Notes under the pieces: generated by a model
Seen by the model: the letters and a program-made list of their open reading frames with translations, nothing else
What the model was told of the DNA's origin: nothing
Database searches by the model: none
Part shown: piece by piece, positions 1 through 64,000 of the stretch
Layout: every line of letters starts with the position of its first letter
Position numbering within the stretch: the stretch's first letter is position 1
Program-made: the position numbers and the translations under genes
Source: a virus
IMG/VR virus record: IMGVR_UViG_3300032116_000025
Length of the DNA: 64,000 bases
Reading direction: 5' to 3' (one strand)

Positions 1-2
1 GG

Positions 3-374
3 ACGAAGCGGCAGCTTATTCGCCGGCAACAAGAGCTTTATCCGGAAAAGACCGGGACTGACTACACACAGTTCTGGCTGGGGCGAGCTTGCTTTGCTGC
101 AATCTACGGAAAGGGAAAAGCCCTAGACGATGTTCAGCCCGGCCTCTTTGCCCTGCGTCGTGGGTCCATTATCGAAGAGACCGCACAAGCCTACGGCATC
201 CTTCCAATAGAGGCGTGCCTCTATTACGAAGCCGTCCTTGACCTGCTTGCTGCCAACGACATCAGTGTCTCTTTGTGGGAGGTCATGGACACAAAAGAGA
301 AACGCCATTACTGGGATACCGCGTGGGGTGGCAAAGGCGTTCGGGTAGAAGCGCCGCCTTGCATGTTTGGGTAG
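3..374 (+). CDS. hypothetical protein, 5'-truncated at the window edge
   Basis: Frame 3 is open from the window start to TAG at 372-374 (TKRQLIRRQQELYP...EAPPCMFG). Preferred over the antisense 123..308 ORF. Confidence 0.6.
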   Translation, partial: TKRQLIRRQQELYPEKTGTDYTQFWLGRACFAAIYGKGKALDDVQPGLFALRRGSIIEETAQAYGILPIEACLYYEAVLDLLAANDISVSLWEVMDTKEKRHYWDTAWGGKGVRVEAPPCMFG

Positions 375-383
375 AATGGCGGC

Positions 384-881
384 ATGGCTACTCGGAGCTT
401 CACTGATTTACACGCACCCAGGCACCTAGGGCTTGCGCAGTGGGATGAGTACGTAAAGCCGGTGCAGTACACGCAGTTCGTGGCCACCGCAGACCCCGTG
501 CCGCGGCCACAAACACTGCTGGACTTCTACCTGAACGGAGATCTTCGGCAGATTCTAAACGACGCAGATCTTCGTCCGGATCACTACACCGACAGGCAGA
601 GAGAGGTTCTTCGCCACCTCGTTTACGGCACCCAGGCGTCTAGCCCGGTTACCACCAAAGACAAGGACGACCTGTTCTATCAATGGACCCGGCAATCGGA
701 ACTCAGCTCAAAAAGCAAAGAGCTAGTGTCGGCAATCTCTGACGCCCGCCATCGGCAAGAGGCAACAGAGAACGAGGGCATCATCATGGACGATGGGCGG
801 TCGTTGGCAGAGCACCAACAGGGCCCTTCGTCTTCTCCGACTTTTGAGGGTCAAGACTTCGGGGACAAGATCATCATCTGA
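384..881 (+). CDS. hypothetical protein
   Basis: 165-aa ORF with no SD; TAGAAT lies 6 nt upstream of the ATG. Confidence 0.7.
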   Translation: MATRSFTDLHAPRHLGLAQWDEYVKPVQYTQFVATADPVPRPQTLLDFYLNGDLRQILNDADLRPDHYTDRQREVLRHLVYGTQASSPVTTKDKDDLFYQWTRQSELSSKSKELVSAISDARHRQEATENEGIIMDDGRSLAEHQQGPSSSPTFEGQDFGDKIII

Positions 882-899
882 AATACCCTTAAAAAACCT

Positions 900-907
900 C
901 CTATAAG
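900..907 (+). promoter_or_regulatory. CCTATAAG putative phage promoter core
   Basis: Recurrent intergenic octamer, here upstream of SD AGGAGG and the ATG at 946. Confidence 0.7.
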
Positions 908-945
908 TAGTTGAAGCCGGAACTAATGTTCTGGCTAGGAGGGGT

Positions 946-1314
946 ATGACAAAAGAAGAAAAGGAAGAGATCAAGTCGCTCCAGCGGCTGGTCTCCTCTC
1001 GTGATGAAGAGATCCGCCAACTCCGCAAGGAGTTGGCGGAGGCGGTACGTCCGCCCAGCCAGCTTGTGCTGTTGCGACGGCTCTCCCGGCTTAGCCCGGG
1101 AGAGCAAGCACAAATCACTGTGAACCGCGATCAGTATAATGCGCGGTATCAAGTGGTGTTCCAAGAGAACGACGTGCGATATGAGGGAGAGGCCAACGCG
1201 CTTACCGAAGCGCTGTCATTGGTAGTGATGGTGCTCCGTCAAGAAAAACAAAAGGAGCTGGAGGAGACAGAGAGGCAGCTCCAGCTCCTCCGCGAGGAGC
1301 TGGAGCAGTACTGA
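946..1314 (+). CDS. hypothetical coiled-coil protein
   Basis: 122 aa, strong SD (AGGAGG), E/K/R/L-rich heptad-like ends. Confidence 0.8.
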   Translation: MTKEEKEEIKSLQRLVSSRDEEIRQLRKELAEAVRPPSQLVLLRRLSRLSPGEQAQITVNRDQYNARYQVVFQENDVRYEGEANALTEALSLVVMVLRQEKQKELEETERQLQLLREELEQY

Positions 1315-1320
1315 TCTCAA

Positions 1321-1365
1321 GCCTGCTCCCCGCCGCAAGGCGGGTCGAGCGGGCTTTCTCTTGCC
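1321..1365 (+). terminator. bulged hairpin terminator + TTTCTCTTGCC
   Basis: GCCTGCTC-CCCGCC-GCAA-GGCGGG-[TC]-GAGCGGGC followed by a pyrimidine tract. Confidence 0.75.
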
Positions 1366-1384
1366 TAACTTTGCCCGTAAAGTC

Positions 1385-1392
1385 CCTATAAG
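1385..1392 (+). promoter_or_regulatory. CCTATAAG putative phage promoter core
   Basis: Recurrent octamer upstream of the 1437 gene. Confidence 0.7.
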
Positions 1393-1436
1393 CGTTTGAA
1401 GCGCGGACCTATTGACGCCGCGATTCAGGAGATAAC

Positions 1437-1787
1437 GTGGCGGTAAACGCGTGCTATCGGTGTGGGTGCTCACACGAACAGTGTGAGTGCCATCTGCGAC
1501 GCTCCTCCGGAGAGATCCTCTCTCCGGAGCAAACCGTGGAGGAAGCGGGGAAAGTCCTCGCTATGCTTCGTCGCTCCCGCCCGCCCTACCGGGTCGGGCA
1601 ATGGGTCGTGCTCGGAGGTAGTGCCCCCGAGCACCTTCGCGGGGCGGAAGGCCGAGTCTCGGCCGTTCGCTCTGACGGCTCAATTCTGATCAGGCAGCTC
1701 AACGAGACTCCGGTAGAAGTTGAGTCTGCGTGGATCGCCCGCACGGGCACCACGTGGGACAAACTGGCGAAGGCCAAGGAGTCATGA
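1437..1787 (+). CDS. hypothetical protein (N-terminal Cys/His cluster, possible SH3/KOW-like C-terminal barrel)
   Basis: GTG start with SD AGGAG; CYRCGC..H..CEC; YRVGQWVVL...GAEGRV pattern. Confidence 0.7.
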   Translation: MAVNACYRCGCSHEQCECHLRRSSGEILSPEQTVEEAGKVLAMLRRSRPPYRVGQWVVLGGSAPEHLRGAEGRVSAVRSDGSILIRQLNETPVEVESAWIARTGTTWDKLAKAKES

Positions 1788-1790
1788 GTC

Positions 1791-1838
1791 AGTTACCCCA
1801 CTCCCCTACCAAGGGGTCGAGTGGGGTAACTTTTTGCC
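1791..1838 (+). terminator. bulged hairpin terminator + TTTTTGCC
   Basis: AGTTACCCCACTC-CCCT-ACCA-AGGG-[GTC]-GAGTGGGGTAACT followed by a T tract. Confidence 0.8.
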
Positions 1839-1845
1839 AAAAACA

Positions 1846-1853
1846 CCTATAAG
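1846..1853 (+). promoter_or_regulatory. CCTATAAG putative phage promoter core
   Basis: Recurrent octamer; CCTATAAGAAGATAG is identical to the copy at 11769. Confidence 0.7.
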
Positions 1854-1892
1854 AAGATAGATCGGAAACGGTTGTTTCCGCAGGAGGACCAC

Positions 1893-2339
1893 ATGATCAA
1901 GAACGGTGCTGAAGACTTGAACGAGCAGATCAAGAACCTGAGCGAGCAGATCGACAAGCAGAAGCGTACCGAAAAGGCGACCGAGAAGTTCTTCGAAAGG
2001 CCGGAGGAGCTTCCGGTCCTCATGCCGGTGAGGCCGCAGTCGATGACCGTGAACGCGGTCATCGAGTCGATTCTCGCCAAGGGCCCGTTGCCCGAGAGTT
2101 CGTTCCGGCAGGTGGTGCTCCTGCTGGCAGGAGCGAACAAGGCGGCGGATTTGGAGATCTCGATGGCGGTCATGGACCGCATCGAGCGAACGCTTCCGGC
2201 GTTCGCCATGCTCATGCAGAAGCGCCTCTCCCCCGAGGAGGCGGAGATCCATGAACTGGAACTCCGGCTGCGCAAAGCGCAGCTACAGGTGCAGCTTGAC
2301 GATCTGGAAATCGTCAAGCACGCCAAGATCAAGGCGTGA
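1893..2339 (+). CDS. hypothetical coiled-coil protein
   Basis: The ATG at 1893 follows SD AGGAGG, so it is preferred over the TTG at 1872. Confidence 0.8.
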   Translation: MIKNGAEDLNEQIKNLSEQIDKQKRTEKATEKFFERPEELPVLMPVRPQSMTVNAVIESILAKGPLPESSFRQVVLLLAGANKAADLEISMAVMDRIERTLPAFAMLMQKRLSPEEAEIHELELRLRKAQLQVQLDDLEIVKHAKIKA

Positions 2340-2343
2340 CACT

Positions 2344-2389
2344 AGGTTGATCCGCCGCCCGCAAGGGCCTGGCGGATCAACTTTTTGCC
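2344..2389 (+). terminator. bulged hairpin terminator + TTTTTGCC
   Basis: AGGTTGATCCGCC-GCCC-GCAA-GGGC-[CT]-GGCGGATCAACTT; lies between convergent genes. Confidence 0.8.
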
Positions 2390-2451
2390 AGTAAAAAGTA
2401 AAGGAGGGCGCCCAGATCAGCAGCACGTCCGGGCGCCCCCCTCTACCTAGC

Positions 2452-5400
2452 TTAGAATGCCCGACCAGCGCCTTGGTACGCGGGTGCAGCAAGGGGGCGG
2501 GAGGTCTGAGACTCTTCCTGCGCCATCTGCGTCTGGTTTAGCATATGGCCTGCTCCTACCGCCAGCCCGCCAAGGCCCAACGCGGCAGCTCCACCGGCAA
2601 TCGGGATGGCATTACGGCGCAGGAACCCAGGCTGTTTGGGTGCTTCCGGAGCGGCTGGCTGGCCCGCGGGTGCTACCGGTGTAGCCGCTCCGGTAGCTGC
2701 TACGGGCGTAGCGGCGGGAGATGCAGCGGCTGGGGCAGGAGGAGGAGGCGGCGCCACTCCCGCTGACTGCTGCGGTGGTGGCGGCGGGGGCGGAGGTGGG
2801 GGCGGCGCAGCACGCTGCGGAGGTGGTGGGGGTGGAGGCACTGGGCGCGCTGCCGCTGCGGGCGGTGGCGGTGGAGCAACAACGCGCCCCGTCTGGTTCT
2901 CAAGAGAGAAGCCAGGGGGCAGGGCAGGCCCGGGGGTTACGGGCAGCTGAGCCCGCGCGGGCGCGGAACTCGCGCCGGAGGCACGAACTAGCTCAGACAA
3001 CTCTGGAACGCGACCAGCCTCTTGCGTAACCGCTTTTGACTCTAGGTTAGCCAGCAGCGACTCAACCTGTGGGGACATTTGTCCCGGATCAGGCTTGGGT
3101 AGTGACGACGGCGCTGGTCGAGGTGCTACTTGGGTTGCCTCGTTCCCAATAGCCTCTCGACGCATGCGATCTTGGGAGGCTCGTAGAGCTTCTGCCCTTC
3201 GAGTTTCCTTTGCCGCCGCGTCAGCTTGACCCTTTGCTAGAACCTCTGCTTGCGAAGGTTCAGCGGGGCGCGCAGCAGGCGTGGCGGGGGGCTTAGCTGC
3301 GGGCTTAGCGGCAGGCGCAGCAGCGGGCGTAGCAGCGGGCGTAGTGGCTGGAGCAGTCGCAGGCGAAGTCTTTGGCGCAGGCGGTGCTTTTTCCCAGCCT
3401 AGCGCTTGGCGAGCCTTGCGGACCTCAGCGGCTTCTGCCGCTCCGCGCCCAGAGACTTCCTTCTTAACTTCGTCGACAAGCTTCTTGTCTTCCGCCCTGG
3501 CTGCGGCTCGCGCTGCCTCAGCCTTATCCAGCTTGGCTTTGTACTCCGGGCTGCCCGTTACGGGGTTTTGCTCACGCTGTTTTGACCTTTGGGCGGCCTC
3601 AGACTCCCGCTGTGTCTTACGCGCTGCCGCGGCCTGTTCTTCCCGCTCAATGGCAGCACGCTCACGCGCCTGACGCTCAGCGGCCCTGGTTCCCGGCTTT
3701 ACGTCTGAGCGCCCAGCAAACTGTTGGTCTAGCTGGTCCTTACGCTGCTGAATGCGCGCCTGATCCTTTGCTGTCGCAGCCTCAAGCTTGTTGCGGTCTG
3801 CTGCGTCGGCCATTTCCCGCTTAAGTGTATCCCGCGCGGTGTCCTGAGCCTTTAGGCGAGCTACCTCTTTAGAGGCTGCCTCCGGACCCCGGACCTTTGC
3901 TCCCGCAAGCCCTTCTCCGCTCCTAAGCGCCTGTACCTCGGCGCCTAGTTGCTTAGCTTTTCCTGAAACAAAGTTTCGACCCTGACGGCCAAAGTGAATA
4001 GCATCGTCGGCAAACTCCCGCCCTACGTCTTTCAGGGCTCCCAGCGCCTGCCGGGCAATACCTTTGGCGATCTTTTCCTGCTCCTCATTGGTCATGTACT
4101 CCCAGTCGGGGTACATGATCTGAGCAACCTTGACCGCCTGCCGCATGGCCAAGGCAGCGTTTGCCTTCTTTTCCTTTGACTTGTACTTCATGTAGTCGTG
4201 GACGGCGTCAATCGCCTCCGACGCACGGTCAATCTTGCTCTCAACCCAAGGCTCCGCGTTGTCCCGAACGGATACAGCACCAGAGAGCCGCTTAGACTGA
4301 TCCGCAAGCCGCTTGAGGTTGCTGACCATCATGTAGCCGGGCGGGTCATTGTGCTCGGAAAGCACGGACTTTCTGGAGGCTGTCTTTGGGGCTTCCGCCG
4401 GAACATAGTCTTCCGGCTTTTTACCGCCGGGAAGAAGCCGGTCGATCCCGCGAGATACGGGCTTGATAACGCCCGGAGCAACAAGGGCTAGTCCGCCGAT
4501 CTCCTGAAGATGGTAATCCTTCATCTTCTTGCCAGCGCCGTGGATTGCGGCTCCCATGGCCTTAATCCTTGGATCGCTGGCGTGCTCCATCTTTTCGCCA
4601 GCAAACTGAGCGATAGACGGGGCCGCTAAAGCAGCAATACCAACGTCGTCTAGCCGATCAGCAATAAACTCGGCGCGCTCGCTGTCCTTAGCCGCCTTGA
4701 TGTTATCGCCTTGGATCGAGGCTGCAAAATCGGTAACCGGCGGGATGTCGTCCCCGACGCCATTCCGCTCACCGTTACGCTTTGCAGGCTGAACCAGCGA
4801 GGCAATCTTCAAAGAACCAAAATCGATGTCTTGACCGCTGCTGATGCGCGCAAGGTTCAGCTCAATGAAGGCGTCGAGTTGTGTTCCACCGACTTTGGCG
4901 GCCTGCCCCGAGCCGTATGCCGAGTTCTGCTTAGTCATGTACATTCCGGCTCCAACGCCGGCAAGACCAACGGTTGGGGTTACCCACCACGGCAGCTTAA
5001 ACCCACCGCCCTCAGCTGCCGCAGCGGCTGGTGCGCCTGCGGGCGCGGCCGCTGCTGGAGCTGCGCCTGCGGCAGCGGCTGGGGGAGGCGGAGGTACCGC
5101 TGCGCCCGGAACCGGGGGAGGAGCAGCAGCCGGCACTCGGCTGCCTCCTTCGTACTTGACGTGGCCTCCGGACATAAGCCGGTCGCCTGCCCGGGTGGCT
5201 TTTACGTCTTGAGTGATGTTAGACAGCTGCTGTGGCGTCAGGCTTGTGCCCTGTAGGCCGGCCTTGAACGACGCTGCGCTGCGGGCAGATCCTGCGGCTA
5301 GTGCGTCACCAGCAGCATGGGCTACGTTCTTAGTGCCCTGAACTGCCCGGCCAGCAAGGTTAGCCGTGCCTTGAACAGCCTGCTGACCTGCGCGCACTAC

Positions 5401-6885
5401 CCGTCCGAACATGTTTGCTGCAACGTTGGCAGCCTTTTCCTGCTCTTCAGGCGACATCCGGTCCCAGTCTGGGAACACCGCACGCGCCAGCTTTACGGCG
5501 TCACCGGCGTAGCGTGGAGTAACCGGCGTGTACGCAAGGCTGGCCTTCTTGTCCCGGTTTGCCAGGTACAAGCCCGTTCCGCCTGCTGCGAGTAAGCCTC
5601 CTCCTACTACAAGCGGCGCATAACCGCCGGATCCGGTTGCCGGGGCAGCAGCTGGAGTTGCGGCCGGGGCAGCCGCTGGTACCGCCGCTGCACCTTCGTT
5701 TTGAACGGCTTGCCGAACGACGTTTTCCCGCTGCGTCCTGCTGGCCTCTGCCGCTGCGTTAAGATTCTGCTCAAACGCCTTTTCAGCTGCACGCGCCTGA
5801 TTCTTAGCCTCTGCATCGATAACTGCGGCAGCTTGGGGAAAGCGACCGCTAGGGTCTGTTGCTGAGGGTCGAAGCGGGGGTGTGTAGCCCGTAGTAGGCG
5901 CAGGTTGAACCGGTGTCGCGGCAGGAGACACGCCCCGGGTTGGCGCGGGGATTGGTGCATGCCCTTGTCCGGCTAGATCTCGCCCACGAGCACGGTAGCC
6001 CTGCTGAATCGCGTCGTCTAGGTCCTTGCCACCACGAAGCCCCCCAACCACGTGCTCTATCGGGGCGCCGCGGCGGGTGCTCTGCGACAGCTCTCCTACA
6101 GCTTTGCGAGCGCCGGATACCCCACCCACTACGCGGCTGTTTGCGGCTTCGCGTGCCTGCTGGGCAATTGCGTTTGCAATGTCTGGCGTAACTTCGTGGC
6201 CAGCGGTGGCTAGGCGCTTGGTTAGCCCAGCGGCAACCCGCTTCTCAATATCGGCCGCAGAAATGGCCAGCTTGGTTACTTCTGCTTTCTTTGATCGCAT
6301 TGTAGGCTTGCCCTTCTCGGCCGGAGCACGCTCAGGGAGGTTCTTCATGTTGGGAGTCTCGTCTGCCCATTCCTTCGCCTTCTCTTTTGAGAAGCCAGGA
6401 ATATGGCCGCCGAATGCGGCGCGCTGCTGACGCTTGGACGTGAAGGGCATCTTATTCTCCGAAATCTTTTGGCCGTGGTTCTTCTTATCGAGAACCTTAC
6501 CCTTAAACTCTTCAACGCCCATCTCCCTCATCGAGCCGAAGAAGCGGGGGTCATTATAGTGAGCTAGGTAAGCCGCCTTAGCCGCTTTGGCGTCCTTAAA
6601 TCCGAGCATCACCTTCTGCTCGTCAAACCGCCTGAAGTCTGGCTTCTTCATCTGATCGACGATGAACACGGAGCTGGAGTCGGTATCCGGGCCGACGTAG
6701 ACATCGACGTGGTCGCCGTCAGTGCCCTCTGTGCGGCGGAAGTAGCCGTAGTCGTACTTCATCACCGTGGTGCCAGATTCTCCGCTGTGGGGATCCTTCC
6801 AATGGCGCGACGACCCTCGCGGGTTTTCGATAGAAATATCGAACCCGTAGAGCTTTACCCTCTTTTTTATCGGATGTGCGGCCAT
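2452..6885 (-). CDS. large polyvalent/virion cargo protein with N-terminal inorganic-pyrophosphatase-like (InPase) domain, Pro/Ala-rich linkers and Gly-rich hydrophobic helices
   Basis: ISIENPRGSxR...YGY...GTDGDHVDVYVG...DQ...FDEQKVMLGF is the InPase signature of polyvalent proteins; internal repeats; many KxA sites. Confidence 0.8.
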   Translation of the reverse strand: MAAHPIKKRVKLYGFDISIENPRGSSRHWKDPHSGESGTTVMKYDYGYFRRTEGTDGDHVDVYVGPDTDSSSVFIVDQMKKPDFRRFDEQKVMLGFKDAKAAKAAYLAHYNDPRFFGSMREMGVEEFKGKVLDKKNHGQKISENKMPFTSKRQQRAAFGGHIPGFSKEKAKEWADETPNMKNLPERAPAEKGKPTMRSKKAEVTKLAISAADIEKRVAAGLTKRLATAGHEVTPDIANAIAQQAREAANSRVVGGVSGARKAVGELSQSTRRGAPIEHVVGGLRGGKDLDDAIQQGYRARGRDLAGQGHAPIPAPTRGVSPAATPVQPAPTTGYTPPLRPSATDPSGRFPQAAAVIDAEAKNQARAAEKAFEQNLNAAAEASRTQRENVVRQAVQNEGAAAVPAAAPAATPAAAPATGSGGYAPLVVGGGLLAAGGTGLYLANRDKKASLAYTPVTPRYAGDAVKLARAVFPDWDRMSPEEQEKAANVAANMFGRVVRAGQQAVQGTANLAGRAVQGTKNVAHAAGDALAAGSARSAASFKAGLQGTSLTPQQLSNITQDVKATRAGDRLMSGGHVKYEGGSRVPAAAPPPVPGAAVPPPPPAAAAGAAPAAAAPAGAPAAAAAEGGGFKLPWWVTPTVGLAGVGAGMYMTKQNSAYGSGQAAKVGGTQLDAFIELNLARISSGQDIDFGSLKIASLVQPAKRNGERNGVGDDIPPVTDFAASIQGDNIKAAKDSERAEFIADRLDDVGIAALAAPSIAQFAGEKMEHASDPRIKAMGAAIHGAGKKMKDYHLQEIGGLALVAPGVIKPVSRGIDRLLPGGKKPEDYVPAEAPKTASRKSVLSEHNDPPGYMMVSNLKRLADQSKRLSGAVSVRDNAEPWVESKIDRASEAIDAVHDYMKYKSKEKKANAALAMRQAVKVAQIMYPDWEYMTNEEQEKIAKGIARQALGALKDVGREFADDAIHFGRQGRNFVSGKAKQLGAEVQALRSGEGLAGAKVRGPEAASKEVARLKAQDTARDTLKREMADAADRNKLEAATAKDQARIQQRKDQLDQQFAGRSDVKPGTRAAERQARERAAIEREEQAAAARKTQRESEAAQRSKQREQNPVTGSPEYKAKLDKAEAARAAARAEDKKLVDEVKKEVSGRGAAEAAEVRKARQALGWEKAPPAPKTSPATAPATTPAATPAAAPAAKPAAKPPATPAARPAEPSQAEVLAKGQADAAAKETRRAEALRASQDRMRREAIGNEATQVAPRPAPSSLPKPDPGQMSPQVESLLANLESKAVTQEAGRVPELSELVRASGASSAPARAQLPVTPGPALPPGFSLENQTGRVVAPPPPPAAAARPVPPPPPPPQRAAPPPPPPPPPPPQQSAGVAPPPPPAPAAASPAATPVAATGAATPVAPAGQPAAPEAPKQPGFLRRNAIPIAGGAAALGLGGLAVGAGHMLNQTQMAQEESQTSRPLAAPAYQGAGRAF

Positions 6886-6952
6886 GCCAATGCGGTGCCC
6901 AGCATAACACAGGCTTACGCCAAGCTAAAAGCCCAAGAAACCCGCTATTCCC

Positions 6953-6960
6953 CCTATAAG
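6953..6960 (+). promoter_or_regulatory. CCTATAAG putative phage promoter core
   Basis: Octamer 6 nt upstream of the ATG at 6967. Confidence 0.7.
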
Positions 6961-6966
6961 CTATTG

Positions 6967-7629
6967 ATGAGCACCAATGTCTCGCTCAACAGCGGTAACC
7001 CCGCCGGCGCGGAGCCGAACTCCGCGATTGCCTGCATTGCGGGCATTTTCGTGCAGGTCTACGGTATTGCCGCCTCGAAGTTCGAGACGGCGTGTGTCGG
7101 AACGCGGGTAGCGTTCCCGATGCAACAATTCGTCCAGGAGTTTGTCGCCCAGGCGGTGAACTCCTGGAAGGGCCCCGATCGGGCGCCCGGGCAGCACTTC
7201 ATCCAGCTGAAGCTGAACGAGTACATGCTGGGGAAGTTCCTTAGCGGGGTCGGGCGCCGGACGACAGACCCAAAGGAATACTTCCCCGCTCTGTGGAGGG
7301 GAGAAGTGGTTCTGCTCGGCCGGCGAAAGCTGGCCGAACCCACCACTGGAGTGGCAGTGATCGTGTACACCCGCGAGGCGTACCTCAACGATCCACAGAT
7401 CGACGAGGCGGGAAGGCGGTGGCTGGACCCGAGGACGACCCACGTCCTTGTGGACGTCCTCGCATTCTCGAACACGATCGGCTCCCCGCAGCTTAGCCCG
7501 CACCGCTTCGTGCGGAACATGGCTGGCGGCAACAATACCCAGCTCACGGCAAGCGCCGACGAGCTTCGAGCAGAGGCTCAACTCGTGGCCGCGTACGATG
7601 CGAGCTACGTCACGGTCGGCGACGACTGA
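6967..7629 (+). CDS. hypothetical protein
   Basis: Start moved from 6709, which overlaps the minus gene, to the ATG at 6967 just after the promoter motif; ends at a terminator. Confidence 0.75.
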   Translation: MSTNVSLNSGNPAGAEPNSAIACIAGIFVQVYGIAASKFETACVGTRVAFPMQQFVQEFVAQAVNSWKGPDRAPGQHFIQLKLNEYMLGKFLSGVGRRTTDPKEYFPALWRGEVVLLGRRKLAEPTTGVAVIVYTREAYLNDPQIDEAGRRWLDPRTTHVLVDVLAFSNTIGSPQLSPHRFVRNMAGGNNTQLTASADELRAEAQLVAAYDASYVTVGDD

Positions 7630-7635
7630 CCACAC

Positions 7636-7681
7636 CGCCCGCTCCCCGGCTTCGGCCGGGTTGAGCGGGCGTTCTCTTGCC
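7636..7681 (+). terminator. bulged hairpin terminator + TTCTCTTGCC
   Basis: CGCCCGCTC-CCCGGC-TTCG-GCCGGG-[TT]-GAGCGGGCG. Confidence 0.8.
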
Positions 7682-7700
7682 TAGTAATACCGCGTTTTCC

Positions 7701-7708
7701 CCTATAAG
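7701..7708 (+). promoter_or_regulatory. CCTATAAG putative phage promoter core
   Basis: Upstream of SD GGAGG and the ATG at 7724. Confidence 0.7.
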
Positions 7709-7723
7709 CATGTGGAGGAAACT

Positions 7724-7864
7724 ATGCGACGAAACCGACGATTGGCTGACCTGGCGCGTGAGCGTCAGGCAGCGGAAGTTCGTGAGGAGGTCAAGCAAAT
7801 CGCGCTTGGCCTCCTCGCGCTCGTAGGGCTGCTGGCCACATCGTGGCTAGCGGCGTTTATCTGA
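7724..7864 (+). CDS. small membrane protein (46 aa, not in ORF track)
   Basis: MRRNRRLADLARERQAAEVREEVKQIALGLLALVGLLATSWLAAFI; has its own promoter motif, SD and terminator. Confidence 0.75.
   Translation: MRRNRRLADLARERQAAEVREEVKQIALGLLALVGLLATSWLAAFI
7741..7771 (+). repeat. 31-bp exact direct repeat, copy 1 (copy 2 at 8868-8898)
   Basis: ATTGGCTGACCTGGCGCGTGAGCGTCAGGCA occurs twice. Confidence 0.9.
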
Positions 7865-7902
7865 AAGATGGGGAGCCTAACAGGCTCCCCATCTTTTTTG
7901 CT
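7864..7902 (+). terminator. perfect hairpin terminator + TTTTGCT
   Basis: AAAGATGGGGAGCCT-AAC-AGGCTCCCCATCTTT. Confidence 0.85.
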
Positions 7903-7938
7903 TTGCTATCTGTATCCAGACCTAGGTAAACCAAACGT

Positions 7939-8133
7939 ATGAGTCGTTCAGAACGCGAGCGGTCCCTTCTTCGTCGGCTACTTGCTATTGCTGTTCACCG
8001 GCTTGGTGGGGAAATGCGGGTCACCAAAGAAGAGGTCTTTACCGGCACTTGGGAGCTGGGGATGGACCACGCAACTCTCCCAACAGTGGTTACCGGATTT
8101 CGTGTAGCTTCTAAAGATCGTGATACTCTGTAG
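7939..8133 (+). CDS. hypothetical protein
   Basis: 64-aa ORF, no clear SD. Confidence 0.55.
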   Translation: MSRSERERSLLRRLLAIAVHRLGGEMRVTKEEVFTGTWELGMDHATLPTVVTGFRVASKDRDTL

Positions 8134-8230
8134 ATAGGCCGGTGAGCAGTTTCTGCTGCTTCCTGCTCTTTACCGACCCCGAAGCAGAGCAGCGTCAGGG
8201 GAAAGACGGCCACCCTTTAGGAGCGCACCT

Positions 8231-8419
8231 GTGAACGTCACACGCACCGTCTGGTACATCAGCTCAGACGAAACGGGAAAGCTGGGCCCGTTTTCTACTC
8301 AAGAGCAAGCCTACAGCGCGATCCGCAAAGATCTTTACGCAAGCACAGATCTAGCAAAGCGCCCATCTAACGTAGTCTTGTGGCCCGAGTACGTATCGAG
8401 CGCAGACCCAAAGGGATGA
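8231..8419 (+). CDS. hypothetical protein
   Basis: 62 aa, GTG start after SD AGGAG. Confidence 0.65.
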   Translation: MNVTRTVWYISSDETGKLGPFSTQEQAYSAIRKDLYASTDLAKRPSNVVLWPEYVSSADPKG

Positions 8420-8436
8420 AATAGCGCTCCTTTTTG

Positions 8437-8444
8437 CCTATCAG
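8437..8444 (+). promoter_or_regulatory. CCTATCAG variant promoter core
   Basis: One-base variant of the recurrent octamer, upstream of the 8465 gene. Confidence 0.6.
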
Positions 8445-8464
8445 TAGGTAGAAAGGAACGCAAA

Positions 8465-8764
8465 ATGTGCATCCTAAACGATAGCGAGAAGGCCGCGGTA
8501 TCCGCCGCGGTCACCACCATCCTGGAGAAGGGTCTGCCCTTCACGGGTCAGTCGGTCACGCACGAGTTGCGTGACCGGGGCGTCAACCTCCCTCACAGGG
8601 AGATTTCCTCGTACACGCGGGAGATCTTCAACGGCGGAAAGATGCCTGGGTGGGCTTCCACCCAGGTCGTCCCGGGCCTTGGCCCGGTGATGTACTTCCC
8701 GGTCCCGCCGCGTAGCGCGGCGGGGATGGCGGCGGCGAAGCTTCGAAAGAAGCTGGTCCCGTGA
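8465..8764 (+). CDS. hypothetical protein
   Basis: 99 aa, SD AAGGA, GTGA overlap with the next gene. Confidence 0.75.
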   Translation: MCILNDSEKAAVSAAVTTILEKGLPFTGQSVTHELRDRGVNLPHREISSYTREIFNGGKMPGWASTQVVPGLGPVMYFPVPPRSAAGMAAAKLRKKLVP

Positions 8765-9498
8765 AGGACGGTAAGCGGCGGAGGGCGAAAGCCCTCCGCC
8801 TGCCGGACGTCCCTGCTTTCCAGCAGGCGGCGTCCATCCCGGTTAAGGGCCAAAAGCCCCTAACCCAATTGGCTGACCTGGCGCGTGAGCGTCAGGCAAA
8901 GGGGCAGGAGGACATGCGTGAGGTGCGCAGGCACCTTGAGCGCTCCTGCAAAGAGTCGGGACGGCAGAACACCTACGGCGGGGTGTTCTACAGCTACACA
9001 GTGTTGAAGCCGAAAGAGCTTCGGCACAAGGACAACACGCGGACCCTGTGGCACGGTACCGCCCTCGGCAATCTCACGAACATCCTAATACACGGATTTA
9101 GGCCTTCGTACGGAGGGCTTATGGGTCCGGGCGTCTACTTCGGTGGACGCCAGAAAGCCGAGGCATACTCAAGGGCCCCCCTCGGAGCGCTGCTCCGATG
9201 CGAGGTGGCCCTGGGCCGAACAGCGGATGCCGTTCCCTCGTGGGAGGACGCGCGCCCGCCGTACGACACCCTACACGGCGTGCCCGGCCAGACGCGCACG
9301 TATGGATCGTCCACCCTTCTTAACGAAGAATGGGCGGTCCTTGACCCTGCCCGAATCTCCATTCACGAAATTCGGGTGTTCACTGCAAATCGAGGCGAGT
9401 GTGTCCGATGCGGACGCCTTGTCAGCGATGAGCACCTTCAGTCGAGGTGGTCACCGCGCCACAAAGACTTCATCAGGCTTTGTGGCCACTGTCTGTGA
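8761..9498 (+). CDS. PARP-like (H-Y-E clade) ADP-ribosyltransferase with C-terminal CxxC..CxxC finger
   Basis: LWHGT, GLMGPGVYF, KAEAYS, LLRCEVALG, NEEWAV motifs; CVRC...CGHC at the C-terminus. Confidence 0.8.
   Translation: MKDGKRRRAKALRLPDVPAFQQAASIPVKGQKPLTQLADLARERQAKGQEDMREVRRHLERSCKESGRQNTYGGVFYSYTVLKPKELRHKDNTRTLWHGTALGNLTNILIHGFRPSYGGLMGPGVYFGGRQKAEAYSRAPLGALLRCEVALGRTADAVPSWEDARPPYDTLHGVPGQTRTYGSSTLLNEEWAVLDPARISIHEIRVFTANRGECVRCGRLVSDEHLQSRWSPRHKDFIRLCGHCL
8868..8898 (+). repeat. 31-bp exact direct repeat, copy 2
   Basis: Identical to 7741-7771; encodes LADLARERQA in both genes. Confidence 0.9.
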
Positions 9499-9503
9499 GT
9501 AAT

Positions 9504-9544
9504 GCGGCCTCCCCATAACGGGTTGAGGCCGCTTTACTTTTGCT
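9504..9544 (+). terminator. bulged hairpin terminator + TTTTGCT
   Basis: GCGGCCTC-CCC-ATAAC-GGG-[TT]-GAGGCCGC. Confidence 0.75.
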
Positions 9545-9565
9545 CCCAAAATATGCGCCGTTTCT

Positions 9566-9573
9566 CGTATAAG
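9566..9573 (+). promoter_or_regulatory. CGTATAAG variant promoter core ahead of the tRNA array
   Basis: Variant of the octamer, ending 21 nt before tRNA-Thr. Confidence 0.55.
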
Positions 9574-9594
9574 ATATTGCGGCTCAACTTACCT

Positions 9595-9666
9595 GCCCCC
9601 TTAGCTCAGCGGTAGAGCAACGGTTTTGTAAACCGTAGGTCGTCGGTTCAATCCCGACAGGGGGCT
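9595..9666 (+). tRNA. tRNA-Thr(TGT)
   Basis: Cloverleaf with acceptor GCCCCCT/AGGGGGC, anticodon arm ACGGT-TT-TGT-AA-ACCGT and TTCAA T-loop; no encoded CCA. Confidence 0.95.
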
Positions 9667-9669
9667 CAC

Positions 9670-9750
9670 GCGGGAATGGCGGAATGGCAGACGCACCAGA
9701 CTTAGGATCTGGCGCCGAAAGGTGTGGGGGTTCAAATCCCCCTTCCCGCA
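9670..9750 (+). tRNA. tRNA-Leu(TAG)
   Basis: Anticodon arm CCAGA-CT-TAG-GA-TCTGG; long variable arm. Confidence 0.95.
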
Positions 9751-9754
9751 CAAA

Positions 9755-9828
9755 CGGGGTGTAGCACAGCCTGGTAGTGCGCCAGCTTTGGGAGCTGGAA
9801 GTCGCAGGTTCAAATCCTGTCGCCCCGA
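9755..9828 (+). tRNA. tRNA-Pro(TGG)
   Basis: Anticodon arm CCAGC-TT-TGG-GA-GCTGG; acceptor CGGGGTG/CGCCCCG. Confidence 0.95.
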
Positions 9829-9842
9829 CTAAGGAGGTACGA

Positions 9843-10343
9843 ATGAAAAAGGTAATGGCCGCTCTCATGATGGCCTACGCCTCTACCGCAGAGGCCCAAG
9901 ACCCCTACGAACTAGGCCGCCGTGATCCTGCTCTGCTACTGGGCCAAGCTCTAGTAGCAGAAGCAGGATGGCGGTTTCACGCAGATCATCTTGCAATACC
10001 CTGGGTTATTTCTCGCCGGGCAACCCTTCCGGCATTTCGCCGAGCGTCAAACCCAGAGGTCGCAGCGTTGATTGCTTACGTCTCAGCGTTAAAGTGCGCC
10101 GATCCCGCTCGTCGGTGCGACTCTGAACGGCGTCGCCGGATGCGATCTATAACTTGGGGGATGCTTGACTCCCTTGCCCCGAAGATTGCGCGCGTTGCCC
10201 GTGATTGGTTCGGGGGTCGTCGTCATCCAGACCCCTGCCCAGACGCCTGGCACTGGGGCAGTGGGTTGCGCCGTTCGTCTCAGTTGGTTGTGCAGTGCGG
10301 GCACACGACTAACACGTTTCTTGGCAGACCCGTCTACCCGTAA
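9843..10343 (+). CDS. secreted protein, possible SleB/Hydrolase_2-like cell-wall hydrolase
   Basis: SD AAGGAGG; signal peptide MKKVMAALMMAYASTAEA; LLGQALVAEAG...AIPWVISRR resembles the SleB-type catalytic Glu helix. Confidence 0.55.
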   Translation: MKKVMAALMMAYASTAEAQDPYELGRRDPALLLGQALVAEAGWRFHADHLAIPWVISRRATLPAFRRASNPEVAALIAYVSALKCADPARRCDSERRRRMRSITWGMLDSLAPKIARVARDWFGGRRHPDPCPDAWHWGSGLRRSSQLVVQCGHTTNTFLGRPVYP

Positions 10344-10363
10344 ACCGCCACACAAGGAACAGA

Positions 10364-10915
10364 ATGCCTAACTGGTGCAGCAACCACGGATTCATCAAGC
10401 TTCCAACCAACGCTTCTCCAGAGGCTGTTGCGGCGTTTAGGGCGCTAAGCAAGGTCGAGGATGACAAAGATGAGTGGTTCGCTAAGGTGCTCCCGTGCCC
10501 CCCTGAAGCGGACTGGTACGAATGGCGGATCCGCCGTTACGGAACAAAATGGGACGTAACCCCCTCGCTTGCCGTAACGGACGACCAGATCAACTTCTCG
10601 TTTGAGTCGGCGTGGGCTCCGCCGCTAGAGTTTTTCAAGCATCTCGCGGAGACCTACGGCCTTCACTACCAGATTCAGTACTCAGAGCCGGGCTGCTGCT
10701 TCGGCGGTACCGCGTCCTACGACGGGGATTTTCAAGACAAGTACGTTGAAAACGAGGAGTACCTCGTCGCGGCGGTGGATGAGTTTGGCGAGCCGATAGA
10801 GTCGGTCCTGTGCGTCGAATCGTACGAGTCCTTCGACGCTTTCTGTAAGGCTCACAAAATTGATAGCCCAAGGCTCAAAGACTTGGTACGAGATTATTAC
10901 CGCGACCACAACTAG
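10364..10915 (+). CDS. DUF1281/YubB (Api92-like ferredoxin-like) protein
   Basis: MPNWCSN, WYEWRI..YGTKWD, FESAWAPP, YSEPG..FGG motifs. Confidence 0.8.
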   Translation: MPNWCSNHGFIKLPTNASPEAVAAFRALSKVEDDKDEWFAKVLPCPPEADWYEWRIRRYGTKWDVTPSLAVTDDQINFSFESAWAPPLEFFKHLAETYGLHYQIQYSEPGCCFGGTASYDGDFQDKYVENEEYLVAAVDEFGEPIESVLCVESYESFDAFCKAHKIDSPRLKDLVRDYYRDHN

Positions 10916-10921
10916 TGGTCG

Positions 10922-11006
10922 GGAGGAGTGGCCGAGTGGTCTAAGGCAGCGGTTTTGAAAACCGCCGTGGGGCAACCCACCAGGGGTTCGAATCCCTTCT
11001 CCTCCG
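10922..11006 (+). tRNA. tRNA-Ser(TGA)
   Basis: Anticodon arm GCGGT-TT-TGA-AA-ACCGC; long variable arm GTGGG-GCAA-CCCAC. Confidence 0.95.
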
Positions 11007-11011
11007 CTCGT

Positions 11012-11204
11012 GCCCGCCAACCACGGGCTAGTGAGGGTGGAATACCTCATGAAGAAGCGGGGTGGTTCCCGTACGTTAGATAGCCCCGGACCCCGGAGGG
11101 GTCGGAGGCGTACAGCCCGTAAGCGGTTCTGGCTGGAGGTCGTTTGGCTGGAGGCGAAAGCCGATGAAAGTCGAGTAGCCGACGAAGGTCAACCGTACTG
11201 TACG
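11012..11204 (+). ncRNA. putative structured ncRNA of unknown family (A)
   Basis: Fills the Ser-Val spacer with successive hairpins, complementary loops (AACCA/TGGTT) and a long nested stem closed by CGTACAG/CTGTACG. Confidence 0.55.
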
Positions 11205-11208
11205 AACT

Positions 11209-11280
11209 GCGGGAATAGCTCAGGGGTAGAGCGCCTCCTTTACACGGAGGAAGTCGGGGGTTCGAAACCCTCTTCCCGTA
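11209..11280 (+). tRNA. tRNA-Val(TAC)
   Basis: Anticodon arm CCTCC-TT-TAC-AC-GGAGG. Confidence 0.95.
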
Positions 11281-11284
11281 CTAA

Positions 11285-11370
11285 GCGAGCGTGGCGAAAT
11301 CGGCATACGCAGCGGATTTAAAATCCGCGGGGCCGCAAGGCTCGTGAGGGTTCAAACCCCTCCGCTCGCA
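11285..11370 (+). tRNA. tRNA-Leu(TAA)
   Basis: Anticodon arm GCGGA-TT-TAA-AA-TCCGC; long variable arm. Confidence 0.95.
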
Positions 11371-11377
11371 CTGTTAG

Positions 11378-11543
11378 TCCCGGTGAGGTGAGATCGGTCT
11401 CTCAGGAGACTAGGGCACCGGGATGGTAGTCAGATGAGCAACGTCGCTGTTGACCACGCGAAAGCGTACGAGGCGCGCCAAGTCGTCTGGCGAAAGGCAC
11501 ACCGGAAGGTGGCAAAGCCCAAGCCGTGGATATGCTGCACGGC
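11378..11543 (+). ncRNA. putative structured ncRNA of unknown family (B)
   Basis: TCCCGGTG/CACCGGGA stem with inner GGTCTC-TCAG-GAGACT, then ACGC-GAAA-GCGT, CGCCA/TGGCG, CACC-GGAA-GGTG and GCCGTG/CACGGC. Confidence 0.4.
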
Positions 11544-11547
11544 ATTA

Positions 11548-11619
11548 GGGATCGTAGATCAGTGGTAGATCAGCGGGCTTTTAACCCGTAGGTCGTGGGT
11601 TCGATCCCCACCGGTCCCA
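11548..11619 (+). tRNA. tRNA-Lys(TTT)
   Basis: Anticodon arm GCGGG-CT-TTT-AA-CCCGT. Confidence 0.93.
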
Positions 11620-11623
11620 CTTC

Positions 11624-11694
11624 TCGGGGTTCGTCTAAGGGCAGGACATCGGCCTTTGAAGCCGCGAATGATGGTTCGATTCCATCACCCCGAA
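11624..11694 (+). tRNA. tRNA-Gln(TTG)
   Basis: Acceptor TCGGGGT/ACCCCGA; anticodon arm CGGC-CT-TTG-AA-GCCG. Confidence 0.92.
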
Positions 11695-11708
11695 TCAGGT
11701 TACCACCT

Positions 11709-11748
11709 AACGCGCACTAGCCCCTCCCTAGTGCGCGTTTCTTTTGCC
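11709..11748 (+). terminator. hairpin terminator of the tRNA operon + TTTTGCC
   Basis: AACGCGCACTAG-CCCCTCC-CTAGTGCGCGTT. Confidence 0.85.
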
Positions 11749-11768
11749 CAAAATTTAAGGGGTTTCCG

Positions 11769-11776
11769 CCTATAAG
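11769..11776 (+). promoter_or_regulatory. CCTATAAG putative phage promoter core
   Basis: Upstream of SD AGGAGG and the ATG at 11792. Confidence 0.7.
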
Positions 11777-11791
11777 AAGATAGGAGGAAAC

Positions 11792-11986
11792 ATGCACCAC
11801 AACGAGTTCAAGTGCGATACCTGTGGGTCCGAGATGAGCCTCGTTTTGTACGGGGCAGGCAACTGCCCCGGCTGCCCGGGAGATATGTCATGCGCGCTCG
11901 AGGCGCGCTGCGACCGGTGCAACCCGCCGCCACCGCCGAAGCCGCGGTACGTGCCGCCGCCGGAGCCCCCCACCGATTACTGGTGA
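11792..11986 (+). CDS. small Cys-rich (Zn-binding) protein with Pro-rich tail
   Basis: CDTC, CPGC, CDRC; strong SD; has its own promoter motif and terminator. Confidence 0.75.
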   Translation: MHHNEFKCDTCGSEMSLVLYGAGNCPGCPGDMSCALEARCDRCNPPPPPKPRYVPPPEPPTDYW

Positions 11987-11995
11987 GGGGCCGCG

Positions 11996-12038
11996 CGCCC
12001 TGCTCCCCGAAAGGGTTGAGCGGGGCGTTTCTTTTGCC
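11996..12038 (+). terminator. bulged hairpin terminator + TTTTGCC
   Basis: CGCCCTGCTC-CCC-GAAA-GGG-[TT]-GAGCGGGGCG. Confidence 0.8.
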
Positions 12039-12045
12039 AATACGG

Positions 12046-12053
12046 CCTATAAG
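12046..12053 (+). promoter_or_regulatory. CCTATAAG putative phage promoter core
   Basis: Upstream of SD AAGGAGG and the GTG at 12072. Confidence 0.7.
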
Positions 12054-12071
12054 CAGACGAAGGAGGGTTGA

Positions 12072-12254
12072 GTGTCTGCCCTAAAGAACTACTACAAAGC
12101 GTGTACCCGCGCGGCAATCGCAGTCGAAAACAATGACAAGGCTGAAGAGCTGGCGGCGCTGGAGCTGGTAAAAACTACGTGGAGTGAGTTACAGAAGGAG
12201 GATCCCAGACTCGCGAAGTTCCTCACGCAAACTGGGATTGACCCGCCAAAGTAA
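12072..12254 (+). CDS. hypothetical protein
   Basis: 60 aa, strong SD. Confidence 0.7.
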   Translation: MSALKNYYKACTRAAIAVENNDKAEELAALELVKTTWSELQKEDPRLAKFLTQTGIDPPK

Positions 12255-12255
12255 A

Positions 12256-12295
12256 ATAGGGCTGGACACATCGTGTCCAGCCCTATCTTTTTGCC
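12256..12295. terminator. hairpin terminator between convergent genes (+ TTTTTGCC)
   Basis: ATAGGGCTGGACAC-ATC-GTGTCCAGCCCTAT. Confidence 0.85.
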
Positions 12296-12304
12296 TAGGT
12301 AAGC

Positions 12305-13024
12305 TCAGGCCATCTGCTCTAGCGTGATGTTCTGCACCGCGATCGGAATCGCTAGCTCAAACTGCACGGCAACCGACTCCTGAACGATGACGCCCTGCGC
12401 GTCTGTCGCAAAGGTGTGGTTGGGGATGTAGCAGCTCTCAAGGTAGAAAGCGCCGTAGGTCTTGAGGTTGGAGTCCTTGACCATGATCAGCAAGCCGATG
12501 GGCTGGCTAAACAGGTCCGAGGCAAGGTTGATGTAGAAGTTCTCGTAGCCCGGGGGCACAACGACGTTGTGCGGGTTAGGCATCGCCGCCGCACCCGGGT
12601 TCGGGAACACCGGGGGGATCTCCGTCGGCAGCTGCGTGTCCGTGTAGTAGGCATAAAGCACCCGTAGGATGCTTGGGCCGTGGTACAGGATGCGCGAAAG
12701 GCCGAGCTGGCCAATCGTGCGGCCCGAGATGAAGTACGACCGCTCCGAGCCAAGCTCGAAGATACGGCTGAACTGCCGGTTGTGGCTAAGGTTGATGTTC
12801 TGCGTAACACCAATCGGGTAAACGATGGTGGACCCGCCCGCGGGGGTAGAAATCGCGGGTGTGAACCCAAGAACACCGCCTACCGAAGCCAGCCGTGACG
12901 GGCCAGCAAAGATTCCGCAGAAGGCGCCGGAGACGAACTGCCCGTCCACCATGCCCGGGCCTTCACCTCCCGTCTGGACGTAGTTCTCGTAGGGCTTCCA
13001 GTTAGCGTAACTAGCGTTAGCCAT
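12305..13024 (-). CDS. tail tube protein (putative)
   Basis: Downstream of the sheath gene; IGVTQNINLS..RQFSRIFELGSERSYFISGRT and YLESCYI...ESVAVQFE tube-like patterns. Confidence 0.7.
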   Translation of the reverse strand: MANASYANWKPYENYVQTGGEGPGMVDGQFVSGAFCGIFAGPSRLASVGGVLGFTPAISTPAGGSTIVYPIGVTQNINLSHNRQFSRIFELGSERSYFISGRTIGQLGLSRILYHGPSILRVLYAYYTDTQLPTEIPPVFPNPGAAAMPNPHNVVVPPGYENFYINLASDLFSQPIGLLIMVKDSNLKTYGAFYLESCYIPNHTFATDAQGVIVQESVAVQFELAIPIAVQNITLEQMA

Positions 13025-13044
13025 GATCTTCTCCTAGCGGGCCT

Positions 13045-13362
13045 TCAGCCCTTCACATCTTGAAGAAATGCGTCAACGGTACGCTGACCGGCGAGCATCA
13101 TTTCCGCCAGCTTCATGCTTACTTTGTGCTCGCGCAGCTTCTCTTCTGCGCGCTCCCGCTTGCTGCGGGCAATCTCCTCGACAACCTCTCGCGGAGACCG
13201 CCCGCCAGCCACAAAGTCCATGCCCGACTCCTTGCTTTGCAGCTCGGCACGCTCTGAGGCTTCCTCGTCCTGACGGCTGCGGTGCTCTGTAAGCTCCACA
13301 ACAAGGGCGTCGTCTAGCGCCTGAGCGTGCTGGCTGTACTTGAAGTCGTCCATGGTGCTCAC
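13045..13362 (-). CDS. hypothetical virion-associated protein
   Basis: 105 aa between sheath and tube genes; translationally coupled to the sheath stop. Confidence 0.7.
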   Translation of the reverse strand: MSTMDDFKYSQHAQALDDALVVELTEHRSRQDEEASERAELQSKESGMDFVAGGRSPREVVEEIARSKRERAEEKLREHKVSMKLAEMMLAGQRTVDAFLQDVKG

Positions 13363-16300
13363 ACCACCAGAGTAACCTGGATGTAGTTAAGCGGGTAGAA
13401 GACGCCCACAGTGACGTCGATCTCAAGCCGCGTGGGATCAGTCGCGTTCTGGCGAATCGCGTTGATCTCAAACGACTCAAAGACGCTCAGGCGGATGAGG
13501 AAGTTCCGCAACCCCTCCATCGTGGTGGTAATCGCGTCCTGTACCGAGGTGGTGATGTTGAACCGCCCGATAAAGTTGCGAAGCGAGGCGCGAATCAGCT
13601 TGGAGGCAAAGTCGAGCGCCGTGGTGATCGAGAACTCGCGCTTCTCAACGGTGCTCATGTCGGTTGTGAGCTGGTGGCGGGTCCGAACAGGCTGGCCATC
13701 GGCCTCCTGGTAGAACACCCACAGACCACTGCCAGACAGGATCTTGAGTTGCGCCTCGGAGTAACGGTCCTGGCTACCCACGACGCCGGTGAACCCGACA
13801 AGCGTGGACTCCGTCATGGGCTCCTGCGGAAGCTTGGCGCTTGTCTTACCAGCCAACGCGCAGGACAGGTAGTAGCCGTCGATAAGCGTCTCTAGCCCGT
13901 CCAAGGTCGCCTTGGCCTGGGCAGGAGCAGTTGCGATCACGCGACGGTCACGATAGCCGAGGGCCAGCTCGCCGTAAGCAACCGCCTCTTCGGTGCGGTT
14001 AGCGATGAGCGCACCACGAATCTTGACCGTGAATGGACGGTCAACAATCGAGGCGGTGAACACAGGGCTACCGGGAGCGTAGTAGAACCCGTCATCGTTG
14101 CCCGCCGTAAGCGGGCCGTCGTTGATTGTTACCTGGCCGCCGGATACCGACTGAACCAGGTACTTGTTGGTGTCATCCTCGAACTCCAGGTAGACGGGAA
14201 CGTCTACCGTGGACGCGGGGTTGTACGGACCCGGGTAGCCTAGGGCAGCCAGGAGAGCCTGTAGGTTGGCGATGCCAGTCTCGACTACGTTTGACGTCGG
14301 GGCAGCAGTTACGTTGCCAAGGGGGCCGCTCGCGACAAGCGTAGAAGACTTACGCGTCGGGCGGCTGGGGTTGAGCATGAGCACGCGCTCAAGCCCGTTA
14401 GCCGGGAGGCTCATCTCGTCTACGTGAACCTGTCCGACAAGGCCCACCTCACCCGAGTGGGTGAGGGGTGCGATGGCGTACACGTCCTTAGACTCGATGA
14501 ACTCAAACGCGCGGGTATACGCGTCGAGGGTGCCCTCGGGCTCCGTGGTTGACGTGTCGTCGACGCCCACGCCGGTAACCTCTAGCCCAGGGGCGTTGAG
14601 GATGGCGAAGTACATGCCCAGACCCAGCGGATTCTGGGTGTCGATGGGAGATAGCTGCGCCTCAAGGTCGGCCACACTGCCGATTCGAAGGAGGTTGAAG
14701 TCCTCCGTCGCGGGGCTCACGTCCTTACGGAGCGCGGTGTACCCTAGGTAGATCGCTAGCGGACCTGCTACCGTGGGAGTTCCGCCAGAATCGCGGAAGA
14801 TGTTGTGCTTGACCCGAACCGTGCCCGAGTCGGTGTCAATGTACAGGTCCGAGCTGGGGCGAGTCGTGGTCCAGAGGTCGTTGTCCAGGCCCTTGGCGAC
14901 GACGTACCAGCTTGTTCCCGTGTAGGTGAGCAGCTGCTCCGCCGAGATACGCAGACGGTTGGAGACGCCCGTGGGAATCTCGGTAACCTGACCCAAGCGG
15001 ATGCCGTCTACCCACACCTCGTCGCCCACAGCCGGGGCGAACGCGGTACCGTAAACAGCCGAGGTGCCCGTAGACGCAGCCGCGCCGAATGGGCCACCAA
15101 GACCCGTTAGGCCGACGGTGGAGAGCATCGTGGCGTCAGAGGCGTCCTTGTCGATAAGGATGACGCTTTCCTTGCCCCGGATGGTTACGCCACCCGTAGA
15201 CGAGACGCTACGAAGAACCAGCTGGTTATCAAACGTAGAGATAGACGCTACGTTTGCTCCCCAAAGCGTGTTGATGGCCGCAACAAGGGTCGCGCCCGAA
15301 ACAACCGATGTGGGCATAACAAGCTGCTGCCAGTAGTCGCCGTCAAGCGACATGCGCAGAACCTTGCCCTGAACGTCGGTAGCCCAGGTAGCTACGGATG
15401 TTAGGTCGACAACCCCTAGCGCACGCGCAAAGCCCGGCTTTGGGCCGCCGTACAGGCTGGGAAGTAGCCCGATGACGCCAAAGCCGATCGAGCTTCCGCC
15501 GGTAACAGGACCAATCTGGATGCTACCAGCACAGGTAGCGCCAGGCGCGGTGCTGCTGGTGATAACCGGGCGGTTGCTTGCGTTAAGGACTGCTGTTGCG
15601 CCCGTTAACCCAGCGTTTAGCTGCGAAATAGCTCCCGCAGCGTCTACCGGGTTGGCAAACGTGATGTTATTGAGAACACCGTCGACGTATACTTCAAGCG
15701 TAAACGTGCCAAAGTCGGCGGGGTAAGTAAGCGTAGTCCAGTCCACGGTGCCCGTGACGCTGGCATTGCGAGCCTGGAACTCCGCTCCGGTAAACTGAAG
15801 GTACGGAGAAAGGTTGTCGCCGTCACCGTCGTTGATGACCGACACCGCGGTTCCGGCGCCGTCAAGGAAGGTCTCGGTCTTGAGCGCCTCCCGCACGTTC
15901 CCGGCACCGTTGTTGATGAACACGCGGACCGTAGCGTAGTCAATCGTAAGATCGCTAAGGTTGCTACGGGGGTCCGGGTAGTCCGAAAGCTGCGGCTCAA
16001 ACGAGAAGAAGTTGGTGTACCCCAGACGACCTACCGCCTTGTACCCGGGCAGTAGGTTGAAGCCTGTACCGGGCCACGCCGTAGCGAGGAGAGCCGCCGA
16101 GGTCGTCGTCCCAACCGCAATGGTGGCATTCTCGCCCTTCGCAGTTGTGCGAAGAACGACGCGGGAGCTACCACCGCTCTCCTCTACCTCTGCAAGGAGG
16201 CCGGTGATCTCCTCGTCGTTGATAGCTTGGGCTACCTGGGCAGGAGTCTTGTTTGCAGGCAGCGCCGCAAACGTAATCCCTACTTCAGCAGCGTTATCTA

Positions 16301-16550
16301 CGCTGAGCCTCAGCGTGGTTCCGCCGATGCCCGTGTAGGTAGCGCCGACAAACCCAAACGCGAGCCGCGCCGGAAGGGTGACCTGAGCTTCCGAGTTCAG
16401 AGTGCCGTCGTCAAGGACAGCCTCAATGACCTGGAAGCAGGGTCCCATGACGCAGGCCGGGAGCGTGGGAACAAGGATCTGGGGAGAGGTCGTCCGGAAC
16501 TCCTGGATGACCTGAACTCCGGGCCTTTCGATCGTGGGCGGACTTGCCAT
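13359..16550 (-). CDS. contractile tail sheath protein (large, with inserted beta-rich domains)
   Basis: N-terminal RPGVQVIQEF; C-terminal RHQLTTD...REFS...DF...FIG.FNI...DPTRLEIDVTVGVFYPLNYIQVTLVV. Confidence 0.9.
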   Translation of the reverse strand: MASPPTIERPGVQVIQEFRTTSPQILVPTLPACVMGPCFQVIEAVLDDGTLNSEAQVTLPARLAFGFVGATYTGIGGTTLRLSVDNAAEVGITFAALPANKTPAQVAQAINDEEITGLLAEVEESGGSSRVVLRTTAKGENATIAVGTTTSAALLATAWPGTGFNLLPGYKAVGRLGYTNFFSFEPQLSDYPDPRSNLSDLTIDYATVRVFINNGAGNVREALKTETFLDGAGTAVSVINDGDGDNLSPYLQFTGAEFQARNASVTGTVDWTTLTYPADFGTFTLEVYVDGVLNNITFANPVDAAGAISQLNAGLTGATAVLNASNRPVITSSTAPGATCAGSIQIGPVTGGSSIGFGVIGLLPSLYGGPKPGFARALGVVDLTSVATWATDVQGKVLRMSLDGDYWQQLVMPTSVVSGATLVAAINTLWGANVASISTFDNQLVLRSVSSTGGVTIRGKESVILIDKDASDATMLSTVGLTGLGGPFGAAASTGTSAVYGTAFAPAVGDEVWVDGIRLGQVTEIPTGVSNRLRISAEQLLTYTGTSWYVVAKGLDNDLWTTTRPSSDLYIDTDSGTVRVKHNIFRDSGGTPTVAGPLAIYLGYTALRKDVSPATEDFNLLRIGSVADLEAQLSPIDTQNPLGLGMYFAILNAPGLEVTGVGVDDTSTTEPEGTLDAYTRAFEFIESKDVYAIAPLTHSGEVGLVGQVHVDEMSLPANGLERVLMLNPSRPTRKSSTLVASGPLGNVTAAPTSNVVETGIANLQALLAALGYPGPYNPASTVDVPVYLEFEDDTNKYLVQSVSGGQVTINDGPLTAGNDDGFYYAPGSPVFTASIVDRPFTVKIRGALIANRTEEAVAYGELALGYRDRRVIATAPAQAKATLDGLETLIDGYYLSCALAGKTSAKLPQEPMTESTLVGFTGVVGSQDRYSEAQLKILSGSGLWVFYQEADGQPVRTRHQLTTDMSTVEKREFSITTALDFASKLIRASLRNFIGRFNITTSVQDAITTTMEGLRNFLIRLSVFESFEINAIRQNATDPTRLEIDVTVGVFYPLNYIQVTLVV

Positions 16551-16560
16551 TTTCGTTCTC

Positions 16561-17469
16561 CTACTTGGTCTCGATATTGACCGTCAGAGGCTGACTGTAT
16601 TGTGCCTCGTTCTGGTCGTTTTGTGGAAGTCCCCCGCCTCCTGACGTGAAACCGCCGGACACGATTGACGGGGGGACGGCAGCATTTCGGGAAGCCGCAG
16701 TCTGTACAGGTTGTGCCACCGCGGTGCCTTGGAGAAGCGCCACGTTTGTCCCGCCCGAAGCTGGTGAAGTGTTGGCCGACGGTGTAGCGGAGGCTGCGGG
16801 AGAAGTACCCGTAGAGCCTGCTGGTGTCGTGGCTCCAGACACCGAAACCCCACTCACAATCTTCTTATTGAGTGGCAGCTTAGACGTGCTGTGTTGCAAA
16901 TACGCTGGAAGCGAAATGACTACAACACACCACTCAAAATCAGTGCTTTCAACAAGTGCCCCAGCGGGAGACGGGGCAGAAATAGAAGCCCTAGCCCCTG
17001 TGTAGAGGAGCTGGGGCATTGACTTCACAATCTCCTCTCGGAACGTGAAGATCTGCTCCTGAATGAACCACGCGAGCGACTCTGCCTCTACCGGCATGCG
17101 GCTTAACACGTTGATCATCAGATTGGTGGGAATCAGATCCATGCGGACCTGAGCACCGGTCTGTAAATCAACGTAGGCAAGATCTCCGATACCAACGCCT
17201 TGGAACGCCGCTCCGCTACGAAGAACGGTGATGGCGGGCCGCTTGCCAACAACTTGTGGCTTGATGGGCGTATCCGCAGAGATAAAAATCTCGGCCCCAG
17301 CCTGGTCAGGAGAGCTTTCTGCCTCCGGCTTCCATTGGTAAGCGCCAGCGGGCAGCGTAGAGAACCGCCATTTTAGAAAGCTAATGATGTGGCGGACCAG
17401 CTCAAAGGTGGGCGGGAATACCTGGCCCTGTAGGTATCCTTCAGGCGTAGTTGGGGAGATTGCCGTCAT
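16561..17469 (-). CDS. tail terminator/tail completion-like protein (putative)
   Basis: Directly upstream of the sheath gene; RPAITVLR motif; low-complexity C-terminus. Confidence 0.5.
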   Translation of the reverse strand: MTAISPTTPEGYLQGQVFPPTFELVRHIISFLKWRFSTLPAGAYQWKPEAESSPDQAGAEIFISADTPIKPQVVGKRPAITVLRSGAAFQGVGIGDLAYVDLQTGAQVRMDLIPTNLMINVLSRMPVEAESLAWFIQEQIFTFREEIVKSMPQLLYTGARASISAPSPAGALVESTDFEWCVVVISLPAYLQHSTSKLPLNKKIVSGVSVSGATTPAGSTGTSPAASATPSANTSPASGGTNVALLQGTAVAQPVQTAASRNAAVPPSIVSGGFTSGGGGLPQNDQNEAQYSQPLTVNIETK

Positions 17470-18089
17470 GGGCGTCTCGCAAGTCGGGAGCCCACGAATA
17501 CAGAAAACTCGCCTGACAGCTTTTCCTGCACCTGTTGCTGCGGAGACCGAGCACCGGCCTCATCTCGCCTGCGGGCCATCTCTCCACGGCTCCGACCCAT
17601 GGCGTAAGAACCAACTGAAGAGAGGAGTGCCGTTGCAGCGGGAATGTGTTTCGTCCACTCGGGACGCACACCTTCCCGCGCAAGCCGCTCCCCTACTGCG
17701 CCGGAAATCGTCTTTCCGATCCCCCAACCTAAGCCGGTTGCAAGAATAACAAGAGGGATGTCTTTGAGCGTCTGCTTCCAACGCTCTTCGTCCATCTTTT
17801 CTGCGCTGGTCTTGCTGCGCTTAGCGATCGGGGCGCGGTATTCCTCTTCAGTCGTTTTGATCTCGGCGTTGGTGACGCCACCGCACGCGTCGTCCGCGCG
17901 CTTTACAATCCCAGTCCCAGGTATCGAGCTTTTAACTCCAAACGTTCCTAGGGCAGGCGGTTTTAGGGCTTTATTTGTTGGCCCTACTGCGCCGAGCACC
18001 CGCCCAGCATCAAGCTGACGAAAGACGCCAGGCACGTTCGATAGCTTATCGAACGTATGCCTCAGCACAGTTTCGTCAGCCCGCGGCAT
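17466..18089 (-). CDS. virion-associated protein with two hydrophobic helices
   Basis: IPLVILATGLGWGIG and IPAATALLSSVGSYAMG; KxS/A motifs. Confidence 0.75.
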   Translation of the reverse strand: MPRADETVLRHTFDKLSNVPGVFRQLDAGRVLGAVGPTNKALKPPALGTFGVKSSIPGTGIVKRADDACGGVTNAEIKTTEEEYRAPIAKRSKTSAEKMDEERWKQTLKDIPLVILATGLGWGIGKTISGAVGERLAREGVRPEWTKHIPAATALLSSVGSYAMGRSRGEMARRRDEAGARSPQQQVQEKLSGEFSVFVGSRLARRP

Positions 18090-18090
18090 C

Positions 18091-18714
18091 TCAGCCCTTT
18101 GTCGCCCGGCCTACCATGGCGGCGGTTCCAAGCGTGCCTACCGCTCCAGCCGCCCCAAGACCCTTATGGAGCAGGTCCCTACCGGCCGCTCGCGTGGCGC
18201 CCGGCCCTAGGAAGTTCTGAGCTGCCGTGATTCCCTTATTGTAGAGCCCGGCGCCCGCGCTGCCCATACCAGCGCTGCTCATACCCTTTAGACCCAGCCC
18301 GGCAACACCCTTGCCCAGGGCGCCTAGAGTAGCCCCTAGAAACGCGGTCTTCTCAACCTCGTCGGAGAATGCGGCCCACATAACACGGTCATAAGGGGTC
18401 ATGGCTTCCTTGGTTTCCTCTGAAGGTTTTTTCTTCCGGGCTGATGCGCGAGCTTCGGCACGCTGGTGCATCCTCTGCTGCGTAACGACATCCCGCATTG
18501 ACTTCTCACGGCCCTTTAGCCCGCCGTGAACAGCCCCAATGATACCACCCACGGTCCCGAGGGTACCAGGCCCAACCTTTCCACCAGTATGCTTCAGCAG
18601 CGCTCCTAGCGCAGTACCCGCAGCGGTCCCCTTGGCGGCCTCGCCAAGGATCTCCTTTGCGTACATCGTGCTGTGGAGACCGGACTCCCCTTCGACTTTA
18701 GGACGGTCAGTCAT
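18091..18714 (-). CDS. Gly-rich virion-associated protein (putative ejection/internal protein)
   Basis: Glycine-zipper helices; AAFSDEVEKTA motif. Confidence 0.75.
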   Translation of the reverse strand: MTDRPKVEGESGLHSTMYAKEILGEAAKGTAAGTALGALLKHTGGKVGPGTLGTVGGIIGAVHGGLKGREKSMRDVVTQQRMHQRAEARASARKKKPSEETKEAMTPYDRVMWAAFSDEVEKTAFLGATLGALGKGVAGLGLKGMSSAGMGSAGAGLYNKGITAAQNFLGPGATRAAGRDLLHKGLGAAGAVGTLGTAAMVGRATKG

Positions 18715-18715
18715 A

Positions 18716-19627
18716 TCACTCTTCCCCTACGTTGCTGGGGTAGGTCGGGTAGTTAGCAAAGATGTTGGGGGTTCTCTCGTCGATCGCGGAGAACAGATCC
18801 GTGGGGTTTGTAAACATCCTAGGAGGGCTCGGCTGAATGTCCTTGAGCGCCCTAGTGAGGTTGATGGGCAGGCGGTATTCAATGTCAGTCAAAGCAATCT
18901 GTCGGAGTGTTAACTCCTGCTTGATCGGGGCGCGTAGCCGCTCAGACTGTGTGACTGATAAAACCCGCCACCGCTTGTTTTCTGCTTCAACCAGCACATC
19001 CCCAGGCCCAATGTTTGGGTAGAACGACGTACGGGCTGACGTGGCTGTCTGCTGGTCAATCTGCTGCGCGTTGTTCTGTTGAGACTTTGCAGCAGGATCA
19101 ATCTGAATCCAGACTTCGATGGGGTCGAGGTACCCGCGCAGGTAGCCGGTGTCGAAGCAGTCGATACAGCTAGACCGTGTCCGCTTGTGGCTTGTTGTAT
19201 CCCAGCAAGAAGGGCACCTTGCCCCAAAACTGCGGAGCTTAAACAGCCAACAAGCCCTTCCAATGACCTGCGTTAGCAGTGTCATCTCACTACGGCGGAT
19301 GTACTGAGCAACTAGATCCGGGTCAGCCTCATGGGTTGCCGGGCCATGCTCACGAACATCTCCTGAAGACTTGTGGACGACCCGAAGCTTGTACCAAAGC
19401 TGGCGAAACCGGTCTCCCTGTGGGACCCGCGCGTCTACAAAGATATAGCGGTCCTCAAACGTTGCAGTGACCGGATCAAACGGCCCCTCGGGAGACTCCG
19501 AGCGTAGAACCTGAAACGTGTAATCGAGGGCGTCCTCTTGGGTGTCATTGACCTCCCAAGTGAACTCCTTTCGATCCACGTCTAGGCTCCGCACTCGGAG
19601 CTTATCGATGGGCAGGTAGTGCGGCAT
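18716..19627 (-). CDS. neck/head-closure protein (putative) with N-terminal FN3-like and Zn-finger segments
   Basis: FQVLRSESPEGPF...YKLRVV; RCPSCWD...CIDCFDTGYLRGY; GDVLVE..NKRWRV. Confidence 0.6.
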   Translation of the reverse strand: MPHYLPIDKLRVRSLDVDRKEFTWEVNDTQEDALDYTFQVLRSESPEGPFDPVTATFEDRYIFVDARVPQGDRFRQLWYKLRVVHKSSGDVREHGPATHEADPDLVAQYIRRSEMTLLTQVIGRACWLFKLRSFGARCPSCWDTTSHKRTRSSCIDCFDTGYLRGYLDPIEVWIQIDPAAKSQQNNAQQIDQQTATSARTSFYPNIGPGDVLVEAENKRWRVLSVTQSERLRAPIKQELTLRQIALTDIEYRLPINLTRALKDIQPSPPRMFTNPTDLFSAIDERTPNIFANYPTYPSNVGEE

Positions 19628-19636
19628 ACAGGGTGG

Positions 19637-21568
19637 TCAAGCAGCACTGAATAGTGATAGCGGCGGAGCAGGAACGTTTGTGGGGTACACCCCGCTGCTT
19701 CGAAGCTTTTGTCCCGCAGCGGCCATGCCGCTAAGCATGTTGTTGGGCTGCTTAGCTAGGTTCCTAGCTACTTCGTGAGAAACCCCATGAGACAGCTCCT
19801 GCGCCGACATAGCCGCCGTAGGAATGAGCTTTCTTTGGACTGTCTTAGCTACAGCGGACGCGGGGAGCGCAGCGCTTAGCTTTTTAAAAAGCAGCGAGCT
19901 GGCCTTTCGCAAATAGCGGTCTTCAAGCGCGGTCAACTCACTGTCTAAGCGCCTTCGAGCAGCGAGGCCCTTTTCAGACGGCACTCCTCGGGTAAGCACT
20001 GGCGGCGAAGATACGGGCTTAGTGGGGACCAGCGTAGGCGCTACTCGGCTAGCAGCGCGAGCCTCGCCGCTCTCAAACTTACGGATAGCGGAAGCGATGC
20101 CACCAAAGTCGTGCGGGGCGGCGCTGCTCAGTCCACCGGTAAGGATCTGGCCCGGCTTGAACGCGACCTTCATAGACGACTTCTTGACCCCCGGCAGGTC
20201 TAGGTTGCTAATCCTTATAAACCTTGTTCTGTCGGTGCGAGGGCCAACTGGCAGTCCTCTGGGCGGGCCGAGCGTCTTCTTCAGTTTTTCTGCCGCCGCA
20301 ACCGCAGACGGGTTGTTATGGAACAGCTCACTAAGCGCCATCCCAGCCCGGTCATTCATGCCGGCGTACTTGCCAAGCGCGGCAGATACCTTGGTGGGCG
20401 CGTCGTACTTTCCGACGTAACTAACCCGCGGGGACTGAAGGAAGTCCGAGGGCTTTGTGGCGTGGCGAGCTACCCCAGGAGCAATCCGATGCTTGCCAAA
20501 CGCGTTGGCGACCATCGACGAGCAGATAACCTGGTTCTCGTTAATCGGCTTGTCGCCGATGTCCATGAAGGCGCTAGCCGCCGCGGGAATGAGATCCTTC
20601 GTGTTGTAGTGGATCTTATCCCGGTTCTTGAAGTAGCTTTCGGCGCGCTGAACTGCTTCTTGCCGCGCTTTACCCCGGACGTTGGGGCGCACCACGGCGA
20701 CCCCAAGATCCTTGGTTAGACTCTTCAAAGGAACCTTGCGCACACCCGTTTCGGCGCGGATGTCGATTACGTTGCCATCACCGGTGTAGATACCTGCGTG
20801 GGTGTACTTGCCCTGAATGGCTCCGGATACAGCACCAAAGACGCTTCCACCAATCCGCTGGAGCAGGCCAGCATCTTCGGGAAGCGGCTGGGGCGTCATA
20901 AGAACGACGTCGCCCGGCTTCATGTTCTTGGTAAGATCTTCAACCGTCTTGTGGCTCTGAAGCTCACGAGCAACCTTAGCCACCCCGCCGCTAAACAGCG
21001 AGATCAGCTTCTCGTCGTGGGCGCCCTTGGTAACAAAGCCTTCGCCGTCGGTTCGGGGGCTTACGTGCTGTACGTCGGGAGAGACGCTTGTGTCTTGCTG
21101 ACGGCGCTCTTCACGAGTTGCGAGGCGGCCCGCAGAGTCAATCCCAAGCGCAGCACGGGGCCACTCGGGAGCCGTGGCAATCCCGTTGTTTACCTGGCCG
21201 CCGTACTCAACGTCTTCTGCGCGCTTAATCTTGCTGACTAACCCCTTGATCTTAGTGCCAAGCCCAACAGGGGGAGCAGACGCCCCGCGGGAAGCAACTG
21301 CTCGCTCTAACGAACCGCGGTCAACGGGCGCATTAAACTGAGCTACGAGCTTTTTTGTGAACTCTGGGTCTAGCTCAGACTTCTTCTTGAGCTGACCTAG
21401 CCGATGCATCTTCTCCCGAAGGGGGTCTCCGTTTGCAGCAAGCTTTTGACCCTCTCGCAGATCCGCTAGGGCGCGCATATCAAACAAAGACAACTCCTCT
21501 GGGGTCTCTGTGCGGTGGGGCGCGATGAGGCCAGCTACCACGTCATCTAAATCTGTTCGACGAGACAT
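19637..21568 (-). CDS. virion cargo protein containing a permuted NlpC/P60 (YiiX/YebB-like) papain-fold amidase domain
   Basis: KPGDVVL...YTHAGIYTGDGNVID...VICSSMVANAF...KPSDF, with His before Cys; flanked by KxA-rich regions. Confidence 0.8.
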   Translation of the reverse strand: MSRRTDLDDVVAGLIAPHRTETPEELSLFDMRALADLREGQKLAANGDPLREKMHRLGQLKKKSELDPEFTKKLVAQFNAPVDRGSLERAVASRGASAPPVGLGTKIKGLVSKIKRAEDVEYGGQVNNGIATAPEWPRAALGIDSAGRLATREERRQQDTSVSPDVQHVSPRTDGEGFVTKGAHDEKLISLFSGGVAKVARELQSHKTVEDLTKNMKPGDVVLMTPQPLPEDAGLLQRIGGSVFGAVSGAIQGKYTHAGIYTGDGNVIDIRAETGVRKVPLKSLTKDLGVAVVRPNVRGKARQEAVQRAESYFKNRDKIHYNTKDLIPAAASAFMDIGDKPINENQVICSSMVANAFGKHRIAPGVARHATKPSDFLQSPRVSYVGKYDAPTKVSAALGKYAGMNDRAGMALSELFHNNPSAVAAAEKLKKTLGPPRGLPVGPRTDRTRFIRISNLDLPGVKKSSMKVAFKPGQILTGGLSSAAPHDFGGIASAIRKFESGEARAASRVAPTLVPTKPVSSPPVLTRGVPSEKGLAARRRLDSELTALEDRYLRKASSLLFKKLSAALPASAVAKTVQRKLIPTAAMSAQELSHGVSHEVARNLAKQPNNMLSGMAAAGQKLRSSGVYPTNVPAPPLSLFSAA

Positions 21569-21580
21569 CGTTATCTCCTG

Positions 21581-22975
21581 TCAGGCGCCCGTAGCCTGGC
21601 TAATCGCTGCTTGTTGCCCCTGAATCTGCGCTTCCTGAGAGGCGCGCTGCGCTTCAGCGGTCTCTTCCTTAGCCCGAGGCCCGCCCTGCTGCATAGCGGC
21701 CATCTGCTCGGAAGCTAGCTGACCAATAGCCTGCTGCTGGGCCATTTGCTGTTGCTGCTGAGTAGCCGTAGATACGTCGCCCGGACCAGCAACAGCCGGC
21801 ATGCCAAGACCCTCTTCACCAGCTGCATCTTGCGAAGCCATATTCGCTAGCTGCTGGCGAATCTGAGACAACCGCACGGAGAGCCGCATCTTTGCCTCGG
21901 CTTCCGCAGCGGCTTGGGCCTGCGCTTGAGTTGTGGCAGTTTGCGCAGCCTGTGCCATTTGCTGCTGGGCCGCTGCTTGCTGCATAGCCTGGCTTGCCTG
22001 CATCGCTGCCTGCTGCGCAGACATGTTCGACTGCTCGGCCATCATCTGAACTTGAGCGGCAGTGTTCTGCGCTTGCTGTAGCCGAGCGGCAAGATCCTGC
22101 CGCTCGGCCTCACTCTGGGCTAAAGATAACTGGTGCTCACGTTGAACGTAGGACTCAATGGGCTCTGAGCCCGGCGCAGGCACCATCTCTTGCGCGCTCT
22201 TGCGTCGAGCGATCTTAATCGCCGCAGCTAGCTTAGGCCCCGCTGCGGCCGGAACCTGCGCCACTTCCATCATGGGCTGCGGGGACTGGTGCATCGGAAC
22301 GCCAGCTGGCATAAACTGCCAAAGCTTATCAAGGTGTCCCTGCTCCTCCGAGAGCATCTCCTCGACCGTGTACTTCATGGGGTTTTCCCCCATCTGGCTG
22401 TGCAGAGCCTTAAGCAGCACAATAGCCTGCTGCTCCCCGGCAATCATCTGGTTAAGGATCTGAACTGGATCCACCATTGGAGTCGGGCTGGGCGGAATGG
22501 GAATCTGCACACCGCCCGGCATGAGGACCGAGATACGCTTTAGGAGATACTGAGCATCTTCGATCTCTTGCTTAGCGATGTCGCCAAACACCTTGGACAG
22601 GTCGCGGTTAAGCCCGCGGAGCATCTCCGCATAGAAGAGGTAGGCTAGCTGAAGCTTTAGCTCGTGACTAACAAGCTGGGCCATCGTCATCACGGCCTGA
22701 TCGACCGGAACTGCAAACTCACCCTCAAGGTGGCCCGAGGTATCAGGAGTTGCCTGCTGGTACAGCGCTTCTGCATCAGCAGGGGACGCTTCGTCACCCG
22801 AAGCTACCGCCTCAGTGTGCGTAGCCAGATTCTGGTCTGGTGCGGCCTCGCCGGGAGCAGCCAGCTTACGAAGAGCGTGCAAAAAGATGCCGCCCTGAAC
22901 CGGTGTACCGGCAGACTTCTGAAGAGATAGGATGTCTAGGTCCAGCTCTTGGTAGTGGCGCATTAGAGCCCTCAC
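21581..22975 (-). CDS. virion-associated protein with ferritin/bacterioferritin-like four-helix domain and Q/A-rich coiled coil
   Basis: HEL...Y, QEIEDA..L.KRI, GEQQAI, EEQGH spacing typical of ferritin-like bundles. Confidence 0.7.
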   Translation of the reverse strand: MRALMRHYQELDLDILSLQKSAGTPVQGGIFLHALRKLAAPGEAAPDQNLATHTEAVASGDEASPADAEALYQQATPDTSGHLEGEFAVPVDQAVMTMAQLVSHELKLQLAYLFYAEMLRGLNRDLSKVFGDIAKQEIEDAQYLLKRISVLMPGGVQIPIPPSPTPMVDPVQILNQMIAGEQQAIVLLKALHSQMGENPMKYTVEEMLSEEQGHLDKLWQFMPAGVPMHQSPQPMMEVAQVPAAAGPKLAAAIKIARRKSAQEMVPAPGSEPIESYVQREHQLSLAQSEAERQDLAARLQQAQNTAAQVQMMAEQSNMSAQQAAMQASQAMQQAAAQQQMAQAAQTATTQAQAQAAAEAEAKMRLSVRLSQIRQQLANMASQDAAGEEGLGMPAVAGPGDVSTATQQQQQMAQQQAIGQLASEQMAAMQQGGPRAKEETAEAQRASQEAQIQGQQAAISQATGA

Positions 22976-23439
22976 GGAGAGACAATGAGTGTTAGCTGCC
23001 CAAAGGAGGGTCCGCCCGTCATCCCAGAGATCTTAGCAATCGGGATGATGCCAGCAGAGGTAAAGGCCGATAGCCCCAGGTCCGCAAGCGCCGTTCCAGT
23101 CCCATCCAGCGCCAGCCCAGCATCTCGCTGAAACACGAGGCGCTGCTTAGGGATGAGCCTTCCGTCGCCCGCGCGGCTCGTTGTGTGCGGGCCGTAGTCA
23201 TACGCGCGTGAAACAGCGACCGTAGAGCCAACAGCGGCGTTGATCTCTGTCACAACCGCCGCTAGCGACATAAACGAACCTACGGCACCTGACAAGGTCA
23301 CGGTTACCGCCGGAGTCGTAAAGACCAGGGTCTTTCCCCCCACAGGCAAGTCCAGCGTAGGGATTGGGTTCCCGAGCGTTGCCCCGTTGATGTAATCCTC
23401 TAGCGTCTCTCGGGTCCCGACGATGATCTTGTGTGGCAT
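22972..23439 (-). CDS. hypothetical virion structural protein
   Basis: 155 aa, beta-rich composition, located in the structural operon. Confidence 0.75.
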   Translation of the reverse strand: MPHKIIVGTRETLEDYINGATLGNPIPTLDLPVGGKTLVFTTPAVTVTLSGAVGSFMSLAAVVTEINAAVGSTVAVSRAYDYGPHTTSRAGDGRLIPKQRLVFQRDAGLALDGTGTALADLGLSAFTSAGIIPIAKISGMTGGPSFGQLTLIVSP

Positions 23440-23502
23440 GGCCTAGTTCCTTCTGATCTTGCCCACAAACGCGGCGAACTTGCCCAAACGCGGCTTGTGG
23501 CT

Positions 23503-24009
23503 TTAGTAGAATCCGATGGCCGACAGCGCGTAGTAGTCCGAGTGTACACCGCTTGGACTGGCGTCCATAATCCCCTCTACGTTCAACGACGTTTTTACGA
23601 GTCGCTTTTGCTGCTCGTAGGCGCTCTGAAACAATCCCAGCATGGACTGGATGATGGGCGCCTTGTCGTTGATGGATACGCTCAGCCCACCATCCGAAAA
23701 TGGAAGGTGGTTCCTTGCGTAGAAGATCATCAGACTTTGCATCAAGCTGATGACAGTTCCCCGGACGCAGAAGCTCTGGAGATTTAGAGAAAACAGATCA
23801 TCCAGAGAGTAGTTTGTCAGGTACGGGGTGCCATTAAAGTCGCTTAAAAAGTCTACGGTAGCCCAGGCAACCATGCGGTCTGAGCTTTCCTCCCCACGAA
23901 TGAGGAGGTTAAGCTCAGAGAAATCGCGGGTGAACAGCCGAACGCTCTGAATGTGCGCGTTAAACGCGTCAGAGCTTGACTGCCCTAATGGCTGTAGCTG
24001 GGTAGGCAC
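23503..24009 (-). CDS. head-tail adaptor/neck protein (putative)
   Basis: Helical; VRLF.RD near the N-terminus and FSDGGLSVS; located downstream of the capsid gene. Confidence 0.55.
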   Translation of the reverse strand: MPTQLQPLGQSSSDAFNAHIQSVRLFTRDFSELNLLIRGEESSDRMVAWATVDFLSDFNGTPYLTNYSLDDLFSLNLQSFCVRGTVISLMQSLMIFYARNHLPFSDGGLSVSINDKAPIIQSMLGLFQSAYEQQKRLVKTSLNVEGIMDASPSGVHSDYYALSAIGFY

Positions 24010-24621
24010 TCAAGCGCCCTGGCTGCTCTCGAAAGATGACAGGACCGCGGTTAGCTCGCGGTTCGACATCTTGTCGTTAACGTTAAGGCCACGCTCTAAG
24101 CCGAGGGTAAGCAGAACGCGCTTGCTCTGCGTACGCCAGCCATCTGGGAGAGGCTCGTAGGCGGGAGCGGCCATCTCGGCCTCTACCTGCTCGGGCTCCT
24201 CAAGAGGAGAGCTAGTGGGTTCCGGGGCGTCATCTTCAACGGCGGGAGTCTCGACGAGAGGCTCCATTACCTCAGGCTCAGCCTGGGGAAGAACTTCAGT
24301 CTCAGGCTCCGGCTCCGGCCGATACTCCTCTGACGCCTTAACTAGCGGCTCCCCACGAACGAGAGCACGCAGCTCGTTCGGGTCTAAGTAGCGGTCCGAG
24401 TCGCTCTGAAGCCTAAGGGCTCCCCGCTCTACATGACCGATAACCTCCTCTAGGTGGTCGGCAATGTACTTCACTGAGATGGGAATCCGGCGACCTGCGC
24501 GGACTACGACATCCGCACCGATGCGGAAAGTCCGCTCACCAAAACGGTCAAGCCGACGTGCCATCTTTGTCTGCGGGTCACGTCCTGAGCCAAACGCGTA
24601 GATAACCTGGTCTTGGATCAT
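24010..24621 (-). CDS. hypothetical protein (acidic Pro/Glu linker, C-terminal HeH/Rho_N-like motif)
   Basis: SD AAGGAG; SKRVLLTLGLERGLNVNDKMSNREL. Confidence 0.7.
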   Translation of the reverse strand: MIQDQVIYAFGSGRDPQTKMARRLDRFGERTFRIGADVVVRAGRRIPISVKYIADHLEEVIGHVERGALRLQSDSDRYLDPNELRALVRGEPLVKASEEYRPEPEPETEVLPQAEPEVMEPLVETPAVEDDAPEPTSSPLEEPEQVEAEMAAPAYEPLPDGWRTQSKRVLLTLGLERGLNVNDKMSNRELTAVLSSFESSQGA

Positions 24622-24656
24622 GTGGCGCTCCTTGTTTTTTGCTTATATCAGCACAA

Positions 24657-24686
24657 AGGGGCACCGGCACAGTAGCCGGTGCCCCT
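24657..24686 (-). terminator. terminator after the major capsid gene
   Basis: Inverted repeat AGGGGCACCGGC/GCCGGTGCCCCT. Confidence 0.75.
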
Positions 24687-24719
24687 CCGTACTGGGGTTG
24701 GGGCCGTTCCCCCTAGTTA

Positions 24720-25832
24720 TCAGAAGCTGACAACCTGCGGGTAGAACTGGCGGTTGCCCGCACGGTTGTTCTGCGCGCCCAGGTTCTCCTCGCTCACCGG
24801 CGTAACCGAGGCAAGGATCGCGTTCGCGTTCGTCGTCGGGTTCGCGTCGCCGGAGTACAGCTCCAGCTTACGAACCGAGGCGATGTTCACGATCGACATG
24901 CCAACATCCTTCCAAGCGACAAACTTGATGATGTTGATGACCTTGTCGATGTAGAACTTGACCTGGTTGAGCACGTAGAAGCGCCCCAGGAAGTCCGGCG
25001 AGGTGAAGCAGTACACGTTGCCCGGGCGAAGGATGTCCGTCTTGATGGTACGGACATAGCGCTTGCCAAGAAGCAGGTTGTACTTGTAGCCGTTGACGAC
25101 CGTCTCCGACTGGATCTTGTCGCCCTGGTCCTCGACGGTCCACTGAAGGATGTCGTTCCAGTCCTGCGACGTCATAAGGATCATGTCCGACTCTAGGCGG
25201 TTGCCGTCGAGCAGCTTCATGAGCCGAACCACGTCGGGGCGCTGGATAGGACGAACAACCGCGTCGTTCGTGGCCGCGATACGAGCAAGCTCGCCCTTCG
25301 TGACCGAGAACTCCACGACCGAACCCGCGCCGATGGTGGCCGCGTTGAGCGCCGTAGCGACGCCACCGTTGGCCTCCGTCTGGAGGGCCTGAACCGCGCT
25401 CTCGATGTGAATCGTGAACTCGCGGTCCTGGATCTCGCCCAGGTCACGGACGGCGTTCTGCTCGATGACCTTCCCGATTGGGAAGGCGTAAGCAAGGAAC
25501 TCCTGCTCCGGCTTCTGGAACATCTCCGACATGATCGTGATGAAGGGAACCTCCACCTTCTCACCCCGGATGAAGTTCGCACGCGGCTCGCCACGGAACG
25601 TGACAACCATCGCGCGGCTGCGCGGCTCAAGGTACTCGATCTTCACGAGCGCGTCGTGATTGGTCGAGACCTGACACTGCGAGCGGTCGACGTTCTCGGG
25701 CGGCAGAACCCGCTCAACGAACGACGCCTCACGAAGGCGGTCCCGAATGTACCCACCGAAACGGGCAGCAATCTTGCTCTTTGCACCCGGATCGGAGAGC
25801 TGGCTGAGTAGCATCTCCTTGGCGTTCGACAT
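24720..25832 (-). CDS. major capsid protein (HK97 fold, putative)
   Basis: 370 aa with strong codon bias, after the protease/scaffold genes and followed by a terminator; IRDRLREASF..RVLPP and D....EDxxF-like (EIQDREF) patterns. Confidence 0.8.
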   Translation of the reverse strand: MSNAKEMLLSQLSDPGAKSKIAARFGGYIRDRLREASFVERVLPPENVDRSQCQVSTNHDALVKIEYLEPRSRAMVVTFRGEPRANFIRGEKVEVPFITIMSEMFQKPEQEFLAYAFPIGKVIEQNAVRDLGEIQDREFTIHIESAVQALQTEANGGVATALNAATIGAGSVVEFSVTKGELARIAATNDAVVRPIQRPDVVRLMKLLDGNRLESDMILMTSQDWNDILQWTVEDQGDKIQSETVVNGYKYNLLLGKRYVRTIKTDILRPGNVYCFTSPDFLGRFYVLNQVKFYIDKVINIIKFVAWKDVGMSIVNIASVRKLELYSGDANPTTNANAILASVTPVSEENLGAQNNRAGNRQFYPQVVSF

Positions 25833-25885
25833 GATGTGGTTCCTTTCCTTTCCTGGCCCTGGTTCTCTTTTGCCTTCCCTGGGGC

Positions 25886-26365
25886 TCAGGCGAAGGTCTG
25901 GATAAAGCGGAGGCGGTTACCGTTGCTGGCCGGAAGCCGCATGACGTAACCGAGCACGATGTTAGCGCCCGCGTGAGCCACAAGGCCCCAGCGCGCCACG
26001 CTGCCCGAAAGCGCGTTGTTCACAACGCCGCCCATGAGCGCCTGGCCAAGCGTGACGACACCGACGTTGTCAAAGACAACCGTGTCCGCCTCGAAGGTCG
26101 GGCCGATGATGGCCGAGAGCTTACGCGAGGCCTGAACACCGTAGTCGCCGCGATCCTCGATAACGAAGAAGCCCGGCTTCGCGGCGTCAGTCCCGCGCGC
26201 CCACTTGTACGACGAGTTGACCTGAACGATCTCACCGTCGATAAGGGGAACGGGCGAGGTGCCCTGGGGATTAAGCAGACCCACGTCTGCCACCTCAAGC
26301 GGCTTGCGCATAAGGCGGTCGAGGGTCGGCTGGATGATCTCGAACTTGCGATCAAACGATGCCAT
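25886..26365 (-). CDS. capsid decoration/cement protein (putative)
   Basis: 159 aa, beta-rich, immediately upstream of the MCP gene, strong codon bias. Confidence 0.55.
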   Translation of the reverse strand: MASFDRKFEIIQPTLDRLMRKPLEVADVGLLNPQGTSPVPLIDGEIVQVNSSYKWARGTDAAKPGFFVIEDRGDYGVQASRKLSAIIGPTFEADTVVFDNVGVVTLGQALMGGVVNNALSGSVARWGLVAHAGANIVLGYVMRLPASNGNRLRFIQTFA

Positions 26366-26415
26366 GGTGGTTCTCTCCTAGTTGCTTTCTTTACCTAGCC
26401 TTGGCCAGCCGAGCC

Positions 26416-26820
26416 TCAGCTGTAGGCGGACATTGTCTCTACGAAACCCTCTAACACATCACCGCTGTCACCGGCGGAGTAAAGCTCCCCGCTCGAAGCC
26501 CGCTTCTCGCCCGTCTGCGGCTGCTCGACGTGCCCGAGGCGGAACCCACCCGCTGTAAGCTCAACGGCCTCTTCTACGGCCGCTAGCTTAGTGACGGGAA
26601 GCTGCGCGATCTTCGCCACCTTCGACTCAAAGTCGAGCGCTGGCTCAATCCCGCGAACCTCCATACGGCGAGCAAGCTTCATCGTGCGAAGCTCGTGCCG
26701 AAGACCGTCGTTTTCCTCAGCAAGGCCGACGTTGGCCTCAGCTAGCTTACGCATGTGCTGCGCAGCCTCGTGAAGAACGCCGGGAACTTGCCCCGCTACC
26801 TTTGTCATCTTGTTACTCAT
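26416..26820 (-). CDS. scaffold-like head protein
   Basis: The ATG at 26820 follows SD GAGGA; helical, with several KxA motifs. Confidence 0.7.
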   Translation of the reverse strand: MSNKMTKVAGQVPGVLHEAAQHMRKLAEANVGLAEENDGLRHELRTMKLARRMEVRGIEPALDFESKVAKIAQLPVTKLAAVEEAVELTAGGFRLGHVEQPQTGEKRASSGELYSAGDSGDVLEGFVETMSAYS

Positions 26821-26828
26821 GCTGTTCC

Positions 26829-27002
26829 TCACTTCCTAAGCTGCGCAAAAACCTGACCAAGATGTTTGTCGTTGGCCGATTTTACAGCGGCTACAACTTG
26901 TTGAGCGTAAGCGCGCTCGTGAGTGTCCGCGTCTGGGTCTGACGCCACCTTTACTGCGCGCTCTAAGAACGCGCGGCCAAGATCAACGTTAGGGCGAGTC
27001 AT
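26829..27002 (-). CDS. small head-module protein (57 aa, not in ORF track)
   Basis: MTRPNVDLGRAFLERAVKVASD...VFAQLRK fills the gap exactly; carries a KVAS motif. Confidence 0.7.
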   Translation of the reverse strand: MTRPNVDLGRAFLERAVKVASDPDADTHERAYAQQVVAAVKSANDKHLGQVFAQLRK

Positions 27003-27014
27003 CGTTCCGATTCC

Positions 27015-28673
27015 TCACTTCCTAAGCTCCGCAAGCGTTTTGCTGCTGAGAATGCGGTCTTTCAGATCTTCAGCCGCCCAGGTTACAGACTTTGCACTCC
27101 TCCTCGGGTCTAGGTACTCTATCTTGCGCCCCCCCTGCTCGATAGCATCCGCCACTCGGCGGCCCGCTGAAGCAGCACCTTCCCCGGCACTACGTACTGC
27201 TAGCCCAGCGCGCTGGACGGCTTGTCCGGTACCAGCTAGCGCGCGATCTGTAGCGGTGAGTAGGCCACGACCAGCCTTTCCGGCCAGGTGCTTTGCGGCA
27301 TCCGCAACGCCCGCTTCTTTCAACCGTTCAGCGTCAATGGTGGTTAAGGCGGAGGTCTTTTCACGCGCCTTCTGCTCAAGGAAAGCACGCGCAGCCTCCC
27401 GGCGTCCACGATCCCAATCCGCGTACGCGGGCCCGCCCCAGAAGTACTTTGCGCCAGACGGCCGAGCGTTAAGAATGTCCCGAGCCGCCGACTCGGTCAT
27501 CTCATTCTTGGCTTGGTGCTTTTTGTACGCCTGCTGGTACTTTTCGGACTTGAACTCAGCCTTGGCCTTCTGTTTTTCGGATAGGCCTTTGCTCTCGGCT
27601 TTCGCCTTGAGCTTCTCAAGCTTCTCCTCCCACGACTTGGCCGTCTTCTCACTTCCGCCGAAAGGGAGGCCGAGTGCTTCTCCCACAGCGTCAAGCGAGG
27701 AAACCTTCAGGCCGTCAGTACGAAGAGTGTGGGCCGCCACGGCGTTATCCTGCCGCGGGGTCTCCGACAGATACTCAGACGTAGTGCGGACTGAGCGATC
27801 CTTCGCCTGAGCCCTGCTCATGGCAATGAGGCCAGCGTTATCCGGAATCATGCTGGACTCGCCGGGCTCCGTGCTCATACGGAAGCTCTCGTTGTGGGCC
27901 GGAAGCTCCGGGGGAGGTGAGGAAGGGTCCTGCGCCTGCTTGTAGACCTCTTGCATGAGCGCCTCAGCCGCCTTGGTCTGGCCAAGGCGAGAAAGCAGCT
28001 CAGCCTGGGCGACCTTGGCGCGAAGAACCCGCTCCGAAGCCTCCTTGCTGCGTGTCCAGCCGGCGGTCTTGCCCGTGTTATTCGGGGGCATCTGACCGTC
28101 AAGCTTGCCCGTGTGGTCAGCCTTGCTCGTCGGAAGGTCCGAGTTGCTGAGCGACGGGCCGGAAATGCGGCCCGACACTGTAGACTGAGCGCGCGGGTGT
28201 GCAGTCTGCTCCCCGATGAACCCGCTAGACATTACGTCTGGGCCGGGGGCGCTTAATGGCGATGTACCCGCACCCCCGGTGCCCACCGTAACGGGCGACG
28301 GGTGCGTGGAGGGATCAGTGTCCGCAGCCAGCTTTGCGACAAGGTAGGCGCTTTGCTCAAGCGCGGTCGCAAGCTTCAGCCCATAGGCGGCGTCATCCCG
28401 AATACGAAGGGCGCTCTCCTTCTTTTCATGCTCCCCGTGCTCGTGGTGCATGGAGCGCTCGTGCTCCTTCATGATCTTCTTTGCGCCCTCACGCTCCTTC
28501 TTGGAGAAGGAATCCTCCTCCGAAGCAGCGGTCTTGGCCCGGGGCTCCGCCAGCTCAGCAGCGAGGAAGTCCCCTGAGTCTACAGTCGTAGCGTCGTAGG
28601 CAGACGCAATCTTGAGGTTCCTGTCAGCGTCAGACAGGGCCGAGTTCACGATCTCGCTTAGGGACTTACCCAT
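27015..28673 (-). CDS. scaffold/core-like head protein, KxA-rich
   Basis: 552 aa, low complexity, SD AGGAGA, many KxA/S motifs. Confidence 0.8.
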   Translation of the reverse strand: MGKSLSEIVNSALSDADRNLKIASAYDATTVDSGDFLAAELAEPRAKTAASEEDSFSKKEREGAKKIMKEHERSMHHEHGEHEKKESALRIRDDAAYGLKLATALEQSAYLVAKLAADTDPSTHPSPVTVGTGGAGTSPLSAPGPDVMSSGFIGEQTAHPRAQSTVSGRISGPSLSNSDLPTSKADHTGKLDGQMPPNNTGKTAGWTRSKEASERVLRAKVAQAELLSRLGQTKAAEALMQEVYKQAQDPSSPPPELPAHNESFRMSTEPGESSMIPDNAGLIAMSRAQAKDRSVRTTSEYLSETPRQDNAVAAHTLRTDGLKVSSLDAVGEALGLPFGGSEKTAKSWEEKLEKLKAKAESKGLSEKQKAKAEFKSEKYQQAYKKHQAKNEMTESAARDILNARPSGAKYFWGGPAYADWDRGRREAARAFLEQKAREKTSALTTIDAERLKEAGVADAAKHLAGKAGRGLLTATDRALAGTGQAVQRAGLAVRSAGEGAASAGRRVADAIEQGGRKIEYLDPRRSAKSVTWAAEDLKDRILSSKTLAELRK

Positions 28674-28683
28674 GGTGCTCTCC

Positions 28684-28896
28684 TCACACTGGCGGTGATT
28701 GAATGGCTTTTTGTGAAGTGATCATGTCTGGCACGGTACCGCTTGTTGGCGGGTTGGGCTGGGAGTATTCCTGCCTGCGGCGGTTGTACCCCTCCAAAGC
28801 CCGCTGCGAGTCACCTACCCCGTAGGGCTCCATCATGGCGGACTGAGCCTCCTTGATGAAGCTGTCGATCATCTCTACGGGATAGGTGGTTCGCAT
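28684..28896 (-). CDS. small head-module protein
   Basis: 70 aa, MIDSFIKEA motif, fills the operon gap. Confidence 0.65.
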   Translation of the reverse strand: MRTTYPVEMIDSFIKEAQSAMMEPYGVGDSQRALEGYNRRRQEYSQPNPPTSGTVPDMITSQKAIQSPPV

Positions 28897-28910
28897 GGGT
28901 ACCTGCTAGG

Positions 28911-29819
28911 TCACTCCACCCAGCCGCTCTCCTTAAGGATTTCAAGCGCACGGATACGCACGAGGTCGTCGTCCGACGCAACCTTGCCGGTGTCCGGGTC
29001 GATCCCGTTGTCAACGAGAGCCTGACGCGCCATCTCCAGCGCGGCCGCCTCAATCGCTGACTCCTTATCCATGTCCTGCATCATCTTGCGCTTCTGCTTC
29101 GAGCGGCCCACGCCCTTACCGACCATGTAGGCGCCGCCGGTCGTAGCCGTGCCAAGCGCGAGGCCACCCTTGTGCTCCTTGGCGAAGTCAAGAGCCTTGT
29201 CGGTGTTGCGACCGACAAAGTCCTTAGCCTTCGACAGGCCACCCTTGATGCTCTCGTAAACGCCCTTAGCGGCCTCGGTCTTCGCGTCGCTGGCCAGCTT
29301 GTACTGCTCGTCAACAAACGCGCGCGCCATAAGGCGGCCGATAGCGTCAGCCTCGGCGACCTTCGCCTCTACCTCGGCGTTCGCCATCTTCTCAGCCTCG
29401 TACTCCGGGCTGGTCATCGCGGCGGCCATACGGTCAAAGGCCTCGTGGTACGCCTCGCGGCTAACCTCGTTAAGGTCGATGCCGTTCGCCGCCGCGTACT
29501 TGCCAAGCTCGGCAGCAACGTCGGCAAACGTAACGGTGTCGGGGATGCCCGCCTTCTTCTCTGAGGTCTCACGCTTCTCACGCTTCTCCGCGTGCTCCTT
29601 GCGCTCCTCCTCCTCGGACTCAGCGGCCTCATGGTCAGCGGCGAGCTTGCTGGGCATAAGCTCAACGATAAGCTCGGCCACCTGGTCGTCTGTAAGAAGA
29701 CTGAGATCCACGCCCTGATCGAGGGCGACCTTCTCTAACACCTGGGCAGCGGTAGCCAGCTCCGCGTCAAGGTCGGTGCCCGCGGTGTCCTGCTCAAAGA
29801 TCTCTCGGATATCATCCAT
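28911..29819 (-). CDS. scaffold-like acidic head protein
   Basis: 302 aa, acidic and helical, directly after the protease; many KxA motifs; one Gly-rich helix. Confidence 0.75.
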   Translation of the reverse strand: MDDIREIFEQDTAGTDLDAELATAAQVLEKVALDQGVDLSLLTDDQVAELIVELMPSKLAADHEAAESEEEERKEHAEKREKRETSEKKAGIPDTVTFADVAAELGKYAAANGIDLNEVSREAYHEAFDRMAAAMTSPEYEAEKMANAEVEAKVAEADAIGRLMARAFVDEQYKLASDAKTEAAKGVYESIKGGLSKAKDFVGRNTDKALDFAKEHKGGLALGTATTGGAYMVGKGVGRSKQKRKMMQDMDKESAIEAAALEMARQALVDNGIDPDTGKVASDDDLVRIRALEILKESGWVE

Positions 29820-29887
29820 GGTTGTCTCCGTATCTCTCTACCTGTAGATCCTTTGGTCCTCGGCGGCGCGGAGCTGCCTATAAAGGA

Positions 29888-31657
29888 TCAAACCATCAGC
29901 CCCGCTTTGCCGAAAAGGTGCTCCGCAGCCTGCACCAAACTACTTGTCTTGTCGACTAGCATAGTTTGACGGAGGGCAGCTCCAATGGTGTGCATCGCTT
30001 CAAACGAGCCGTTGTCTGCGATGAGTTTAGCCATTTTGCTGATCTGGGATCCCTCTTCGCCAGAGCGACGAAGATGCGATGAAATAAACTGTATCATAGG
30101 CCCGTGACCTAGGAGAAGTTCTCCGAGGTCCGGTTCAACCTGCGCACCCTCAGCTCCGGAGAGTAAGTCTAGGTCCAGATACTCTGCGGACTTTGGGAAT
30201 AGAGAATGCGCCTGTTCTAGTACAGAAATTCGGTAGCCGTTGTACATCTCCGCAACCTTGTTTAGGAGCGGAGCGTTCAACTCTACGCGCCGAGATGAAG
30301 CAAGCTTTGGCCCGCTCTCAGACATGCGGCGCATGAGGAACGGGTCGAAGCTTGAACGCTCGTCCATTAGGGCGGAAAAAGCCGAAGCAAGCTTGGCGTC
30401 GTAGTGTTGAGGAGAAACTGCGTATGTGTTGTCTACGCCAGGGGCTCGGGTGTCGAACGTAGCGTTACGCTCGTCCAACGCCTTCTTGAGCAGATCGCCA
30501 CCCTCCATCCCCGGCAACACCAAAGACTGGAACTCTCCGGGGGTAGGAATGATGCCAAGAGCAGCGAGGGTGGACAGCACCTTTCGTGGGTCAGAGCCCG
30601 ACCCACGAACAATAACGCTCATGCTCAGCTCTGGCGTGGTGTCCGCATCCCTAAACGCGGCCTCAGAAACGCCGCCAGGGATTTCCTTCTCAATCATCGA
30701 ACGCTTTGTCGATGCGTGAGACACCTTAGCCGAAAGCATGTTGAGGAGTTTCTCCAGCATACCGGCTGGAGGCCCTAAGCGCGGGGCAGACACTGGAGCA
30801 TCTGGAGAGGACAGATGCCACATCACGCGGGCCGTTCGGTCTGCGCCAATCCAAACGAAGCTAATGTCAAAGAAGCGGGGGAAGTCGTTGTACACGAAGA
30901 CCTTGCGGCCATCCGGGTACACCTTCCCGCCCTCGTTGATCATGTGCTGGCAGTAGTCAACCTTAGTCACCGCCAAGCCCCGGATCGGCCGGACCTTTCG
31001 GTGGTACTCAAGGATTGCGATTCCTGGGTGCCGATGGCGGGACTCGTCGTAAGTCTTCCAGGCTTTTTTGACTTCGTTCCAGTCTGTACAGATGGAACAA
31101 AGGTCAAAAGGAACCTTACACCCCATGCTTACGTCGACGCGCTCTCCCGCGCGAACTCGGTCAAGAATGGAGGTGTGGCCTTTCTTCTGGGCCTCTTCGT
31201 TGAACACGCGCTTGACCAGCTCAACCCGCTTCATGGCTGGGTTGAGCGTCGCAAAGATCACGTCACCAAAGCCCAACTGCTGCGGGTCCGTGTTCTTGTG
31301 GTGCGCGTATACGGTAGCTCCGTAGAAGCAAGGGTAGCCGTAGGGCCAAGCCTTCCCCTTCATACGGTCAGCTTCAGCGTTACACCCGATGTCGTCCCAC
31401 GAGTGTAAGAGCCCGTTGAAGTCTAAGTGAGAGTTGTAGCCGTACCAGTCTTTGTTGGAGTTGGCTCCGTAAAACTCGGAGTACCCCATCGCGTTACAAA
31501 GAACGTACGTGTACCGGGGGTCTGGCTTTAAGCAGTCACAGAACTTCTGTGCCTCTGGAGCAAGCCCCGCCACCTTCTCCATCTCACCCGGACGAAGAAC
31601 ACGGACGAGGGGCTCCCCGTCGTGCTCCCCCGCGAAGTATGACCGCTTGATAAGCAT
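29888..31657 (-). CDS. prohead (capsid maturation) serine protease with Zn-binding insertion
   Basis: N.NKD, VYAHHKN, VSMGCKV...CSIC...YCQH, FFDISFV..GADRTA; upstream of the scaffold and MCP genes. Confidence 0.8.
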   Translation of the reverse strand: MLIKRSYFAGEHDGEPLVRVLRPGEMEKVAGLAPEAQKFCDCLKPDPRYTYVLCNAMGYSEFYGANSNKDWYGYNSHLDFNGLLHSWDDIGCNAEADRMKGKAWPYGYPCFYGATVYAHHKNTDPQQLGFGDVIFATLNPAMKRVELVKRVFNEEAQKKGHTSILDRVRAGERVDVSMGCKVPFDLCSICTDWNEVKKAWKTYDESRHRHPGIAILEYHRKVRPIRGLAVTKVDYCQHMINEGGKVYPDGRKVFVYNDFPRFFDISFVWIGADRTARVMWHLSSPDAPVSAPRLGPPAGMLEKLLNMLSAKVSHASTKRSMIEKEIPGGVSEAAFRDADTTPELSMSVIVRGSGSDPRKVLSTLAALGIIPTPGEFQSLVLPGMEGGDLLKKALDERNATFDTRAPGVDNTYAVSPQHYDAKLASAFSALMDERSSFDPFLMRRMSESGPKLASSRRVELNAPLLNKVAEMYNGYRISVLEQAHSLFPKSAEYLDLDLLSGAEGAQVEPDLGELLLGHGPMIQFISSHLRRSGEEGSQISKMAKLIADNGSFEAMHTIGAALRQTMLVDKTSSLVQAAEHLFGKAGLMV

Positions 31658-32475
31658 CAGGGATTTGTGCGGAAGACAGACCGAATGCGGCCAAGCAGAG
31701 ACTGCTGTGCCGGTGTAGCTGGCGGCGCTGAAGGCGGGCTGGAGGGAACGTTCCCCAGCATCTGAAGCGCTCGCTGTCGGCGGTTCTCTAGCTGCTCAAT
31801 CTCCCGCGTAGCCCTATCTACCGCAGCACGCTGCGCCTCAACCGCGCGCTCCCGCTGGAACTTGTTTACCTGATCCTCAAACTTCTCTTTTTCCCTGCGA
31901 AGAGCTGCGAGCGGCTGAGCCTTCTGCTCTGCCTGAATGTCCTTTACCGCCTCAAAGCCACCCTGAACAGCTCGTTGGGCAGCCTCTCCCCAAGAACTGC
32001 GCATCTTCCGCTCCTTCTCCAGAGAAGAAACGATGGAGGCGCGGCCTTGAGAAAGCTCTGACACTTGCTTGGCAAGAGCAACCATTGGTTGGTCCATGCC
32101 GTAGGCGCTTTGAGCTTCAATAGTGCTGTGAACCAGCGCGCCCGCCACCATGGGGTCGTTCATGAAGTGGGGGTTAGCGGCGTGAAGGCTGCTAAACACG
32201 CGCTTCACCGTGGTTTGGTCCTGGTCACGGAGCGTCGGGTTTAGCTGCAACATCCCACGGAACGTGTCGTTCTTTTTCTTAGCGTCCGCCAGACGGGTCA
32301 CTAACGACTGAGCGCCACCAACAGCGGCACCTACACCCATCATGGCTAGCGGAGCCAAGAACGCAGGGTGCCGGACAATGTCGCTGATTAAACTGGGCGG
32401 AGGAGCATTGGCAGTCTTTGTAGCCTCTACCAGCGCGTGCGCGACTTTAGTGTGCTGTGAGTAACGAATTGCCAC
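31657..32475 (-). CDS. virion-associated protein with N-terminal hydrophobic helix and coiled coil
   Basis: HALVEATKTA, then AFLAPLAMMGVGAAVGGA. Confidence 0.75.
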   Translation of the reverse strand: MAIRYSQHTKVAHALVEATKTANAPPPSLISDIVRHPAFLAPLAMMGVGAAVGGAQSLVTRLADAKKKNDTFRGMLQLNPTLRDQDQTTVKRVFSSLHAANPHFMNDPMVAGALVHSTIEAQSAYGMDQPMVALAKQVSELSQGRASIVSSLEKERKMRSSWGEAAQRAVQGGFEAVKDIQAEQKAQPLAALRREKEKFEDQVNKFQRERAVEAQRAAVDRATREIEQLENRRQRALQMLGNVPSSPPSAPPATPAQQSLLGRIRSVFRTNP

Positions 32476-32490
32476 AAAAACCTCTGTAGG

Positions 32491-32808
32491 TCAGTAACCC
32501 TGTGGATAGCCCGCGCCCGGAGAGATTAGACCATGGCGCGCGCGCCACTGGTCTACCCGGTTTGCTCCTGCGGTTAGGCCAGACTTAGCAAGCTGGGCGC
32601 CCCCAAGCAGAGTACCACCTACAGCAAGTCCGACGCCGAGGTTTTTGGGCGCACCAAGGCTTTCAGCAAACCGGCCGCCATGCTCACCCACATGACTGAT
32701 GACGTCCATCGTGCCGTGAGCAAGCTGCTTTAGCGCAGAGGCGGCAGTCTCTGATTTGCCTGCGGTCTTGAGCAACGCGCGCGCAATAGCGTGTCCACGA
32801 GAGGTCAT
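32491..32808 (-). CDS. small Gly-rich membrane-type virion protein
   Basis: ARALLKTAG, then LGVGLAVGGTLLGGA. Confidence 0.7.
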   Translation of the reverse strand: MTSRGHAIARALLKTAGKSETAASALKQLAHGTMDVISHVGEHGGRFAESLGAPKNLGVGLAVGGTLLGGAQLAKSGLTAGANRVDQWRARHGLISPGAGYPQGY

Positions 32809-33599
32809 GAGGTCCTCCGGTTGGCCTTGATCCAGTTGCTAACCTTGTGCAACTCCGCCTCTAGTTCGGTGAGCGCCCGCTGGTGGGCCTCGTAGCTATG
32901 CGCGGACTTAGAGAAGTCCGCAAACGTACGAACTACAGAAGAGCGAGGGCTGATCTCTCGCCCAGCTACCTTTGTTCCGTCACCGTGCATAAGGTGGCTA
33001 AGCTTACCAAACGCCAGCTTTGCAAGCTCTGCGTCTACCTTGGCCCAAGCAGAGAAGATCTCGCCGGAGGTGGCCCCTTGGAGTGAAGCTGCCTTCACCT
33101 CACCAGATAGAGAAACTAGGTGCTCGTTCATATCGCCGCGAGCAGCCTCGTAGTTCTGCGTAACCTCGTCGTGAGCAGCACGAAGCCGGTCACTCAGGGC
33201 GTGCACATCCCCGCGCACCCCGTCTGCCGTTCGAGCCGAATCCACAAAGGAGAACGAAGAGGTCTTAAACTGCTCAGGAGGCATCGAGTACTCAAGCACG
33301 TCGATTGTTACCTCCCGGGGCCGCGCCCCGTCGTTAAGAGCTTGTAGCACGGCAGCTGGGTCCGCAGGCCCACCGTCAATGTGAACCGCGCGCATGGAAC
33401 CGGAGGTCGAGGCGAACTTACGATTAAACGCCTCAACATTTGCCTGCTCCACCACGCGCCGAACCTGCTCGGAGTTAAGCTTTACATGCCCAATCGTGTG
33501 AACGACGGCTTCGGTAAGGCTTAGATCTCCGGTCTCGGCAAGCCGTGCGGCTTGCTTTCCGAGGTTTTCGAAGGTCATAGCATCCATGGGGGTATCCAT
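32805..33599 (-). CDS. head-module protein, KxA-rich
   Basis: 264 aa; LNSEQVRRVVEQAN; first gene of the minus-strand head operon. Confidence 0.8.
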   Translation of the reverse strand: MDTPMDAMTFENLGKQAARLAETGDLSLTEAVVHTIGHVKLNSEQVRRVVEQANVEAFNRKFASTSGSMRAVHIDGGPADPAAVLQALNDGARPREVTIDVLEYSMPPEQFKTSSFSFVDSARTADGVRGDVHALSDRLRAAHDEVTQNYEAARGDMNEHLVSLSGEVKAASLQGATSGEIFSAWAKVDAELAKLAFGKLSHLMHGDGTKVAGREISPRSSVVRTFADFSKSAHSYEAHQRALTELEAELHKVSNWIKANRRTS

Positions 33600-33657
33600 T
33601 TTTCTGGATCTGTTATTAGGGTAGCGTATCTAGGCCCTCCAGGGAAACCCAGTACAC

Positions 33658-36055
<2,398 letters not shown>

Positions 36056-36072
36056 AATTAATGGGGAATACG

Positions 36073-36080
36073 CCTATAAG
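36073..36080 (+). promoter_or_regulatory. CCTATAAG putative phage promoter core
   Basis: Upstream of the 36127 gene. Confidence 0.7.
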
Positions 36081-36126
36081 TTATTGGTAGGAAGCTTGGA
36101 TCCCTCCTACTAGAAAGAAAGCATGC

Positions 36127-36759
36127 ATGTCTAACAACAATCAGCAGCAGCCGAACATTCAGACCGCAATGACCGACCTGGGCAACCAGGTTGCAAAGGC
36201 GGACAACCGGATGGCAAACATGGACGCCCAGCTCGCTAACCTGGCGACCACCTTGAACGCGCTGCACGCGTTCGTGCAGCAGCAGCAGCAGATGATGCCC
36301 GCTGTCCCGCAGATGCCTGCGCCTGTCGCGCAGATGCCTGCGCCTGTCCCGGGCCTTCAGGTCGTGCAGCTGAGTCCAGCTCAGCTGCAACAGCTGCAGC
36401 AGGCGGGGCCAGTCGGGGTGATCCCGACAAACGGGGTGGCCCACGTTCCCACCCCGGCGCAGCCGGGCCGTTTCGTATTCGGATCTCACCAGGCCGCCGT
36501 AGGCGCCATCGGGACGGCCATGGCCGCCCCGATGGTCTCCGGGGGTGTCCCCCCGGAGGTTGCGTCCATGATCGCAATGCAGCAGGCTCGCTCTACTCTG
36601 TCCGCTCTCAGCAATGCAGGGACGTTCGTCCTGCCAGATGCCCCCGCTGGATTCCAGTGGAAGTGGTACCACGTGCTCGGGATCGGGCTCGTCTGCGCCC
36701 TTGTGGGCGCGGGTGGGGTATACGCCTATAATCGGTGGTTCACCGACCAGACGAAGTGA
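36127..36759 (+). CDS. Q/P-rich membrane-anchored protein
   Basis: N-terminal coiled coil, QMPAPV repeats, C-terminal TM segment (VLGIGLVCALVGAGGVYAY). Confidence 0.75.
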   Translation: MSNNNQQQPNIQTAMTDLGNQVAKADNRMANMDAQLANLATTLNALHAFVQQQQQMMPAVPQMPAPVAQMPAPVPGLQVVQLSPAQLQQLQQAGPVGVIPTNGVAHVPTPAQPGRFVFGSHQAAVGAIGTAMAAPMVSGGVPPEVASMIAMQQARSTLSALSNAGTFVLPDAPAGFQWKWYHVLGIGLVCALVGAGGVYAYNRWFTDQTK

Positions 36760-36765
36760 ACCACT

Positions 36766-36803
36766 GAGAGGGGGCAGCAGTTGCTGCCCCCTCTCTTTTT
36801 GCC
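36766..36803. terminator. hairpin terminator between convergent genes (+ TTTTTGCC)
   Basis: Inverted repeat GAGAGGGGGCAGCA/TGCTGCCCCCTCTC. Confidence 0.85.
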
Positions 36804-38633
36804 TTACTCCGGACCTAGAGCGTAGTCGTTAGACGCCTGCCACGAAAGCTCTTCAAGCGCAGCGTCTTCGCTCGCACTCTTGGCGGCTTCTGATCCAGAC
36901 TCGCGAATGGGGGCCATAATGTCAGGCCGCTTTACCTCAAACATCGAGGCCAATAAGCAGTAAACCAGCGCGTGAAAGCTGTCGTCTGGAGTACTTCTTG
37001 GGTGGTCATACCTAAGCATTCTTAGGTTGTCCGAGTATTCAGACCGGATAGCGAGCATGTCGTCTGCAAACGGAGACTTAAACTCGTCCCACGCCGGAAA
37101 CCTGATCTTTGCCGACTTGATCGCGTTAAACACGTCGCTCATAATCGGTGTGCGAAAACATAGAAACCGGTGCAAGGCTCCTTTATACGCCACCTTATTG
37201 GGAGCCCGAACGACGTACTGGTACTGGTGAATGCGCTGTGGGCCAAACAGGGAGCTGAGCACCTTGTTGGGATGAAAGCCCATGCCCCAGTCGCACCCTA
37301 CAAACTTGAGCCTAAACTTGCGAATGAGCCGCTCAAGCTCTTTGATCTGAAGTTCCGGGTCCGTCAGCTGCTTGTCGAAGCGCTTTGCGTATACGACCTG
37401 GAAGCTGGAATCGGCGCGAGTGTATCCACCAACGAATAGAACCGTGTAGCTGTGCTCGCCCGTTCCCCAGTCCACCCCTCCGTATAGGGTGTGGCTCTGG
37501 GCGATCTTTACAACCTCTTCCTCATCCATGCTGTACTTGTCATCGCATACGCGGATGACTTCAGCCCTGGTGATCGGCTTTGTTCCGGAGTCATAGCTCA
37601 TCGCCATGACCTCGTTCATGAACTGCGCCGTCGGGTACCTTTCCCGATCAGATAGGATCGTGTTCCACTGCTTGTACGGGTCGTCTGACCCCGTGTTTGG
37701 TTTCCAGTACCAAGGCACCATGAGGCGGCAGACGCGAAAGCCCTCGAACTCCGCCCCCGGGTTCATCTGCACCCACTCAGCCATAGGGTGCTCTGGGTTG
37801 ATAGCCGCGCCGCACCTATCGCAGATAGGTCCGCGCTTCCCGATGTTCTTGTCGCCTAGGACGTTCCAGTGCCAGGTGTACGGCTTATTCGGCGTCCCGT
37901 GGCGTTCACAAGGAATCACCCACTCTGACTGAGTGGAGTGCTTGGCCCAGTAGTTTTCGATTGTGTTGTCGAACGTCTTGGGCGTCCCGGAGTATACGAA
38001 GAGCCTGTCCTTGTGGTGGGAGGAGGCCTCCTCAATAACCGGCATGAGGTCCCAGAGCATGTCCTGAATCTCGTCAACAAAGATCGAGTTTGTGGACAAG
38101 CCGCGGATACGATCAGCGGACAGGAACGCGTACCGGAGATAAATTTTGCTCTTGTTGGAGAACTCTTTCTCCAAGATGTTCATCACTAGGTTCTTGTGCG
38201 TCATTCCCCGGATCAGCGGGGAGATGTCGATGATGTCTGCCAAACGGGCGTTAGAAAACACCTTGGTCTGCATCGCCGAGGGTGTGACAAACAGGGACGT
38301 GTACATTGGCCGCATGACGCTAAGCGCAAGCAGCTTGTTGCCGAGTGTCGTCGACTTTTCAGTCTGACGGCTGGTCATCAACAGGATCTTCTTAGACGGG
38401 GTGTCGTAGGGACGTACGAGGTACCGCCGCTCAGAGAAGTCCATGGGCAAGAGAGTTCCAGTGTCCCCGCCCTTGATCTTGATGAACTTGGACGCCCACT
38501 GAGACGGTCTAAGGTGAATCCGACCACCAGAGGTCGTCTTCCGCTTTCCAGAAAACGGGTCATCGACCTTCCGGCCCGACACGCGTACGATGGGTGACGT
38601 GTCTAAGTCGCTAAAGTTAGGTCTCGATGGCAT
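36804..38633 (-). CDS. terminase large subunit (GpA-like)
   Basis: Walker A-like SRQTEKST, Walker B FVDE, SGTP motif III, Cys ribbon, nuclease GVDWG...PDDSFHA. Confidence 0.9.
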   Translation of the reverse strand: MPSRPNFSDLDTSPIVRVSGRKVDDPFSGKRKTTSGGRIHLRPSQWASKFIKIKGGDTGTLLPMDFSERRYLVRPYDTPSKKILLMTSRQTEKSTTLGNKLLALSVMRPMYTSLFVTPSAMQTKVFSNARLADIIDISPLIRGMTHKNLVMNILEKEFSNKSKIYLRYAFLSADRIRGLSTNSIFVDEIQDMLWDLMPVIEEASSHHKDRLFVYSGTPKTFDNTIENYWAKHSTQSEWVIPCERHGTPNKPYTWHWNVLGDKNIGKRGPICDRCGAAINPEHPMAEWVQMNPGAEFEGFRVCRLMVPWYWKPNTGSDDPYKQWNTILSDRERYPTAQFMNEVMAMSYDSGTKPITRAEVIRVCDDKYSMDEEEVVKIAQSHTLYGGVDWGTGEHSYTVLFVGGYTRADSSFQVVYAKRFDKQLTDPELQIKELERLIRKFRLKFVGCDWGMGFHPNKVLSSLFGPQRIHQYQYVVRAPNKVAYKGALHRFLCFRTPIMSDVFNAIKSAKIRFPAWDEFKSPFADDMLAIRSEYSDNLRMLRYDHPRSTPDDSFHALVYCLLASMFEVKRPDIMAPIRESGSEAAKSASEDAALEELSWQASNDYALGPE

Positions 38634-38910
38634 GTCGGGGTTCCTGTGGAAGGCGCTAGGGGACCTGATCCATCAATCCTCAAAAGCCAACGACGGCGCC
38701 ATCTGGTACCAGATGCGCATGGAGCCGTCGTCAACCTTAAAAGACAGCCTTAGATCCTACATTCGGGAATATAACCGGGAAAACAGGACCCGGTTTGCTG
38801 TTTCTTTTCCGAATGCTTTTCGGATCAGGCTTGCGGATCGTCCACAGCGCGGAAGAACCGGTCCACAAGCGGCCACGGATCGAGCGACGCGCCCAGACCA
38901 CCGACGATGA
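38632..38910 (+). CDS. possible small divergent protein
   Basis: MSGFLWKALGDLIH... fills an otherwise empty 190-bp gap, but overlaps the 3' end of the 38825 gene. Confidence 0.35.
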   Translation: MSGFLWKALGDLIHQSSKANDGAIWYQMRMEPSSTLKDSLRSYIREYNRENRTRFAVSFPNAFRIRLADRPQRGRTGPQAATDRATRPDHRR

Positions 38911-39193
38911 TGTAGAAACTATCCATCTCTGGGGCAAACCCGGCGGTCACGTCTTGGACTCGAAAGCACTTATCAATCGCGCGCTTGAGCCGCTCGTCCA
39001 TCTTTGCCGAAGGGTCCCACGTCTCTCGGTCTTTGGGGGAGAAGAAGTGGAAGACAAACGCCTGGTCGTCCAACCGGACACCGTACTCAACCAGGTAGTC
39101 CTTCGTGTCCCTAGCAAGGGGGTGCGGGATGTGCGGCAGCAGAGAATCTGCCCGGATGTCCTTTAGCTCCGCCTCGTCAAGTGTGCTGCTCAT
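38825..39193 (-). CDS. hypothetical protein
   Basis: 122 aa, ATGA-coupled to the upstream gene. Confidence 0.75.
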   Translation of the reverse strand: MSSTLDEAELKDIRADSLLPHIPHPLARDTKDYLVEYGVRLDDQAFVFHFFSPKDRETWDPSAKMDERLKRAIDKCFRVQDVTAGFAPEMDSFYIIVGGLGASLDPWPLVDRFFRAVDDPQA

Positions 39194-40101
39194 GTTGCTG
39201 GTTCCTTTTCTTCCATAGCCCCCGAGGGGAGCATTGGCCGGAGTACTGGCACTTCGCGGATTGTAAGCACTCTACCGCGGTCGTACACCGTCTCCATCTT
39301 TCGAAGCTCGTCGAGAAGCTCAACGCTGCCGCCACGAGTCTTGTCTAGCTCCTCTTCCGCCATGCGGAACGCCTGGAGCGCAAAGAACGCCCCCTGCGTT
39401 CTAGCTAGAGACGGCTTCTCCATCGTTGCGTGCTGCATGTACATGACGAACGCGCAGTTGCGGAACGCGTTGTAAGCATCCGCACTAGACAGGCTGTCGG
39501 CTCCACGGTCCGACACCGCAAGCGTCAGCGCCGCCCCGGCTGAAGTGCGGGGTGAGTTCAACGCCATTAGCAGGTCGCTGTGGTCGCCCTTTGGGTAATG
39601 AGTAAAGAAGAAGTTTCTCCACTCAGACGTGTTCATGGCCGTATACAGCCAGTAATAGTGGCCAAACTCTCGGATCACCCGGGCGTTCATCACGTCGGGG
39701 TTCAGTCCCCAGCGCGCACATACTCGGTTTGCGATCCCGCCCACGTTTAGTGGGCCAAGGAGCAATACTTCTAGGGACCGCCGGATGTGCGGGTCTAGGA
39801 GCGCATCTGTGGCGTGATCCACAAACGGATCTTTTCGCCACATGGCCCCAATCTTCCACTTGTCTAGGAAGGCTACTGTGGCCGCATTCCAGTTTTCTGC
39901 GGTGGGATCAAAGCCTGCGGGAATCTTCATGTCCCGCTGAAGGCGCTGCAAATCCCCTACGAAGTCATTAAAGGCTACGCGCTCCTGGGGCAGCGGAAAA
40001 CTCAAATCCCCAAGGTGCTGGAGCACGTCCTTGATGGACATGCTCCGCCTAGACAACAAGTAGTGAATGTAATGCCGCGCCGGATGCTTTAGGCGAATCA
40101 T
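39190..40101 (-). CDS. hypothetical protein
   Basis: 303 aa, ATGA-coupled, upstream of the terminase gene. Confidence 0.8.
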   Translation of the reverse strand: MIRLKHPARHYIHYLLSRRSMSIKDVLQHLGDLSFPLPQERVAFNDFVGDLQRLQRDMKIPAGFDPTAENWNAATVAFLDKWKIGAMWRKDPFVDHATDALLDPHIRRSLEVLLLGPLNVGGIANRVCARWGLNPDVMNARVIREFGHYYWLYTAMNTSEWRNFFFTHYPKGDHSDLLMALNSPRTSAGAALTLAVSDRGADSLSSADAYNAFRNCAFVMYMQHATMEKPSLARTQGAFFALQAFRMAEEELDKTRGGSVELLDELRKMETVYDRGRVLTIREVPVLRPMLPSGAMEEKEPAT

Positions 40102-42173
40102 CCAGACACCAAGCCGTCGTCCTCCAGCTTTCGGAGGGAGAGCGCCCGCAGACCGCGCACAGCTTCGTCAAGTCCGCGCGCCGCACGAGCCGTGGCACCC
40201 TCCGGAATCTCCGTAAGACCAAGCCGAGCGACGAGTAGTAGCTCGCAGATCATAGAGAGCGCCTTCTCAAGGTACGGAAGGCGGCTGATGAACATACGCA
40301 CGTTCTCAGAGTTGATGAACCCAAGGCTGAGAACGGCGTCCACAGTCATCGCGTCTGGGAGCACGGCGGCCTCCTTGACGAGGTCTACCCGCAGCTGACG
40401 GATGCTGGCCGCGTTTGCAGATGCGGCCTTACGCATAGCACCAAAAGCGTCGTGAGCGGTCTTTACGTCAACTAAGCCCGACACGTCGACAAACCCGTCT
40501 TCGGCAGACGCCAGTTTGTCTACGGCGCTCTGAGCGCTTAATCCGGCAAGACAAAGAACCATCATTGCTTGGTCGCTGTCTAGTGAGCGGGGAAACATCC
40601 CGGCAAGTTTGGGCAGGTTATCAAACCGGAAGTAGTACTCGCCCTCACCAGACCCCGTGATGTGAATGGACCTGTCCACAACGGCGGCGGCGGTTTTTGC
40701 CAGATCAGCCGGCTCCTCGATGAGCTGGATCGCAACCTCAGTGTCCAGCGGAAGGAACTTGACGGCGGGGGTTACATGGAACTCGCCGCCCAAGGCTCGC
40801 ATACCTGACATGCCGGGAACGATGCACACCTTCGACTCGTGCCCAGTCATGGTGCGCACTAAGTAACAATCCCCACCGTTCATCTGGGCCTCAGACCCAA
40901 GAACCATAAGAGGGACAGTACCTTCGATGCCGCCCTGGCCTGCTACGTAGAAGATGCCCGGCCCCTTTGCTGGAGCTGAGGGTAGATCGATTCCGGTGCC
41001 AACGTGCGCACCGGCAATCTGACTCTGAACAGACGCCACAGCCCCGTTTGTAAACACTGCAAGCGGAACGCGGGTGCCATCAAGGTCTAGTAAGTTTGGA
41101 AGAACCCACCCGGTCATGTCCTTCCCCGCAAGGGTACGGACCTTATAGATCCCGGGCTTCTCTACCACGGACCACTTCGACGCGTGCGGGTCTACGCTCT
41201 CATCGACAACCGGCTGTGTAGAAAGCGTAACCGTTCCCTGAGTGTCTACCTTGTGGGTAACCTCGGGACCCGCAAACTTTAGAAAATCGCGGCGGTCCAT
41301 CCAAGTGGGGTTGGTGTGGTAGAACACCTCTCGGCTAGCTACCTTTACCCAGTAGCCTTCCCCGGGCTCAAAGCCTAGCTGGATGACGCTGGGCTTCGCA
41401 GAGTCGGCAGCCAGCTTCATCGCGTTCGCTGCCGAGGACGCGGAAGTAGCTTCAAACGAAGCCAAGAGCCGAATCGCATCGCTGCTGGCCGCGTTTTCCA
41501 CAACAGCGGACAGCAGAGCCTCGTCTGACGATAGCTTGCTCGCCAAAGCCTCTAAGTCCGGCTTCAGCGCTGATGGGCCGACAACGTCCTCAAGAAGCTC
41601 AAAACGCTGGTCGGCGCTCAGCTTCATGCCGGGGCCTTGAATCATCGTTACGGCGCCAGCAGTTCCGCCGTCAGAGCCCTGAGAAATGCCAGCGCCAAAG
41701 GTGTTGTCTGAGCGTCCGGGCGGGTAGAAAAGGTTCCACAGGCTGCTGTCGCCGCTGTCCTCCGTAACCATCTCAAAGGTCTCAGGACGAAACAGCGCTT
41801 CTCGTAGACGCGTTCCATTTAGCGGAAGCATCTTCCCGCTTGACGTCATCAGGATGTCTAGCGGCTGAAGTTCGTGCCCCTTCACAATGACTGGAATCAA
41901 GACCTTCTTAGAGGCTGTGCCGGTCCTAGTTACGGCAAGCGCGCTGTCTGTCGTGTTTGCCAACACGATGCAGCCAAGGCCATAGCCCTGCTCCTCGTCC
42001 ACCTGCATGAACATGACCTTGGGAGTGTAGTCCGCTACCTCCGGCACCTGGCGGTAAAGCTCACTAAGAACCTCCCGAGACCACATCTGGGGGTTTTCGC
42101 TGAGTTCGATGCCCGCGAGCTTGTTCTGCTCAAAGGATAGCGTGGGGCGGTAGGTGAACAGGTCAGAGTTCAT
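40098..42173 (-). CDS. virion structural protein, KxA-rich
   Basis: About 690 aa; start chosen at the ATG at 42173, 7 nt after TGCTACCAT. Confidence 0.8.
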   Translation of the reverse strand: MNSDLFTYRPTLSFEQNKLAGIELSENPQMWSREVLSELYRQVPEVADYTPKVMFMQVDEEQGYGLGCIVLANTTDSALAVTRTGTASKKVLIPVIVKGHELQPLDILMTSSGKMLPLNGTRLREALFRPETFEMVTEDSGDSSLWNLFYPPGRSDNTFGAGISQGSDGGTAGAVTMIQGPGMKLSADQRFELLEDVVGPSALKPDLEALASKLSSDEALLSAVVENAASSDAIRLLASFEATSASSAANAMKLAADSAKPSVIQLGFEPGEGYWVKVASREVFYHTNPTWMDRRDFLKFAGPEVTHKVDTQGTVTLSTQPVVDESVDPHASKWSVVEKPGIYKVRTLAGKDMTGWVLPNLLDLDGTRVPLAVFTNGAVASVQSQIAGAHVGTGIDLPSAPAKGPGIFYVAGQGGIEGTVPLMVLGSEAQMNGGDCYLVRTMTGHESKVCIVPGMSGMRALGGEFHVTPAVKFLPLDTEVAIQLIEEPADLAKTAAAVVDRSIHITGSGEGEYYFRFDNLPKLAGMFPRSLDSDQAMMVLCLAGLSAQSAVDKLASAEDGFVDVSGLVDVKTAHDAFGAMRKAASANAASIRQLRVDLVKEAAVLPDAMTVDAVLSLGFINSENVRMFISRLPYLEKALSMICELLLVARLGLTEIPEGATARAARGLDEAVRGLRALSLRKLEDDGLVSG

Positions 42174-42216
42174 GGAAGGCATGGTAGCACCGTCTTGTGT
42201 GGCGGGAGAATAAGGA

Positions 42217-43335
42217 TCAGGTGGAAACTTTCACCTTTTGAGACAAGAACTGAGTCGGGACTGGCGGCGTAACGCTCCCCGGAGCGATTGCGTTGATGGC
42301 CGCCGCCAGCTGGCCCAAGTAGACTACTAGAGGCTCCCCCAGCACCGCGGAGTTCGCCGCCGAGGAATCGCCTAAAAAGGTGTTCCCCGATGTGATTACA
42401 CTGGGGGCCTTGATTGTAGCCTGAGAGCCACCTTCAAGAATAGCGGACCCGCCCGACTTGTAGGACAGATCGCCGTCTACGTCTACGGTGTGGTTCCCCT
42501 TTACCCGTAGAGAGTAGTTCGTCCCGATCATCTCGGTCTTCTCCCCCTCTACGGTGAGAAGCATCGAGTAAACCTCGTCCGCAACCTCTCCCGTATCTCG
42601 GTCGATGTTCTGCGGGGCTACGTAGACTTCCCAGGCAACCTTATCGCCGCCACCAGGCCCCGTCACCGGCAGGTGACGGACGCGCACGGTGGCCTTCTCG
42701 TCTTGCGCAAACTCGTTTGCGTGGAACGTCCAGGTTGCTGGGGCGTCTCCGCCCGGGTCGTCCTCTACTCTTCCTACGGTCCACGAGATGTCTCCGCCAA
42801 AGGCGTTCATCTCGTAGTTCTCGCAGAAGTCTTTGATGTAGTTCAGGATCGGGATGTAGATCCTTTGCGCAATCGGGGTGGCGCCTAGTTGCAGGATCCC
42901 TCCCCGCCGCAATACGACAAAGTTCTCGTCGCGGGTTGTAAGCGCGATGTCTCCCGGTTGTAGATCAGGCCGGCGAGACTTGAACTCCACGTTCGACATG
43001 GACCCAGCGCCGTCTGGGGTAGACCGCTCCGGCTCCCCGTCCGTAGAGGCACGAACGCCGGCCGCCCCGATGTACCCGAGGATGAACGGCGGCGTGTTGT
43101 CGCTAGGCCAAAACAGATAGCAGAGAGCACCTATCTCTGGAAGGTGGTGCACTCCTTCCCCGTTTTCATAGTGGTGGTAGGGCACAAGACACTGGATGTC
43201 CTCTACCGTCTTGTTGCTGTGCCGGGTGTCGCAGGTAACCGTGTACGACTTACGGTTGACATCGGTGATCACAGCTTCCTCGACGCGGACCTGCGAGTAA
43301 GACGCATGTGACGGAGCGTCGCGAGACCTAGCCAT
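42217..43335 (-). CDS. baseplate spike/hub protein (gpV/gp5-like, putative)
   Basis: N-terminal OB-like region with HLPEIGA; C-terminal VxG beta-helix repeats (VKGNHTVDVDGD) and LG....AVLGE. Confidence 0.65.
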   Translation of the reverse strand: MARSRDAPSHASYSQVRVEEAVITDVNRKSYTVTCDTRHSNKTVEDIQCLVPYHHYENGEGVHHLPEIGALCYLFWPSDNTPPFILGYIGAAGVRASTDGEPERSTPDGAGSMSNVEFKSRRPDLQPGDIALTTRDENFVVLRRGGILQLGATPIAQRIYIPILNYIKDFCENYEMNAFGGDISWTVGRVEDDPGGDAPATWTFHANEFAQDEKATVRVRHLPVTGPGGGDKVAWEVYVAPQNIDRDTGEVADEVYSMLLTVEGEKTEMIGTNYSLRVKGNHTVDVDGDLSYKSGGSAILEGGSQATIKAPSVITSGNTFLGDSSAANSAVLGEPLVVYLGQLAAAINAIAPGSVTPPVPTQFLSQKVKVST

Positions 43336-46300
43336 CAGCGCCCGCCCGGATTCGAAGCAATGAACTGGCCGTAGGCTAGTCGAGGAATCGGGTGTGACCC
43401 ACGCACGTTAGCCGTCTCAAGGTGCTGAGCCGCCCGCCGAATGGTCTTGGACAGGTTTTCTCCCTGTAGCTTACCCATCCAGTCCGGCTGGATACGCTCT
43501 GGAACAGAGCCTACCGGAGTAATAACGGACGTATACTCGATGGGCTTCTTACCCTGAAGCACTGTCCGGTTCAGCTCGTCAAGAACCGTCCTTTGCGCGA
43601 AGTCTCCGCGCAGGTAGTGAGAGTGATCGCCGGGGTCAGTAACTCGGGCGACTCCGGTAGAGGATCTTACGGCCAGCTCTACGTGCCTACGGAGAACCCC
43701 CTCCGCCGCGTAGATGTCGCCGATCTTGTTGACCATGTGCTGCTGGGTTGCGTCAATGCCCTGCGTAGTCATCAGATCGTTTACGTTAGGGTCGCCATGC
43801 GTAAGCACTTCACCGCGGTGCGGCTTGTACCCGGCCACTACATGTTGGAGCGGCTTCTGACGGGTCTCTAGTGGGCGCTTAGACCCTTCGGTATGAATGG
43901 CCCACACACCTTCGCGAGACCGCTCTACCTTTGTCACCGGCGATGCGGCGTGGGCTACAGCCGCATCCATAAGACTCGGCTTTGCTGCGTTGAACATGCG
44001 CTGCACGTCACCGAACACAGCCACGGTCTGTCCCTTTGTAGACACGATGCCCTGGCCGTGGGTCTGCTTAAGCATGATCTGCGCGGCACGCTCGCCAAGA
44101 GCATGAGCTGCAATGATTCCGGCGTTTTCTCCGTGAGAGTACTCTTTGCCGCTAGGATGTATACCCATGCAGTGAGAGCAAACCCCGGCGGGCATACGAC
44201 ACTTTAGCGGGCTGCGAACAACAAGCTGCCCCACCCTGGCTTTATCCGCCTCAGACAGAATCGTAGGCGTAACAACCGTACCGGCTCTGTGGACCCGGTC
44301 TCCTAGCTTTGTGTCCGAAGCCAGGCGTCGATCTACGATATCCTTGTCGGTCAACGGAAGCGCAATTCCAGAAGCAGTGCCGCAGTCTACCCCGGTGATC
44401 GGCTGATCAATGTTGGCCTGCACAAGCAGCTTGCTCATGTAGCCAGGCTCTCGGACAGAATCTGTCTTTTGAATTACGCCTCGGCGCGCTCCAGCAGCAG
44501 AAAGGAAGTAACCGCCAACGTCGACGCCTTCCGCAAACGACCGGGTAAGCGGAACACGGGAGGGGCGACCTAGGTGATCCTCGACCAGCATCGGGGCCAT
44601 TACTAGGCCCTGGAACTGCTCGTGCTTAGCCTTGATCCCGCTGCTCGCCATGTCACTAATGTGGGTGGGGTTTCCCTTGTAGTGCTGGTTATAGACGTCA
44701 TGAAGCTGCCGGGTTGCGGCCAGCCACTTCTCAGTAGTCGCTTCACGGCTTGGGCCCGTTAAGCCTTCTACCTCTTTTTGTGTCTTATTGATGATCTGTC
44801 CACGAGCTTCGCGGAGCGGCTCTAGGTCTTTCAAAGATACGGTATGGCCAGACTCGTAGGCCATCTGGAAGCCAAGGCGGCTTAGGCCGTCTACGGTGGG
44901 GACGAAGATGTGAGGGTTTTGCTTTGCCACCTCGGACAAAACTGTGCTTTGGAACTTTCGGTCGAAAGGCCGATCCAGCTTTGTCAGCACCTCATGCCGG
45001 TACTTTTCTGGAACAACTTGGGCAATCCTAGCCCGCCCCAGCGTCGTCTTTCCTACGCCAGAGATCGTAATGGCCTCGTTAAGGTCGAGCTTGTTTTGCC
45101 GGAAAGCAGTCTCGGCTTCTTCCTTCGTCTTAAAGGTCTTGCCCTTATCTCCACGCGGAATCGACATCCGGTAGAGGGCCAGCGCCGACTCGTTTGAGGG
45201 CGCGTAAAGTACATCTCCGCTGCTGTCGGAAAGCGTCCTCTGCGAAGGAAGGACCCGCTTAGCCTCCGCAACTGCGTGAGGAGACAGCGGAACCATCAGC
45301 GCAACGGTGTCGCCGTCGATGTCACCATTTAGCGGCGGTAGAACGAGGGGGTTTACCTTGATGGCCGCCTCGTTTGTGAGCTTGATGTTTTGACCGATGA
45401 TTCCGTACTGATGCAGAACAGGATCTCGCTTTAGAAGAATTGGCCGGGTCTCTACCTCTTTTTCGAGGGCCTTGAGCGCCGTCTCGTGCTTGTGCGAGAT
45501 CATGGTCTCTGCTTGACCGGGGGCGTACCCAAGCGCTTGAAGACGCCTAGACACCATTGGGCGCATCAGCTCTACGGCGATCTTCTTGGGAACCGCGATC
45601 TCCTCCACGCTAAGCGTGGGATCTACGACGATCGTAGCCCGAGACGTGTAGTCTTGTTTCTTGCCAATTAGCTTGTCTTGGAAGAAACCGTCCTTGGGCT
45701 GGTCGCCGGAGATCATATGGATGATTCCGGGCAGCTTCTTGTTGGGATCCTCTTTGGTTCCCCGTACATCAAGATCTAGGCCCTTCTTGCCCTTAGCTGC
45801 GGTGCCAAACAGCTCCGTCATAGCCGTGTACAACCCCCGCCGGGTATCCAGCGTAGCGTTGTACGGAACATGCTTGGACCCCTTCTCCAGCGACTCATTC
45901 GTCATCGCAAGACGACGGTAAAGAGAGTTGAGCGGGTTTACCTTGACGGTACCGTCAGGGAGCATTCCTTGCTGCCGGTAAATCGGGGGAAGGACGGGGA
46001 GGGCCTTAAGTGTCCACGCATCAGCGGGGTTCTTGCCGACCTCCTTTAGGCCAACAAGAGCATGGAGTTTGAAGTTGACCTTGTCTAGCGCGGTCCCCTT
46101 TAACTTCGGGTCCTTAAGGGCTTCACGCGTCCTTACGATCTCTTTATCCAGATCAAGCTTGGCAAGAGACTCGCGGAACGCCTTACCCCCGTATCCACCA
46201 TCCGGCAGCTTCTTTTTGCCCTCAATGATGTCTGGGATGTCGGTTTCTTTGATCCCAAGCGTGTGTGCGATTGCTTTTGAAAACACCGGGTTGGGCATCG

Positions 46301-49300
46301 GCTCAACCAGTTCGATGTGAGACCACCGCTGACCTGACGGACCGCCTGTAATGTTGCGGTCGAAGAGACCGCCCTTCACCGGCTCGTCTCCCTCTGCCCA
46401 GCGCCCCTTTGACGCCTTTGTCAGCGCTCCGGCACTAAGCTTTCGGGTCTCTTCGTCCGTCCGCGGAATCATCCGGATAGACGTGCCGTTCTTGTGCAGG
46501 TCTACTCCAAGACCTTTCAGCATGTTCTCAAACTTGTTGTATACGAAGGGCACCTTGGGCGGAGGGAGCACCTCCCCGTTGATGAGCGCTCCCCAGACCT
46601 CGCGGGCTTGGTCCTTATCGGCCTTGAGCGTCTGCATCTCAGCAAGGTTGTGGTGCAGCCCAGCAGCAAGCGCTCCGTAGATACCAAGAGATCCAAGAGA
46701 CTGAGCGCCGGTGTGGCCACCGCCGCGCGGGATCTTTGTATCGTTGTCGTAGTGGATCATCGGTGCGTCAAACTGAGTAAACGCCCGACCTCCGCTACGC
46801 ACGTGGGTCTTCTTGTCGATCTGGTGCTCTAACTGGAACACGTAGTGCGGCCCGGTAGTAACGTCACCTAGCTTGCGACCGGTCTTTGGATCAAACAAAG
46901 ACTCTGTCTCTTTAAGCCCGTGCCTGTTCAAATCGTCTTGAACCTTCTTGAGGTAGTCTACTCCCCCCTGAAAGTTCTTTACCGCGTAGGGTTGGCCGGT
47001 TTTTTCTGCGATCTTGCCAGCCGCAGTTTCTAGGATTTGGCCCGGGTTCATTCGGCCCGGCACTGAGACCGGGTTAATGAGCATTTCTACGGGCTTGCCC
47101 TGGCCGTCGTGGGGCATGTCCTTGTCGGGAAGAACCGACGTGACGATCCCCTTCGCGCTGTGGCGCGTGGAGATCTTGGAGCCTACCTGTGCGGGCTCCC
47201 GGGTCTTTACATGGACGATGATGTTTCGCCCAGACCGCGCAACGTCAATAACCTCGCCTGGGTAGTCCGAATCCCAGGTCAACGACGTATTCATGAACTC
47301 TTGGCGAAGCTTTCCACCAAGCTTGAGATTCGTGTTCTCGTCAATGCTGCTAAGCTGAGATCGCCGCGACATTGCTAGGACAAGCGGATCGCCTGGGTGA
47401 ACAATTGCACCCTTCTTTACGACGCCGTCGTCGCCAATCTTCGCCATGCGCTGCGACCCGTATACGTCCTTGTTGTAGATAAACTTGTTCTTATCGATGA
47501 TGGTTTCGTCTGAGACCATCATTACGGGTTTGTTGAGGTGCACCGACCGAAGCTTCTCAGCCGCACTCTCAGAGATGACGATGCCATCCTCGTGGTTGGA
47601 CCCGTTTGCTAGGTACGCCACGCGGAGGTTTGTCCCTAGCGCCAGTTGTCCGTTACGAGTGAAGTTGTTGTCGGCCAAGAGCTGACCCGACTTTACGCGG
47701 TCACCTTCTTTTACCAAGGGCTCGCTGTGAAGCATTCCCTTGTCGTGGTTGGTGGGGTAGTGATCGTACAGGTGTACAGAATGCTGTTTGCCAGCTGAGT
47801 CCTGTACGATGATCTCTTTAGGCCTAACCGCTTTTACAACACCGTCTATCGGAGCTTTGTGGGCGAGAAACCCACTGCCTACGAGTTTCTCAAAGGTCCT
47901 ACCAGCGCCAATCTCTACCTGAACCTTGGGTGGCTCCCGGCCCTCGATGCTGATTGCCTGCGCCATGTGTCGCGCAGACATCGTAGTCCGACCAGCCGCG
48001 TCGTTTTGCATGAACGGGACTAGGTTTGTCTCCGTAGCAAAAACCTGCGATGAGCTTGGCATCACGTAATGAGCAGACGACCATGGGAGATCATCCCTGA
48101 GTTCGCCCTTTACGTCAGACATGCGGATAGACTTCTCTCGCGGAGAAGGCTTACCGCCTTTCCAAACAACCTGGTCCGGAAGAACTACGTTGGATGTAGA
48201 CGCAATCGTAGCGTCCACATCTTCCAGCTTTCCGGTCCTTAGGTTGTACAAGCTAACGTATGGCTTTCGATCCTTAATGCCGACGCCAAACGCCAGGTGT
48301 GTGTTTACCCCGGGGTTAGACTCTGGGGTAAACACGGGGTCCAGGATGCCCAGGTGGCTTGGGTCAATCGCTGTGTTGGACTTTGTGATGCTGTGGGGGT
48401 TTGTAATTCCACCAGGACCCTGAATCGTAACCATACTCCTGTCAGAGAGCATGGAGATCGGGTTCGTCTGCTTGCCGTTGGAGGCAAGTGACGTCGTGAA
48501 CACGCTGTAGAACGGTCGCCGGATAAGATCTGGCGGCACTACGTCACGGATAACATCCGCATCGCCGGTAATAAGCTTCTTTTGGATCGACGGCTTATTT
48601 AGGGCTACAGAGACGCGGGACTTGATGTCGTCGCTTGCGCCAGCAAGCCGCTCGGCAAAGTGGTCCTTTGCTGACCACAGCTCTTTGTAACGAAGGCTAT
48701 CGATGGGATCCGGCTCACGCCGACCACCGGAGACGTCTACCAGCTTCTTAGACGCGGCAAACAGTACGTCTGGCCCTACGCTGGCGGAGTCTAAGCCGAG
48801 GTTGGCCTTGACCACCGCGGGGTCCACCTTGGTCTGCTCAAAGAGGGCTTTGACGGCAAGCTTGGGGTCGTCTTTTTCCGAAAGAGCGCGCCCAGACCAT
48901 GCCTCATGGAAGGAGCGGAGGTGCTTGTCGATGCCGCCCTTGTCCTTTACGGACTTTTGCTTGGTGACCTCAAACGCCGTGTCTCCCCAAGCAGAACGCA
49001 TCTCACTGTCTGAGATGCCGTAGGCGTGCAGCACAGAGTAAAGGGGCACCTTCCGCCCCCCGACCTTGAGGTGCAGGTAGCCCTCTTGCCCCTGCTGGAT
49101 GTCAAACGCAGCCCCCTTAGCTAACTGAAACTGCGCTTCGTACTCCCCGGGCTTCTCCGTACTCTTTACGTAAACACCCGGGCGGAGTCGCCACTGCTTT
49201 GTGATGAACTTTTCCTGCCCGCCAATGATGTAGCTGTAGTGCCTGGTCAGCTTGGGGATAGAAGCTAGCTGAATCTTCTTCTCTACCAGGCTTTTTCCGG

Positions 49301-49538
49301 TTTCTACGTCGACCACGGACACGCGTCCGGTGACTGGAGCTGCCCAGGACTTTCCCGTCATGCGGGCGTCGTGCTGCCCCTTGATGTCTCCGACGCCCTT
49401 GTCGTCGGAGACGGATACGTCCGACACACGAACCTCAAACCGGCCGGTTTTGTCCTTGATCGGAAACGTACTTCCAATCTGCTCGACCAGCTTGGTCTTC
49501 AGTTCCTCAAACTCGGCCTGCGGTTCGATAGTTAGCAC
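43335..49538 (-). CDS. single-chain fused beta-beta' DNA-directed RNA polymerase (phage, divergent)
   Basis: Beta motifs: LVPFMQND, GSKISTRHSAKG, NPVSVPGRMNPGQILE, GAQSLG. These are followed in frame by beta' motifs: GLFD, LPVLPP, GFFQDKLIGKKQDY, LLKRDPVLH, NGDIDGD, GARRG..GY, RSPLKC, GERAAQIMLKQTH. Confidence 0.95.
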   Translation of the reverse strand: MLTIEPQAEFEELKTKLVEQIGSTFPIKDKTGRFEVRVSDVSVSDDKGVGDIKGQHDARMTGKSWAAPVTGRVSVVDVETGKSLVEKKIQLASIPKLTRHYSYIIGGQEKFITKQWRLRPGVYVKSTEKPGEYEAQFQLAKGAAFDIQQGQEGYLHLKVGGRKVPLYSVLHAYGISDSEMRSAWGDTAFEVTKQKSVKDKGGIDKHLRSFHEAWSGRALSEKDDPKLAVKALFEQTKVDPAVVKANLGLDSASVGPDVLFAASKKLVDVSGGRREPDPIDSLRYKELWSAKDHFAERLAGASDDIKSRVSVALNKPSIQKKLITGDADVIRDVVPPDLIRRPFYSVFTTSLASNGKQTNPISMLSDRSMVTIQGPGGITNPHSITKSNTAIDPSHLGILDPVFTPESNPGVNTHLAFGVGIKDRKPYVSLYNLRTGKLEDVDATIASTSNVVLPDQVVWKGGKPSPREKSIRMSDVKGELRDDLPWSSAHYVMPSSSQVFATETNLVPFMQNDAAGRTTMSARHMAQAISIEGREPPKVQVEIGAGRTFEKLVGSGFLAHKAPIDGVVKAVRPKEIIVQDSAGKQHSVHLYDHYPTNHDKGMLHSEPLVKEGDRVKSGQLLADNNFTRNGQLALGTNLRVAYLANGSNHEDGIVISESAAEKLRSVHLNKPVMMVSDETIIDKNKFIYNKDVYGSQRMAKIGDDGVVKKGAIVHPGDPLVLAMSRRSQLSSIDENTNLKLGGKLRQEFMNTSLTWDSDYPGEVIDVARSGRNIIVHVKTREPAQVGSKISTRHSAKGIVTSVLPDKDMPHDGQGKPVEMLINPVSVPGRMNPGQILETAAGKIAEKTGQPYAVKNFQGGVDYLKKVQDDLNRHGLKETESLFDPKTGRKLGDVTTGPHYVFQLEHQIDKKTHVRSGGRAFTQFDAPMIHYDNDTKIPRGGGHTGAQSLGSLGIYGALAAGLHHNLAEMQTLKADKDQAREVWGALINGEVLPPPKVPFVYNKFENMLKGLGVDLHKNGTSIRMIPRTDEETRKLSAGALTKASKGRWAEGDEPVKGGLFDRNITGGPSGQRWSHIELVEPMPNPVFSKAIAHTLGIKETDIPDIIEGKKKLPDGGYGGKAFRESLAKLDLDKEIVRTREALKDPKLKGTALDKVNFKLHALVGLKEVGKNPADAWTLKALPVLPPIYRQQGMLPDGTVKVNPLNSLYRRLAMTNESLEKGSKHVPYNATLDTRRGLYTAMTELFGTAAKGKKGLDLDVRGTKEDPNKKLPGIIHMISGDQPKDGFFQDKLIGKKQDYTSRATIVVDPTLSVEEIAVPKKIAVELMRPMVSRRLQALGYAPGQAETMISHKHETALKALEKEVETRPILLKRDPVLHQYGIIGQNIKLTNEAAIKVNPLVLPPLNGDIDGDTVALMVPLSPHAVAEAKRVLPSQRTLSDSSGDVLYAPSNESALALYRMSIPRGDKGKTFKTKEEAETAFRQNKLDLNEAITISGVGKTTLGRARIAQVVPEKYRHEVLTKLDRPFDRKFQSTVLSEVAKQNPHIFVPTVDGLSRLGFQMAYESGHTVSLKDLEPLREARGQIINKTQKEVEGLTGPSREATTEKWLAATRQLHDVYNQHYKGNPTHISDMASSGIKAKHEQFQGLVMAPMLVEDHLGRPSRVPLTRSFAEGVDVGGYFLSAAGARRGVIQKTDSVREPGYMSKLLVQANIDQPITGVDCGTASGIALPLTDKDIVDRRLASDTKLGDRVHRAGTVVTPTILSEADKARVGQLVVRSPLKCRMPAGVCSHCMGIHPSGKEYSHGENAGIIAAHALGERAAQIMLKQTHGQGIVSTKGQTVAVFGDVQRMFNAAKPSLMDAAVAHAASPVTKVERSREGVWAIHTEGSKRPLETRQKPLQHVVAGYKPHRGEVLTHGDPNVNDLMTTQGIDATQQHMVNKIGDIYAAEGVLRRHVELAVRSSTGVARVTDPGDHSHYLRGDFAQRTVLDELNRTVLQGKKPIEYTSVITPVGSVPERIQPDWMGKLQGENLSKTIRRAAQHLETANVRGSHPIPRLAYGQFIASNPGGR

Positions 49539-49578
49539 CGGAGAAGTCTACCCCTTCGTGAAGAACCGGGTCAACGCG

Positions 49579-49586
49579 GCTATCAG
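49579..49586 (+). promoter_or_regulatory. GCTATCAG variant promoter core
   Basis: Divergent intergenic region, upstream of SD GAGGT and the ATG at 49602. Confidence 0.6.
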
Positions 49587-49601
49587 AGTGTAGAGGTATT
49601 T

Positions 49602-49730
49602 ATGCCCGACCCTGACCGCGAAAAAACTCATGAAGACCCACGAGACTACACCACGGAGTTCGAGGCTTCGCTAGACGAGGCCTTGAGAGACAGCATCCAG
49701 GAAGACATGGACCGAGAGGACGGCGAGTGA
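49602..49730 (+). CDS. small highly acidic protein (42 aa, not in ORF track)
   Basis: MPDPDREKTHEDPRDYTTEFEASLDEALRDSIQEDMDREDGE; has an SD and a GTGA overlap with the next ORF. Confidence 0.6.
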   Translation: MPDPDREKTHEDPRDYTTEFEASLDEALRDSIQEDMDREDGE

Positions 49731-49822
49731 TCTGGCTCGTTTGGTCTTTTCTAGGCGGACTCTGTCTAGGGCTTGTTGACGGAGTGCGAACCTCCGTCTT
49801 CTGGAGATGGGTGCTTCGATGA
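49727..49822 (+). CDS. small hydrophobic peptide (31 aa, not in ORF track)
   Basis: MIWLVWSFLGGLCLGLVDGVRTSVFWRWVLR; GTGA and ATGA couplings on both sides. Confidence 0.55.
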   Translation: MIWLVWSFLGGLCLGLVDGVRTSVFWRWVLR

Positions 49823-50178
49823 AGGCGAAAGCAAGCAAGGTAGAGCTAGTTACCGCGCCCAGATTTCTAGCAGCCAACTACGTAGAAAACGCACATACGC
49901 CAATCTGTAGTTACTGTCAACAGAGCATTGATCTTCTGGACGACGCCCTCTGCGTTATTCCCGGGCAGTGGATGGCAGACAAGTCGGAGGGCGGCGCGAT
50001 GTTCGTGCTTGAGCCGGACGTTCAGGTTCAGATCATCCAGCTAACAAATGGACAGATGGCCCTTCGGGTGGACTCCCACACCGCCAACCACGTGCACGCA
50101 GAGTGTCAGAAGCAGCTAGTCGCTGAGATGTTCGACTCCCCCTGGGGGATGGAAATCGAAGAGGAGGACTACCGATGA
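49819..50178 (+). CDS. hypothetical protein with CxxC...HxxC Zn site
   Basis: CSYC and HAEC; ATGA overlaps at both ends. Confidence 0.75.
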   Translation: MKAKASKVELVTAPRFLAANYVENAHTPICSYCQQSIDLLDDALCVIPGQWMADKSEGGAMFVLEPDVQVQIIQLTNGQMALRVDSHTANHVHAECQKQLVAEMFDSPWGMEIEEEDYR

Positions 50179-51365
50179 GCAGCGGTGTTGAAAGGCGCGG
50201 GCTGACCTACGGGCAGGCGCAAATCCGAGTACACGAAAATCTCCGCATCCAGGCGAAGCTTTCTACGCAGAACGACAGTGAGGTTCTAAACACCCCCTGC
50301 CTCATGGCAGGGGTTGGCGGGGGAAAGACCTCCATGGCCCGCAGCGAAGCTCAGCGGTTTGAGCTTCCCCTTCGTGCCATCAATAACGGGGAGAACAGCG
50401 ACCCAACGGACATGAGCGGTGTTCCGGTTCCTGCGCTCATCCGAGATCTGATGGAGAGGGGAACCAACTCCGAAAAGTCAGGAGCCCAGGATGCCTACAT
50501 GGAGTGGGTTCTTAACCGGTACGCGCTAGAGGCCTGCCAAGAAGGTGTATTCCTTTTCCTCGATGACATCGACAAGGCGCCCCCGCCGATTCAAGGGGCA
50601 CTCCTTGGAATTATTGGCAACCGCAAGTTCCGGGATCGAAGTATCCACCCCCACACGCTAATCATGGCTGCGGGCAACAGAACTTCAGACGACATCTACG
50701 CCCATCAGATCTCAGAGAGCCTAAAGACGCGGCTCACAATCATCGAGATGGAGCCAGATGTTCTGTCGTTCTGCGACTACGGTGTGCGTACGGGCAGAAT
50801 CCACGAGATCGTTTGCGGGTTCTTACAGTACCGGCCGGAGTACCTACACAAGTGGATTGAGGGTGTAAATCGCTTCCCCACCCCGCGTGGGTGGCGAGAA
50901 GTGTCCGTCCACTTCTCGGAAAGCCCCGACCCGTTTATGGACGGCTTGCACAACGGGTCGAAAGACAACTGGAAACAGATCGTATCTGAGAAGTGCGGAG
51001 AACCGGTCAGCAAAGACTTCTGGGCATGGTTCAAGATCATCCGCAAGGTTGACGTTCAGAAGGTCCTTCGTTCTGGGTCCATCGACGCAGTTCAAGGCGA
51101 CGACGGGAAAACCACTGACAAGCGAATGGCAGAGTTTGCGGCGGTGTTCGCGATTGCCCAAGAGCTAAACAACAACGGAGTGAAGAAGGAATACTCCGGG
51201 TTAAACACCTTGTTCGACAACGCCAACAAGGCCGGCGTATCTAAGGAAATGCGGGTGGCGCTAGCTGTTCAGCTAAAGCGAGACGTACGTACTCAGATCG
51301 CCAAGATGTTTACGAAGGCGGCAGATCAAATGATGGAAGTTCTCATTCCCACGGAGTCTGCTTGA
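50175..51365 (+). CDS. MoxR-like AAA+ ATPase
   Basis: Walker A GVGGGKT, DMSGVP, Walker B FLFLDD, AAGNR, L.TR, FPTPRGW. Confidence 0.85.
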   Translation: MSSGVERRGLTYGQAQIRVHENLRIQAKLSTQNDSEVLNTPCLMAGVGGGKTSMARSEAQRFELPLRAINNGENSDPTDMSGVPVPALIRDLMERGTNSEKSGAQDAYMEWVLNRYALEACQEGVFLFLDDIDKAPPPIQGALLGIIGNRKFRDRSIHPHTLIMAAGNRTSDDIYAHQISESLKTRLTIIEMEPDVLSFCDYGVRTGRIHEIVCGFLQYRPEYLHKWIEGVNRFPTPRGWREVSVHFSESPDPFMDGLHNGSKDNWKQIVSEKCGEPVSKDFWAWFKIIRKVDVQKVLRSGSIDAVQGDDGKTTDKRMAEFAAVFAIAQELNNNGVKKEYSGLNTLFDNANKAGVSKEMRVALAVQLKRDVRTQIAKMFTKAADQMMEVLIPTESA

Positions 51366-52609
51366 TTAATGAAGCGTCGTTTACGAGTAAGGAGGCTCTC
51401 CGGCTTGTAAACGACGCTGTTTTTGATTTGATTCTACGGGCGGAGCTGATGGGGCTGTCCCTCATGGGAGAGGCCATCAAGATTCTACAAGACGACTCGA
51501 TCAAAACAATGTGTACCGATGGGAGAACCATCCGAGTTTCGTCTGAGTGGCTGTCCAAGAACGGACTACGCGGCAACGTTTTTGACCTACTGCATGAGTG
51601 GCTTCACTGCTTCGGCAACCACGTCGCGCGGCGTGGGAGCAGAGATCCCAGCCTGTGGAACATTGCCTGCGACATCTGGGTAGTAAAGACAGCCTCAGAA
51701 ATACTAAGCCGCCCAAATGACGCTTGGGACCCTCCTAAAGATGGGGTTCAGCCTCCCAAGTGGGCCGAGGGGCTCTCCGTAGAGGAGATCTACGACAAGC
51801 TAAAGTCTGAGCAGGACCAGCGAAAGTCATCGGGCCTTACGTCACCTGGACCGCTTAGGTCAGCTTCTCAAAGTTCGTCTAGTGATCCTAGTAGCGAAAT
51901 CCAGTCCGGTAAGGACTTCGACTACAAGAGCGCGGAAGAAGCCACGGAGCAAGAAGAGCAAGACTTCGTAGATCAGTTTACAAACGAGCTTGCCCAAGCT
52001 CAGCTGATTATGGAGATGTCCAGTGGCCAAAGCGTAGAGGATCGCTACGGGTCAAAGGTGTCATCTCGTATTACAGAGGTGTTAAGGGGCACCGTTCCTT
52101 GGTCACGGCTGCTTCGTGGGGACTTGATCGATAAGCTGGAGAAGCAGCACGCTACCTGGAGCCCTCCGCGCCGGAAATATTACCCGCTGATTCCGCTGCC
52201 TTCGTACCAAAGCACAAAGACTCGCAAGCTGGTCTTGTCGATCGACGTGTCGGCGTCCGTTGGCGAGAAGATGATGAAGGCGTTTATTTCAAACACCATG
52301 CCGGCGGCGCTGCGGGCTGATGAAACCATCGTCATTACTTTCGATCAGGTAATCCGCGAGGTGGTTCACACGCGAAGACCCAAAGACATCTTGAATCAAG
52401 TCAAGTTCTTACAGGGGGCGCATAGCTACACGGATGTCCGCCCCGTGTTTGACATGATCAGAGAAATCAACCCGTCTGCCGTAGCGATTCTTACTGACGC
52501 GTATCTATCCTACCCAGACGATCCGTACCGAGATGCCATCTTTGTGGTTCCACGGGGGGCAGGAACTCCCCCATGGGGAAAGGTGTACGTAATGGAGGAG
52601 TCTTGGTGA
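51362..52609 (+). CDS. DUF2201-like metallopeptidase + VWA domain protein
   Basis: TMCTDG, LLHEWLH, WNIACD, VPW..LL, IDVSASV (MIDAS-like), ILTDAY. Confidence 0.85.
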   Translation: MINEASFTSKEALRLVNDAVFDLILRAELMGLSLMGEAIKILQDDSIKTMCTDGRTIRVSSEWLSKNGLRGNVFDLLHEWLHCFGNHVARRGSRDPSLWNIACDIWVVKTASEILSRPNDAWDPPKDGVQPPKWAEGLSVEEIYDKLKSEQDQRKSSGLTSPGPLRSASQSSSSDPSSEIQSGKDFDYKSAEEATEQEEQDFVDQFTNELAQAQLIMEMSSGQSVEDRYGSKVSSRITEVLRGTVPWSRLLRGDLIDKLEKQHATWSPPRRKYYPLIPLPSYQSTKTRKLVLSIDVSASVGEKMMKAFISNTMPAALRADETIVITFDQVIREVVHTRRPKDILNQVKFLQGAHSYTDVRPVFDMIREINPSAVAILTDAYLSYPDDPYRDAIFVVPRGAGTPPWGKVYVMEESW

Positions 52610-53970
52610 CGGACGCGCTTCTACGAGACAGCTGCTTGGCGTTGCTAGCTCAACCCGGCGGCACCGCCCAGTTTCAGAAGATCGGACTCCTAGCGTGCGG
52701 TAGCGAGTGGGCGCACGTTATCTCGTCTGTTTCAGCTACGAAGACCTGCGAAGTAGAGTCTTACGCAGTTTCAGTAGCCCACGGCGTAAAGCCAAGCGAA
52801 CTGTACGGGCGCTTAAAGCCACGGCCCCTGGTCAACGTGCTTGAAACGAACCGCTATTACAGGGCGGCTTACCGAAGCGCATTTATCTCGCACCCACTTC
52901 ATCTGAGCCTTGCGTTTAGTGAACTACTAAACGACAGGGAAGAGGGAGACTGGCTTCTACAGGAGTACCAAGAGGCTGGCGACGCTGACAAGTACCGGGG
53001 TAGCGACTTTCTCTCAGTAAGCTGGATTCCTCCCTACACGCCCGAAAGTACCGGCAGAACCCCGTTCGCAAAGCCAAAGTGCATAGACAACATCTCGTTC
53101 ATCGCATGGTTTGATAAAAACTCGGTGAGCGAACTCGTTTCTAACGTAGACTCCTCGTTTATCGCAGAAGCGGCCAACGTTAGCGTTCACCTAAGTAGGC
53201 CGCTTGACCTGTCGATACCAGCATGGGCTGCGCTAAGCTCCCATTGGGGTCACGCAAGACCCGATTACAACTGGGTAACCGACCTCCTACGCCTTGTGCG
53301 CCCTCACAAGGCTCACGCCTTGCTGGATAACGCCGTCGGTGTTCGGCGCTCGTTTGGCATTACCCGCGACGATGCAACGCCGCGCCAGATGACACATGGC
53401 ATGCGGTCAATAGCGGGAATGACAGAAGAGGCTAGGGAGGCCATGTCTAGGCTTTACGGAAGGGCTCCGACCATTAGCGAGATCAAGGCTGTGCGGGGCG
53501 GCGGTATCGTAGATCTCCTCTACTACATGCCGTGGGTACTCCTAGAAAACGTACTCAAGGAGCACTCGTCCGACCTTCGCGCGCTTACCCTGCCCCACCT
53601 ACAGCACCTAACTGGCAGCAAGCGCTACCTGCTACAAGACCACGATCGTAGGGCAAAACTACGCGCCTACGCAGGGAGAGAAGCAGGAGATCGTATAACC
53701 GTAACGCCGAACACCACAACCAGCGATTGGTCAAAGGTGTTTACCGGGCTGGTAAACCAGTACCAAGCGTCCCGCTCCCTACGAAACAGGCTGCTTGAGG
53801 CGTGCCAAGACCCTGTGGTAGCCGCAGTCGCGTTGATGGCTAAGTTTGAGATACTAGACAAGAATCTTGTAGAGCGTGTTCTGCGCCACCACAGGAACTT
53901 TCGTCGGATCTCAGAAGTAGCAAACCAAGCTACCGAGGTCATTACAGATCCGGATAATCTAGTTACGTAA
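52606..53970 (+). CDS. hypothetical protein
   Basis: GTG at 52606 follows SD GGAG and overlaps the previous stop. Confidence 0.75.
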   Translation: MTDALLRDSCLALLAQPGGTAQFQKIGLLACGSEWAHVISSVSATKTCEVESYAVSVAHGVKPSELYGRLKPRPLVNVLETNRYYRAAYRSAFISHPLHLSLAFSELLNDREEGDWLLQEYQEAGDADKYRGSDFLSVSWIPPYTPESTGRTPFAKPKCIDNISFIAWFDKNSVSELVSNVDSSFIAEAANVSVHLSRPLDLSIPAWAALSSHWGHARPDYNWVTDLLRLVRPHKAHALLDNAVGVRRSFGITRDDATPRQMTHGMRSIAGMTEEAREAMSRLYGRAPTISEIKAVRGGGIVDLLYYMPWVLLENVLKEHSSDLRALTLPHLQHLTGSKRYLLQDHDRRAKLRAYAGREAGDRITVTPNTTTSDWSKVFTGLVNQYQASRSLRNRLLEACQDPVVAAVALMAKFEILDKNLVERVLRHHRNFRRISEVANQATEVITDPDNLVT

Positions 53971-54051
53971 AATAAGGGGGCGCGTGCGCCCCCTTATTGC
54001 CGGATAACTAAGTTACCTAGAATAAGGGGCGTGGCCCCTTATTCTTTTGCC
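53950..54051. repeat. imperfect 50-bp tandem duplication containing two terminator hairpins
   Basis: CCGGATAA..AGTTAC.TA.AATAAGGGG-loop-CCCCTTATT occurs at 53950-53998 and 54000-54043, followed by TTTTGCC. Confidence 0.8.
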
Positions 54052-54053
54052 CA

Positions 54054-55952
54054 CTACCTGCGAGGCGGAAGAACCTCAGGTTGCGGACGCATATCTACCC
54101 CGGGGGGTTGTTGCTGCTGAGAAGGCACACCGCCCGCGTTTCCAACCGATGGCGTGCTCGGTAGGTTCGGCATGCCCTGCTGCTGAAGCATCTGCACGGC
54201 TTCCGGCATCTGAACTTGTAGCTGCTCCAAATACTGCCGACGTCGATCCTCCGGCATACGCTTAACCTCTTGGGCAAGCGCAGCAGCCGCTGCGTCAAGC
54301 GGCACACCGGCGGGTTGCATAAGCTGAGAAGTTTGCGCCGCAATAAACGGGTCTGGAGGAGGGGCTTGGGCAGCCGCCTGGGCTTGAACCATGGCGGCCT
54401 GCGCCTTAGCCTGCGCCTTGGCCATAACCGTCTGAGCTTCAGCCTGTACTTCAGCCTGCAATAGCTGCTGCTTTCTAATAGCCTCGGCCCGAAAGCCCGA
54501 CTCGCTAATCTGAAGATCCGCTTCGTCCTCGACCTTTAGATCCGCGTACGACAGCAGAGTCGTGTCGCTGATTTTTCCGGCTTGGTTAAGCTGGAACATC
54601 AACGCCTGACGCTGAAGATCATCCGCCATTCGGAACGGCTTAAACCGCGCGTCTGGGGTAGGCCAGTTCATGAACGCCCCCATGCGCCGGATAACCCAGT
54701 GCAGCAAGCGGAGCTGGCTGTGGACGTTAGATAGGAAGAAGTTCTCCAGCATTCGCATAGAGACACTGGTGCCCGCGTAACTGCCCTGCCCGAAGACAAG
54801 ATCAGACGGGAACCCCATGCCGACGGCAATCATCTCCGTCATTGCGCGGATTTCCGGCATCAGCAGAAGGCTTCTCCCGTTTTCCCCGATGACCTGATGG
54901 CCAATGGGGAAGGGAAGGATGCCGTAGTAGCTTGGGTCCATCCTCTGCCGAGCAAGCTCCCGGCGGATGTGATCGCGCCAGTTTTGTAGGTTAGACACCG
55001 TGAACGGGTCTGCGCCCCCGGTAGCCGGCTGCGGGAACAAGAAGATCTGCGGAACTAGGTGCGTAAGAAGAACCGCCTCCTGAGCCTTCTTCATGACCTG
55101 GACGTAGAAGGCGTCCTTCATGACGGGCATCAAAAGCGGCGTTCCCCACCCGCGGTTGGCAGAACTTAGGCTTGGGCGACGGAGATGGAAAACCTCCTGC
55201 CGGTCAAACACTAGACTTCGGCGCATCTTGATGGCGTCGAGGAAGATCTCAGGCGTAGTAGCCACGAGGTCTTTTCGTCCCATCTGGATCTGGGCGCGGA
55301 AGTCTGGAGAGATGTCTAGCAGGTAGTCGAGTCGGCCCGTCGACTCGTTGTAAAAGATCTGTACGTTCTCCGGGTTCCAGCGAATAAGGCTTACCTCGCT
55401 GTACTTCGGGTAGTAGTCGTCGCGGCTCTTGGCAAAGTCCGTTTGCCCGCACTTTTGGCAGGTCAGCCAAAACCGGTGGTTGATAAACCGCCAGTAGGGG
55501 CGGCTCTCAAGAGCGTCCGACTCCGACCCGCAGCTTTCGCAGATTAGCTTCTTTCGAAATGGGAAGCTGGGGCTTACAAATGCGTTCCCGTAAACGTAGT
55601 AGTCAAGGTTCACCTCAAACTGGTGAACCCGGTAGTTCATTACACCGAGAAGAAGCTCTTCCCACTTGTTTACAACGGCGCGGTCCTTGTGCTGAATCAC
55701 AAGGTCAGTAACCGGGTACTCCGACGCCTTTGTATTGATCGCGTTAATTACGCCGTGTGTTAGGTGGTAGAAGCGGCAAAAGCCAAACAGGCTTTTGACC
55801 GTAGGAGGGGTGTATGTGCTTGCCTGATCAAAGAACGGGTTTGCAAAAGGTTGATACCGACGACCTAGGATTTGTGACCTAGACGCGGTTCCATCGAACA
55901 TCGCGCTTCGGCCTTGGCCGAACGCGGAGCCACCTCCACCAAAGAAGGTCAT
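54054..55952 (-). CDS. portal protein (with Zn-ribbon insertion)
   Basis: DYYVYGNAF, VFHLRR....GWGTPLL, IAVGMGFP.DLVFG..SYA patterns; Q/A-rich C-terminus. Confidence 0.8.
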   Translation of the reverse strand: MTFFGGGGSAFGQGRSAMFDGTASRSQILGRRYQPFANPFFDQASTYTPPTVKSLFGFCRFYHLTHGVINAINTKASEYPVTDLVIQHKDRAVVNKWEELLLGVMNYRVHQFEVNLDYYVYGNAFVSPSFPFRKKLICESCGSESDALESRPYWRFINHRFWLTCQKCGQTDFAKSRDDYYPKYSEVSLIRWNPENVQIFYNESTGRLDYLLDISPDFRAQIQMGRKDLVATTPEIFLDAIKMRRSLVFDRQEVFHLRRPSLSSANRGWGTPLLMPVMKDAFYVQVMKKAQEAVLLTHLVPQIFLFPQPATGGADPFTVSNLQNWRDHIRRELARQRMDPSYYGILPFPIGHQVIGENGRSLLLMPEIRAMTEMIAVGMGFPSDLVFGQGSYAGTSVSMRMLENFFLSNVHSQLRLLHWVIRRMGAFMNWPTPDARFKPFRMADDLQRQALMFQLNQAGKISDTTLLSYADLKVEDEADLQISESGFRAEAIRKQQLLQAEVQAEAQTVMAKAQAKAQAAMVQAQAAAQAPPPDPFIAAQTSQLMQPAGVPLDAAAAALAQEVKRMPEDRRRQYLEQLQVQMPEAVQMLQQQGMPNLPSTPSVGNAGGVPSQQQQPPGVDMRPQPEVLPPRR

Positions 55953-56923
55953 GTTACCGGAAGCCTTCCGGGTGACTCGCCGGAGACAGGAGCCTCGCCC
56001 GACACAGCTGTGCGCGGGTGAACAAGCCTGTTCGTTGTCTCCATTACCTTCGGCATCACCAGTTTATCGATACCTGTTTGAGCTACCAACTGCGCTCCTA
56101 CGGGCATTCCGCCCATCATCCCGCCGGTAGCTGTAGTGACCCCGAGGTTTACAAACTTCTGGGGAACCGTTCGTCCACCAGTAGCAGATTCATCGCCCTG
56201 CATCACGTCATAAGCGCCAAACCCGAGCGGAATGCCAACGCCCATAACCGTTCCGAGGGCGCCACCGCCGCCGATCATCTGCTTTCCTAAATACTTAGCA
56301 GTCTCGCCGCGGGTCTCCTTAGAAGCAAGACCTTTAATCGTGCCCGGTAGGTGCGTGACGCCCATGGCAATCGCCTGGTCGCCTTCCTTACCAGCACGGT
56401 AGAGCCCAGCAATCTCTTCTCTAGCGTCGTCCATCAGCTTTCTACGCGCTGCGGGATCGCTAGTGTACTTCATCTCGTCGATCAAGCGCTTAGATACAAG
56501 CCGCGCTTGATCCTTGGCGTGCAGCGTGCTCTGCATGCCAGCTTCGGCAGGGTTCAGCATTCCGGTAAGCCCGTGAACTGTGCGCTTACCGAAGTTCTTT
56601 ACGCTGCCGCCGAGTCGACGAGCAAAAGCTTCGCCCCCACCCATCCCAGGATTGAGCAGGCGGGCGTCGCGGTAAACCCGGCCAAGATAGCCCGTCATGC
56701 CCCCGGCTACTGCACCGCGAACTGCGCCGCCTAGAGCACCGCCTACAACGTTTTCCCCGTCGCTCTCGTAGGCTCCCATGGCAGCTCCACCAAGTGAGCC
56801 AAGCGCAGCAGTAGCGGCGGGATTCCTAGAAAGAAATCTACCAACACCCCGAGCTAGCGAAAGAGGTTCTGCTGCCTCTTTCGCTAGATGTGCGGAGAAC
56901 GCTTCTAGGACTTCGAGTTTCAT
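55949..56923 (-). CDS. Gly-rich virion-associated protein (putative ejection/internal protein)
   Basis: N-terminal EAFSAHLAKEA, then several glycine-zipper helices. Confidence 0.8.
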   Translation of the reverse strand: MKLEVLEAFSAHLAKEAAEPLSLARGVGRFLSRNPAATAALGSLGGAAMGAYESDGENVVGGALGGAVRGAVAGGMTGYLGRVYRDARLLNPGMGGGEAFARRLGGSVKNFGKRTVHGLTGMLNPAEAGMQSTLHAKDQARLVSKRLIDEMKYTSDPAARRKLMDDAREEIAGLYRAGKEGDQAIAMGVTHLPGTIKGLASKETRGETAKYLGKQMIGGGGALGTVMGVGIPLGFGAYDVMQGDESATGGRTVPQKFVNLGVTTATGGMMGGMPVGAQLVAQTGIDKLVMPKVMETTNRLVHPRTAVSGEAPVSGESPGRLPVT

Positions 56924-57873
56924 CGCCTTGCGCCGACCATTCTCAGCTGCTGCACCATTTGTGAGCGAACCCGCCGGGCGTAGTCCCAGTGAACCAGCAA
57001 GCGATATACCGCATTTCCGGGCCCGTTGTCAGGAAGACCGTCTACTGCGCGCACGATTGGCATGGCCTTGCGGGCTTTCCAAAGAGATTCAGAGGTTTTC
57101 TTTGCCTCCTCAAACTCTCCCGGCAGTTTCTCTAGCTTCCTATGGCCGCACGATACACAGCGCACATCGTTGTCGTCGCGGTTAATCGTGTTGCAGCGCT
57201 CGCACTGGATCTTCGGGTCGTCTAGTTCCCGCTGAGCAAAATGAAGCGGATCCGGTGCGTAATGGATCCCGTCCTCTTTTAAAACGGCTGCTACGTACTT
57301 GTCTACCTCTGTCCCGGTGGACCTCTTTGGGTCCGTCAGCCGCATCAGATCGGCCATCACGAAAAGGTGCCCGATCTCAGGAGACTCTAGGTAGACGATG
57401 TTTGGCTGCTGGCCCGATAGTCCGCGGGCTACCCAGTGAAACACCTCCCACCGGCGCCAAGGCGCCGGGGAAGCAAGCAGCACAAACACAGAGAGGATCT
57501 TTGCGTAAGCGCTGTTAGACAGCTGAATGCCGTCCTTCTCTAGCGTCTGCTGAACCGTCACGGGCATCCAGCCCGTGACGTCCTCACCGTACCGGTCAAT
57601 CAGCATCAAGGCGAGCACCATGGGGTGCGCGTCTGGGTGCTTCCAGATGTTATCCGGTGTAATTGTAGGTGACGTAACGTCATCTACAGCAGCTGTCTTG
57701 CTGCCGAGAATGCCCCACTCTTGCGCGCAGCTTACCGCGCTATCAACCAAACTCTCGGTTGATACGGTGGGGCACTCATACGGCTCTTCAGTAGGGGCGT
57801 CGTTGAACGCCGTAGCGGAGCCGCCCGCTGGAGGCCAGCTCCGCCAGTGCGAGGAGTCTAACTCCATGGTCAA
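56920..57873 (-). CDS. hypothetical virion-module protein with CxxC..CxxC ribbon
   Basis: 317 aa; CERC...CVSC; SKTAA motif. Confidence 0.75.
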   Translation of the reverse strand: MTMELDSSHWRSWPPAGGSATAFNDAPTEEPYECPTVSTESLVDSAVSCAQEWGILGSKTAAVDDVTSPTITPDNIWKHPDAHPMVLALMLIDRYGEDVTGWMPVTVQQTLEKDGIQLSNSAYAKILSVFVLLASPAPWRRWEVFHWVARGLSGQQPNIVYLESPEIGHLFVMADLMRLTDPKRSTGTEVDKYVAAVLKEDGIHYAPDPLHFAQRELDDPKIQCERCNTINRDDNDVRCVSCGHRKLEKLPGEFEEAKKTSESLWKARKAMPIVRAVDGLPDNGPGNAVYRLLVHWDYARRVRSQMVQQLRMVGARR

Positions 57874-58565
57874 CCCGCCGGGTCGACCTCATACGAGAGT
57901 GCGTAGTCATGCGTCCCATCTGGCGCCGCCGCTGGCGTGTAAAGGCGGCCGTCAAGGGTAGCCGTTGGCGGGTCAATCAGGGCGCCGTCCATCACCTCGC
58001 GGAAGATCGCAGCAAGGCCCGCGCGGGTCTTGACGGCTCCAAACAAACCCAGCGCCGCCCCGTACCCGATCTTAAACGTGCCGGTCGTAAGCAGGTTGGC
58101 CGGGATCTGGACCTCCTCAATCGTCTGGAGGCCACGGCGCTCCGTCGACGTAAGGACGTCGTTACCGTCGTCGTTGGGCTGCACAAAGTTAAGCGTCACC
58201 CGCTCGCCGTAGCAAGTCCCAATGACCTTAATGGTACCCGTGCTAAACGCGTTCGCCGTGTTTGAGCGGGTAATGACGATCTCACGGGCAAGGCTGCCGG
58301 GGGTCGAGGAGGCTAGAAAGCTTCCAGCCGACGCGCGCAAGGTTACCGCCGACGTTGAGCCGTTGAAGGGGGCCTTGAAATAGGCGTCATCCGCGACGGC
58401 AGGGTTTGTAAACTCGTCTGTACGGATAAACCCGCCGGACTCAAGGAGCCCAAACGCCGCATCGACGTCAAGGCGCAGATCGTAGATCTCCGCGGCCTGA
58501 CCACCGGGGCCGACAATCAGGTGGGGCTTACGCGGGTTTGACGCACCAAAATGACGAGAGGACAT
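57870..58565 (-). CDS. virion structural protein (beta-rich; decoration-like)
   Basis: 231 aa, SD AAGGAG, G/T/A-rich. Confidence 0.75.
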   Translation of the reverse strand: MSSRHFGASNPRKPHLIVGPGGQAAEIYDLRLDVDAAFGLLESGGFIRTDEFTNPAVADDAYFKAPFNGSTSAVTLRASAGSFLASSTPGSLAREIVITRSNTANAFSTGTIKVIGTCYGERVTLNFVQPNDDGNDVLTSTERRGLQTIEEVQIPANLLTTGTFKIGYGAALGLFGAVKTRAGLAAIFREVMDGALIDPPTATLDGRLYTPAAAPDGTHDYALSYEVDPAG

Positions 58566-58593
58566 AGTAGATCTCCTTCAGTTCGTTAGACAA

Positions 58594-60105
58594 TCAGATG
58601 CGGAAGGTCTGGGACGAGTTATCCGACGCGAGGCGCGATAGTACCACCTTTTGCGGATCGGGCATGGACTTGAAGATTCCCACGGGGTCGGTCTGGAACG
58701 ACTGGCTGAACCCCGACCCAAACGTAGTGTCTAGGTCTGCTCGACGGGAGGCCAGAGCTTTCAGCATCGCGCCGCTGACGTAGTCGCCACCGCTTCGCCA
58801 GGAGTACACGTCCTCTTCCGCGGGCTGAGCCTCGCTGAGCTTAGGCTGGCCGTAAACTGCCTCATAAGGGTCGCGGAACCCGACCCCGGGACGACCGTAT
58901 ACAAGGTCTGCACCCGATTCGTGATCTGCTTCACGAAGCATGTCTGCCATGATGTTAGGGCTGATCGAGCTGACTTTTTCAAGGAGCAACTCGTAAACCT
59001 CTTCGTGTCCGCTACCCGCGTAACTAGAGACCCGAGCGTGCAACTCCGGGTGAATAAACGGGCCGTACTCGACACCCCCGTAAGCAAGAGCAGACCCGGA
59101 GATCTTAACCCCAAGCTCGTCCGCGCGGCCCAAAACCGACTGCGAGAACACCCGCCGGTCTAGTGGGGAGAACGAGTAAAGGTGCTCGTCTAAGTACGCC
59201 GACGCGGTTTTAAGCTGGTTGACGGTGTCGATTGGGTAGAGACCCTTGTGGGGCATCGCAAAGTGCTGGTGCGATGCCTCCTTGTGGCGAACCGGGGAAG
59301 ACTCGTGGGTAAGGTCTACCGAGACACCCAGCGAGGATGTCTTAGAGGTCACGCCGGCAGAGCGGAGGGGACTTGCCTTTGCGTGCCCCCGGCGCTGCTG
59401 GTGGCTCATGGCCTCGGTGTTGTTTAGGTCCGCGACCTTCTTCGCTTGCTCCGCAAACTCTCCATGCTGTACTTGCCGGTCAAGCTTGCGGTGCGTCGGC
59501 CCATGCTGGGAGAACTGGTCTAGCGGGCCAAAAATGTAACCCGACTCTGGGCCCTCGGCACGCTGCATGGCGGCGTCCTGGTCCATTGTAAGCTGGATCT
59601 CCCGCCCCGACGCTACCTTTGCGCCCGCCATCTGATTGGCGCGGAAGACTTCCATACGCTCACGGCCCTTGGCGTTTTCTTCGCGGGCTGAGTTCGCAGC
59701 GTCCCCAATACCCTGACCAATGGTAAGCGCGTTCATCGCCATGTTAAGGAGCGCTTCCTTCTTCAAGAAGCTTGGCGGGTCCTGGTCGTACCAGCCGCAC
59801 CCCTCTACTAAGTTTGAGGCTACCTTTGCCCGTACATGATCCGGAAGAAGGTGTCCGCACTCTGCAAAGTAGAGGATGGAAGTAGCGAGGTGCCCCTCGT
59901 CATGCATAGCAAACTTGCGGAGTGTGTCCCCGTGATTGCTTGCTACTAGTGCAAACAACCGGTCCGGTAGACGCTCCAGCTCCTCGTGGTCTAGCAGACG
60001 AGAGGAGGCAAGCTTCTGGGGCAGCGAGCGCCCAGCCATCTTGTTTCGGAGAACGACTCCCTTTGGGTCGTCGTAAATGTCTAGGATCACGCCTGCGAGG
60101 TTCAT
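58594..60105 (-). CDS. head-associated KxA-rich protein with two LPD..FA / FA.P....YPID modules
   Basis: LERLPDRLFA...RKFAMHD and HFAMPHKGLYPID resemble DUF6582-like phage head modules. Confidence 0.75.
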   Translation of the reverse strand: MNLAGVILDIYDDPKGVVLRNKMAGRSLPQKLASSRLLDHEELERLPDRLFALVASNHGDTLRKFAMHDEGHLATSILYFAECGHLLPDHVRAKVASNLVEGCGWYDQDPPSFLKKEALLNMAMNALTIGQGIGDAANSAREENAKGRERMEVFRANQMAGAKVASGREIQLTMDQDAAMQRAEGPESGYIFGPLDQFSQHGPTHRKLDRQVQHGEFAEQAKKVADLNNTEAMSHQQRRGHAKASPLRSAGVTSKTSSLGVSVDLTHESSPVRHKEASHQHFAMPHKGLYPIDTVNQLKTASAYLDEHLYSFSPLDRRVFSQSVLGRADELGVKISGSALAYGGVEYGPFIHPELHARVSSYAGSGHEEVYELLLEKVSSISPNIMADMLREADHESGADLVYGRPGVGFRDPYEAVYGQPKLSEAQPAEEDVYSWRSGGDYVSGAMLKALASRRADLDTTFGSGFSQSFQTDPVGIFKSMPDPQKVVLSRLASDNSSQTFRI

Positions 60106-60145
60106 GCCTACAAAGATACTTCGTTAAACGTATGGGGGTCAACGG

Positions 60146-60153
60146 CCTATCAG
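60146..60153 (+). promoter_or_regulatory. CCTATCAG variant promoter core
   Basis: Divergent intergenic region, upstream of SD AAGGAGG and the ATG at 60172. Confidence 0.65.
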
Positions 60154-60171
60154 TATTTGCAAGGAGGTTTC

Positions 60172-60876
60172 ATGCGAGTACAGACGGGTCCGCAGGAAGA
60201 AAGCCCAATTCCGGGCAAACTGAAAAACTGCTCCTCGTGGGCCAAGTATGAAGCAGGCTACACAGGCGAGGCCGCCATGTGTAACGGAGGCCATTACGAC
60301 GGGGATTACTACGAGCCCTGCCCAGTGCAGTTCCACTGTAGGAACGAGACTGACGAGAAGAAGCGAAGGCTCACGGTCATGAACCCCGCCCAGCCCTTCG
60401 GCGGAAACCGGATCATTGCGTCGACGCCAAACATGCCGCAGCAGCAAACGCAGCATGCCGGTAACATGGACTTCGACTACCGAAGGTGGCGAGAGGACTA
60501 CGAGCGTAGACTAGCCCAGGCTCCGACTACAGCCCCGGCGCGCCCAGCGCAAATCGGCGGCGCACAGCCAGCCCGCCCTGCGTCACCCGCCGTAGCAGCT
60601 TCTGCTGCCCCGCAGCAGTTTCAGTACCCATCGACTCCGTATCCGGTCTACTATCCGCAGGCGATAACGCCGCCTACTCAGTTCCCGCAGACGATGCAAA
60701 CACAGTATGCGGCGCCTATCCCGTTCCACGCGGGCGGCATTACGCCGACTTTTCTGCCAGCCAACGGAGAGAGCGTCTGGTCTAGGCTGGGCAAGAACGT
60801 AGCCCAGGGCATGATCGGCTCAACCGGCTGGCATATCTTCGATCTAGCCCGGACCGTAGATTTCTTCGGCCGATGA
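60172..60876 (+). CDS. hypothetical protein (Cys cluster, Q/P-rich disordered middle)
   Basis: Strong SD before the ATG at 60172. Confidence 0.8.
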   Translation: MRVQTGPQEESPIPGKLKNCSSWAKYEAGYTGEAAMCNGGHYDGDYYEPCPVQFHCRNETDEKKRRLTVMNPAQPFGGNRIIASTPNMPQQQTQHAGNMDFDYRRWREDYERRLAQAPTTAPARPAQIGGAQPARPASPAVAASAAPQQFQYPSTPYPVYYPQAITPPTQFPQTMQTQYAAPIPFHAGGITPTFLPANGESVWSRLGKNVAQGMIGSTGWHIFDLARTVDFFGR

Positions 60877-60884
60877 GGTAGCAG

Positions 60885-62288
60885 ATGAGGTTTACTCGAC
60901 GGGACCCAGGAGCCGGGTACCTAGATAACTGGCTATGGATCCCTAAGACCCACATGTCCGTGCTTCAAGCAAGAAGCGCGTTTTCCTACGTGACCCCCAA
61001 GATGGAGGTCATCAACGCGTGGGCGGAGGAACCTCATCACTTTCGGGTGCCGCGGAACTACCTGAGTTCCGCGGCACTTGGGAGTATGCCGTTCCCTGTC
61101 TACGACGCGAGGTTTAAGAGCTTCCCGCGCGTCAACATTTCTTCCCTAGTAAAGCTGGACTCTAAGGAGCCGACTAAGACCTACCAGCAAGACGGGAGCG
61201 ATGCGTTACTTGCAACGCACGATGGTGTTCTTTGTCTTCGCTGCGGAGCTGGAAAAACCGTTGTCGGCCTTCACAGCGCAGCCCAACTAAAAGTGCCCAT
61301 CCTGATCATGGTCACCAACAAGGGGTTGGCCCGCCAGTGGATGGACGAGATCACTCAGTTCTTAGGCGTGCCCACGGAAGACATTGGGCGTGTAGGAGGT
61401 GACGGCAGCCCGTTTGATTGGGAAAAGCCGATCACGGTAGCGATGGTACAAACTATCGCCTCACGGGTGTCTAGCGGAACGCTACCAGCGGAAATGACCC
61501 GACACTTCGGGGTTATTCTTTGTGATGAGGCGCATCTTATGGGCGCCCCGTACTTCAACACCGCTGTTCCGCCGTTTCACGGAAGAAGGTGGGGACTGTC
61601 AGCCACCCCAAACCGAGACGACGGGTTTGACTCTCTGCTCCGGTACACGATCGGTAGCGTCGTCTACTCGTACCTGATTCCAGACCTTAAGCCGACGGTG
61701 TTCTTCAAAAGGCTACCGACACGCCCAGACTTTGCGAAGAAGGACGTAGTAGATCAAACGCACGACGTAGCAAAGAACCTACACTTCGGGATGCTCTACT
61801 CGTACTTTGCGTCTGACTGCCACGACAGGACAGACGAGATCGTCAAGGAAGTGCGGGCGGCTGTAGACGACGGTAGGCAGGTACTCGTCCTTACGCACAG
61901 CCGAGCCATGTGTGAGCTACTTGGGCAAAAACTACCGGGATCAGGCGTGTGTCACGGAGGCGTAAAGGAGGACGACCGGATTCGGCATATCAGGGAGTGC
62001 AACCCGGTTGTTGCCATTATGCAGCTGGGCAAAGAGGCGCTGAACAAGCCCAGCTTAGACACGCTGTTCGTATGCGAGCCGTTTACGAAAAAGGGCGCGC
62101 TTCAACAAACAATGGGCAGGGTACTTCGGGCATTCTCTGGAAAGAAATCGCCCATCGTAGTTTTCTTTGAAGACGTGCACATCCGGCCGTTGCTACTGAT
62201 GTGCAACAAGATTCGTCAATCCCTAATCCGTTGGCCGTCGTTTAAGGGCGGATCAATCCCGTTCAAGATCATAAAAGTAAAGGAATGA
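60885..62288 (+). CDS. superfamily 2 DNA helicase (UvsW/XPB-like)
   Basis: CGAGKT, DEAH, SATP.R.DG, QTMGRVLR. Confidence 0.92.
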   Translation: MRFTRRDPGAGYLDNWLWIPKTHMSVLQARSAFSYVTPKMEVINAWAEEPHHFRVPRNYLSSAALGSMPFPVYDARFKSFPRVNISSLVKLDSKEPTKTYQQDGSDALLATHDGVLCLRCGAGKTVVGLHSAAQLKVPILIMVTNKGLARQWMDEITQFLGVPTEDIGRVGGDGSPFDWEKPITVAMVQTIASRVSSGTLPAEMTRHFGVILCDEAHLMGAPYFNTAVPPFHGRRWGLSATPNRDDGFDSLLRYTIGSVVYSYLIPDLKPTVFFKRLPTRPDFAKKDVVDQTHDVAKNLHFGMLYSYFASDCHDRTDEIVKEVRAAVDDGRQVLVLTHSRAMCELLGQKLPGSGVCHGGVKEDDRIRHIRECNPVVAIMQLGKEALNKPSLDTLFVCEPFTKKGALQQTMGRVLRAFSGKKSPIVVFFEDVHIRPLLLMCNKIRQSLIRWPSFKGGSIPFKIIKVKE

Positions 62289-62289
62289 T

Positions 62290-62712
62290 ATGAGCCTGAA
62301 GGTGAACCTCGGTAACTCAGAGATCGTCATTGACCGCGCGGGACAGAACCAGGACTGGCAGAAGCGAGTCGTGGTTGTGGCAACTCCGCCGGTTCGCTAC
62401 GTGGGCATTCTGAGCACGGATGATGAGGCGCAGGCGCTAGAGGGCAAGGCGTTCTGGGTGTACGCAGCAGTCAGCTACTTCTGCAACGTCTCTGTCATCA
62501 ACACCCCGGAAGGCCAAAAGATCGGAGCTATTCCTCAGATCCTTGCCGGGTACGATCTGGTAGAGCCGGTTCAGCGCGTTCGGATTTGCTCTCCCCAGCA
62601 TTGGTTCTTTGCGCACGAACAGAGCGAGCGTCTTCGAGAGTTGTTCATCGAGGGGTACCTCTCCGTGTTTGACCCTCCCAGGGTACAGCTTGCGCGGCCG
62701 GGTACTCGGTGA
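62290..62712 (+). CDS. hypothetical protein
   Basis: 140 aa, SD AAGGA. Confidence 0.75.
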   Translation: MSLKVNLGNSEIVIDRAGQNQDWQKRVVVVATPPVRYVGILSTDDEAQALEGKAFWVYAAVSYFCNVSVINTPEGQKIGAIPQILAGYDLVEPVQRVRICSPQHWFFAHEQSERLRELFIEGYLSVFDPPRVQLARPGTR

Positions 62713-63392
62713 ACGCAAAGAGCGAGTTACTACGAGTGAAGAAGGACTGGGAAGGCTGCACTCGGTGCGGCCTTTCTCAGATCCGGCCAAAGGACTCTCA
62801 CGTAGTGTTTGGGTGGGGCGCTATACCCGCCGACTACCTATTCGTGTACGACGCTCCAAGCGAGGAAGAAACTCACTCTGGAGTTCCGCTTGTAGGCCGC
62901 TACGGAGACGTCCTCGAAAAGGTTATTGAGGACGCCGAGTTTGCCAGCGGATCATGGGCAATTACTCCCACGGTAGGTTGCCGACCGTACTTCGTCCTTC
63001 CAGCAACGGAGGACGTACAGGAACAAGTAAGGGATCGGGACCCTGCTGACGAAGAGCTAGACGCGTGTGCTAGCCGACTCACGTCAGTGATCTATCACAT
63101 CGATCCCAGGGTCATCATCGCCGTTGGCGCGGTGCCCTGGGAGCGGCTTGTTCGTCCAAAAGATCGCGGGGAGTACAGCACGTTTGAATCCGCATGCGGA
63201 AACCTGTTTGTAGCAACCGTTCAGGGGGTTAGGGACCAGGTTCTTTACCCTCTGGTTCCTATCCCATCTCCCAAGAAGATCATTGCTAACCCCAGCTCCG
63301 CTAAGCATGGACCCGTCGCGGTTACCGCAAACGTACTGAAGAAGATCCAGTACTACGTAAACCAGCTAAAGAGGATGGAGGAAAAGAAATGA
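62709..63392 (+). CDS. family-4 uracil-DNA glycosylase-like protein (degenerate active site)
   Basis: CTRC, VFGWG, DAP..EE...G.PLVG..G, CRP, AC, P.VIIAVG. Confidence 0.75.
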   Translation: MNAKSELLRVKKDWEGCTRCGLSQIRPKDSHVVFGWGAIPADYLFVYDAPSEEETHSGVPLVGRYGDVLEKVIEDAEFASGSWAITPTVGCRPYFVLPATEDVQEQVRDRDPADEELDACASRLTSVIYHIDPRVIIAVGAVPWERLVRPKDRGEYSTFESACGNLFVATVQGVRDQVLYPLVPIPSPKKIIANPSSAKHGPVAVTANVLKKIQYYVNQLKRMEEKK

Positions 63393-63811
63393 ACATGAAG
63401 GTGATCCCGCTCAAGGTGCAGGCTTCTATTGCTAAGTACGAGTCGGCGCGTGAGACGCTTCGCGCTTTTGAACTCGCAAACGCCCGGTTTGTAGAAGAGT
63501 ATGGGATGCTGCGGTCCGCCTACAATGACGCCGTTGAGGCCGTGGCAGAGGTGTACCGAGAGAATGCGGACACCATCGGCAACAAGCTGGGTGATTTCAG
63601 CTTGCGCCAGCGCATCGAGGTAGACCCGCACAAGCTGATGGACCTGCTTGGGCCAGAGGCGGTTACCCGTGGGTACATCAAGACGGAGCTAGCGGTTGAC
63701 CGCAAGGAGTACGACCGGGGCGTAAAGAGCGGGGATATCCCCGGCGACGTGGCGCAGGCCTCCGAGAAGCGGCTTCCTCCGGCGGTGATGAAGCCGCGCA
63801 AGTCTGAGTGA
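63389..63811 (+). CDS. hypothetical protein
   Basis: 140 aa, SD GGAGG, ATGA overlap. Confidence 0.75.
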   Translation: MNMKVIPLKVQASIAKYESARETLRAFELANARFVEEYGMLRSAYNDAVEAVAEVYRENADTIGNKLGDFSLRQRIEVDPHKLMDLLGPEAVTRGYIKTELAVDRKEYDRGVKSGDIPGDVAQASEKRLPPAVMKPRKSE

Positions 63812-64000
63812 CCTACCAAGCAACCGTCAGCGTAGAGATCAAAGACGGAAAACGAACTCTCTACACTATCGGCAGCAGCATCGCTACGTACCAAGACACG
63901 CACTACGAAAGCCCCATGGGAAACAAAGAAAAGTACAAAGACCTACTAGGCGACGGAAACGCAAGGGTGTCTATCGGCATGGACGAGCGTATTGCCGGAC
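63808..64000 (+). CDS. hypothetical protein, 3'-truncated
   Basis: GTGA overlap; frame is open to the window end (MTYQATVSVEIKDG...). Confidence 0.6.
   Translation, partial: MTYQATVSVEIKDGKRTLYTIGSSIATYQDTHYESPMGNKEKYKDLLGDGNARVSIGMDERIAG

Follow-up and report, generated by a model that had tools for sequence, protein, structure and literature searches.

The analysed window was a 64-kb stretch of viral DNA (64,000 nt), 94% of which was coding in a gene map made with a codon-likelihood caller. A minus-strand virion module contained the genes for the large terminase, major head protein, sheath, a baseplate-like protein, and a fused β–β′ RNA polymerase. On the plus strand, the octamer SCTATMAG (S, C or G; M, A or C) occurred as 12 exact matches and, together with a CGTATAAG variant, occupied 13 sites, at the coordinates given in a preliminary description of this DNA (Table 1). 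At each of the 13 sites, a start codon or the tRNA array followed after 6–46 nt, again as first described. The products encoded 3′ of the octamers included, by Pfam, a PARP-like ADP-ribosyltransferase, GyrB, AAA and VWA-like DUF2201 proteins, an SF2 helicase, and UDG.

Table 1. Octamer sites, polymerase gene, and sigma-70-like promoters in the window.
Feature	Position	Strand	Context
CCTATAAG (-10-type element)	900–907	+	heads 122-aa gene (946–1314)
CCTATAAG	1385–1392	+	directly 3′ of hairpin and T-run terminator; heads small gene (1437/1536–1787)
CCTATAAG	1846–1853	+	3′ of terminator; heads 148-aa gene (1893–2339)
CCTATAAG	6953–6960	+	divergent gap; ATG of gene 6967–7629 is motif position 14, without Shine-Dalgarno
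CCTATAAG	7701–7708	+	3′ of terminator; heads 46-aa gene (7724–7864)
CCTATCAG	8437–8444	+	heads 99-aa gene and PARP-like ADP-ribosyltransferase (8761–9498)
CGTATAAG (variant)	9566–9573	+	3′ of terminator; 21 nt to first tRNA (9595) of array
CCTATAAG	11769–11776	+	3′ of terminator; heads 64-aa gene (11792–11986)
CCTATAAG	12046–12053	+	3′ of terminator; heads 60-aa gene (12072–12254)
GCTATCAG	34090–34097	+	overlaps last codons of ORF 33658–34158; 20 nt to gyrB (34118–36055); orthologous site in relatives likewise TATCAG
CCTATAAG	36073–36080	+	3′ of gyrB; heads 210-aa gene (36127–36759); ortholog in G003 and G001 likewise TATAAG
Fused β–β′ RNA polymerase, 2067 aa	43335–49538	-	inside virion gene block
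Sigma-70-like promoter	49539–49574	-	TTGACC (49574–49569), 18-nt spacer, TAGACT (49550–49545)
GCTATCAG	49579–49586	+	heads 42-aa gene and AAA/VWA-like operon; back-to-back with polymerase promoter; orthologous TATCAG in at least 10 relatives
Sigma-70-like promoter	60106–60142	-	TTGACC, 18-nt spacer, TATCTT; 7 nt to ATG (60105) of 503-aa gene
CCTATCAG	60146–60153	+	heads helicase/UDG operon (60172 onward); ortholog TATCAG in four relatives

The 12 SCTATMAG matches compared with 4.8 ± 1.9 expected on both strands, and at least 12 were reached in none of 100 shuffles. All nine TATAAG hexamers on the plus strand were part of the octamer motif. Twelve of the 13 sites (11 of the 12 exact matches) were intergenic, the exception being 34090, and no exact match lay on the minus strand; an equal frequency inside genes or on that strand, which had been named beforehand as evidence against the motif, was thus not found. 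The statement that the octamer heads nearly every non-structural unit was too broad as worded, since it was present in about 13 of the 19 plus-strand gaps of at least 40 nt. The exact octamer was absent from the plus-strand gaps at 7865–7938, 8134–8230, 11008–11208, 11372–11433, 33588–33657, and 49731–49818. The division into TATAAG and TATCAG sites noted earlier was supported: units behind TATAAG and TATCAG sites had median lengths of 1.5 and 4 genes, respectively (P = 0.003), and orthologous positions kept their A or C type.

The octamer was conserved in the polymerase clade. Five complete relatives, with polymerases 54–65% identical to that of the window, carried 19–28 copies each, compared with 2–9 copies of the reversed word. 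When the window was pooled with four relatives analysed in full, 80 of 103 copies were intergenic and co-oriented with the next gene, on gene maps from the same caller, whose calls were poor in G001 (66% G+C). The non-coding share of these genomes was 4–9%, and control words were intergenic in 0 of 23 cases. Genome-wide motif discovery, suggested at the outset as a check, placed the octamer first in an unbiased k-mer scan; the top four enriched 7-mers in oriented upstream gaps were all derived from it (20–30-fold). Related fused-polymerase phages had also been named as a check; the motif accompanied the phage polymerase in relatives whose polymerase identity ranged between 65% and about 29%. 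In 15 related loci, 27 copies were opposite the polymerase strand and none was on it. The restriction to the plus strand held for the window but not for the complete relatives, in which copies occurred on both strands, in blocks following gene direction. No near-identical phage was present in GenBank, and the papers retrieved when the literature was searched for the four octamers were all unrelated.

The alignment of 86 pooled sites revealed additional fixed positions around the octamer. No -35 element at a fixed distance had been noticed at first; this was not upheld, as an A was located 18 nt 5′ of the octamer in 12 of the 13 window sites (P = 6e-8). An A at -17 was found in nine of the 13, and the A at -18 was kept in 52 of the 86 pooled sites, a weak signal with fixed spacing. 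The pooled consensus was rich in A/T at -6 to -4 relative to the octamer. On the 3′ side, the window sites had T at +12 (11/13) and a purine at +13 (13/13), and in the pooled architecture T12 and G13 were followed by a purine at position 14. The A at the second position of the hexamer (a -11-like position) was invariant in the pooled (86/86) and window (13/13) sites, partly due to site selection. The last hexamer base was G throughout about 86 pooled sites and not the T found at -7 for the housekeeping sigma; oriented upstream gaps contained 32 copies of CTATAAG compared with 3, 0, and 0 of the variants ending in A, C, and T, respectively. About two thirds of the sites were followed by a Shine-Dalgarno sequence at constant spacing. 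A simple sigma-70 scan of positions 1–13000 found no promoter. TTGCC words located 5′ of several sites, 8–22 nt from the hexamer, were considered as a -35 element and rejected as terminator tails (TTTCTTTTGCC).

Judged from this arrangement of bases, the octamer site has the geometry of a sigma-70-type bipartite promoter with a 17-bp spacer. The signal is not translational, because sites follow terminators, lie in divergent gaps, and precede the tRNA array. A site of RNA processing or of regulator binding would share the short, oriented, and intergenic character of the motif. However, many copies stand right after terminators or head divergent units, where no transcript from further 5′ would be expected, and the site lacks symmetry, having a fixed A on its 5′ side and a fixed T-purine on its 3′ side, so that this explanation is extremely unlikely.

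The polymerase gene had no octamer and was preceded by a host-like promoter in its place. Six nucleotides separated the TAGACT element from the GTG (49538) of the polymerase gene, and TTGACC-N18-TAGACT was conserved in relatives. The predicted mRNAs of the polymerase gene and of the 503-aa gene are both probably leaderless. These two genes provided the only matches to TTGAC-N17–20-TAnnnT in the whole window. At the head of the virion block (33588–33700, minus strand), no clear conserved promoter was found, GCTAYCCTA and TGGAAA-N17-TAGACT being mere candidates.

The lineage of tailed phages that encode such polymerases has been described (Weinheimer & Aylward 2020, PMC7481178). Salmonella phage Arash and Vibrio phage D181, distant cultured relatives with polymerases about 29–30% identical to that of the window, kept the TATAAG core with other flanking bases. 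Arash contained 31 copies of GGTATAAG, all intergenic and 30 of them on one strand, compared with 2, 4, and 4 copies of the words ending in T, A, and C. D181 contained 26 copies of G[TG]TATAAG, of which 20 were intergenic and 24 on one strand. Both phages had an A 20 nt 5′ of the hexamer, T-G 4–5 nt 3′ of it, and a CAAYA-like word at the place equivalent to -35. SCTATMAG itself was not enriched relative to its reversed control in Arash (9 vs 27), D181 (33 vs 25), or Rhizobium phage RHph_TM30 (12 vs 36); only the hexamer core is shared. Arash resembles the window phage in its homologous polymerase, its homologous sigma factor gp10, and a TATAAG core heading the non-structural strand. It differs in having separate β and β′ genes instead of a fused chain, in its octamer without a TATCAG subclass, and in its second promoter class, CTAAAATA, compared with TTGACC-TAGACT in the window clade. 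Promoters are nowhere mentioned in the reports on Arash (PMC10585845) or on the lineage (PMC7481178).

These comparisons bear on whether a host holoenzyme, with a housekeeping or alternative sigma factor, reads the motif as an ordinary early promoter of an unusual host. The motif does look like a -10 box with its invariant A at a -11-like position, and the C just 5′ of the hexamer recalls promoters of the RpoS type. On the other hand, the last-position G is invariant whereas the TTGAC-type promoters of the same genomes end in T, the TATAAG core spans Salmonella phages, Vibrio phages, and phages of 58–66% G+C, and the intergenic regions of Arash contain 47 TATAAG compared with four TATAAT. A host holoenzyme is thus a highly improbable reader.

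A divergent sigma-70-family protein of roughly 270 aa was encoded in every complete clade genome examined. A profile of four orthologues was searched against solved structures, and among the matches listed all except the last were sigma factors (best E value 1.8e-5); the alignment covered regions 2 to 4 (to 4.2) of RpoD, SigB, and FliA. The assignment rests on this structure-profile search because direct Pfam searches of the relatives with Sigma70_r2 and Sigma70_r4 gave sub-threshold matches only. Homologues were present in G002, Arash (gp10, E value 3e-26), and D181; none was found in RHph_TM30, and the gene was not found in the 64-kb window. Sigma factor and polymerase occurred together in all eight complete sigma-carrying genomes, and four sigma-bearing contigs without a polymerase match were 20–61% complete, hence uninformative. 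In G001, G003, G004, G005, and Arash, the motif also stood at the head of the sigma gene. In Arash virions, β gave 3516 spectra, the most of all proteins, β′ gave 1210, and gp10 was detected at 100% coverage (PMC10585845); this packaging was seen for Arash alone, whose polymerase is unfused.

The sigma factor was modelled in complex with polymerase residues 1020–1470. The score was 0.80, and the best of three controls scored 0.16; of 80 solved complexes, 58 had reached this mark, as had 2 of 110 mismatched pairs, counts that hold roughly here because own alignments were used. At least 55% of the contacts were common to three runs, with a partner pLDDT of at least 71. The modelled interface was formed by the polymerase clamp helices (1188–1237) and sigma residues 51–94, and the clamp-helix residues (LNxLYRRL) were invariant across the clade. 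Phage and host cores are not distinguished by the model, whose pass may reflect memorization or likeness, sigma/β′ complexes having already been solved.

The motif is more likely read by the sigma factor than by the polymerase core, because the geometry is bipartite, the sigma gene is headed by the motif, and gp10 accompanies the polymerase in virions. Recognition by the fused polymerase alone or with a non-sigma helper, like the non-virion polymerases of phiKZ and AR9, would agree with the existence of multisubunit polymerases in phages whose promoters are short and private to them (PMC7598289) and with a motif that travels with the polymerase. It is hard to reconcile with a bacterial-type core whose sigma-docking clamp helices are conserved, with a promoter in which the 17-bp spacing and the -10-to-start geometry are canonical, and with a cognate sigma-70-family gene in every complete relative, and we consider it very unlikely. 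The earlier proposal of a recognition site for the phage RNA polymerase therefore stands as to a lineage-specific promoter other than a host sigma-70 -10 box, but not as to the core as its reader.

The repeated octamer is, as far as sequence can tell, a promoter element of the non-structural genes in large phages with their own bacterial-type polymerase. The start sites, the motif-reading protein, and the timing given here are those that we infer. The octamer is probably the extended -10 of a phage-specific bipartite promoter, read by a holoenzyme composed of the roughly 270-aa sigma factor and the fused β–β′ polymerase. The pooled consensus consists of A(A) 18/17 nt 5′ of the octamer, at the -35 position with a 17-bp spacer, the A/T-rich stretch, the octamer, 4 nt, and a T-purine step, which is the likely -1/+1. 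With such a start, the invariant bases would lie at about -11 or -10 (A) and at about -7 or -6 (G), consistent with the open-complex geometry of the sigma-70 family with G replacing the T required by sigma-70. Transcripts would begin at, or 1–2 nt 5′ of, the Shine-Dalgarno sequence, and at site 6953 transcription would start on the ATG itself, yielding a leaderless mRNA if the start is position 13/14. With that start, many mRNAs would begin on a Shine-Dalgarno sequence, which is unusual.

A phage sigma factor might also read the motif with the host core, while the phage polymerase serves another class, for example the virion genes. T4 gp55 and SPO1 gp28 are phage sigma factors acting on host core polymerase, and such core redirection is the only textbook mode of phage sigma factors. 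The evidence for the sigma family and for its connection with the motif holds equally for this arrangement, and a second promoter class, that of the virion and polymerase genes, needs its own reader. However, that class resembles an ordinary host sigma-70 promoter, the sigma factor accompanies the phage polymerase in the complete genomes, both are abundant in Arash virions, and the sigma factor was modelled on phage clamp helices with clade-invariant contact residues. Use of the host core is accordingly rather unlikely.

For the holoenzyme of sigma factor and phage polymerase, the octamer class may be early or middle and fired by injected holoenzyme, because the sigma factor and polymerase of Arash are both abundant in virions; the polymerase and virion genes would be served by another promoter class. 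We tentatively suggest, as a possibility short of the probable, that the virion carries the β–β′ core with the sigma-70-family factor, which are injected and fire TATAAG promoters independently of the host polymerase, and that the -7 pocket of the sigma factor is re-tuned from T to G, insulating phage and host promoters from each other. If so, this would be the first known sigma-70-type holoenzyme serving as a virion polymerase. A sigma factor made from its own promoter class would need some other starter of the loop.

Phage bacterial-type polymerases have already been catalogued, and the clade-wide motif, candidate sigma factor, and predicted docking site make the question of how they find their genes testable. 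If a phage sigma factor reads the G-ending -10, it would be a natural case of re-specified -7 recognition, would provide an orthogonal set of promoter, sigma factor, and core, and would aid the annotation of early and late genes in many uncultured phages of 170–200 kb.

The sigma-70 promoter consists of a -35 element, 17 bp, the -10 element TATAAT, and a start 6–7 nt further on. The phage promoter is similar in its bipartite form, the A at a -11-like position, the 17-bp spacing, and a step from pyrimidine to purine where the start is expected. It differs in the invariant G that ends the hexamer instead of T, in two fixed bases 5′ of it (CC/GC in the window clade, GG in Arash, and GT in D181), in a -35 element reduced to one or two A's, and in a very divergent sigma factor. 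The late promoters of T4 (TATAAATA) are recognized by gp55, which acts with gp33 and the gp45 clamp on the host core. They share a dominant, phage-private, A/T-rich extended -10 word and a reader of the sigma family, which is predicted here. However, gp55 has region 2 only, whereas the clade sigma factor has regions 2 to 4, and the T4 promoters use the host core and no -35 element, in contrast to the phage-own core and weak -35 element proposed here.

In phiKZ and AR9, early genes are transcribed by a virion-packaged polymerase from a word that is A/T-rich, about 10 nt long, and centred near -10 (PMC7598289). The polymerase is likewise phage-encoded and multisubunit, and the Arash proteome suggests the same virion logic. 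Those enzymes are made of split β/β′ fragments with a non-sigma specificity subunit, in contrast to one fused bacterial-type chain with a sigma-70-type partner. The late motifs of these phages, TATG located at the start site and AACA-N6-TW read on the template strand with uracil, have nothing in common with the octamer, which is located 5′ of the likely start instead of overlapping it.

The octamer SCTATMAG was matched exactly 12 times in the window, on the plus strand only, against about 4.8 matches expected over both strands, and this number was reached by none of 100 dinucleotide-preserving shuffles. A thirteenth site, the variant CGTATAAG at 9566, was confirmed, and the preliminary description had placed all of these plus-strand sites exactly. 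The nine plus-strand TATAAG hexamers of the window were all part of the motif. On a gene map composed of codon-likelihood calls, a tRNA scan and Rfam matches, non-coding DNA (6% of the window) contained 11 of the 12 exact matches, and the twelfth (34090) overlapped the final codons of the upstream ORF, 20 nt 5' of gyrB. Every site was oriented toward a gene, or in one case the tRNA array, that followed at a distance of 6–46 nt. The downstream genes encoded a PARP-like ADP-ribosyltransferase, GyrB, an AAA and VWA-like pair, an SF2 helicase and UDG, in agreement with the earlier assignments. The minus strand encoded the virion module (large terminase, major head protein, sheath, baseplate-like protein and a 1477-aa virion protein) and also a fused beta-beta' RNA polymerase of 2067 aa. 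The sole motif-like site on this virion strand was GATATAAG, which was not conserved in the related phage genomes G004 or G005.

Polymerases 54–65% identical were encoded by 15 uncultured phage contigs, and the regions around these genes contained 27 motif copies on the opposite strand and none on the polymerase strand. Five complete relatives (172–196 kb) carried 19–28 motif copies each, compared with 2–9 for the reversed word. The proposed restriction to the plus strand held within the window but not in these relatives, where both strands carried the motif in blocks. When genes were called in four of the five and pooled with the window, 80 of 103 motif copies were intergenic, compared with 0 of 23 control words, in genomes that were 91–96% coding. 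When k-mers were ranked over the whole set of oriented upstream gaps, blind to the motif, CCTATAA, CTATAAG, CCTATCA and CTATCAG came out highest, at 20–30 times expectation. In addition, orthologous gaps preserved the motif and its A or C form: the TATAAG form was found after gyrB, and the TATCAG form ahead of both gyrB and the helicase operon and also opposite the polymerase gene. By these comparisons the motif is a conserved feature rather than a local repeat, and it is very probably a promoter element throughout the clade.

The anatomy of the sites was pooled from 86 copies. An A was located 18 nt upstream of the octamer in 52 of the 86, with a likewise conserved A at 17 nt, A/T at -6 to -4 and C at -2. 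The octamer was followed by four free bases and then by T, G, purine, A, G and G. Within the window, 12 of the 13 sites had A at -18 (P = 6e-8), which contradicts the earlier statement that there was no fixed-distance -35; 11 of the 13 had T at +12, and all 13 had a purine at +13. This one-to-two-base upstream element occupied the exact place of a -35 with a 17-bp spacer. TTGCC words, considered as a -35, were rejected as terminator tails at variable distance from the hexamer. The T-purine step was kept at sites without a following ribosome site (900, 1385, 6953, 9566 and 36073) and for this reason is read as -1/+1, the predicted start, which would assign the hexamer to about -12 to -7 or to -11 to -6. 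Of 85 sites, 55 had a Shine-Dalgarno sequence at a fixed position, and in 49 the start codon lay 12–23 nt after the octamer; most transcripts would be very short-leadered. Site 6953 had an ATG exactly at position 14 without a Shine-Dalgarno sequence, a layout that fits a leaderless mRNA.

Terminator hairpins immediately 5' of promoters in the window had a common GGGTYGAG 3' arm with a bulge and a TTTCTTTTGCC tail, forming repeated terminator-promoter-ribosome-site cassettes around small genes. A similar style was observed in the relative G005, around 101–112 kb. A CyVA-1 RNA match occupied a plus-strand gap without the promoter motif, and two gaps of the tRNA array contained no called gene, tRNA or Rfam match.

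A second type of promoter, TTGAC-N17-20-TAnnnT, had only two matches in the whole window, both intergenic, both on the minus strand and both ending 6–7 nt 5' of a first codon, that of the polymerase gene and that of a 503-aa gene; the mRNAs of these two genes are probably leaderless. The polymerase promoter consisted of TTGACC(C), 17–18 nt, TAGACT, 6 nt and GTG, and was kept in relatives along with the GTG start. The polymerase gene thus carries not the motif but a predicted host-like promoter whose -10 ends in T, which sets the G-ending octamer apart as a distinct class in the same genomes. In several relatives, GGGTCAAC was located 17 nt before a TATCAG hexamer, and its opposite strand was the TTGACCC -35 of the polymerase promoter, so that a single palindromic word could serve two back-to-back promoters. 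The window differed in spacing, with the two adjacent. Genes starting 6–11 nt after a bare TAGACT, with no obvious -35, were observed in three relatives, which suggests a wider leaderless class. The gene of the 1477-aa virion-type protein was preceded by an extended -10-like TGTTATGCT.

Coordinates of features in the window and in related phages
Feature	Source	Position	Strand	Remark
One-mismatch motif GATATAAG	window	24640-24647	-	after terminator of major head protein gene, before gene 24010-24621
Terminator hairpin before promoter	window	1321-1384
Terminator hairpin before promoter	window	1791-1845
Terminator hairpin before promoter	window	7636-7700
Terminator hairpin before promoter	window	9504-9565
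Terminator hairpin before promoter	window	11709-11768
Terminator hairpin before promoter	window	11996-12045
Predicted TTGACC-N18-TAnnnT promoter, fused polymerase gene	window	49539-49574	-	GTG start
Predicted TTGACC-N18-TAnnnT promoter, 503-aa gene	window	60106-60142	-
CyVA-1 RNA match (RF02965)	window	8136-8212	+	47.7 bits; gathering score 41.4
tRNA-array gap	window	11008-11208	+
tRNA-array gap	window	11372-11433	+
1477-aa virion-type protein	window	2452-6885	-	N-terminal inorganic-pyrophosphatase-like domain (PF18823, E 6.5e-39)
GGGTCAAC before TATCAG	loci L001, L004, L005, L007, L008, L015 of relatives	around 9948-10000		one strand
Gene after bare TAGACT	relative G003	33662-33883
Gene after bare TAGACT	relative G005	52017-52970
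Gene after bare TAGACT	relative G004	156557-160105
TTATATAAG-core element, ~60 nt	Salmonella phage Arash	26740, 66487, 100243, 138590		four copies

The exact octamer was not enriched in Salmonella phage Arash, Vibrio phage D181 or Rhizobium phage RHph_TM30. An unbiased k-mer scan of Arash and D181 yielded the same TATAAG hexamer. In Arash it took the form GGTATAAG, with 31 copies, every one of them intergenic and 30 of them on the same strand; in D181 it took the form G[TG]TATAAG, and of its 26 copies 20 were intergenic and 24 shared a strand. Both phages had an A, in a CAAYA-like word, 20 nt 5' of the hexamer and a T-G 4–5 nt 3' of it. The hosts of these phages differ and their polymerases are only ~29% identical to that of the window, so that conservation of the G-ending hexamer favors a reader encoded by the phage. 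Across the whole Arash and D181 records (loci L057–L076), another upstream word, (C)TAAAATA, was also enriched, predominantly on the structural strand and in many cases back to back with a TATAAG promoter; its variant CTAAAATC preceded the portal-polymerase unit of Arash. An Arash element with a palindromic TTATATAAG core inflated the raw TATAAG counts and was outside the promoter class.

A candidate reader was a conserved protein of ~270 aa, encoded in all four relatives analysed. Its Pfam matches to sigma regions 2, 3 and 4 were all sub-threshold; against solved structures, its profile matched sigma factors only (RpoD, SigB, FliA and others) until the last match listed, and the best alignment (E = 1.8e-5) spanned region 2 to region 4.2. 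The motif preceded the sigma gene, or an ORF-sigma pair, in G001, G003, G004 and G005. Profile homologues were found in the relative G002, Arash and D181, whereas the same search found none in RHph_TM30. The Arash homologue, gp10, is annotated as a sigma factor, and the single GGTATAAG copy on the other strand of Arash headed the gp9-gp10 pair. The polymerase was present in all eight complete genomes that carried sigma; four sigma-bearing fragments without a polymerase match were only 20–61% complete. In mass spectrometry of Arash virions, polymerase beta had the most spectra of all proteins, beta' was abundant and gp10 coverage was 100% (PMC10585845).

The sigma (alignment A1) was modelled with polymerase residues 1020–1470 of the same genome (alignment A2). 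The model scored 0.80, compared with 0.16 for the top of three controls; in calibration, 58 of 80 solved complexes and 2 of 110 mismatched pairs attained this mark, counts that are only approximate here, where our own alignments were used. Three runs had at least 55% of contacts in common, with partner pLDDT of at least 71. Polymerase residues 1188–1237 contacted sigma residues 51–94. The former are the clamp helices, with LNxLYRRL invariant in all eight polymerases, including that of the window, and the modelled interface corresponds to the canonical contact of sigma region 2 with the beta' coiled coil. Because such complexes have already been solved, the result may reflect a likeness to them, and the model would also be compatible with the sigma on a host core. 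The motif is likely read by the phage sigma, and the phage core is somewhat favored as its partner, both possibly delivered in the virion. The proposed recognition by the phage RNAP was supported in spirit, as a link between the motif and a transcription machinery of the phage itself, but the evidence points to a sigma-dependent mechanism.

The two hexamer forms differed in the units that they headed. The four TATCAG sites of the window headed units of 1–6 genes (gyrB by itself, the ADP-ribosyltransferase pair, and enzyme operons of five and six genes), while seven of nine TATAAG sites headed single genes, and 7701 and the tRNA-array site 9566 three called genes each. Pooled over five genomes, the median unit was 1.5 genes and 216 aa for TATAAG and 4 genes and 792 aa for TATCAG (Mann-Whitney P = 0.003 and 0.0003, respectively, for phylogenetically non-independent sites). 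No enriched TATCAG-type word was found in the k-mer scan of Arash and D181. The fourth hexamer base, which is the variable one, is weakly specified in sigma-70 promoters, and a difference in strength or melting between the two forms is plausible.

Follow-up and report, generated by a model that had tools for sequence, protein, structure and literature searches.

The window studied here, i.e. the whole stretch of 64,000 nucleotides that was analysed, raises the question of why terminator-like hairpins following different genes carry unpaired bases at a corresponding place of their 3' arms, and whether such a bulge is read by a factor or has just been inherited together with the terminator. The source is an uncultured phage with a genome of about 161-168 kb and its own fused β-β' RNA polymerase, and the sequence examined covers the 64 kb plus 7.5 kb of that genome. 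A search of the cultured-phage collection revealed no close relative and returned only tRNA matches; polymerase relatives found among cultured phages do not exceed 31% identity, and a scan of IMG/VR with the 1477-aa protein gave no match. The comparisons rely on a sister clade, the third codon positions of which are 62% identical to those of the window, and on more distant relatives surveyed as 73 metagenome loci, 11 IMG/VR loci and 7 loci fetched via the InPase-domain protein.

The bulged hairpins of the window

Folding with RNAfold yields one dominant hairpin at each of the six sites (Table 1), the z-scores ranging from -4.3 to -6.4 versus dinucleotide shuffles, with none of 200 shuffles folding equally well. 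The earlier note on this DNA had described six hairpins with a bulge on the 3' arm, and the folds bear this out for all six, the bulge being 2-3 nt long. The same holds for the junction CTC/CCC...GGG/Y(1-3)/GAG, reported there for five hairpins and found in all except h3, which reads GCC/GCCC...GGGC/CU/GGC, as well as for the other terminators, described as perfect stems and indeed folding in the window without interruption at the comparator sites 7828, 7863, 11709, 12256, 36766 and ~54021. The stems of the window hairpins total 13-17 pairs, including 3-6 pairs of the apical helix. The bulge is located 8-13 pairs above the base of the hairpin and 3-6 pairs below the loop, and this variable distance in both directions speaks for a separately read site rather than for one that the polymerase contacts at a fixed place.

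The composite motif, i.e. CTCCC, 3-22 nt, GGG, a bulge of 1-3 nt, GAG and at least three further outer pairs, occurs at five distinct places on the + strand of the 64-kb window and at none on the - strand, as compared to a mean of 0.095 and a maximum of 2 in 200 dinucleotide-preserving shuffles; it is absent from the remainder of the window beyond these hairpins. The covariance model R1 was built from five members of equal length with covariation tallied by hand; a MAFFT alignment of all 12 hairpins is not structure-consistent and is not the basis of the model. Since the G-U pairs of the hairpins exist only in the + strand reading and the reverse strand scores 22-26 bits lower with the model, the structure is selected in the transcript of the + strand. 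None of the six hairpins is covered, even in part, by an Rfam match at the gathering score or, over positions 1-12500, at E up to 5.

Table 1. Hairpins, tails and promoter-like octamers of the window together with the family members of the sister clade (R1, score with the covariance model)
Feature	Position	Strand	Fold and model score	3'-arm bulge	Other elements	Placement
h1	1319-1356	+	dG -30.2 kcal/mol, z -5.3; R1 51.7 bits	UC	outer helix 10 pairs, apical helix 6 pairs, loop GCAA	begins 5 nt past stop codon of ORF 946-1314
Cassette 1 remainder	1358-1392	+			tail CTCTTGCC 1358-1365; octamer CCTATAAG 1385-1392	ahead of ORF 1437-1787
h2	1791-1831	+	dG -27.7 kcal/mol; R1 23.9 bits, E 0.015	3 nt (GUC or UCG, by register)	outer helix 12-13 pairs, loop ACCA	downstream of ORF 1437-1787
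Cassette 2 remainder	1831-1853	+			tail TTTTTGCC 1831-1838; octamer CCTATAAG 1846-1853	ahead of ORF 1893-2339
h3 (variant)	2345-2382	+	dG -29.0 kcal/mol	CU		final terminator of rightward early block; convergent with 1477-aa InPase-domain gene
h3 tail	2382-2389	+			TTTTTGCC	
h4	7636-7671	+	dG -31.9 kcal/mol; R1 53.9 bits	UU	loop UUCG	downstream of ORF 6967-7629
Cassette 4 remainder	7674-7708	+			tail CTCTTGCC 7674-7681; octamer CCTATAAG 7701-7708	ahead of 46-aa ORF 7724-7864
h5	9504-9532	+	dG -19.9 kcal/mol; R1 23.4 bits, E 0.021	UU	apical helix 3 pairs, 5-nt loop	downstream of PARP-domain ORF 8761-9498
Cassette 5 remainder	9533-9573	+			T-rich tail ending TTTTGCT; promoter variant CGTATAAG 9566-9573	
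Cassette 5 downstream neighbour	starting at 9595				tRNA array	
h6	11995-12028	+	dG -26.3 kcal/mol; R1 25.5 bits, E 0.006	UU	apical helix 3 pairs, loop GAAA	downstream of ORF 11792-11986
Cassette 6 remainder	12031-12053	+			tail CTTTTGCC 12031-12038; octamer CCTATAAG 12046-12053	ahead of ORF 12072-12254
Sister member, L001	9224	-		UU		
Sister member, L001	8356	-		U		
Sister member, L215	16332	-		UC		
Sister member, L216	5579	-		UC		

Terminator-promoter cassettes

Each of the six hairpins starts 4-9 nt past a stop codon of the + strand, and the order within a cassette is the hairpin, a YTYTTGCC tail, usually a promoter-like octamer CCTATAAG, and then the start of the next ORF. The combination of hairpin, tail and CCTATAAG-type octamer accompanies five of the six hairpins and recurs at 11709; the exact octamer has eight copies, all on the + strand, and YTYTTGCC was observed 29 times versus 10.9 expected. 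TTGCC and the octamer are separated by 8 or 20-22 nt with no -35 element at fixed spacing, and a consensus scan of the + strand of positions 1-20000 found no sigma-70-type promoter-like site. The tails are T-rich in the window (TTTTTGCC, TTCTCTTGCC) and C/U mixed in the sister clade, where one of them begins with GA. Judged from the sequence, the hairpins probably terminate transcription, and their layout makes them the terminator parts of terminator-promoter cassettes that recur around small early genes.

The structural genes are 83-92% identical across the window and the related genomes L001, L215 and L216, and the early genes between the cassettes are mostly unrelated, the majority of the early ORFs having no counterpart in close relatives. 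This context—hairpins as cassette halves in a region of rapid gene exchange—had been overlooked in the earlier note, and it offers an ordinary route for one type of terminator to spread. Of the ten terminators found in this early region, four are plain stems, which presumably suffice for termination.

Persistence of the core and its possible reader

The family has four additional members in the sister clade. The earlier note had made its reading depend on the bulge being kept in orthologous terminators, and in the nearest sister clade the bulge is present at all four counterpart positions compared; the counterparts of h3 in L001 and in a further genome, L129, have a CU bulge, too. Outer stems, loops and neighbouring genes have been replaced in the sister clade, the core being kept. 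The hairpins L001 9224 and L215 16332, located downstream of homologous genes in near-identical strains, have the same core with wholly different outer helices. The hairpins h4 and L001 9224 share 30 of 32 stem bases but none of the four loop bases, their promoter spacers being unrelated. In the comparison of positions 11960-12310 of the window with the counterpart in L216, the hairpin is the sole significant DNA match. Two-sided changes with pairing retained were found at every one of the outer-helix positions 1-8, and the view that the bulge and its flanking pairs are conserved amid covarying stems is upheld both by the related genomes and by the paralogues within the window.

In the nine members, which are drawn from two sister clades linked by descent and recombination so that their counts are not independent, the fixed core consists of a G/C apical helix, a U-first pyrimidine bulge of 1-3 nt on the 3' strand and then the pairs G-C, A-U and G-C, whereas neither the outer helix nor the loop nor the apical-helix length is fixed. 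It should be kept in mind that the family was defined partly by this core (using a regular expression and a core-seeded model), which makes the invariance of the core partly circular, and that it is only the comparisons based on position that escape the circularity.

Concerning a wider occurrence, the family motif is absent from relatives at ≤82% identity, and the model R1 gave no match in the distant relatives surveyed, the terminators of which are mostly plain, with plain stems at the corresponding place. The exact h4-type hairpin pattern has no match in IMG/VR, where a scan for the tail plus promoter returned 117 single and scattered matches regarded as noise. The same pattern was found 19 times in 185,579 bacterial and archaeal genomes, nearly always in G/C-rich lineages, mostly Actinomycetota; none of these matches has an outer-stem extension or a terminator tail, and they are surrounded by what looks like ordinary G/C-rich, probably coding DNA. 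They were read as background, there being no sign of a host-borne hairpin family.

The persistence of the core suggests that it does something beyond stopping transcription. The explanation that we favour, with about an even chance of being right, is that the hairpins are terminators of shuffling cassettes resembling the promoter-early stem-loops (PeSLs) of T4-type phages and that selection maintains their bulged core, probably as a platform for protein binding. The cassettes bracket small, fast-exchanging early genes; the lower 8-13 pairs together with the pyrimidine-rich tail would perform the termination, and the bulged core, which is situated higher up and whose distances from loop and tail vary, would be kept by selection as a separate feature. 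The core would thus be selected for its own sake, with a protein as its probable reader: most likely it would serve as the docking site for a trans-acting RNA-binding protein, which could adjust read-through or shield every early transcript at its 3' end. An RRM protein encoded in the early region of the sister clade was considered as the partner and rejected, since it has no counterpart in the window, and no candidate for the binding protein emerged.

The main alternative, possible although we consider it rather unlikely, is an inherited quirk: an ancestral terminator with a chance 2-nt bulge in the upper stem would have spread by duplication of cassettes and PeSL-type recombination, the bulge, lying above the part of the stem relevant for termination, being neutral and merely not lost yet. 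The confinement of the family to the two sister clades would fit, as would the clear exchange of cassettes as units between unrelated genes and the coexistence of plain-stem terminators in the same region. Moreover, two plain-stem terminators, L001 7670 and L129 2414, carry the same apical helix and loop as family members; the history of the family is reticulate, and a neutral quirk could hitch-hike. Irregularities restricted to one arm are also about equally frequent on either side in the wider phage family, i.e. 24 on the 3' arm, a number including the family's own copies, versus 16 on the 5' arm. On the other hand, the core and its U-first pyrimidine bulge persist although the outer helices and loops have lost all similarity, and the alternation of conserved blocks with unrelated spacers is the pattern of constraint rather than of recent copying. 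Deletion of the 2 nt would, in addition, make the stem more stable, yet no such derivative was seen, the searches centred on the core having revealed no bulge-less copy.

The remaining alternatives assign the core to other machineries. It is improbable that the core is a polymerase-specific feature, read by the fused β-β' polymerase of the phage or by a modified host enzyme as a stop signal together with the YTYTTGCC tail: the phage does encode its own multisubunit polymerase, the tail is sequence-specific and enriched, and the tails of the sister clade are poor U-tracts, so something besides a classical U-tract may matter; the distance between bulge and tail varies, however, by at least 5 pairs, and in this region as well as in other parts of the window the tail follows plain stems just as often. 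Very improbable, too, is an endonuclease site, at which RNase III or another double-strand-specific nuclease would cut at the bulge and separate the early transcripts in the manner of the T7 R sites, as had been proposed in the earlier note. The hairpins do lie between early genes like the T7 early sites (R0.3-R1.3), the irregularity is on the 3' strand, where T7 R1.1 is cut, and two hairpins of the sister clade reach 22-24 pairs by pairing of the tail with the upstream flank. In T7 sites, however, duplex amounting to about two helical turns surrounds an internal loop, whereas the hairpins of the window, with the stem and apical-helix lengths given above, are much shorter and have a one-sided bulge of 1-3 nt, so that the analogy to T7 fails on geometry. 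A terminator tail and usually a promoter of its own come after each hairpin, so that processing is not needed to separate the messages. The least probable reading, to which hardly any weight is given, places the function at the level of DNA, the hairpins being folded single-strand sites with extrahelical bases that move gene cassettes like integron attC sites. Hairpins that share a conserved core and contain unpaired bases do lie on either side of cassettes with unrelated genes, and the 3' arm has GTT in five of the nine members, four of which read GTTGAGC and fit the R' consensus. Integron attC sites, however, have stems with the R''/R' boxes RYYYAAC / GTTRRRY at their base and depend on an integrase; here, GTC replaces GTT in the other four members, the matching AAC is missing on the opposite arm, the core is in the middle of the stem, the G-U pairs and the strand bias point to RNA, and no integrase or recombinase domain was found among the window ORFs scanned.

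As a rule, terminators are regarded as generic hairpins for which pairing is the only constraint, whereas in this family a specific 12-nt bulged core persists across genomes in which everything else in the hairpin, its loop included, and the genes next to it are replaced. Should a factor read the core, a single protein could govern a large set of early transcription units together, which would represent a new timing device for the early programme of a large phage with its own polymerase. If the core is a hitch-hiking quirk, the locus would still be useful in clearly illustrating, beyond the T4 group, how terminator-promoter cassettes act as joints of gene shuffling.

Comparison with known systems

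With intrinsic (Rho-independent) terminators the hairpins share the G/C-rich stem just past a stop codon, the pyrimidine-rich tail that follows and the stable GNRA and UUCG tetraloops. They differ by the long stems of 13-17 pairs, the conserved sequence core with its fixed bulge, and a specific tail ending in TTGCC, which in the sister clade is C/U mixed instead of a U-tract. In a kink-turn, tandem sheared G-A pairs come after a 3-nt bulge; this reading was rejected, since the G-A-G past the bulge faces C-U-C in Watson-Crick pairs. Readings as boxB or put were rejected on sequence grounds.

As regards a bulge that is itself read, the arginine sandwich motif of HIV-1 TAR and 7SK stem-loop 1 (Pham et al. 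2018, PMC6189040) also has a Watson-Crick G-C pair and a U-first pyrimidine bulge of 2-3 nt, with G-C and A-U pairs on its 3' side, and the first base of the bulge caps the arginine by pairing with the second pair past the bulge (PMC6189040). By the definition given there, the arrangement G/U(Y)/G-A with C and U opposite is present in eight of the nine family members, the ninth, h2, being of ambiguous register; the variant h3, which reads C/CU/G-G, matches the C-capped class, whereas its counterparts from the sister clade do not fit the motif. The likeness concerns the secondary structure only, the context being a terminator of a bacterial virus here and a eukaryotic transactivation element there. 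By this analogy the core might, although we regard it as doubtful, fold into a pocket of the arginine-sandwich type that docks an arginine-rich protein of the phage or host; such a protein would act on every early cassette together, for example by switching the terminators off or on or by stabilising the messages. The element would then parallel the N/boxB pair, with the bulge instead of the loop being read, and would be the first of its kind inside the terminators themselves.

The closest parallel to the cassettes as a whole is offered by the PeSLs (Arbiol et al. 2010, PMC2839356; Comeau et al. 2014, PMC4122927). In both cases small repeated intergenic cassettes pair a G/C-rich terminator stem-loop with an early promoter, are concentrated where small genes of unknown function lie, and enclose genes that are inserted, deleted or replaced among close relatives. 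The present phage is, however, unrelated to T4 and encodes its own β-β' polymerase; its promoter is the CCTATAAG octamer without a -35 element and not of the sigma-70 type, and recombination at its cassettes is deduced from gene content. The word 'bulge' does not occur in the PeSL paper PMC2839356, whereas in the family described here a bulged core of 12 nt is fixed and the remaining stem varies.

Structure of the six hairpins and the phage carrying them

Each of the six hairpins in the early region of the window (h1–h6) folds into one dominant structure with 2–3 nucleotides unpaired on the 3' arm, where an earlier note had placed a bulge, and no shuffled sequence folded as stably as any of them. 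The distance from the stop codon to the hairpin start is 4–9 nt at each of the six sites. The junction CTC-CCC...GGG-bulge-GAG, designated here as the core, is common to h1, h2, h4, h5 and h6, in agreement with that note, whereas the CU bulge of h3 sits in other surroundings; the remaining terminators, listed in the note as uninterrupted, were refolded and gave plain stems. Five copies of the composite motif lie on the + strand of the window and none on the − strand, compared with a mean of 0.095 per shuffle in 200 dinucleotide shuffles.

The window has a G+C content of 58% and, tRNA genes aside, nothing in the phage collection matched it closely. Since its 1477-aa InPase-domain protein was found identical on metagenome contigs of 160,858 and 167,803 bp, the window is part of the genome of a large uncultured phage; the reading of this genome covers about 72 kb. 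The first 12.3 kb carry, on the + strand, a row of small ORFs and eight tRNA genes; a match to the Rfam CyVA-1 RNA (RF02965) sits between two of the small early ORFs. The 3' end of the InPase-domain gene has its own very strong terminator—a 22-pair stem with a single unpaired base near the loop—positioned back to back with h3. The window also codes for gyrase B, a gpA-type terminase and a fused RNA polymerase, a single ORF joining beta-type (Rpb2 domain 6) and beta'-type (Rpb1 domains 2, 3 and 5) domains, the nearest phage relatives of which, from Vibrio phages D181, D148 and D69 and Salmonella phage Arash, are ~29–31% identical.

Coordinates of the hairpins, cassette parts and neighbouring genes
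Feature	Sequence	Position	Strand	Remark
h1	window	1319-1356	+	UC bulge
h2	window	1791-1831	+	GUC/UCG bulge
h3	window	2345-2382	+	CU bulge
h4	window	7636-7671	+	UU bulge
h5	window	9504-9532	+	UU bulge
h6	window	11995-12028	+	UU bulge
Sister-clade family member	L001	9224	-	UU bulge
Sister-clade family member	L001	8356	-	U bulge
Sister-clade family member	L215	16332	-	UC bulge
Sister-clade family member	L216	5579	-	UC bulge
CCTATAAG, exact copies	window	900, 1385, 1846, 6953, 7701, 11769, 12046, 36073	+	n=8
CCTATAAG, variants	window	8437, 9566, 60146	+	
TTGCC-ending tails, examples	window	1358, 1831, 2382, 7674, 11741, 12031, 12288, 36796, 54044	+	
Fused tail and promoter	window	8431-8444		
InPase-domain protein	window	2452-6885	-	1477 aa
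Terminator of InPase-domain gene	window	2396-2448	-	dG -39.6 kcal/mol
46-aa ORF	window	7724-7864	+	
Similar 46-aa ORF	L216	5356-5496	-	
CyVA-1 RNA match	window	8136-8212	+	47.7 bits; gathering score 41.4
PARP-domain ORF	window	8761-9498	+	
239-aa protein	window	12305-13024	-	
Fused beta-beta' RNA polymerase	window	43335-49538	-	2067 aa
RRM-domain protein gene	L001	7686-8060	-	
RRM-domain protein gene	L215	15819-16196	-	
RRM-domain protein gene	L218	12461-12835	-	
Divergent intergenic region	L009	15530-16200		
Divergent intergenic region	L007	15155-15510		

Related loci and the constancy of the core

Relatives gathered via the InPase-domain protein and the conserved 239-aa protein form three groups: the same phage as the window (L004–L006), a sister clade (L001–L003, L129 and L215–L222) with a 92–93% identical 239-aa protein, and a wide family of 160–195 kb phages with at most 82% identity. 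In the 239-aa gene, just 62% of third codon positions are identical between the window and L001, so that unconstrained sites are well diverged between them. Trained on five members and run over 748 kb (the window and 36 related loci), a covariance model matched known family hairpins only, with no member in the other 52 kb of the window or in the relatives at most 82% identical; no Rfam match overlapped the hairpins, even at E up to 5. Among the loci examined, the motif is carried by two clades only, its copies being related by descent and exchange. At the end of the early block, facing the InPase gene, the terminator carries a CU bulge in L001 and L129 as it does in the window (h3); the stem sequences of the sister-clade counterparts are unlike that of the window.

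In the nine family members—five from the window and four from the sister clade—the twelve core bases exhibit a single difference, a C to U change retaining a G-U pair, and the bulge bases are pyrimidines in 17 of 18 cases, with U first wherever the register is clear, a comparison that is partly circular because the members were found by the core. Each of the outer-helix positions 1–8 shows two-sided changes with pairing intact, which bears out the earlier claim of compensatory change in the flanking stems; the loops (GCAA, UUCG, GAAA, ACCA and AUAAC) and the length of the apical helix (3 to 6 pairs) vary as well.

Circularity does not affect the comparisons by position. Between h4 and L001 9224, 30 of the 32 stem bases are the same, none of the loop bases are, and the promoter spacers are unrelated. 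The genes preceding h1 and L001 8356 have homologous ends (33–35% identity); the loop and the two helices all differ between these hairpins, the core being kept and the bulge shortened. L001 9224 and L215 16332, located after homologous genes in near-identical strains, have the same core inside wholly different outer helices. The pair h6 and L216 5579 represents the sole significant DNA match across a cassette with unrelated genes on either side.

Cassette parts and neighbouring genes

Most early units start with the octamer CCTATAAG, the exact copies of which are restricted to the + strand of the window, and close with a hairpin followed by YTYTTGCC, observed 29 times in the window against 10.9 expected. 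No -35 element was found at constant spacing from the octamer copies in the window. The octamer motif is present in L001 too, more distant relatives having the form CCTATCAG. The terminator tails (window 1358–54051, +) end with TTGCC, often TTGCCTA, an ending similar to the beginning of the promoter motif GCCTATMAG; at one site tail and promoter are fused. The sister-clade tails are C/U mixed and pair in part with upstream flanking sequence, the stop codon included. Upstream of their early block, the distant relatives L009 and L007 have a divergent intergenic region in which short repeats, both direct and inverted, are arrayed about an A/T-rich centre; it looks like an origin or regulatory hub.

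No binding partner for the core was found. Directly after a family hairpin, the early region of the sister clade encodes an RRM-domain protein of 124 aa whose tail is rich in glycine and arginine; the window yielded no counterpart of it. The 46-aa ORF of the window begins with an arginine-rich stretch (MRRNRR...) and ends in a hydrophobic tail, its segment LADLARERQA being repeated in the PARP-domain ORF; the similar ORF in L216 lies in a different cassette.

Exchange, probable selection and known systems

T7-type RNase III sites require about two helix turns around an internal loop. The present stems have 13–17 pairs in all, with apical helices of 3–6, and every unit is served by a promoter of its own; the processing site of this type proposed in the earlier note does not fit. 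A kink-turn, requiring sheared G-A pairs, which are absent here, was rejected, and so was an attC-like site, on account of the GTC variants and the core position. In bacterial genomes the h4-type pattern had 19 exact matches, which are read as background because they have neither the stem extension nor the terminator tail.

Hairpin, tail, promoter and a small gene of unknown function follow one another as in the promoter-early stem-loop (PeSL) cassettes of T4-type phages, in which the stem-loops act as terminators and the repeated cassettes are the joints at which recombination occurs (PMC2839356, PMC4122927). Early genes have been swapped wholesale between strains with structural genes 83–92% identical, and this layout together with exchange explains the spread of one terminator type. 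It does not by itself explain why fixed blocks (core, tail and octamer) alternate with unrelated ones (outer helix, loop and spacer), nor does it explain why the core-based searches returned no bulge-less copy of the core, though a 2-nt deletion would make one. In view of these two features, we lean towards the bulged core itself being under selection. If so, we would favour a diffusible factor rather than the polymerase as the reader of the site, the bulge lying 8–13 pairs from the tail and 3–6 pairs from the loop.

The order within the core—a G-C pair, a U(Y) bulge, then G-C and A-U pairs—is, at the level of secondary structure only, that of the arginine sandwich motif found in HIV-1 TAR and 7SK, in which the pyrimidine at the start of the bulge pairs with the second base pair beyond the bulge and an arginine stacks beneath (PMC6189040). 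The variant seen in h3, with CU followed by G and G, agrees with the C-capped class described for this motif (PMC6189040).

Follow-up and report, generated by a model that had tools for sequence, protein, structure and literature searches.

The RNA polymerase III signal is a T run that is flanked by G+C and is free of a hairpin, and at the T7Te and T3Te terminators of E. coli RNA polymerase, the downstream sequence affects efficiency. These systems resemble the phage tail described below in that the bases right after the T run modulate termination, but they involve efficiency effects or a hairpin-free signal, not a near-invariant motif across a terminator set. The full form of the elemental pause is reportedly G-11 G-10 ... 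T-3 G-2 Y-1 G+1, and the E. coli consensus has a G at +1. The late terminator T-phi of phage T7 is a class I terminator for the single-subunit T7 RNA polymerase. In its sequence, a hairpin is followed by T6 and GCT, and the annotated termination point is the G (NC_001604 position 24210). Its tail is identical to that found here, and its 3' arm GGGTCTTGAGGGG resembles a family of hairpins (GGGTYGAG) in the DNA under study. However, T-phi is read by a single-subunit enzyme, whereas the RNA polymerase of the phage analyzed here is of the multisubunit type.

A 2026 preprint described intrinsic terminators by the HUB model (hairpin plus U-tract plus bubble-edge), with the form GC(U)7RU (10.64898/2026.05.29.728758). 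Experiments showed that termination requires a purine at -2 and a U (less often a C) at -1, that the bubble-edge step in B. subtilis and E. coli is R-U, and that G-C at -2/-1 of the rplT terminator is about as good as A-U; the elemental pause consensus was given as GS(N)7RY (10.64898/2026.05.29.728758).

The source phage is an uncultured freshwater phage with a 160-kb genome that encodes its own RNA polymerase. The clade analysis covered a 64-kb stretch of this genome (the window) and three near-complete relatives (G001, G002, and G003), whose RNA polymerases were 55-65% identical to that of the window phage. The relatives had a G+C content of 58-66%, came from several sampling sites, and probably infect several hosts. 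Terminators were called using a compact-hairpin pipeline combined with gene calls, and the same pipeline was run on bacterial genomes. As the anchor of the tail, we took the purine that came first behind a tract containing four or more T's in 6 nt, a rule that takes in tails whose T's lie partly inside the stem.

Plus-strand terminators of the window

The first-pass annotation had listed 12 plus-strand terminators with a TTGC(C/T) tail, and direct reading of the coordinates bore this out, as behind each of the 12 hairpins lay a tract rich in pyrimidines and T whose last bases were TTGCC (10 sites) or TTGCT (7902 and 9544). A 13th site was added, namely, the hairpin at 53972-53997 followed by TTATTGCC, which is in tandem with the site at 54051. 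The tail was present on all 13 plus-strand terminators in the window, and each of these hairpins was located just 3' of a gene or tRNA end. As in HUB terminators, these were stable, G+C-rich hairpins at the unit end (12 of the 13 at -18 to -31 kcal/mol, including 11 of the 12 listed ones upon refolding; the hairpin at 8398-8429 was weak, at -9.3 kcal/mol). The HUB definition also calls for a U-rich tract of approximately 7 nt immediately downstream of the hairpin, and such a tract was present.

The terminator at 1319-1365, after the gene at 946-1314, contained a bulged hairpin (1319-1356, -30 kcal/mol), TCTCTT, and GCC at 1363-1365, with a CCTATAAG promoter 22 nt downstream. The terminator at 1791-1838, after the gene at 1437-1787, contained a bulged hairpin (1791-1831), a T tract, and GCC at 1836-1838; the promoter octamer followed 10 nt downstream, as it did at 11985-12038, where a bulged hairpin (core at about 11995-12028) preceded TTTCTTTT and GCC at 12036-12038. 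After the gene at about 6975-7629, the terminator at 7636-7681 consisted of a bulged hairpin (7636-7671), TTCTCTT, and GCC at 7679-7681. The terminator at 7863-7902 consisted of a hairpin (7863-7897), T6, and GCT at 7900-7902. The weak-hairpin site (8398-8438) overlapped the end of the gene at 8231-8419 and carried CTTTTT and GCC at 8436-8438, of which the CC doubles as the start of the CCTATCAG promoter variant. Two further terminators were associated with tRNA genes: that at 9497-9544, between the gene at 8761-9498 and the tRNA cluster (bulged hairpin, TTTACTTTT, and GCT at 9542-9544), and that at 11709-11748, after tRNA-Gln at 11624-11694 (hairpin at 11709-11739, TCTTTT, and GCC at 11746-11748).

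Convergent gene ends accounted for the other sites. The terminator at 2345-2389, after the gene at 1894-2339, contained a hairpin (2345-2382), TTTT, and GCC at 2387-2389. The hairpin of the terminator at 12256-12295 (12256-12286, followed by CTTTTT and GCC at 12293-12295) is shared by the minus strand, on which the tail is TTTT-ACT. The terminator at 36766-36803 (hairpin at 36766-36795, TTTTT, and GCC at 36801-36803) meets the terminase gene, which lies on the minus strand at 36804-38633, in a convergent arrangement. In the tandem pair, the first hairpin (terminator at 53972-54001) directly followed the stop of the gene at 52573-53970 and was succeeded by TTATT-GCC, with the G at 53999, and the second terminator (54019-54051) contained a hairpin (54019-54045), TTT, and GCC at 54049-54051. 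The four ends at 2389, 12295, 36803, and 54051 have no promoter behind them, in agreement with the earlier observation that the tail occurs where no promoter follows.

Enrichment of the tail in the phage clade and in bacterial controls

Of the 20 intergenic hairpins with a T tract in the window, 11 had G-C-Y at the anchor, whereas the frequency over all such tracts of the window was 0.131 (binomial p = 1e-5), and those on the plus strand had G-C in 10 of 12, whereas look-alikes within coding regions had G-C-Y in only 1 of 21. The heptamer TTTTGCC occurred 15 times in the whole window versus 8.4 expected; because this excess is mild, the signal lies in the association with hairpins and not in word frequency. 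The same enrichment at intergenic sites, and not at coding look-alikes, was observed in G001 (9/20, p = 0.0016), G002 (13/36, p = 0.0004), and G003 (11/26, p = 0.0003). A G-C step right after the tract was found at 48 of the 95 clade sites and at 13 of 13 plus-strand sites in the window; the -2/-1 register is an assumed one.

The matrix of these 48 sites, in which the G and the C are fixed by selection, had T at 96% at -4 and -3 and at 73-81% at -6 and -5, and upstream of -6 the tract was a mixture of C and T that is often partly paired into the stem base. The +1 position was a pyrimidine in 44 of the 48 sites (92%; p = 1e-6 against 0.6), and no conservation was detected beyond +1 in this matrix. 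TTGC fits T-3 G-2 Y-1 of the elemental pause, but the phage +1 position is C or T instead of G, and a conserved G-10 was not found either by eye or by matrix (G in 21% at -10). The G-11 C-10 of the HUB hairpin/hybrid junction was likewise not seen when sites were phased on C = -1, a register that could be off by 1-2 nt; positions -12 to -10 were C/T-rich with 19-21% G, compared with 45-53% G in the bacterial controls. Upon inspection of the listed sites, the tail showed no complementarity to the sequence 5' of the hairpins that would make it a stem extension.

The fixed place of the motif at the presumed RNA 3' end would also be compatible with selection on ...UUUUGC(Y) for protection from 3' exonucleases or for the binding of an RNA chaperone or a processing enzyme, rather than for termination itself. 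However, the conserved pyrimidine at +1 lies beyond the RNA end if release occurs at the C, the tail is found behind the tRNA cluster as well as behind mRNAs, and a termination role at the same positions has experimental precedent (10.64898/2026.05.29.728758); selection on the RNA end is therefore highly improbable.

At bacterial terminators, the pipeline revealed no G-C-Y enrichment in E. coli or in eight other bacterial lineages, representing six phyla or classes. Instead, the nine control lineages had purine-T after the T tract, thereby reproducing the R-T enrichment of HUB-type terminators. E. coli had R-T in 58% of its sites (background 23%) and G-C-Y in 5 of 89, and Pseudomonas, a betaproteobacterium, and a Deinococcaceae genome had R-T like E. 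coli. R-C was found in 54 of the 95 clade sites and in 57 of 211 bacterial sites (Fisher p = 8e-7), with G-C at most of the clade sites and A-C at a few. The premise of the first-pass annotation, that no strongly conserved bases follow the bacterial U tract, is contradicted by these controls and by the required purine-U (10.64898/2026.05.29.728758), and the phage tail therefore appears to be a G-C variant of a known element. It differs from HUB terminators in its G-C step, its conserved +1 pyrimidine, and the lack of G-11/C-10 in the phased matrix, and it resembles them in its hairpin, its U-rich tract, and, in the assumed register, the purine-pyrimidine step that closes the tract.

The tail could also be a copy of host terminators that themselves end in a U tract and GCY and are read by the host RNA polymerase, with nothing specific to the phage enzyme. 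The host was not identified by capsid, GyrB, or pattern searches: no relatives of the capsid protein were found in 185,579 species genomes, the phage GyrB matched scattered Firmicutes and Propionibacteriaceae at only about 45% identity, and a structured pattern scan (AAGAGGG...CCCTCTTYTTTTGCY) matched sequences across many phyla, in agreement with a sporadic occurrence of exact-tail terminators in many bacteria. Hymenobacter was considered as a pattern-rich lineage and rejected, as its excess represented one orthologous locus, identical in the two genomes checked, with a single match each. The controls comprise only nine lineages, and the tails of the distant relative Vibrio phage D181 look host-like (R-T 49%). 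On the other hand, none of the nine lineages showed the enrichment, the tail is common to relatives that differ in G+C content and sampling site and probably in host, and it is tied to a phage-specific promoter class (see below). Furthermore, Salmonella phage Arash, a cultured, distant relative that encodes an RNA polymerase, departs from the E. coli-type tail, with TTTTT-AG in 11 of 32 sites versus 4 of 50 in E. coli (p = 0.004); phages with their own RNA polymerase may therefore tend to have tails that differ from the host type. Transcription data on phage Arash were sought in the literature, but none were found. Host mimicry is thus considered unlikely.

Relationship of the tail to promoters, stems, and strand

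Terminators with G-C-Y ended units that were headed by a same-strand CCTATMAG octamer in 13 of 19 cases, compared with 2 of 11 for other tails (p = 0.02; 30 sites with crude gene calls). This association fits tuning to one polymerase, which is possibly the fused beta-beta' enzyme of the phage. The link of the tail to terminators could also be a by-product of compact terminator-promoter cassettes if TTGCC or the preceding T tract were itself an upstream element of the following CCTATMAG promoter, either a box of the -35 kind or a UP/bend element in phase with it. In the relatives, the tail often adjoins or overlaps the octamer, as in TTTGCCTATCAG. The tail-octamer offsets form three groups, 1-3, 10-12, and 21-24 nt (16 cases), that are about one helical turn apart. 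However, the tail is also present at the four promoterless convergent ends of the window and at their orthologues, and the promoters without a preceding terminator (900, 6953, and 36073) lack an upstream TTGCC, which makes a promoter element very improbable. A sigma-70-type -35 box (TTGnnn at 16-19 bp before the -10 element) was rejected, as the earlier annotation had done, because the tail lies 8 or 20-22 nt from the TATAAG hexamer of the octamer or overlaps the octamer (8436), and because of the promoterless convergent sites.

Inheritance of a tail without function, through terminators copied from one mobile or duplicated cassette, would be consistent with the five or six window hairpins that form one family (CTCCCC...GGGTYGAG with a 2-nt bulge). 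In contrast, the remaining seven window hairpins have unrelated stems, and the tail is carried on at least six unrelated stems in the window. Two orthologous terminators retained the tail on stems without shared sequence. At the terminase-adjacent terminator, TTTGCY was kept in eight related phages (one with TTTCGCT) with unrelated stems, and orthologues sharing the tail of the window site at 36803 were found in L003, L006, L008, L009, L012, L013, and L014. At the site upstream of the RNA polymerase gene, the tail at 54051 corresponds to TTTGCC at 85147 of G001. The retention of the tail despite complete stem replacement, together with the lack of conservation past +1, makes shared descent without function exceedingly improbable.

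The restriction of the tail to the plus strand, as described earlier, was valid within the window, where none of the five to eight minus-strand terminators carried TTGCY. Their tails included three TTTT-AC, one TTTGTGCT, and one TTTTGAG. For example, the minus-strand terminator at 2386-2445, after the gene for a 1477-aa protein (2452-6885), contained a hairpin of -33 kcal/mol and the tail TTTACTTTTT-ACT, which is R-C and not G-C, and the minus-strand terminator at 24645-24686, after the major capsid gene (24720-25832), had TTTGT-GCT, with TCTTT-GCT in its G002 orthologue (69902). The three near-complete relatives carried the tail on both strands, and the restriction therefore applies to this window only. 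G-C-Y was missing from about 30-40% of the strong terminators in the relatives; given these and the minus-strand terminators of the window, the tail is not obligatory.

Proposed function and the candidate polymerase

The most economical reading is that the tail acts in pausing or release where the U tract ends. TTGC(C/T) would form the distal part of the intrinsic (hairpin and U-tract) terminators of the phage, most likely with the last U's followed by G (-2) and C (-1) as the last two transcribed bases and with the template position that follows (+1) being a pyrimidine. In the HUB model, RNA polymerase pauses at the end of the U tract because of a purine-pyrimidine step located at the bubble's downstream edge, and the pause allows the hairpin to form and the RNA to be released; in the phage clade, this step would mostly be G-C followed by Y, instead of R-U. 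In the assumed register, we assign a probability of roughly 55% to the reading of TTGCY as the U-tract end together with this pause dinucleotide of the bubble edge (R-2, Y-1), which would take a G-C form specific to the clade and be followed by a pyrimidine at +1. A contribution of the tail to termination is itself quite likely, and we infer both the action through pausing and the 3' end at the C. The earlier proposal that the phage RNA polymerase needs a defined downstream sequence stands in part: the tail is tied to terminators, conserved, and absent from the controls as an enriched motif, but it appears to represent a G-C variant of a known element that is probably located within the last transcribed bases, and not a new kind of downstream signal.

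The candidate reader is the fused beta-beta' multisubunit RNA polymerase encoded at 43335-49538 on the minus strand (2067 aa), the only phage-encoded RNA polymerase found, which in this lineage is a deeply branching, single-chain multisubunit type; HUB terminators, by comparison, are read by bacterial RNA polymerase. A T7-like RNA polymerase was rejected as a reader, as its domain (PF00940) was found in none of five near-complete relatives (G001-G005), with T7 detected as the positive control, nor in the large ORFs of the window. The chances that the relevant enzyme is the phage polymerase rather than that of the host appear about even. If the tail is tuned to one polymerase, this would be the enzyme that reads CCTATMAG promoters, plausibly the fused beta-beta' RNA polymerase. 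A self-contained system, in which this enzyme has its own punctuation (CCTATMAG starts and hairpin-U-tract-G-C-Y stops), a bubble-edge preference for G-2, C-1, and Y+1 unlike R-U, and a termination code that co-evolved with it, is a tentative proposal that we consider possible rather than probable.

The tail appears to be this lineage's own form of a pause signal that has only recently been recognized at bacterial terminators; where bacteria have purine-U at the downstream edge, the phage clade provides a natural alternative, G-C-pyrimidine, that is strongly conserved. The clade combines this tail with a private promoter motif and with an RNA polymerase of the multisubunit type that is single-chain and deeply branching. 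Should the host have the same tail, this would be ordinary mimicry, and the tail would help to predict which hosts these phages infect. If the tail is tuned to the phage enzyme, then it would provide a readable signature by which terminators and transcription units could be recognized across a large group of uncultured phages, compact terminators as parts of an orthogonal transcription system, and a test case for pause and termination specificity that evolves with the polymerase.

Composition and layout of the terminator tail

The window (58% G+C), which belongs to an uncultured phage, encodes a terminase, a GyrB-like protein, eight tRNAs, and a 2067-aa protein that carries the beta and beta' domains of a multisubunit RNA polymerase (RNAP) in one chain. 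Phages with such a fused beta-beta' RNAP were named mReC by Weinheimer and Aylward, whose study did not treat their promoters and terminators (PMC7481178). A DNA-level search of a cultured-phage collection did not identify a close relative of the window phage; IMG/VR contained 15 related contigs, with RNAPs that were 54-65% identical to that of the window. Three CheckV-complete relatives, G001 (172 kb, 66% G+C), G002 (177 kb, 60%), and G003 (195 kb, 62%), served as comparison genomes. G001 harbored 193 maximal runs of at least three T on the two strands together, several-fold below the composition-based expectation, and a large fraction of these were located 3' of hairpins. The window also encodes a 1477-aa protein (2452-6885, minus strand) in which the only recognisable domain is an inorganic pyrophosphatase (PF18823, E=6.5e-39) at the N-terminus.

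The first-pass annotation had described a TTGC(C/T) tail behind plus-strand terminators, including convergent gene ends that lack a promoter, and had argued that it was not a -35 box; these points were borne out. A single layout was read at 12 of 12 coordinates, namely a hairpin, a T-rich pyrimidine tract, and then TTGCC or TTGCT, and refolding gave energies of -18 to -31 kcal/mol at 11 sites and -9 at 8398-8429. A thirteenth site (53972-54001, TTATTGCC) is the tandem partner of the site at 54051. Four tail-bearing sites lie at convergent gene ends without a promoter behind them. Five or six window sites share a bulged hairpin with a 5' arm CTCCCC, a 3' arm GGGTYGAG, and a 2-nt pyrimidine bulge (1319-1356, 1791-1831, 2345-2382, 7636-7671, 9497-9539, and 11995-12028); the other stems are unrelated, and the tail is therefore more than a copied cassette. 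Within coding sequence, where genes 50175-51365 and 51362-52609 meet, a strong plus-strand hairpin (51380-51440, -28 kcal/mol) is followed by TGTTTTTGAT, and may be an internal attenuator or fortuitous.

Where the promoter octamer CCTATAAG follows the tail, its TATAAG hexamer is spaced 8 or 20-22 nt away or overlaps, which rules out a -35 box. TTGCC was not found upstream of three octamer promoters that lack a preceding terminator (900, 6953, and 36073). Distances from the tail G to the start of the next octamer (CCTATMAG, n=16) fell into three groups of 1-3, 10-12, and 21-24 nt, approximately one helical turn apart. These pairs are located at 1363-1392, 1836-1853, 7679-7708, 8436-8444, 9542-9572, 11746-11776, and 12036-12053 in the window, and at G001 148234, 168843, and 171776, G002 96552 and 128640, and G003 52290, 118041, 119377, and 127693. 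The spacing may reflect a T tract that is phased with the promoter, or merely a compact cassette design.

Enrichment and conservation across the clade

Gene calls were combined with a search for compact single hairpins with five or more T in the next 10 nt, and each site was anchored on the first purine 3' of a tract with at least four T in 6 nt, a neutral definition that favors neither G over A nor any next base. G-C-pyrimidine (G-C-Y) occurred at 11 of 20 intergenic anchors in the window (background 0.131, p=1e-5), 9 of 20 in G001 (0.153, p=0.0016), 13 of 36 in G002 (0.130, p=0.0004), and 11 of 26 in G003 (0.133, p=0.0003), although these sets still include false positives. No such enrichment was detected in these four at hairpin and T-tract look-alikes within coding regions. 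Among visibly strong, compact terminators, the TTTGCY share was approximately 60-75% in the relatives and 13/13 on the window plus strand. With G placed at -2 and C at -1, a position matrix of 48 G-C sites showed T in 96% at -4 and -3, and the C was followed by a pyrimidine in 44/48 (p=1e-6); conservation downstream of this +1 pyrimidine was not found.

Two terminators could be traced by position through the clade. The terminator that converges on the terminase gene (window 36803) has counterparts at the terminase-side loci of relatives L003 (TTTTTGCT), L006, L009, and L014 (TTTTGCC), L008 and L012 (TTTGCC), and L013 (TTGCT), and their stems have no sequence in common; the tail of L010 is TTTCGCT. 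For the other (window 54051), which precedes the RNAP gene by 4.6 kb, the G001 counterpart reads TTTGCC. The retention of these tails on unrelated stems means that the tail itself is under selection. The terminator tail is confirmed in the window and extended to the clade.

Bacterial controls and known termination signals

DNA of nine bacterial lineages was put through the identical pipeline. Escherichia coli K-12 (150 kb) showed G-C-Y at 5 of 89 intergenic sites (background 0.10), and enrichment was absent in 80-100 kb each of Hymenobacter, Pseudomonas, Sphingomonadaceae, Deinococcaceae, two betaproteobacteria, and Leptolyngbya, as well as in 500 kb of a Propionibacteriaceae genome. One Hymenobacter terminator, with the stem AAGAGGGGAC...GTCCCCTCTT followed by T5 and GCC, was identical in the two genomes checked (G006:C2:1141649-1141681 and G007:C17:32982-33014) and probably lies downstream of a conserved gene; a collection scan with the search pattern matched nine Hymenobacter records (L110, L118, L139, L146, L152-L154, L160, and L167). 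The bacterial tract was instead followed by purine-T, in 58% of sites in E. coli (background 23%), 41% in Pseudomonas (22%), 48% in Deinococcaceae (23%), and 52% in one betaproteobacterium (19%). The phage clade showed no purine-T enrichment, and its purine-C reached 74, 58, 50, and 52% against a background of approximately 33% (clade 54/95 vs. bacteria 57/211, p=8e-7).

The purine-T of the controls agrees with a preprint of May 2026 that mapped termination sites on approximately 10,000 templates, in which strong sites read GC(U)7RU, a motif whose G-C (-11/-10) and purine-U (-2/-1) occupy the upstream and downstream edges of the transcription bubble (10.64898/2026.05.29.728758). Mutations at these edges abolished termination despite an intact hairpin and U tract, C at -1 carried some information, G-C at -2/-1 was about as good as A-U in one terminator, and the motif was likened to the elemental pause consensus, there written GS(N)7RY (10.64898/2026.05.29.728758). 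The first-pass premise that no bases are conserved after the U tract is thus outdated. The phage tail matches the downstream edge as R-2 and Y-1, in G-C form, but almost always has C where GC(U)7RU has U at -1, and the upstream G-C edge was not visible in the phage sites under the phasing used. The E. coli pause consensus has G at +1, whereas the phage tail has a conserved pyrimidine.

The T7 T-phi terminator carries the same tail as the phage clade (T6-GCT, in which the G is the annotated termination site), and its 3' arm (GGGTCTTGAGGGG, then T6 and GCT; NC_001604 24160-24212) resembles the bulged family of the window. A T7-like single-subunit RNAP was not found in five relatives by a search that detected T7 itself, which rules out such an enzyme as the reader of the tail; the likeness could therefore have arisen by chance or because both converged on a layout that makes a strong terminator.

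Strand, promoter class, and polymerase

The plus-strand restriction in the first-pass annotation did not hold beyond the window. None of the five clear minus-strand terminators in the window has TTGCY; three end in TTTT-AC (2386-2402, 12240-12255, and 53960-53971), the capsid-gene terminator in TTTGT-GCT, and one in TTTT-GAG. The TTTT-AC ends are purine-C with A replacing G, and C at the presumed -1 is thus more general in the window phage than the preceding G. In the relatives, G-C was found on the two strands at 3/9 and 8/11 sites in G001, 7/22 and 7/14 in G002, and 7/12 and 5/14 in G003, and the G002 capsid terminator ends in TCTTT-GCT; the plus-strand limit is therefore an accident of the window. 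Bidirectional hairpins carried G-C-Y on one side only (G002 81322/81355 and 58312/58358). A bias by gene class persists: among 30 strictly selected terminators, a same-strand CCTATMAG octamer headed the unit of 13 of 19 with G-C-Y and 2 of 11 with other tails (Fisher p=0.02).

Since the five relatives searched lack a T7-like RNAP, the candidate readers are the host RNAP and the fused beta-beta' enzyme of the phage. The link to the CCTATMAG class, nine bacterial lineages in which the tail is absent, and cultured distant relatives (RNAP approximately 30% identical) speak for the phage enzyme. Among the latter, Vibrio phage D181 has R-T tails of the bacterial type, and Salmonella phage Arash (OQ632216.1; RNAP 31%) has TTTTT-AG in 11/32 (background 0.12) vs. 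4/50 in E. coli, a proxy for Salmonella (p=0.004). The Arash tail, often TTTTT-AG(C), departs from the R-U type of E. coli, and it is open to experiment in this cultured phage. On the other hand, the terminators of the host may share the G-C-Y habit, which weighs against any firm choice between the two enzymes.

We favor a mechanism in which a pause-promoting bubble-edge step would complete hairpin and U-tract terminators; its sequence is specific to the clade and probably suits whichever polymerase recognizes the CCTATMAG promoters. The tail is thus a novel form of a known type of signal and not a signal of a new kind.
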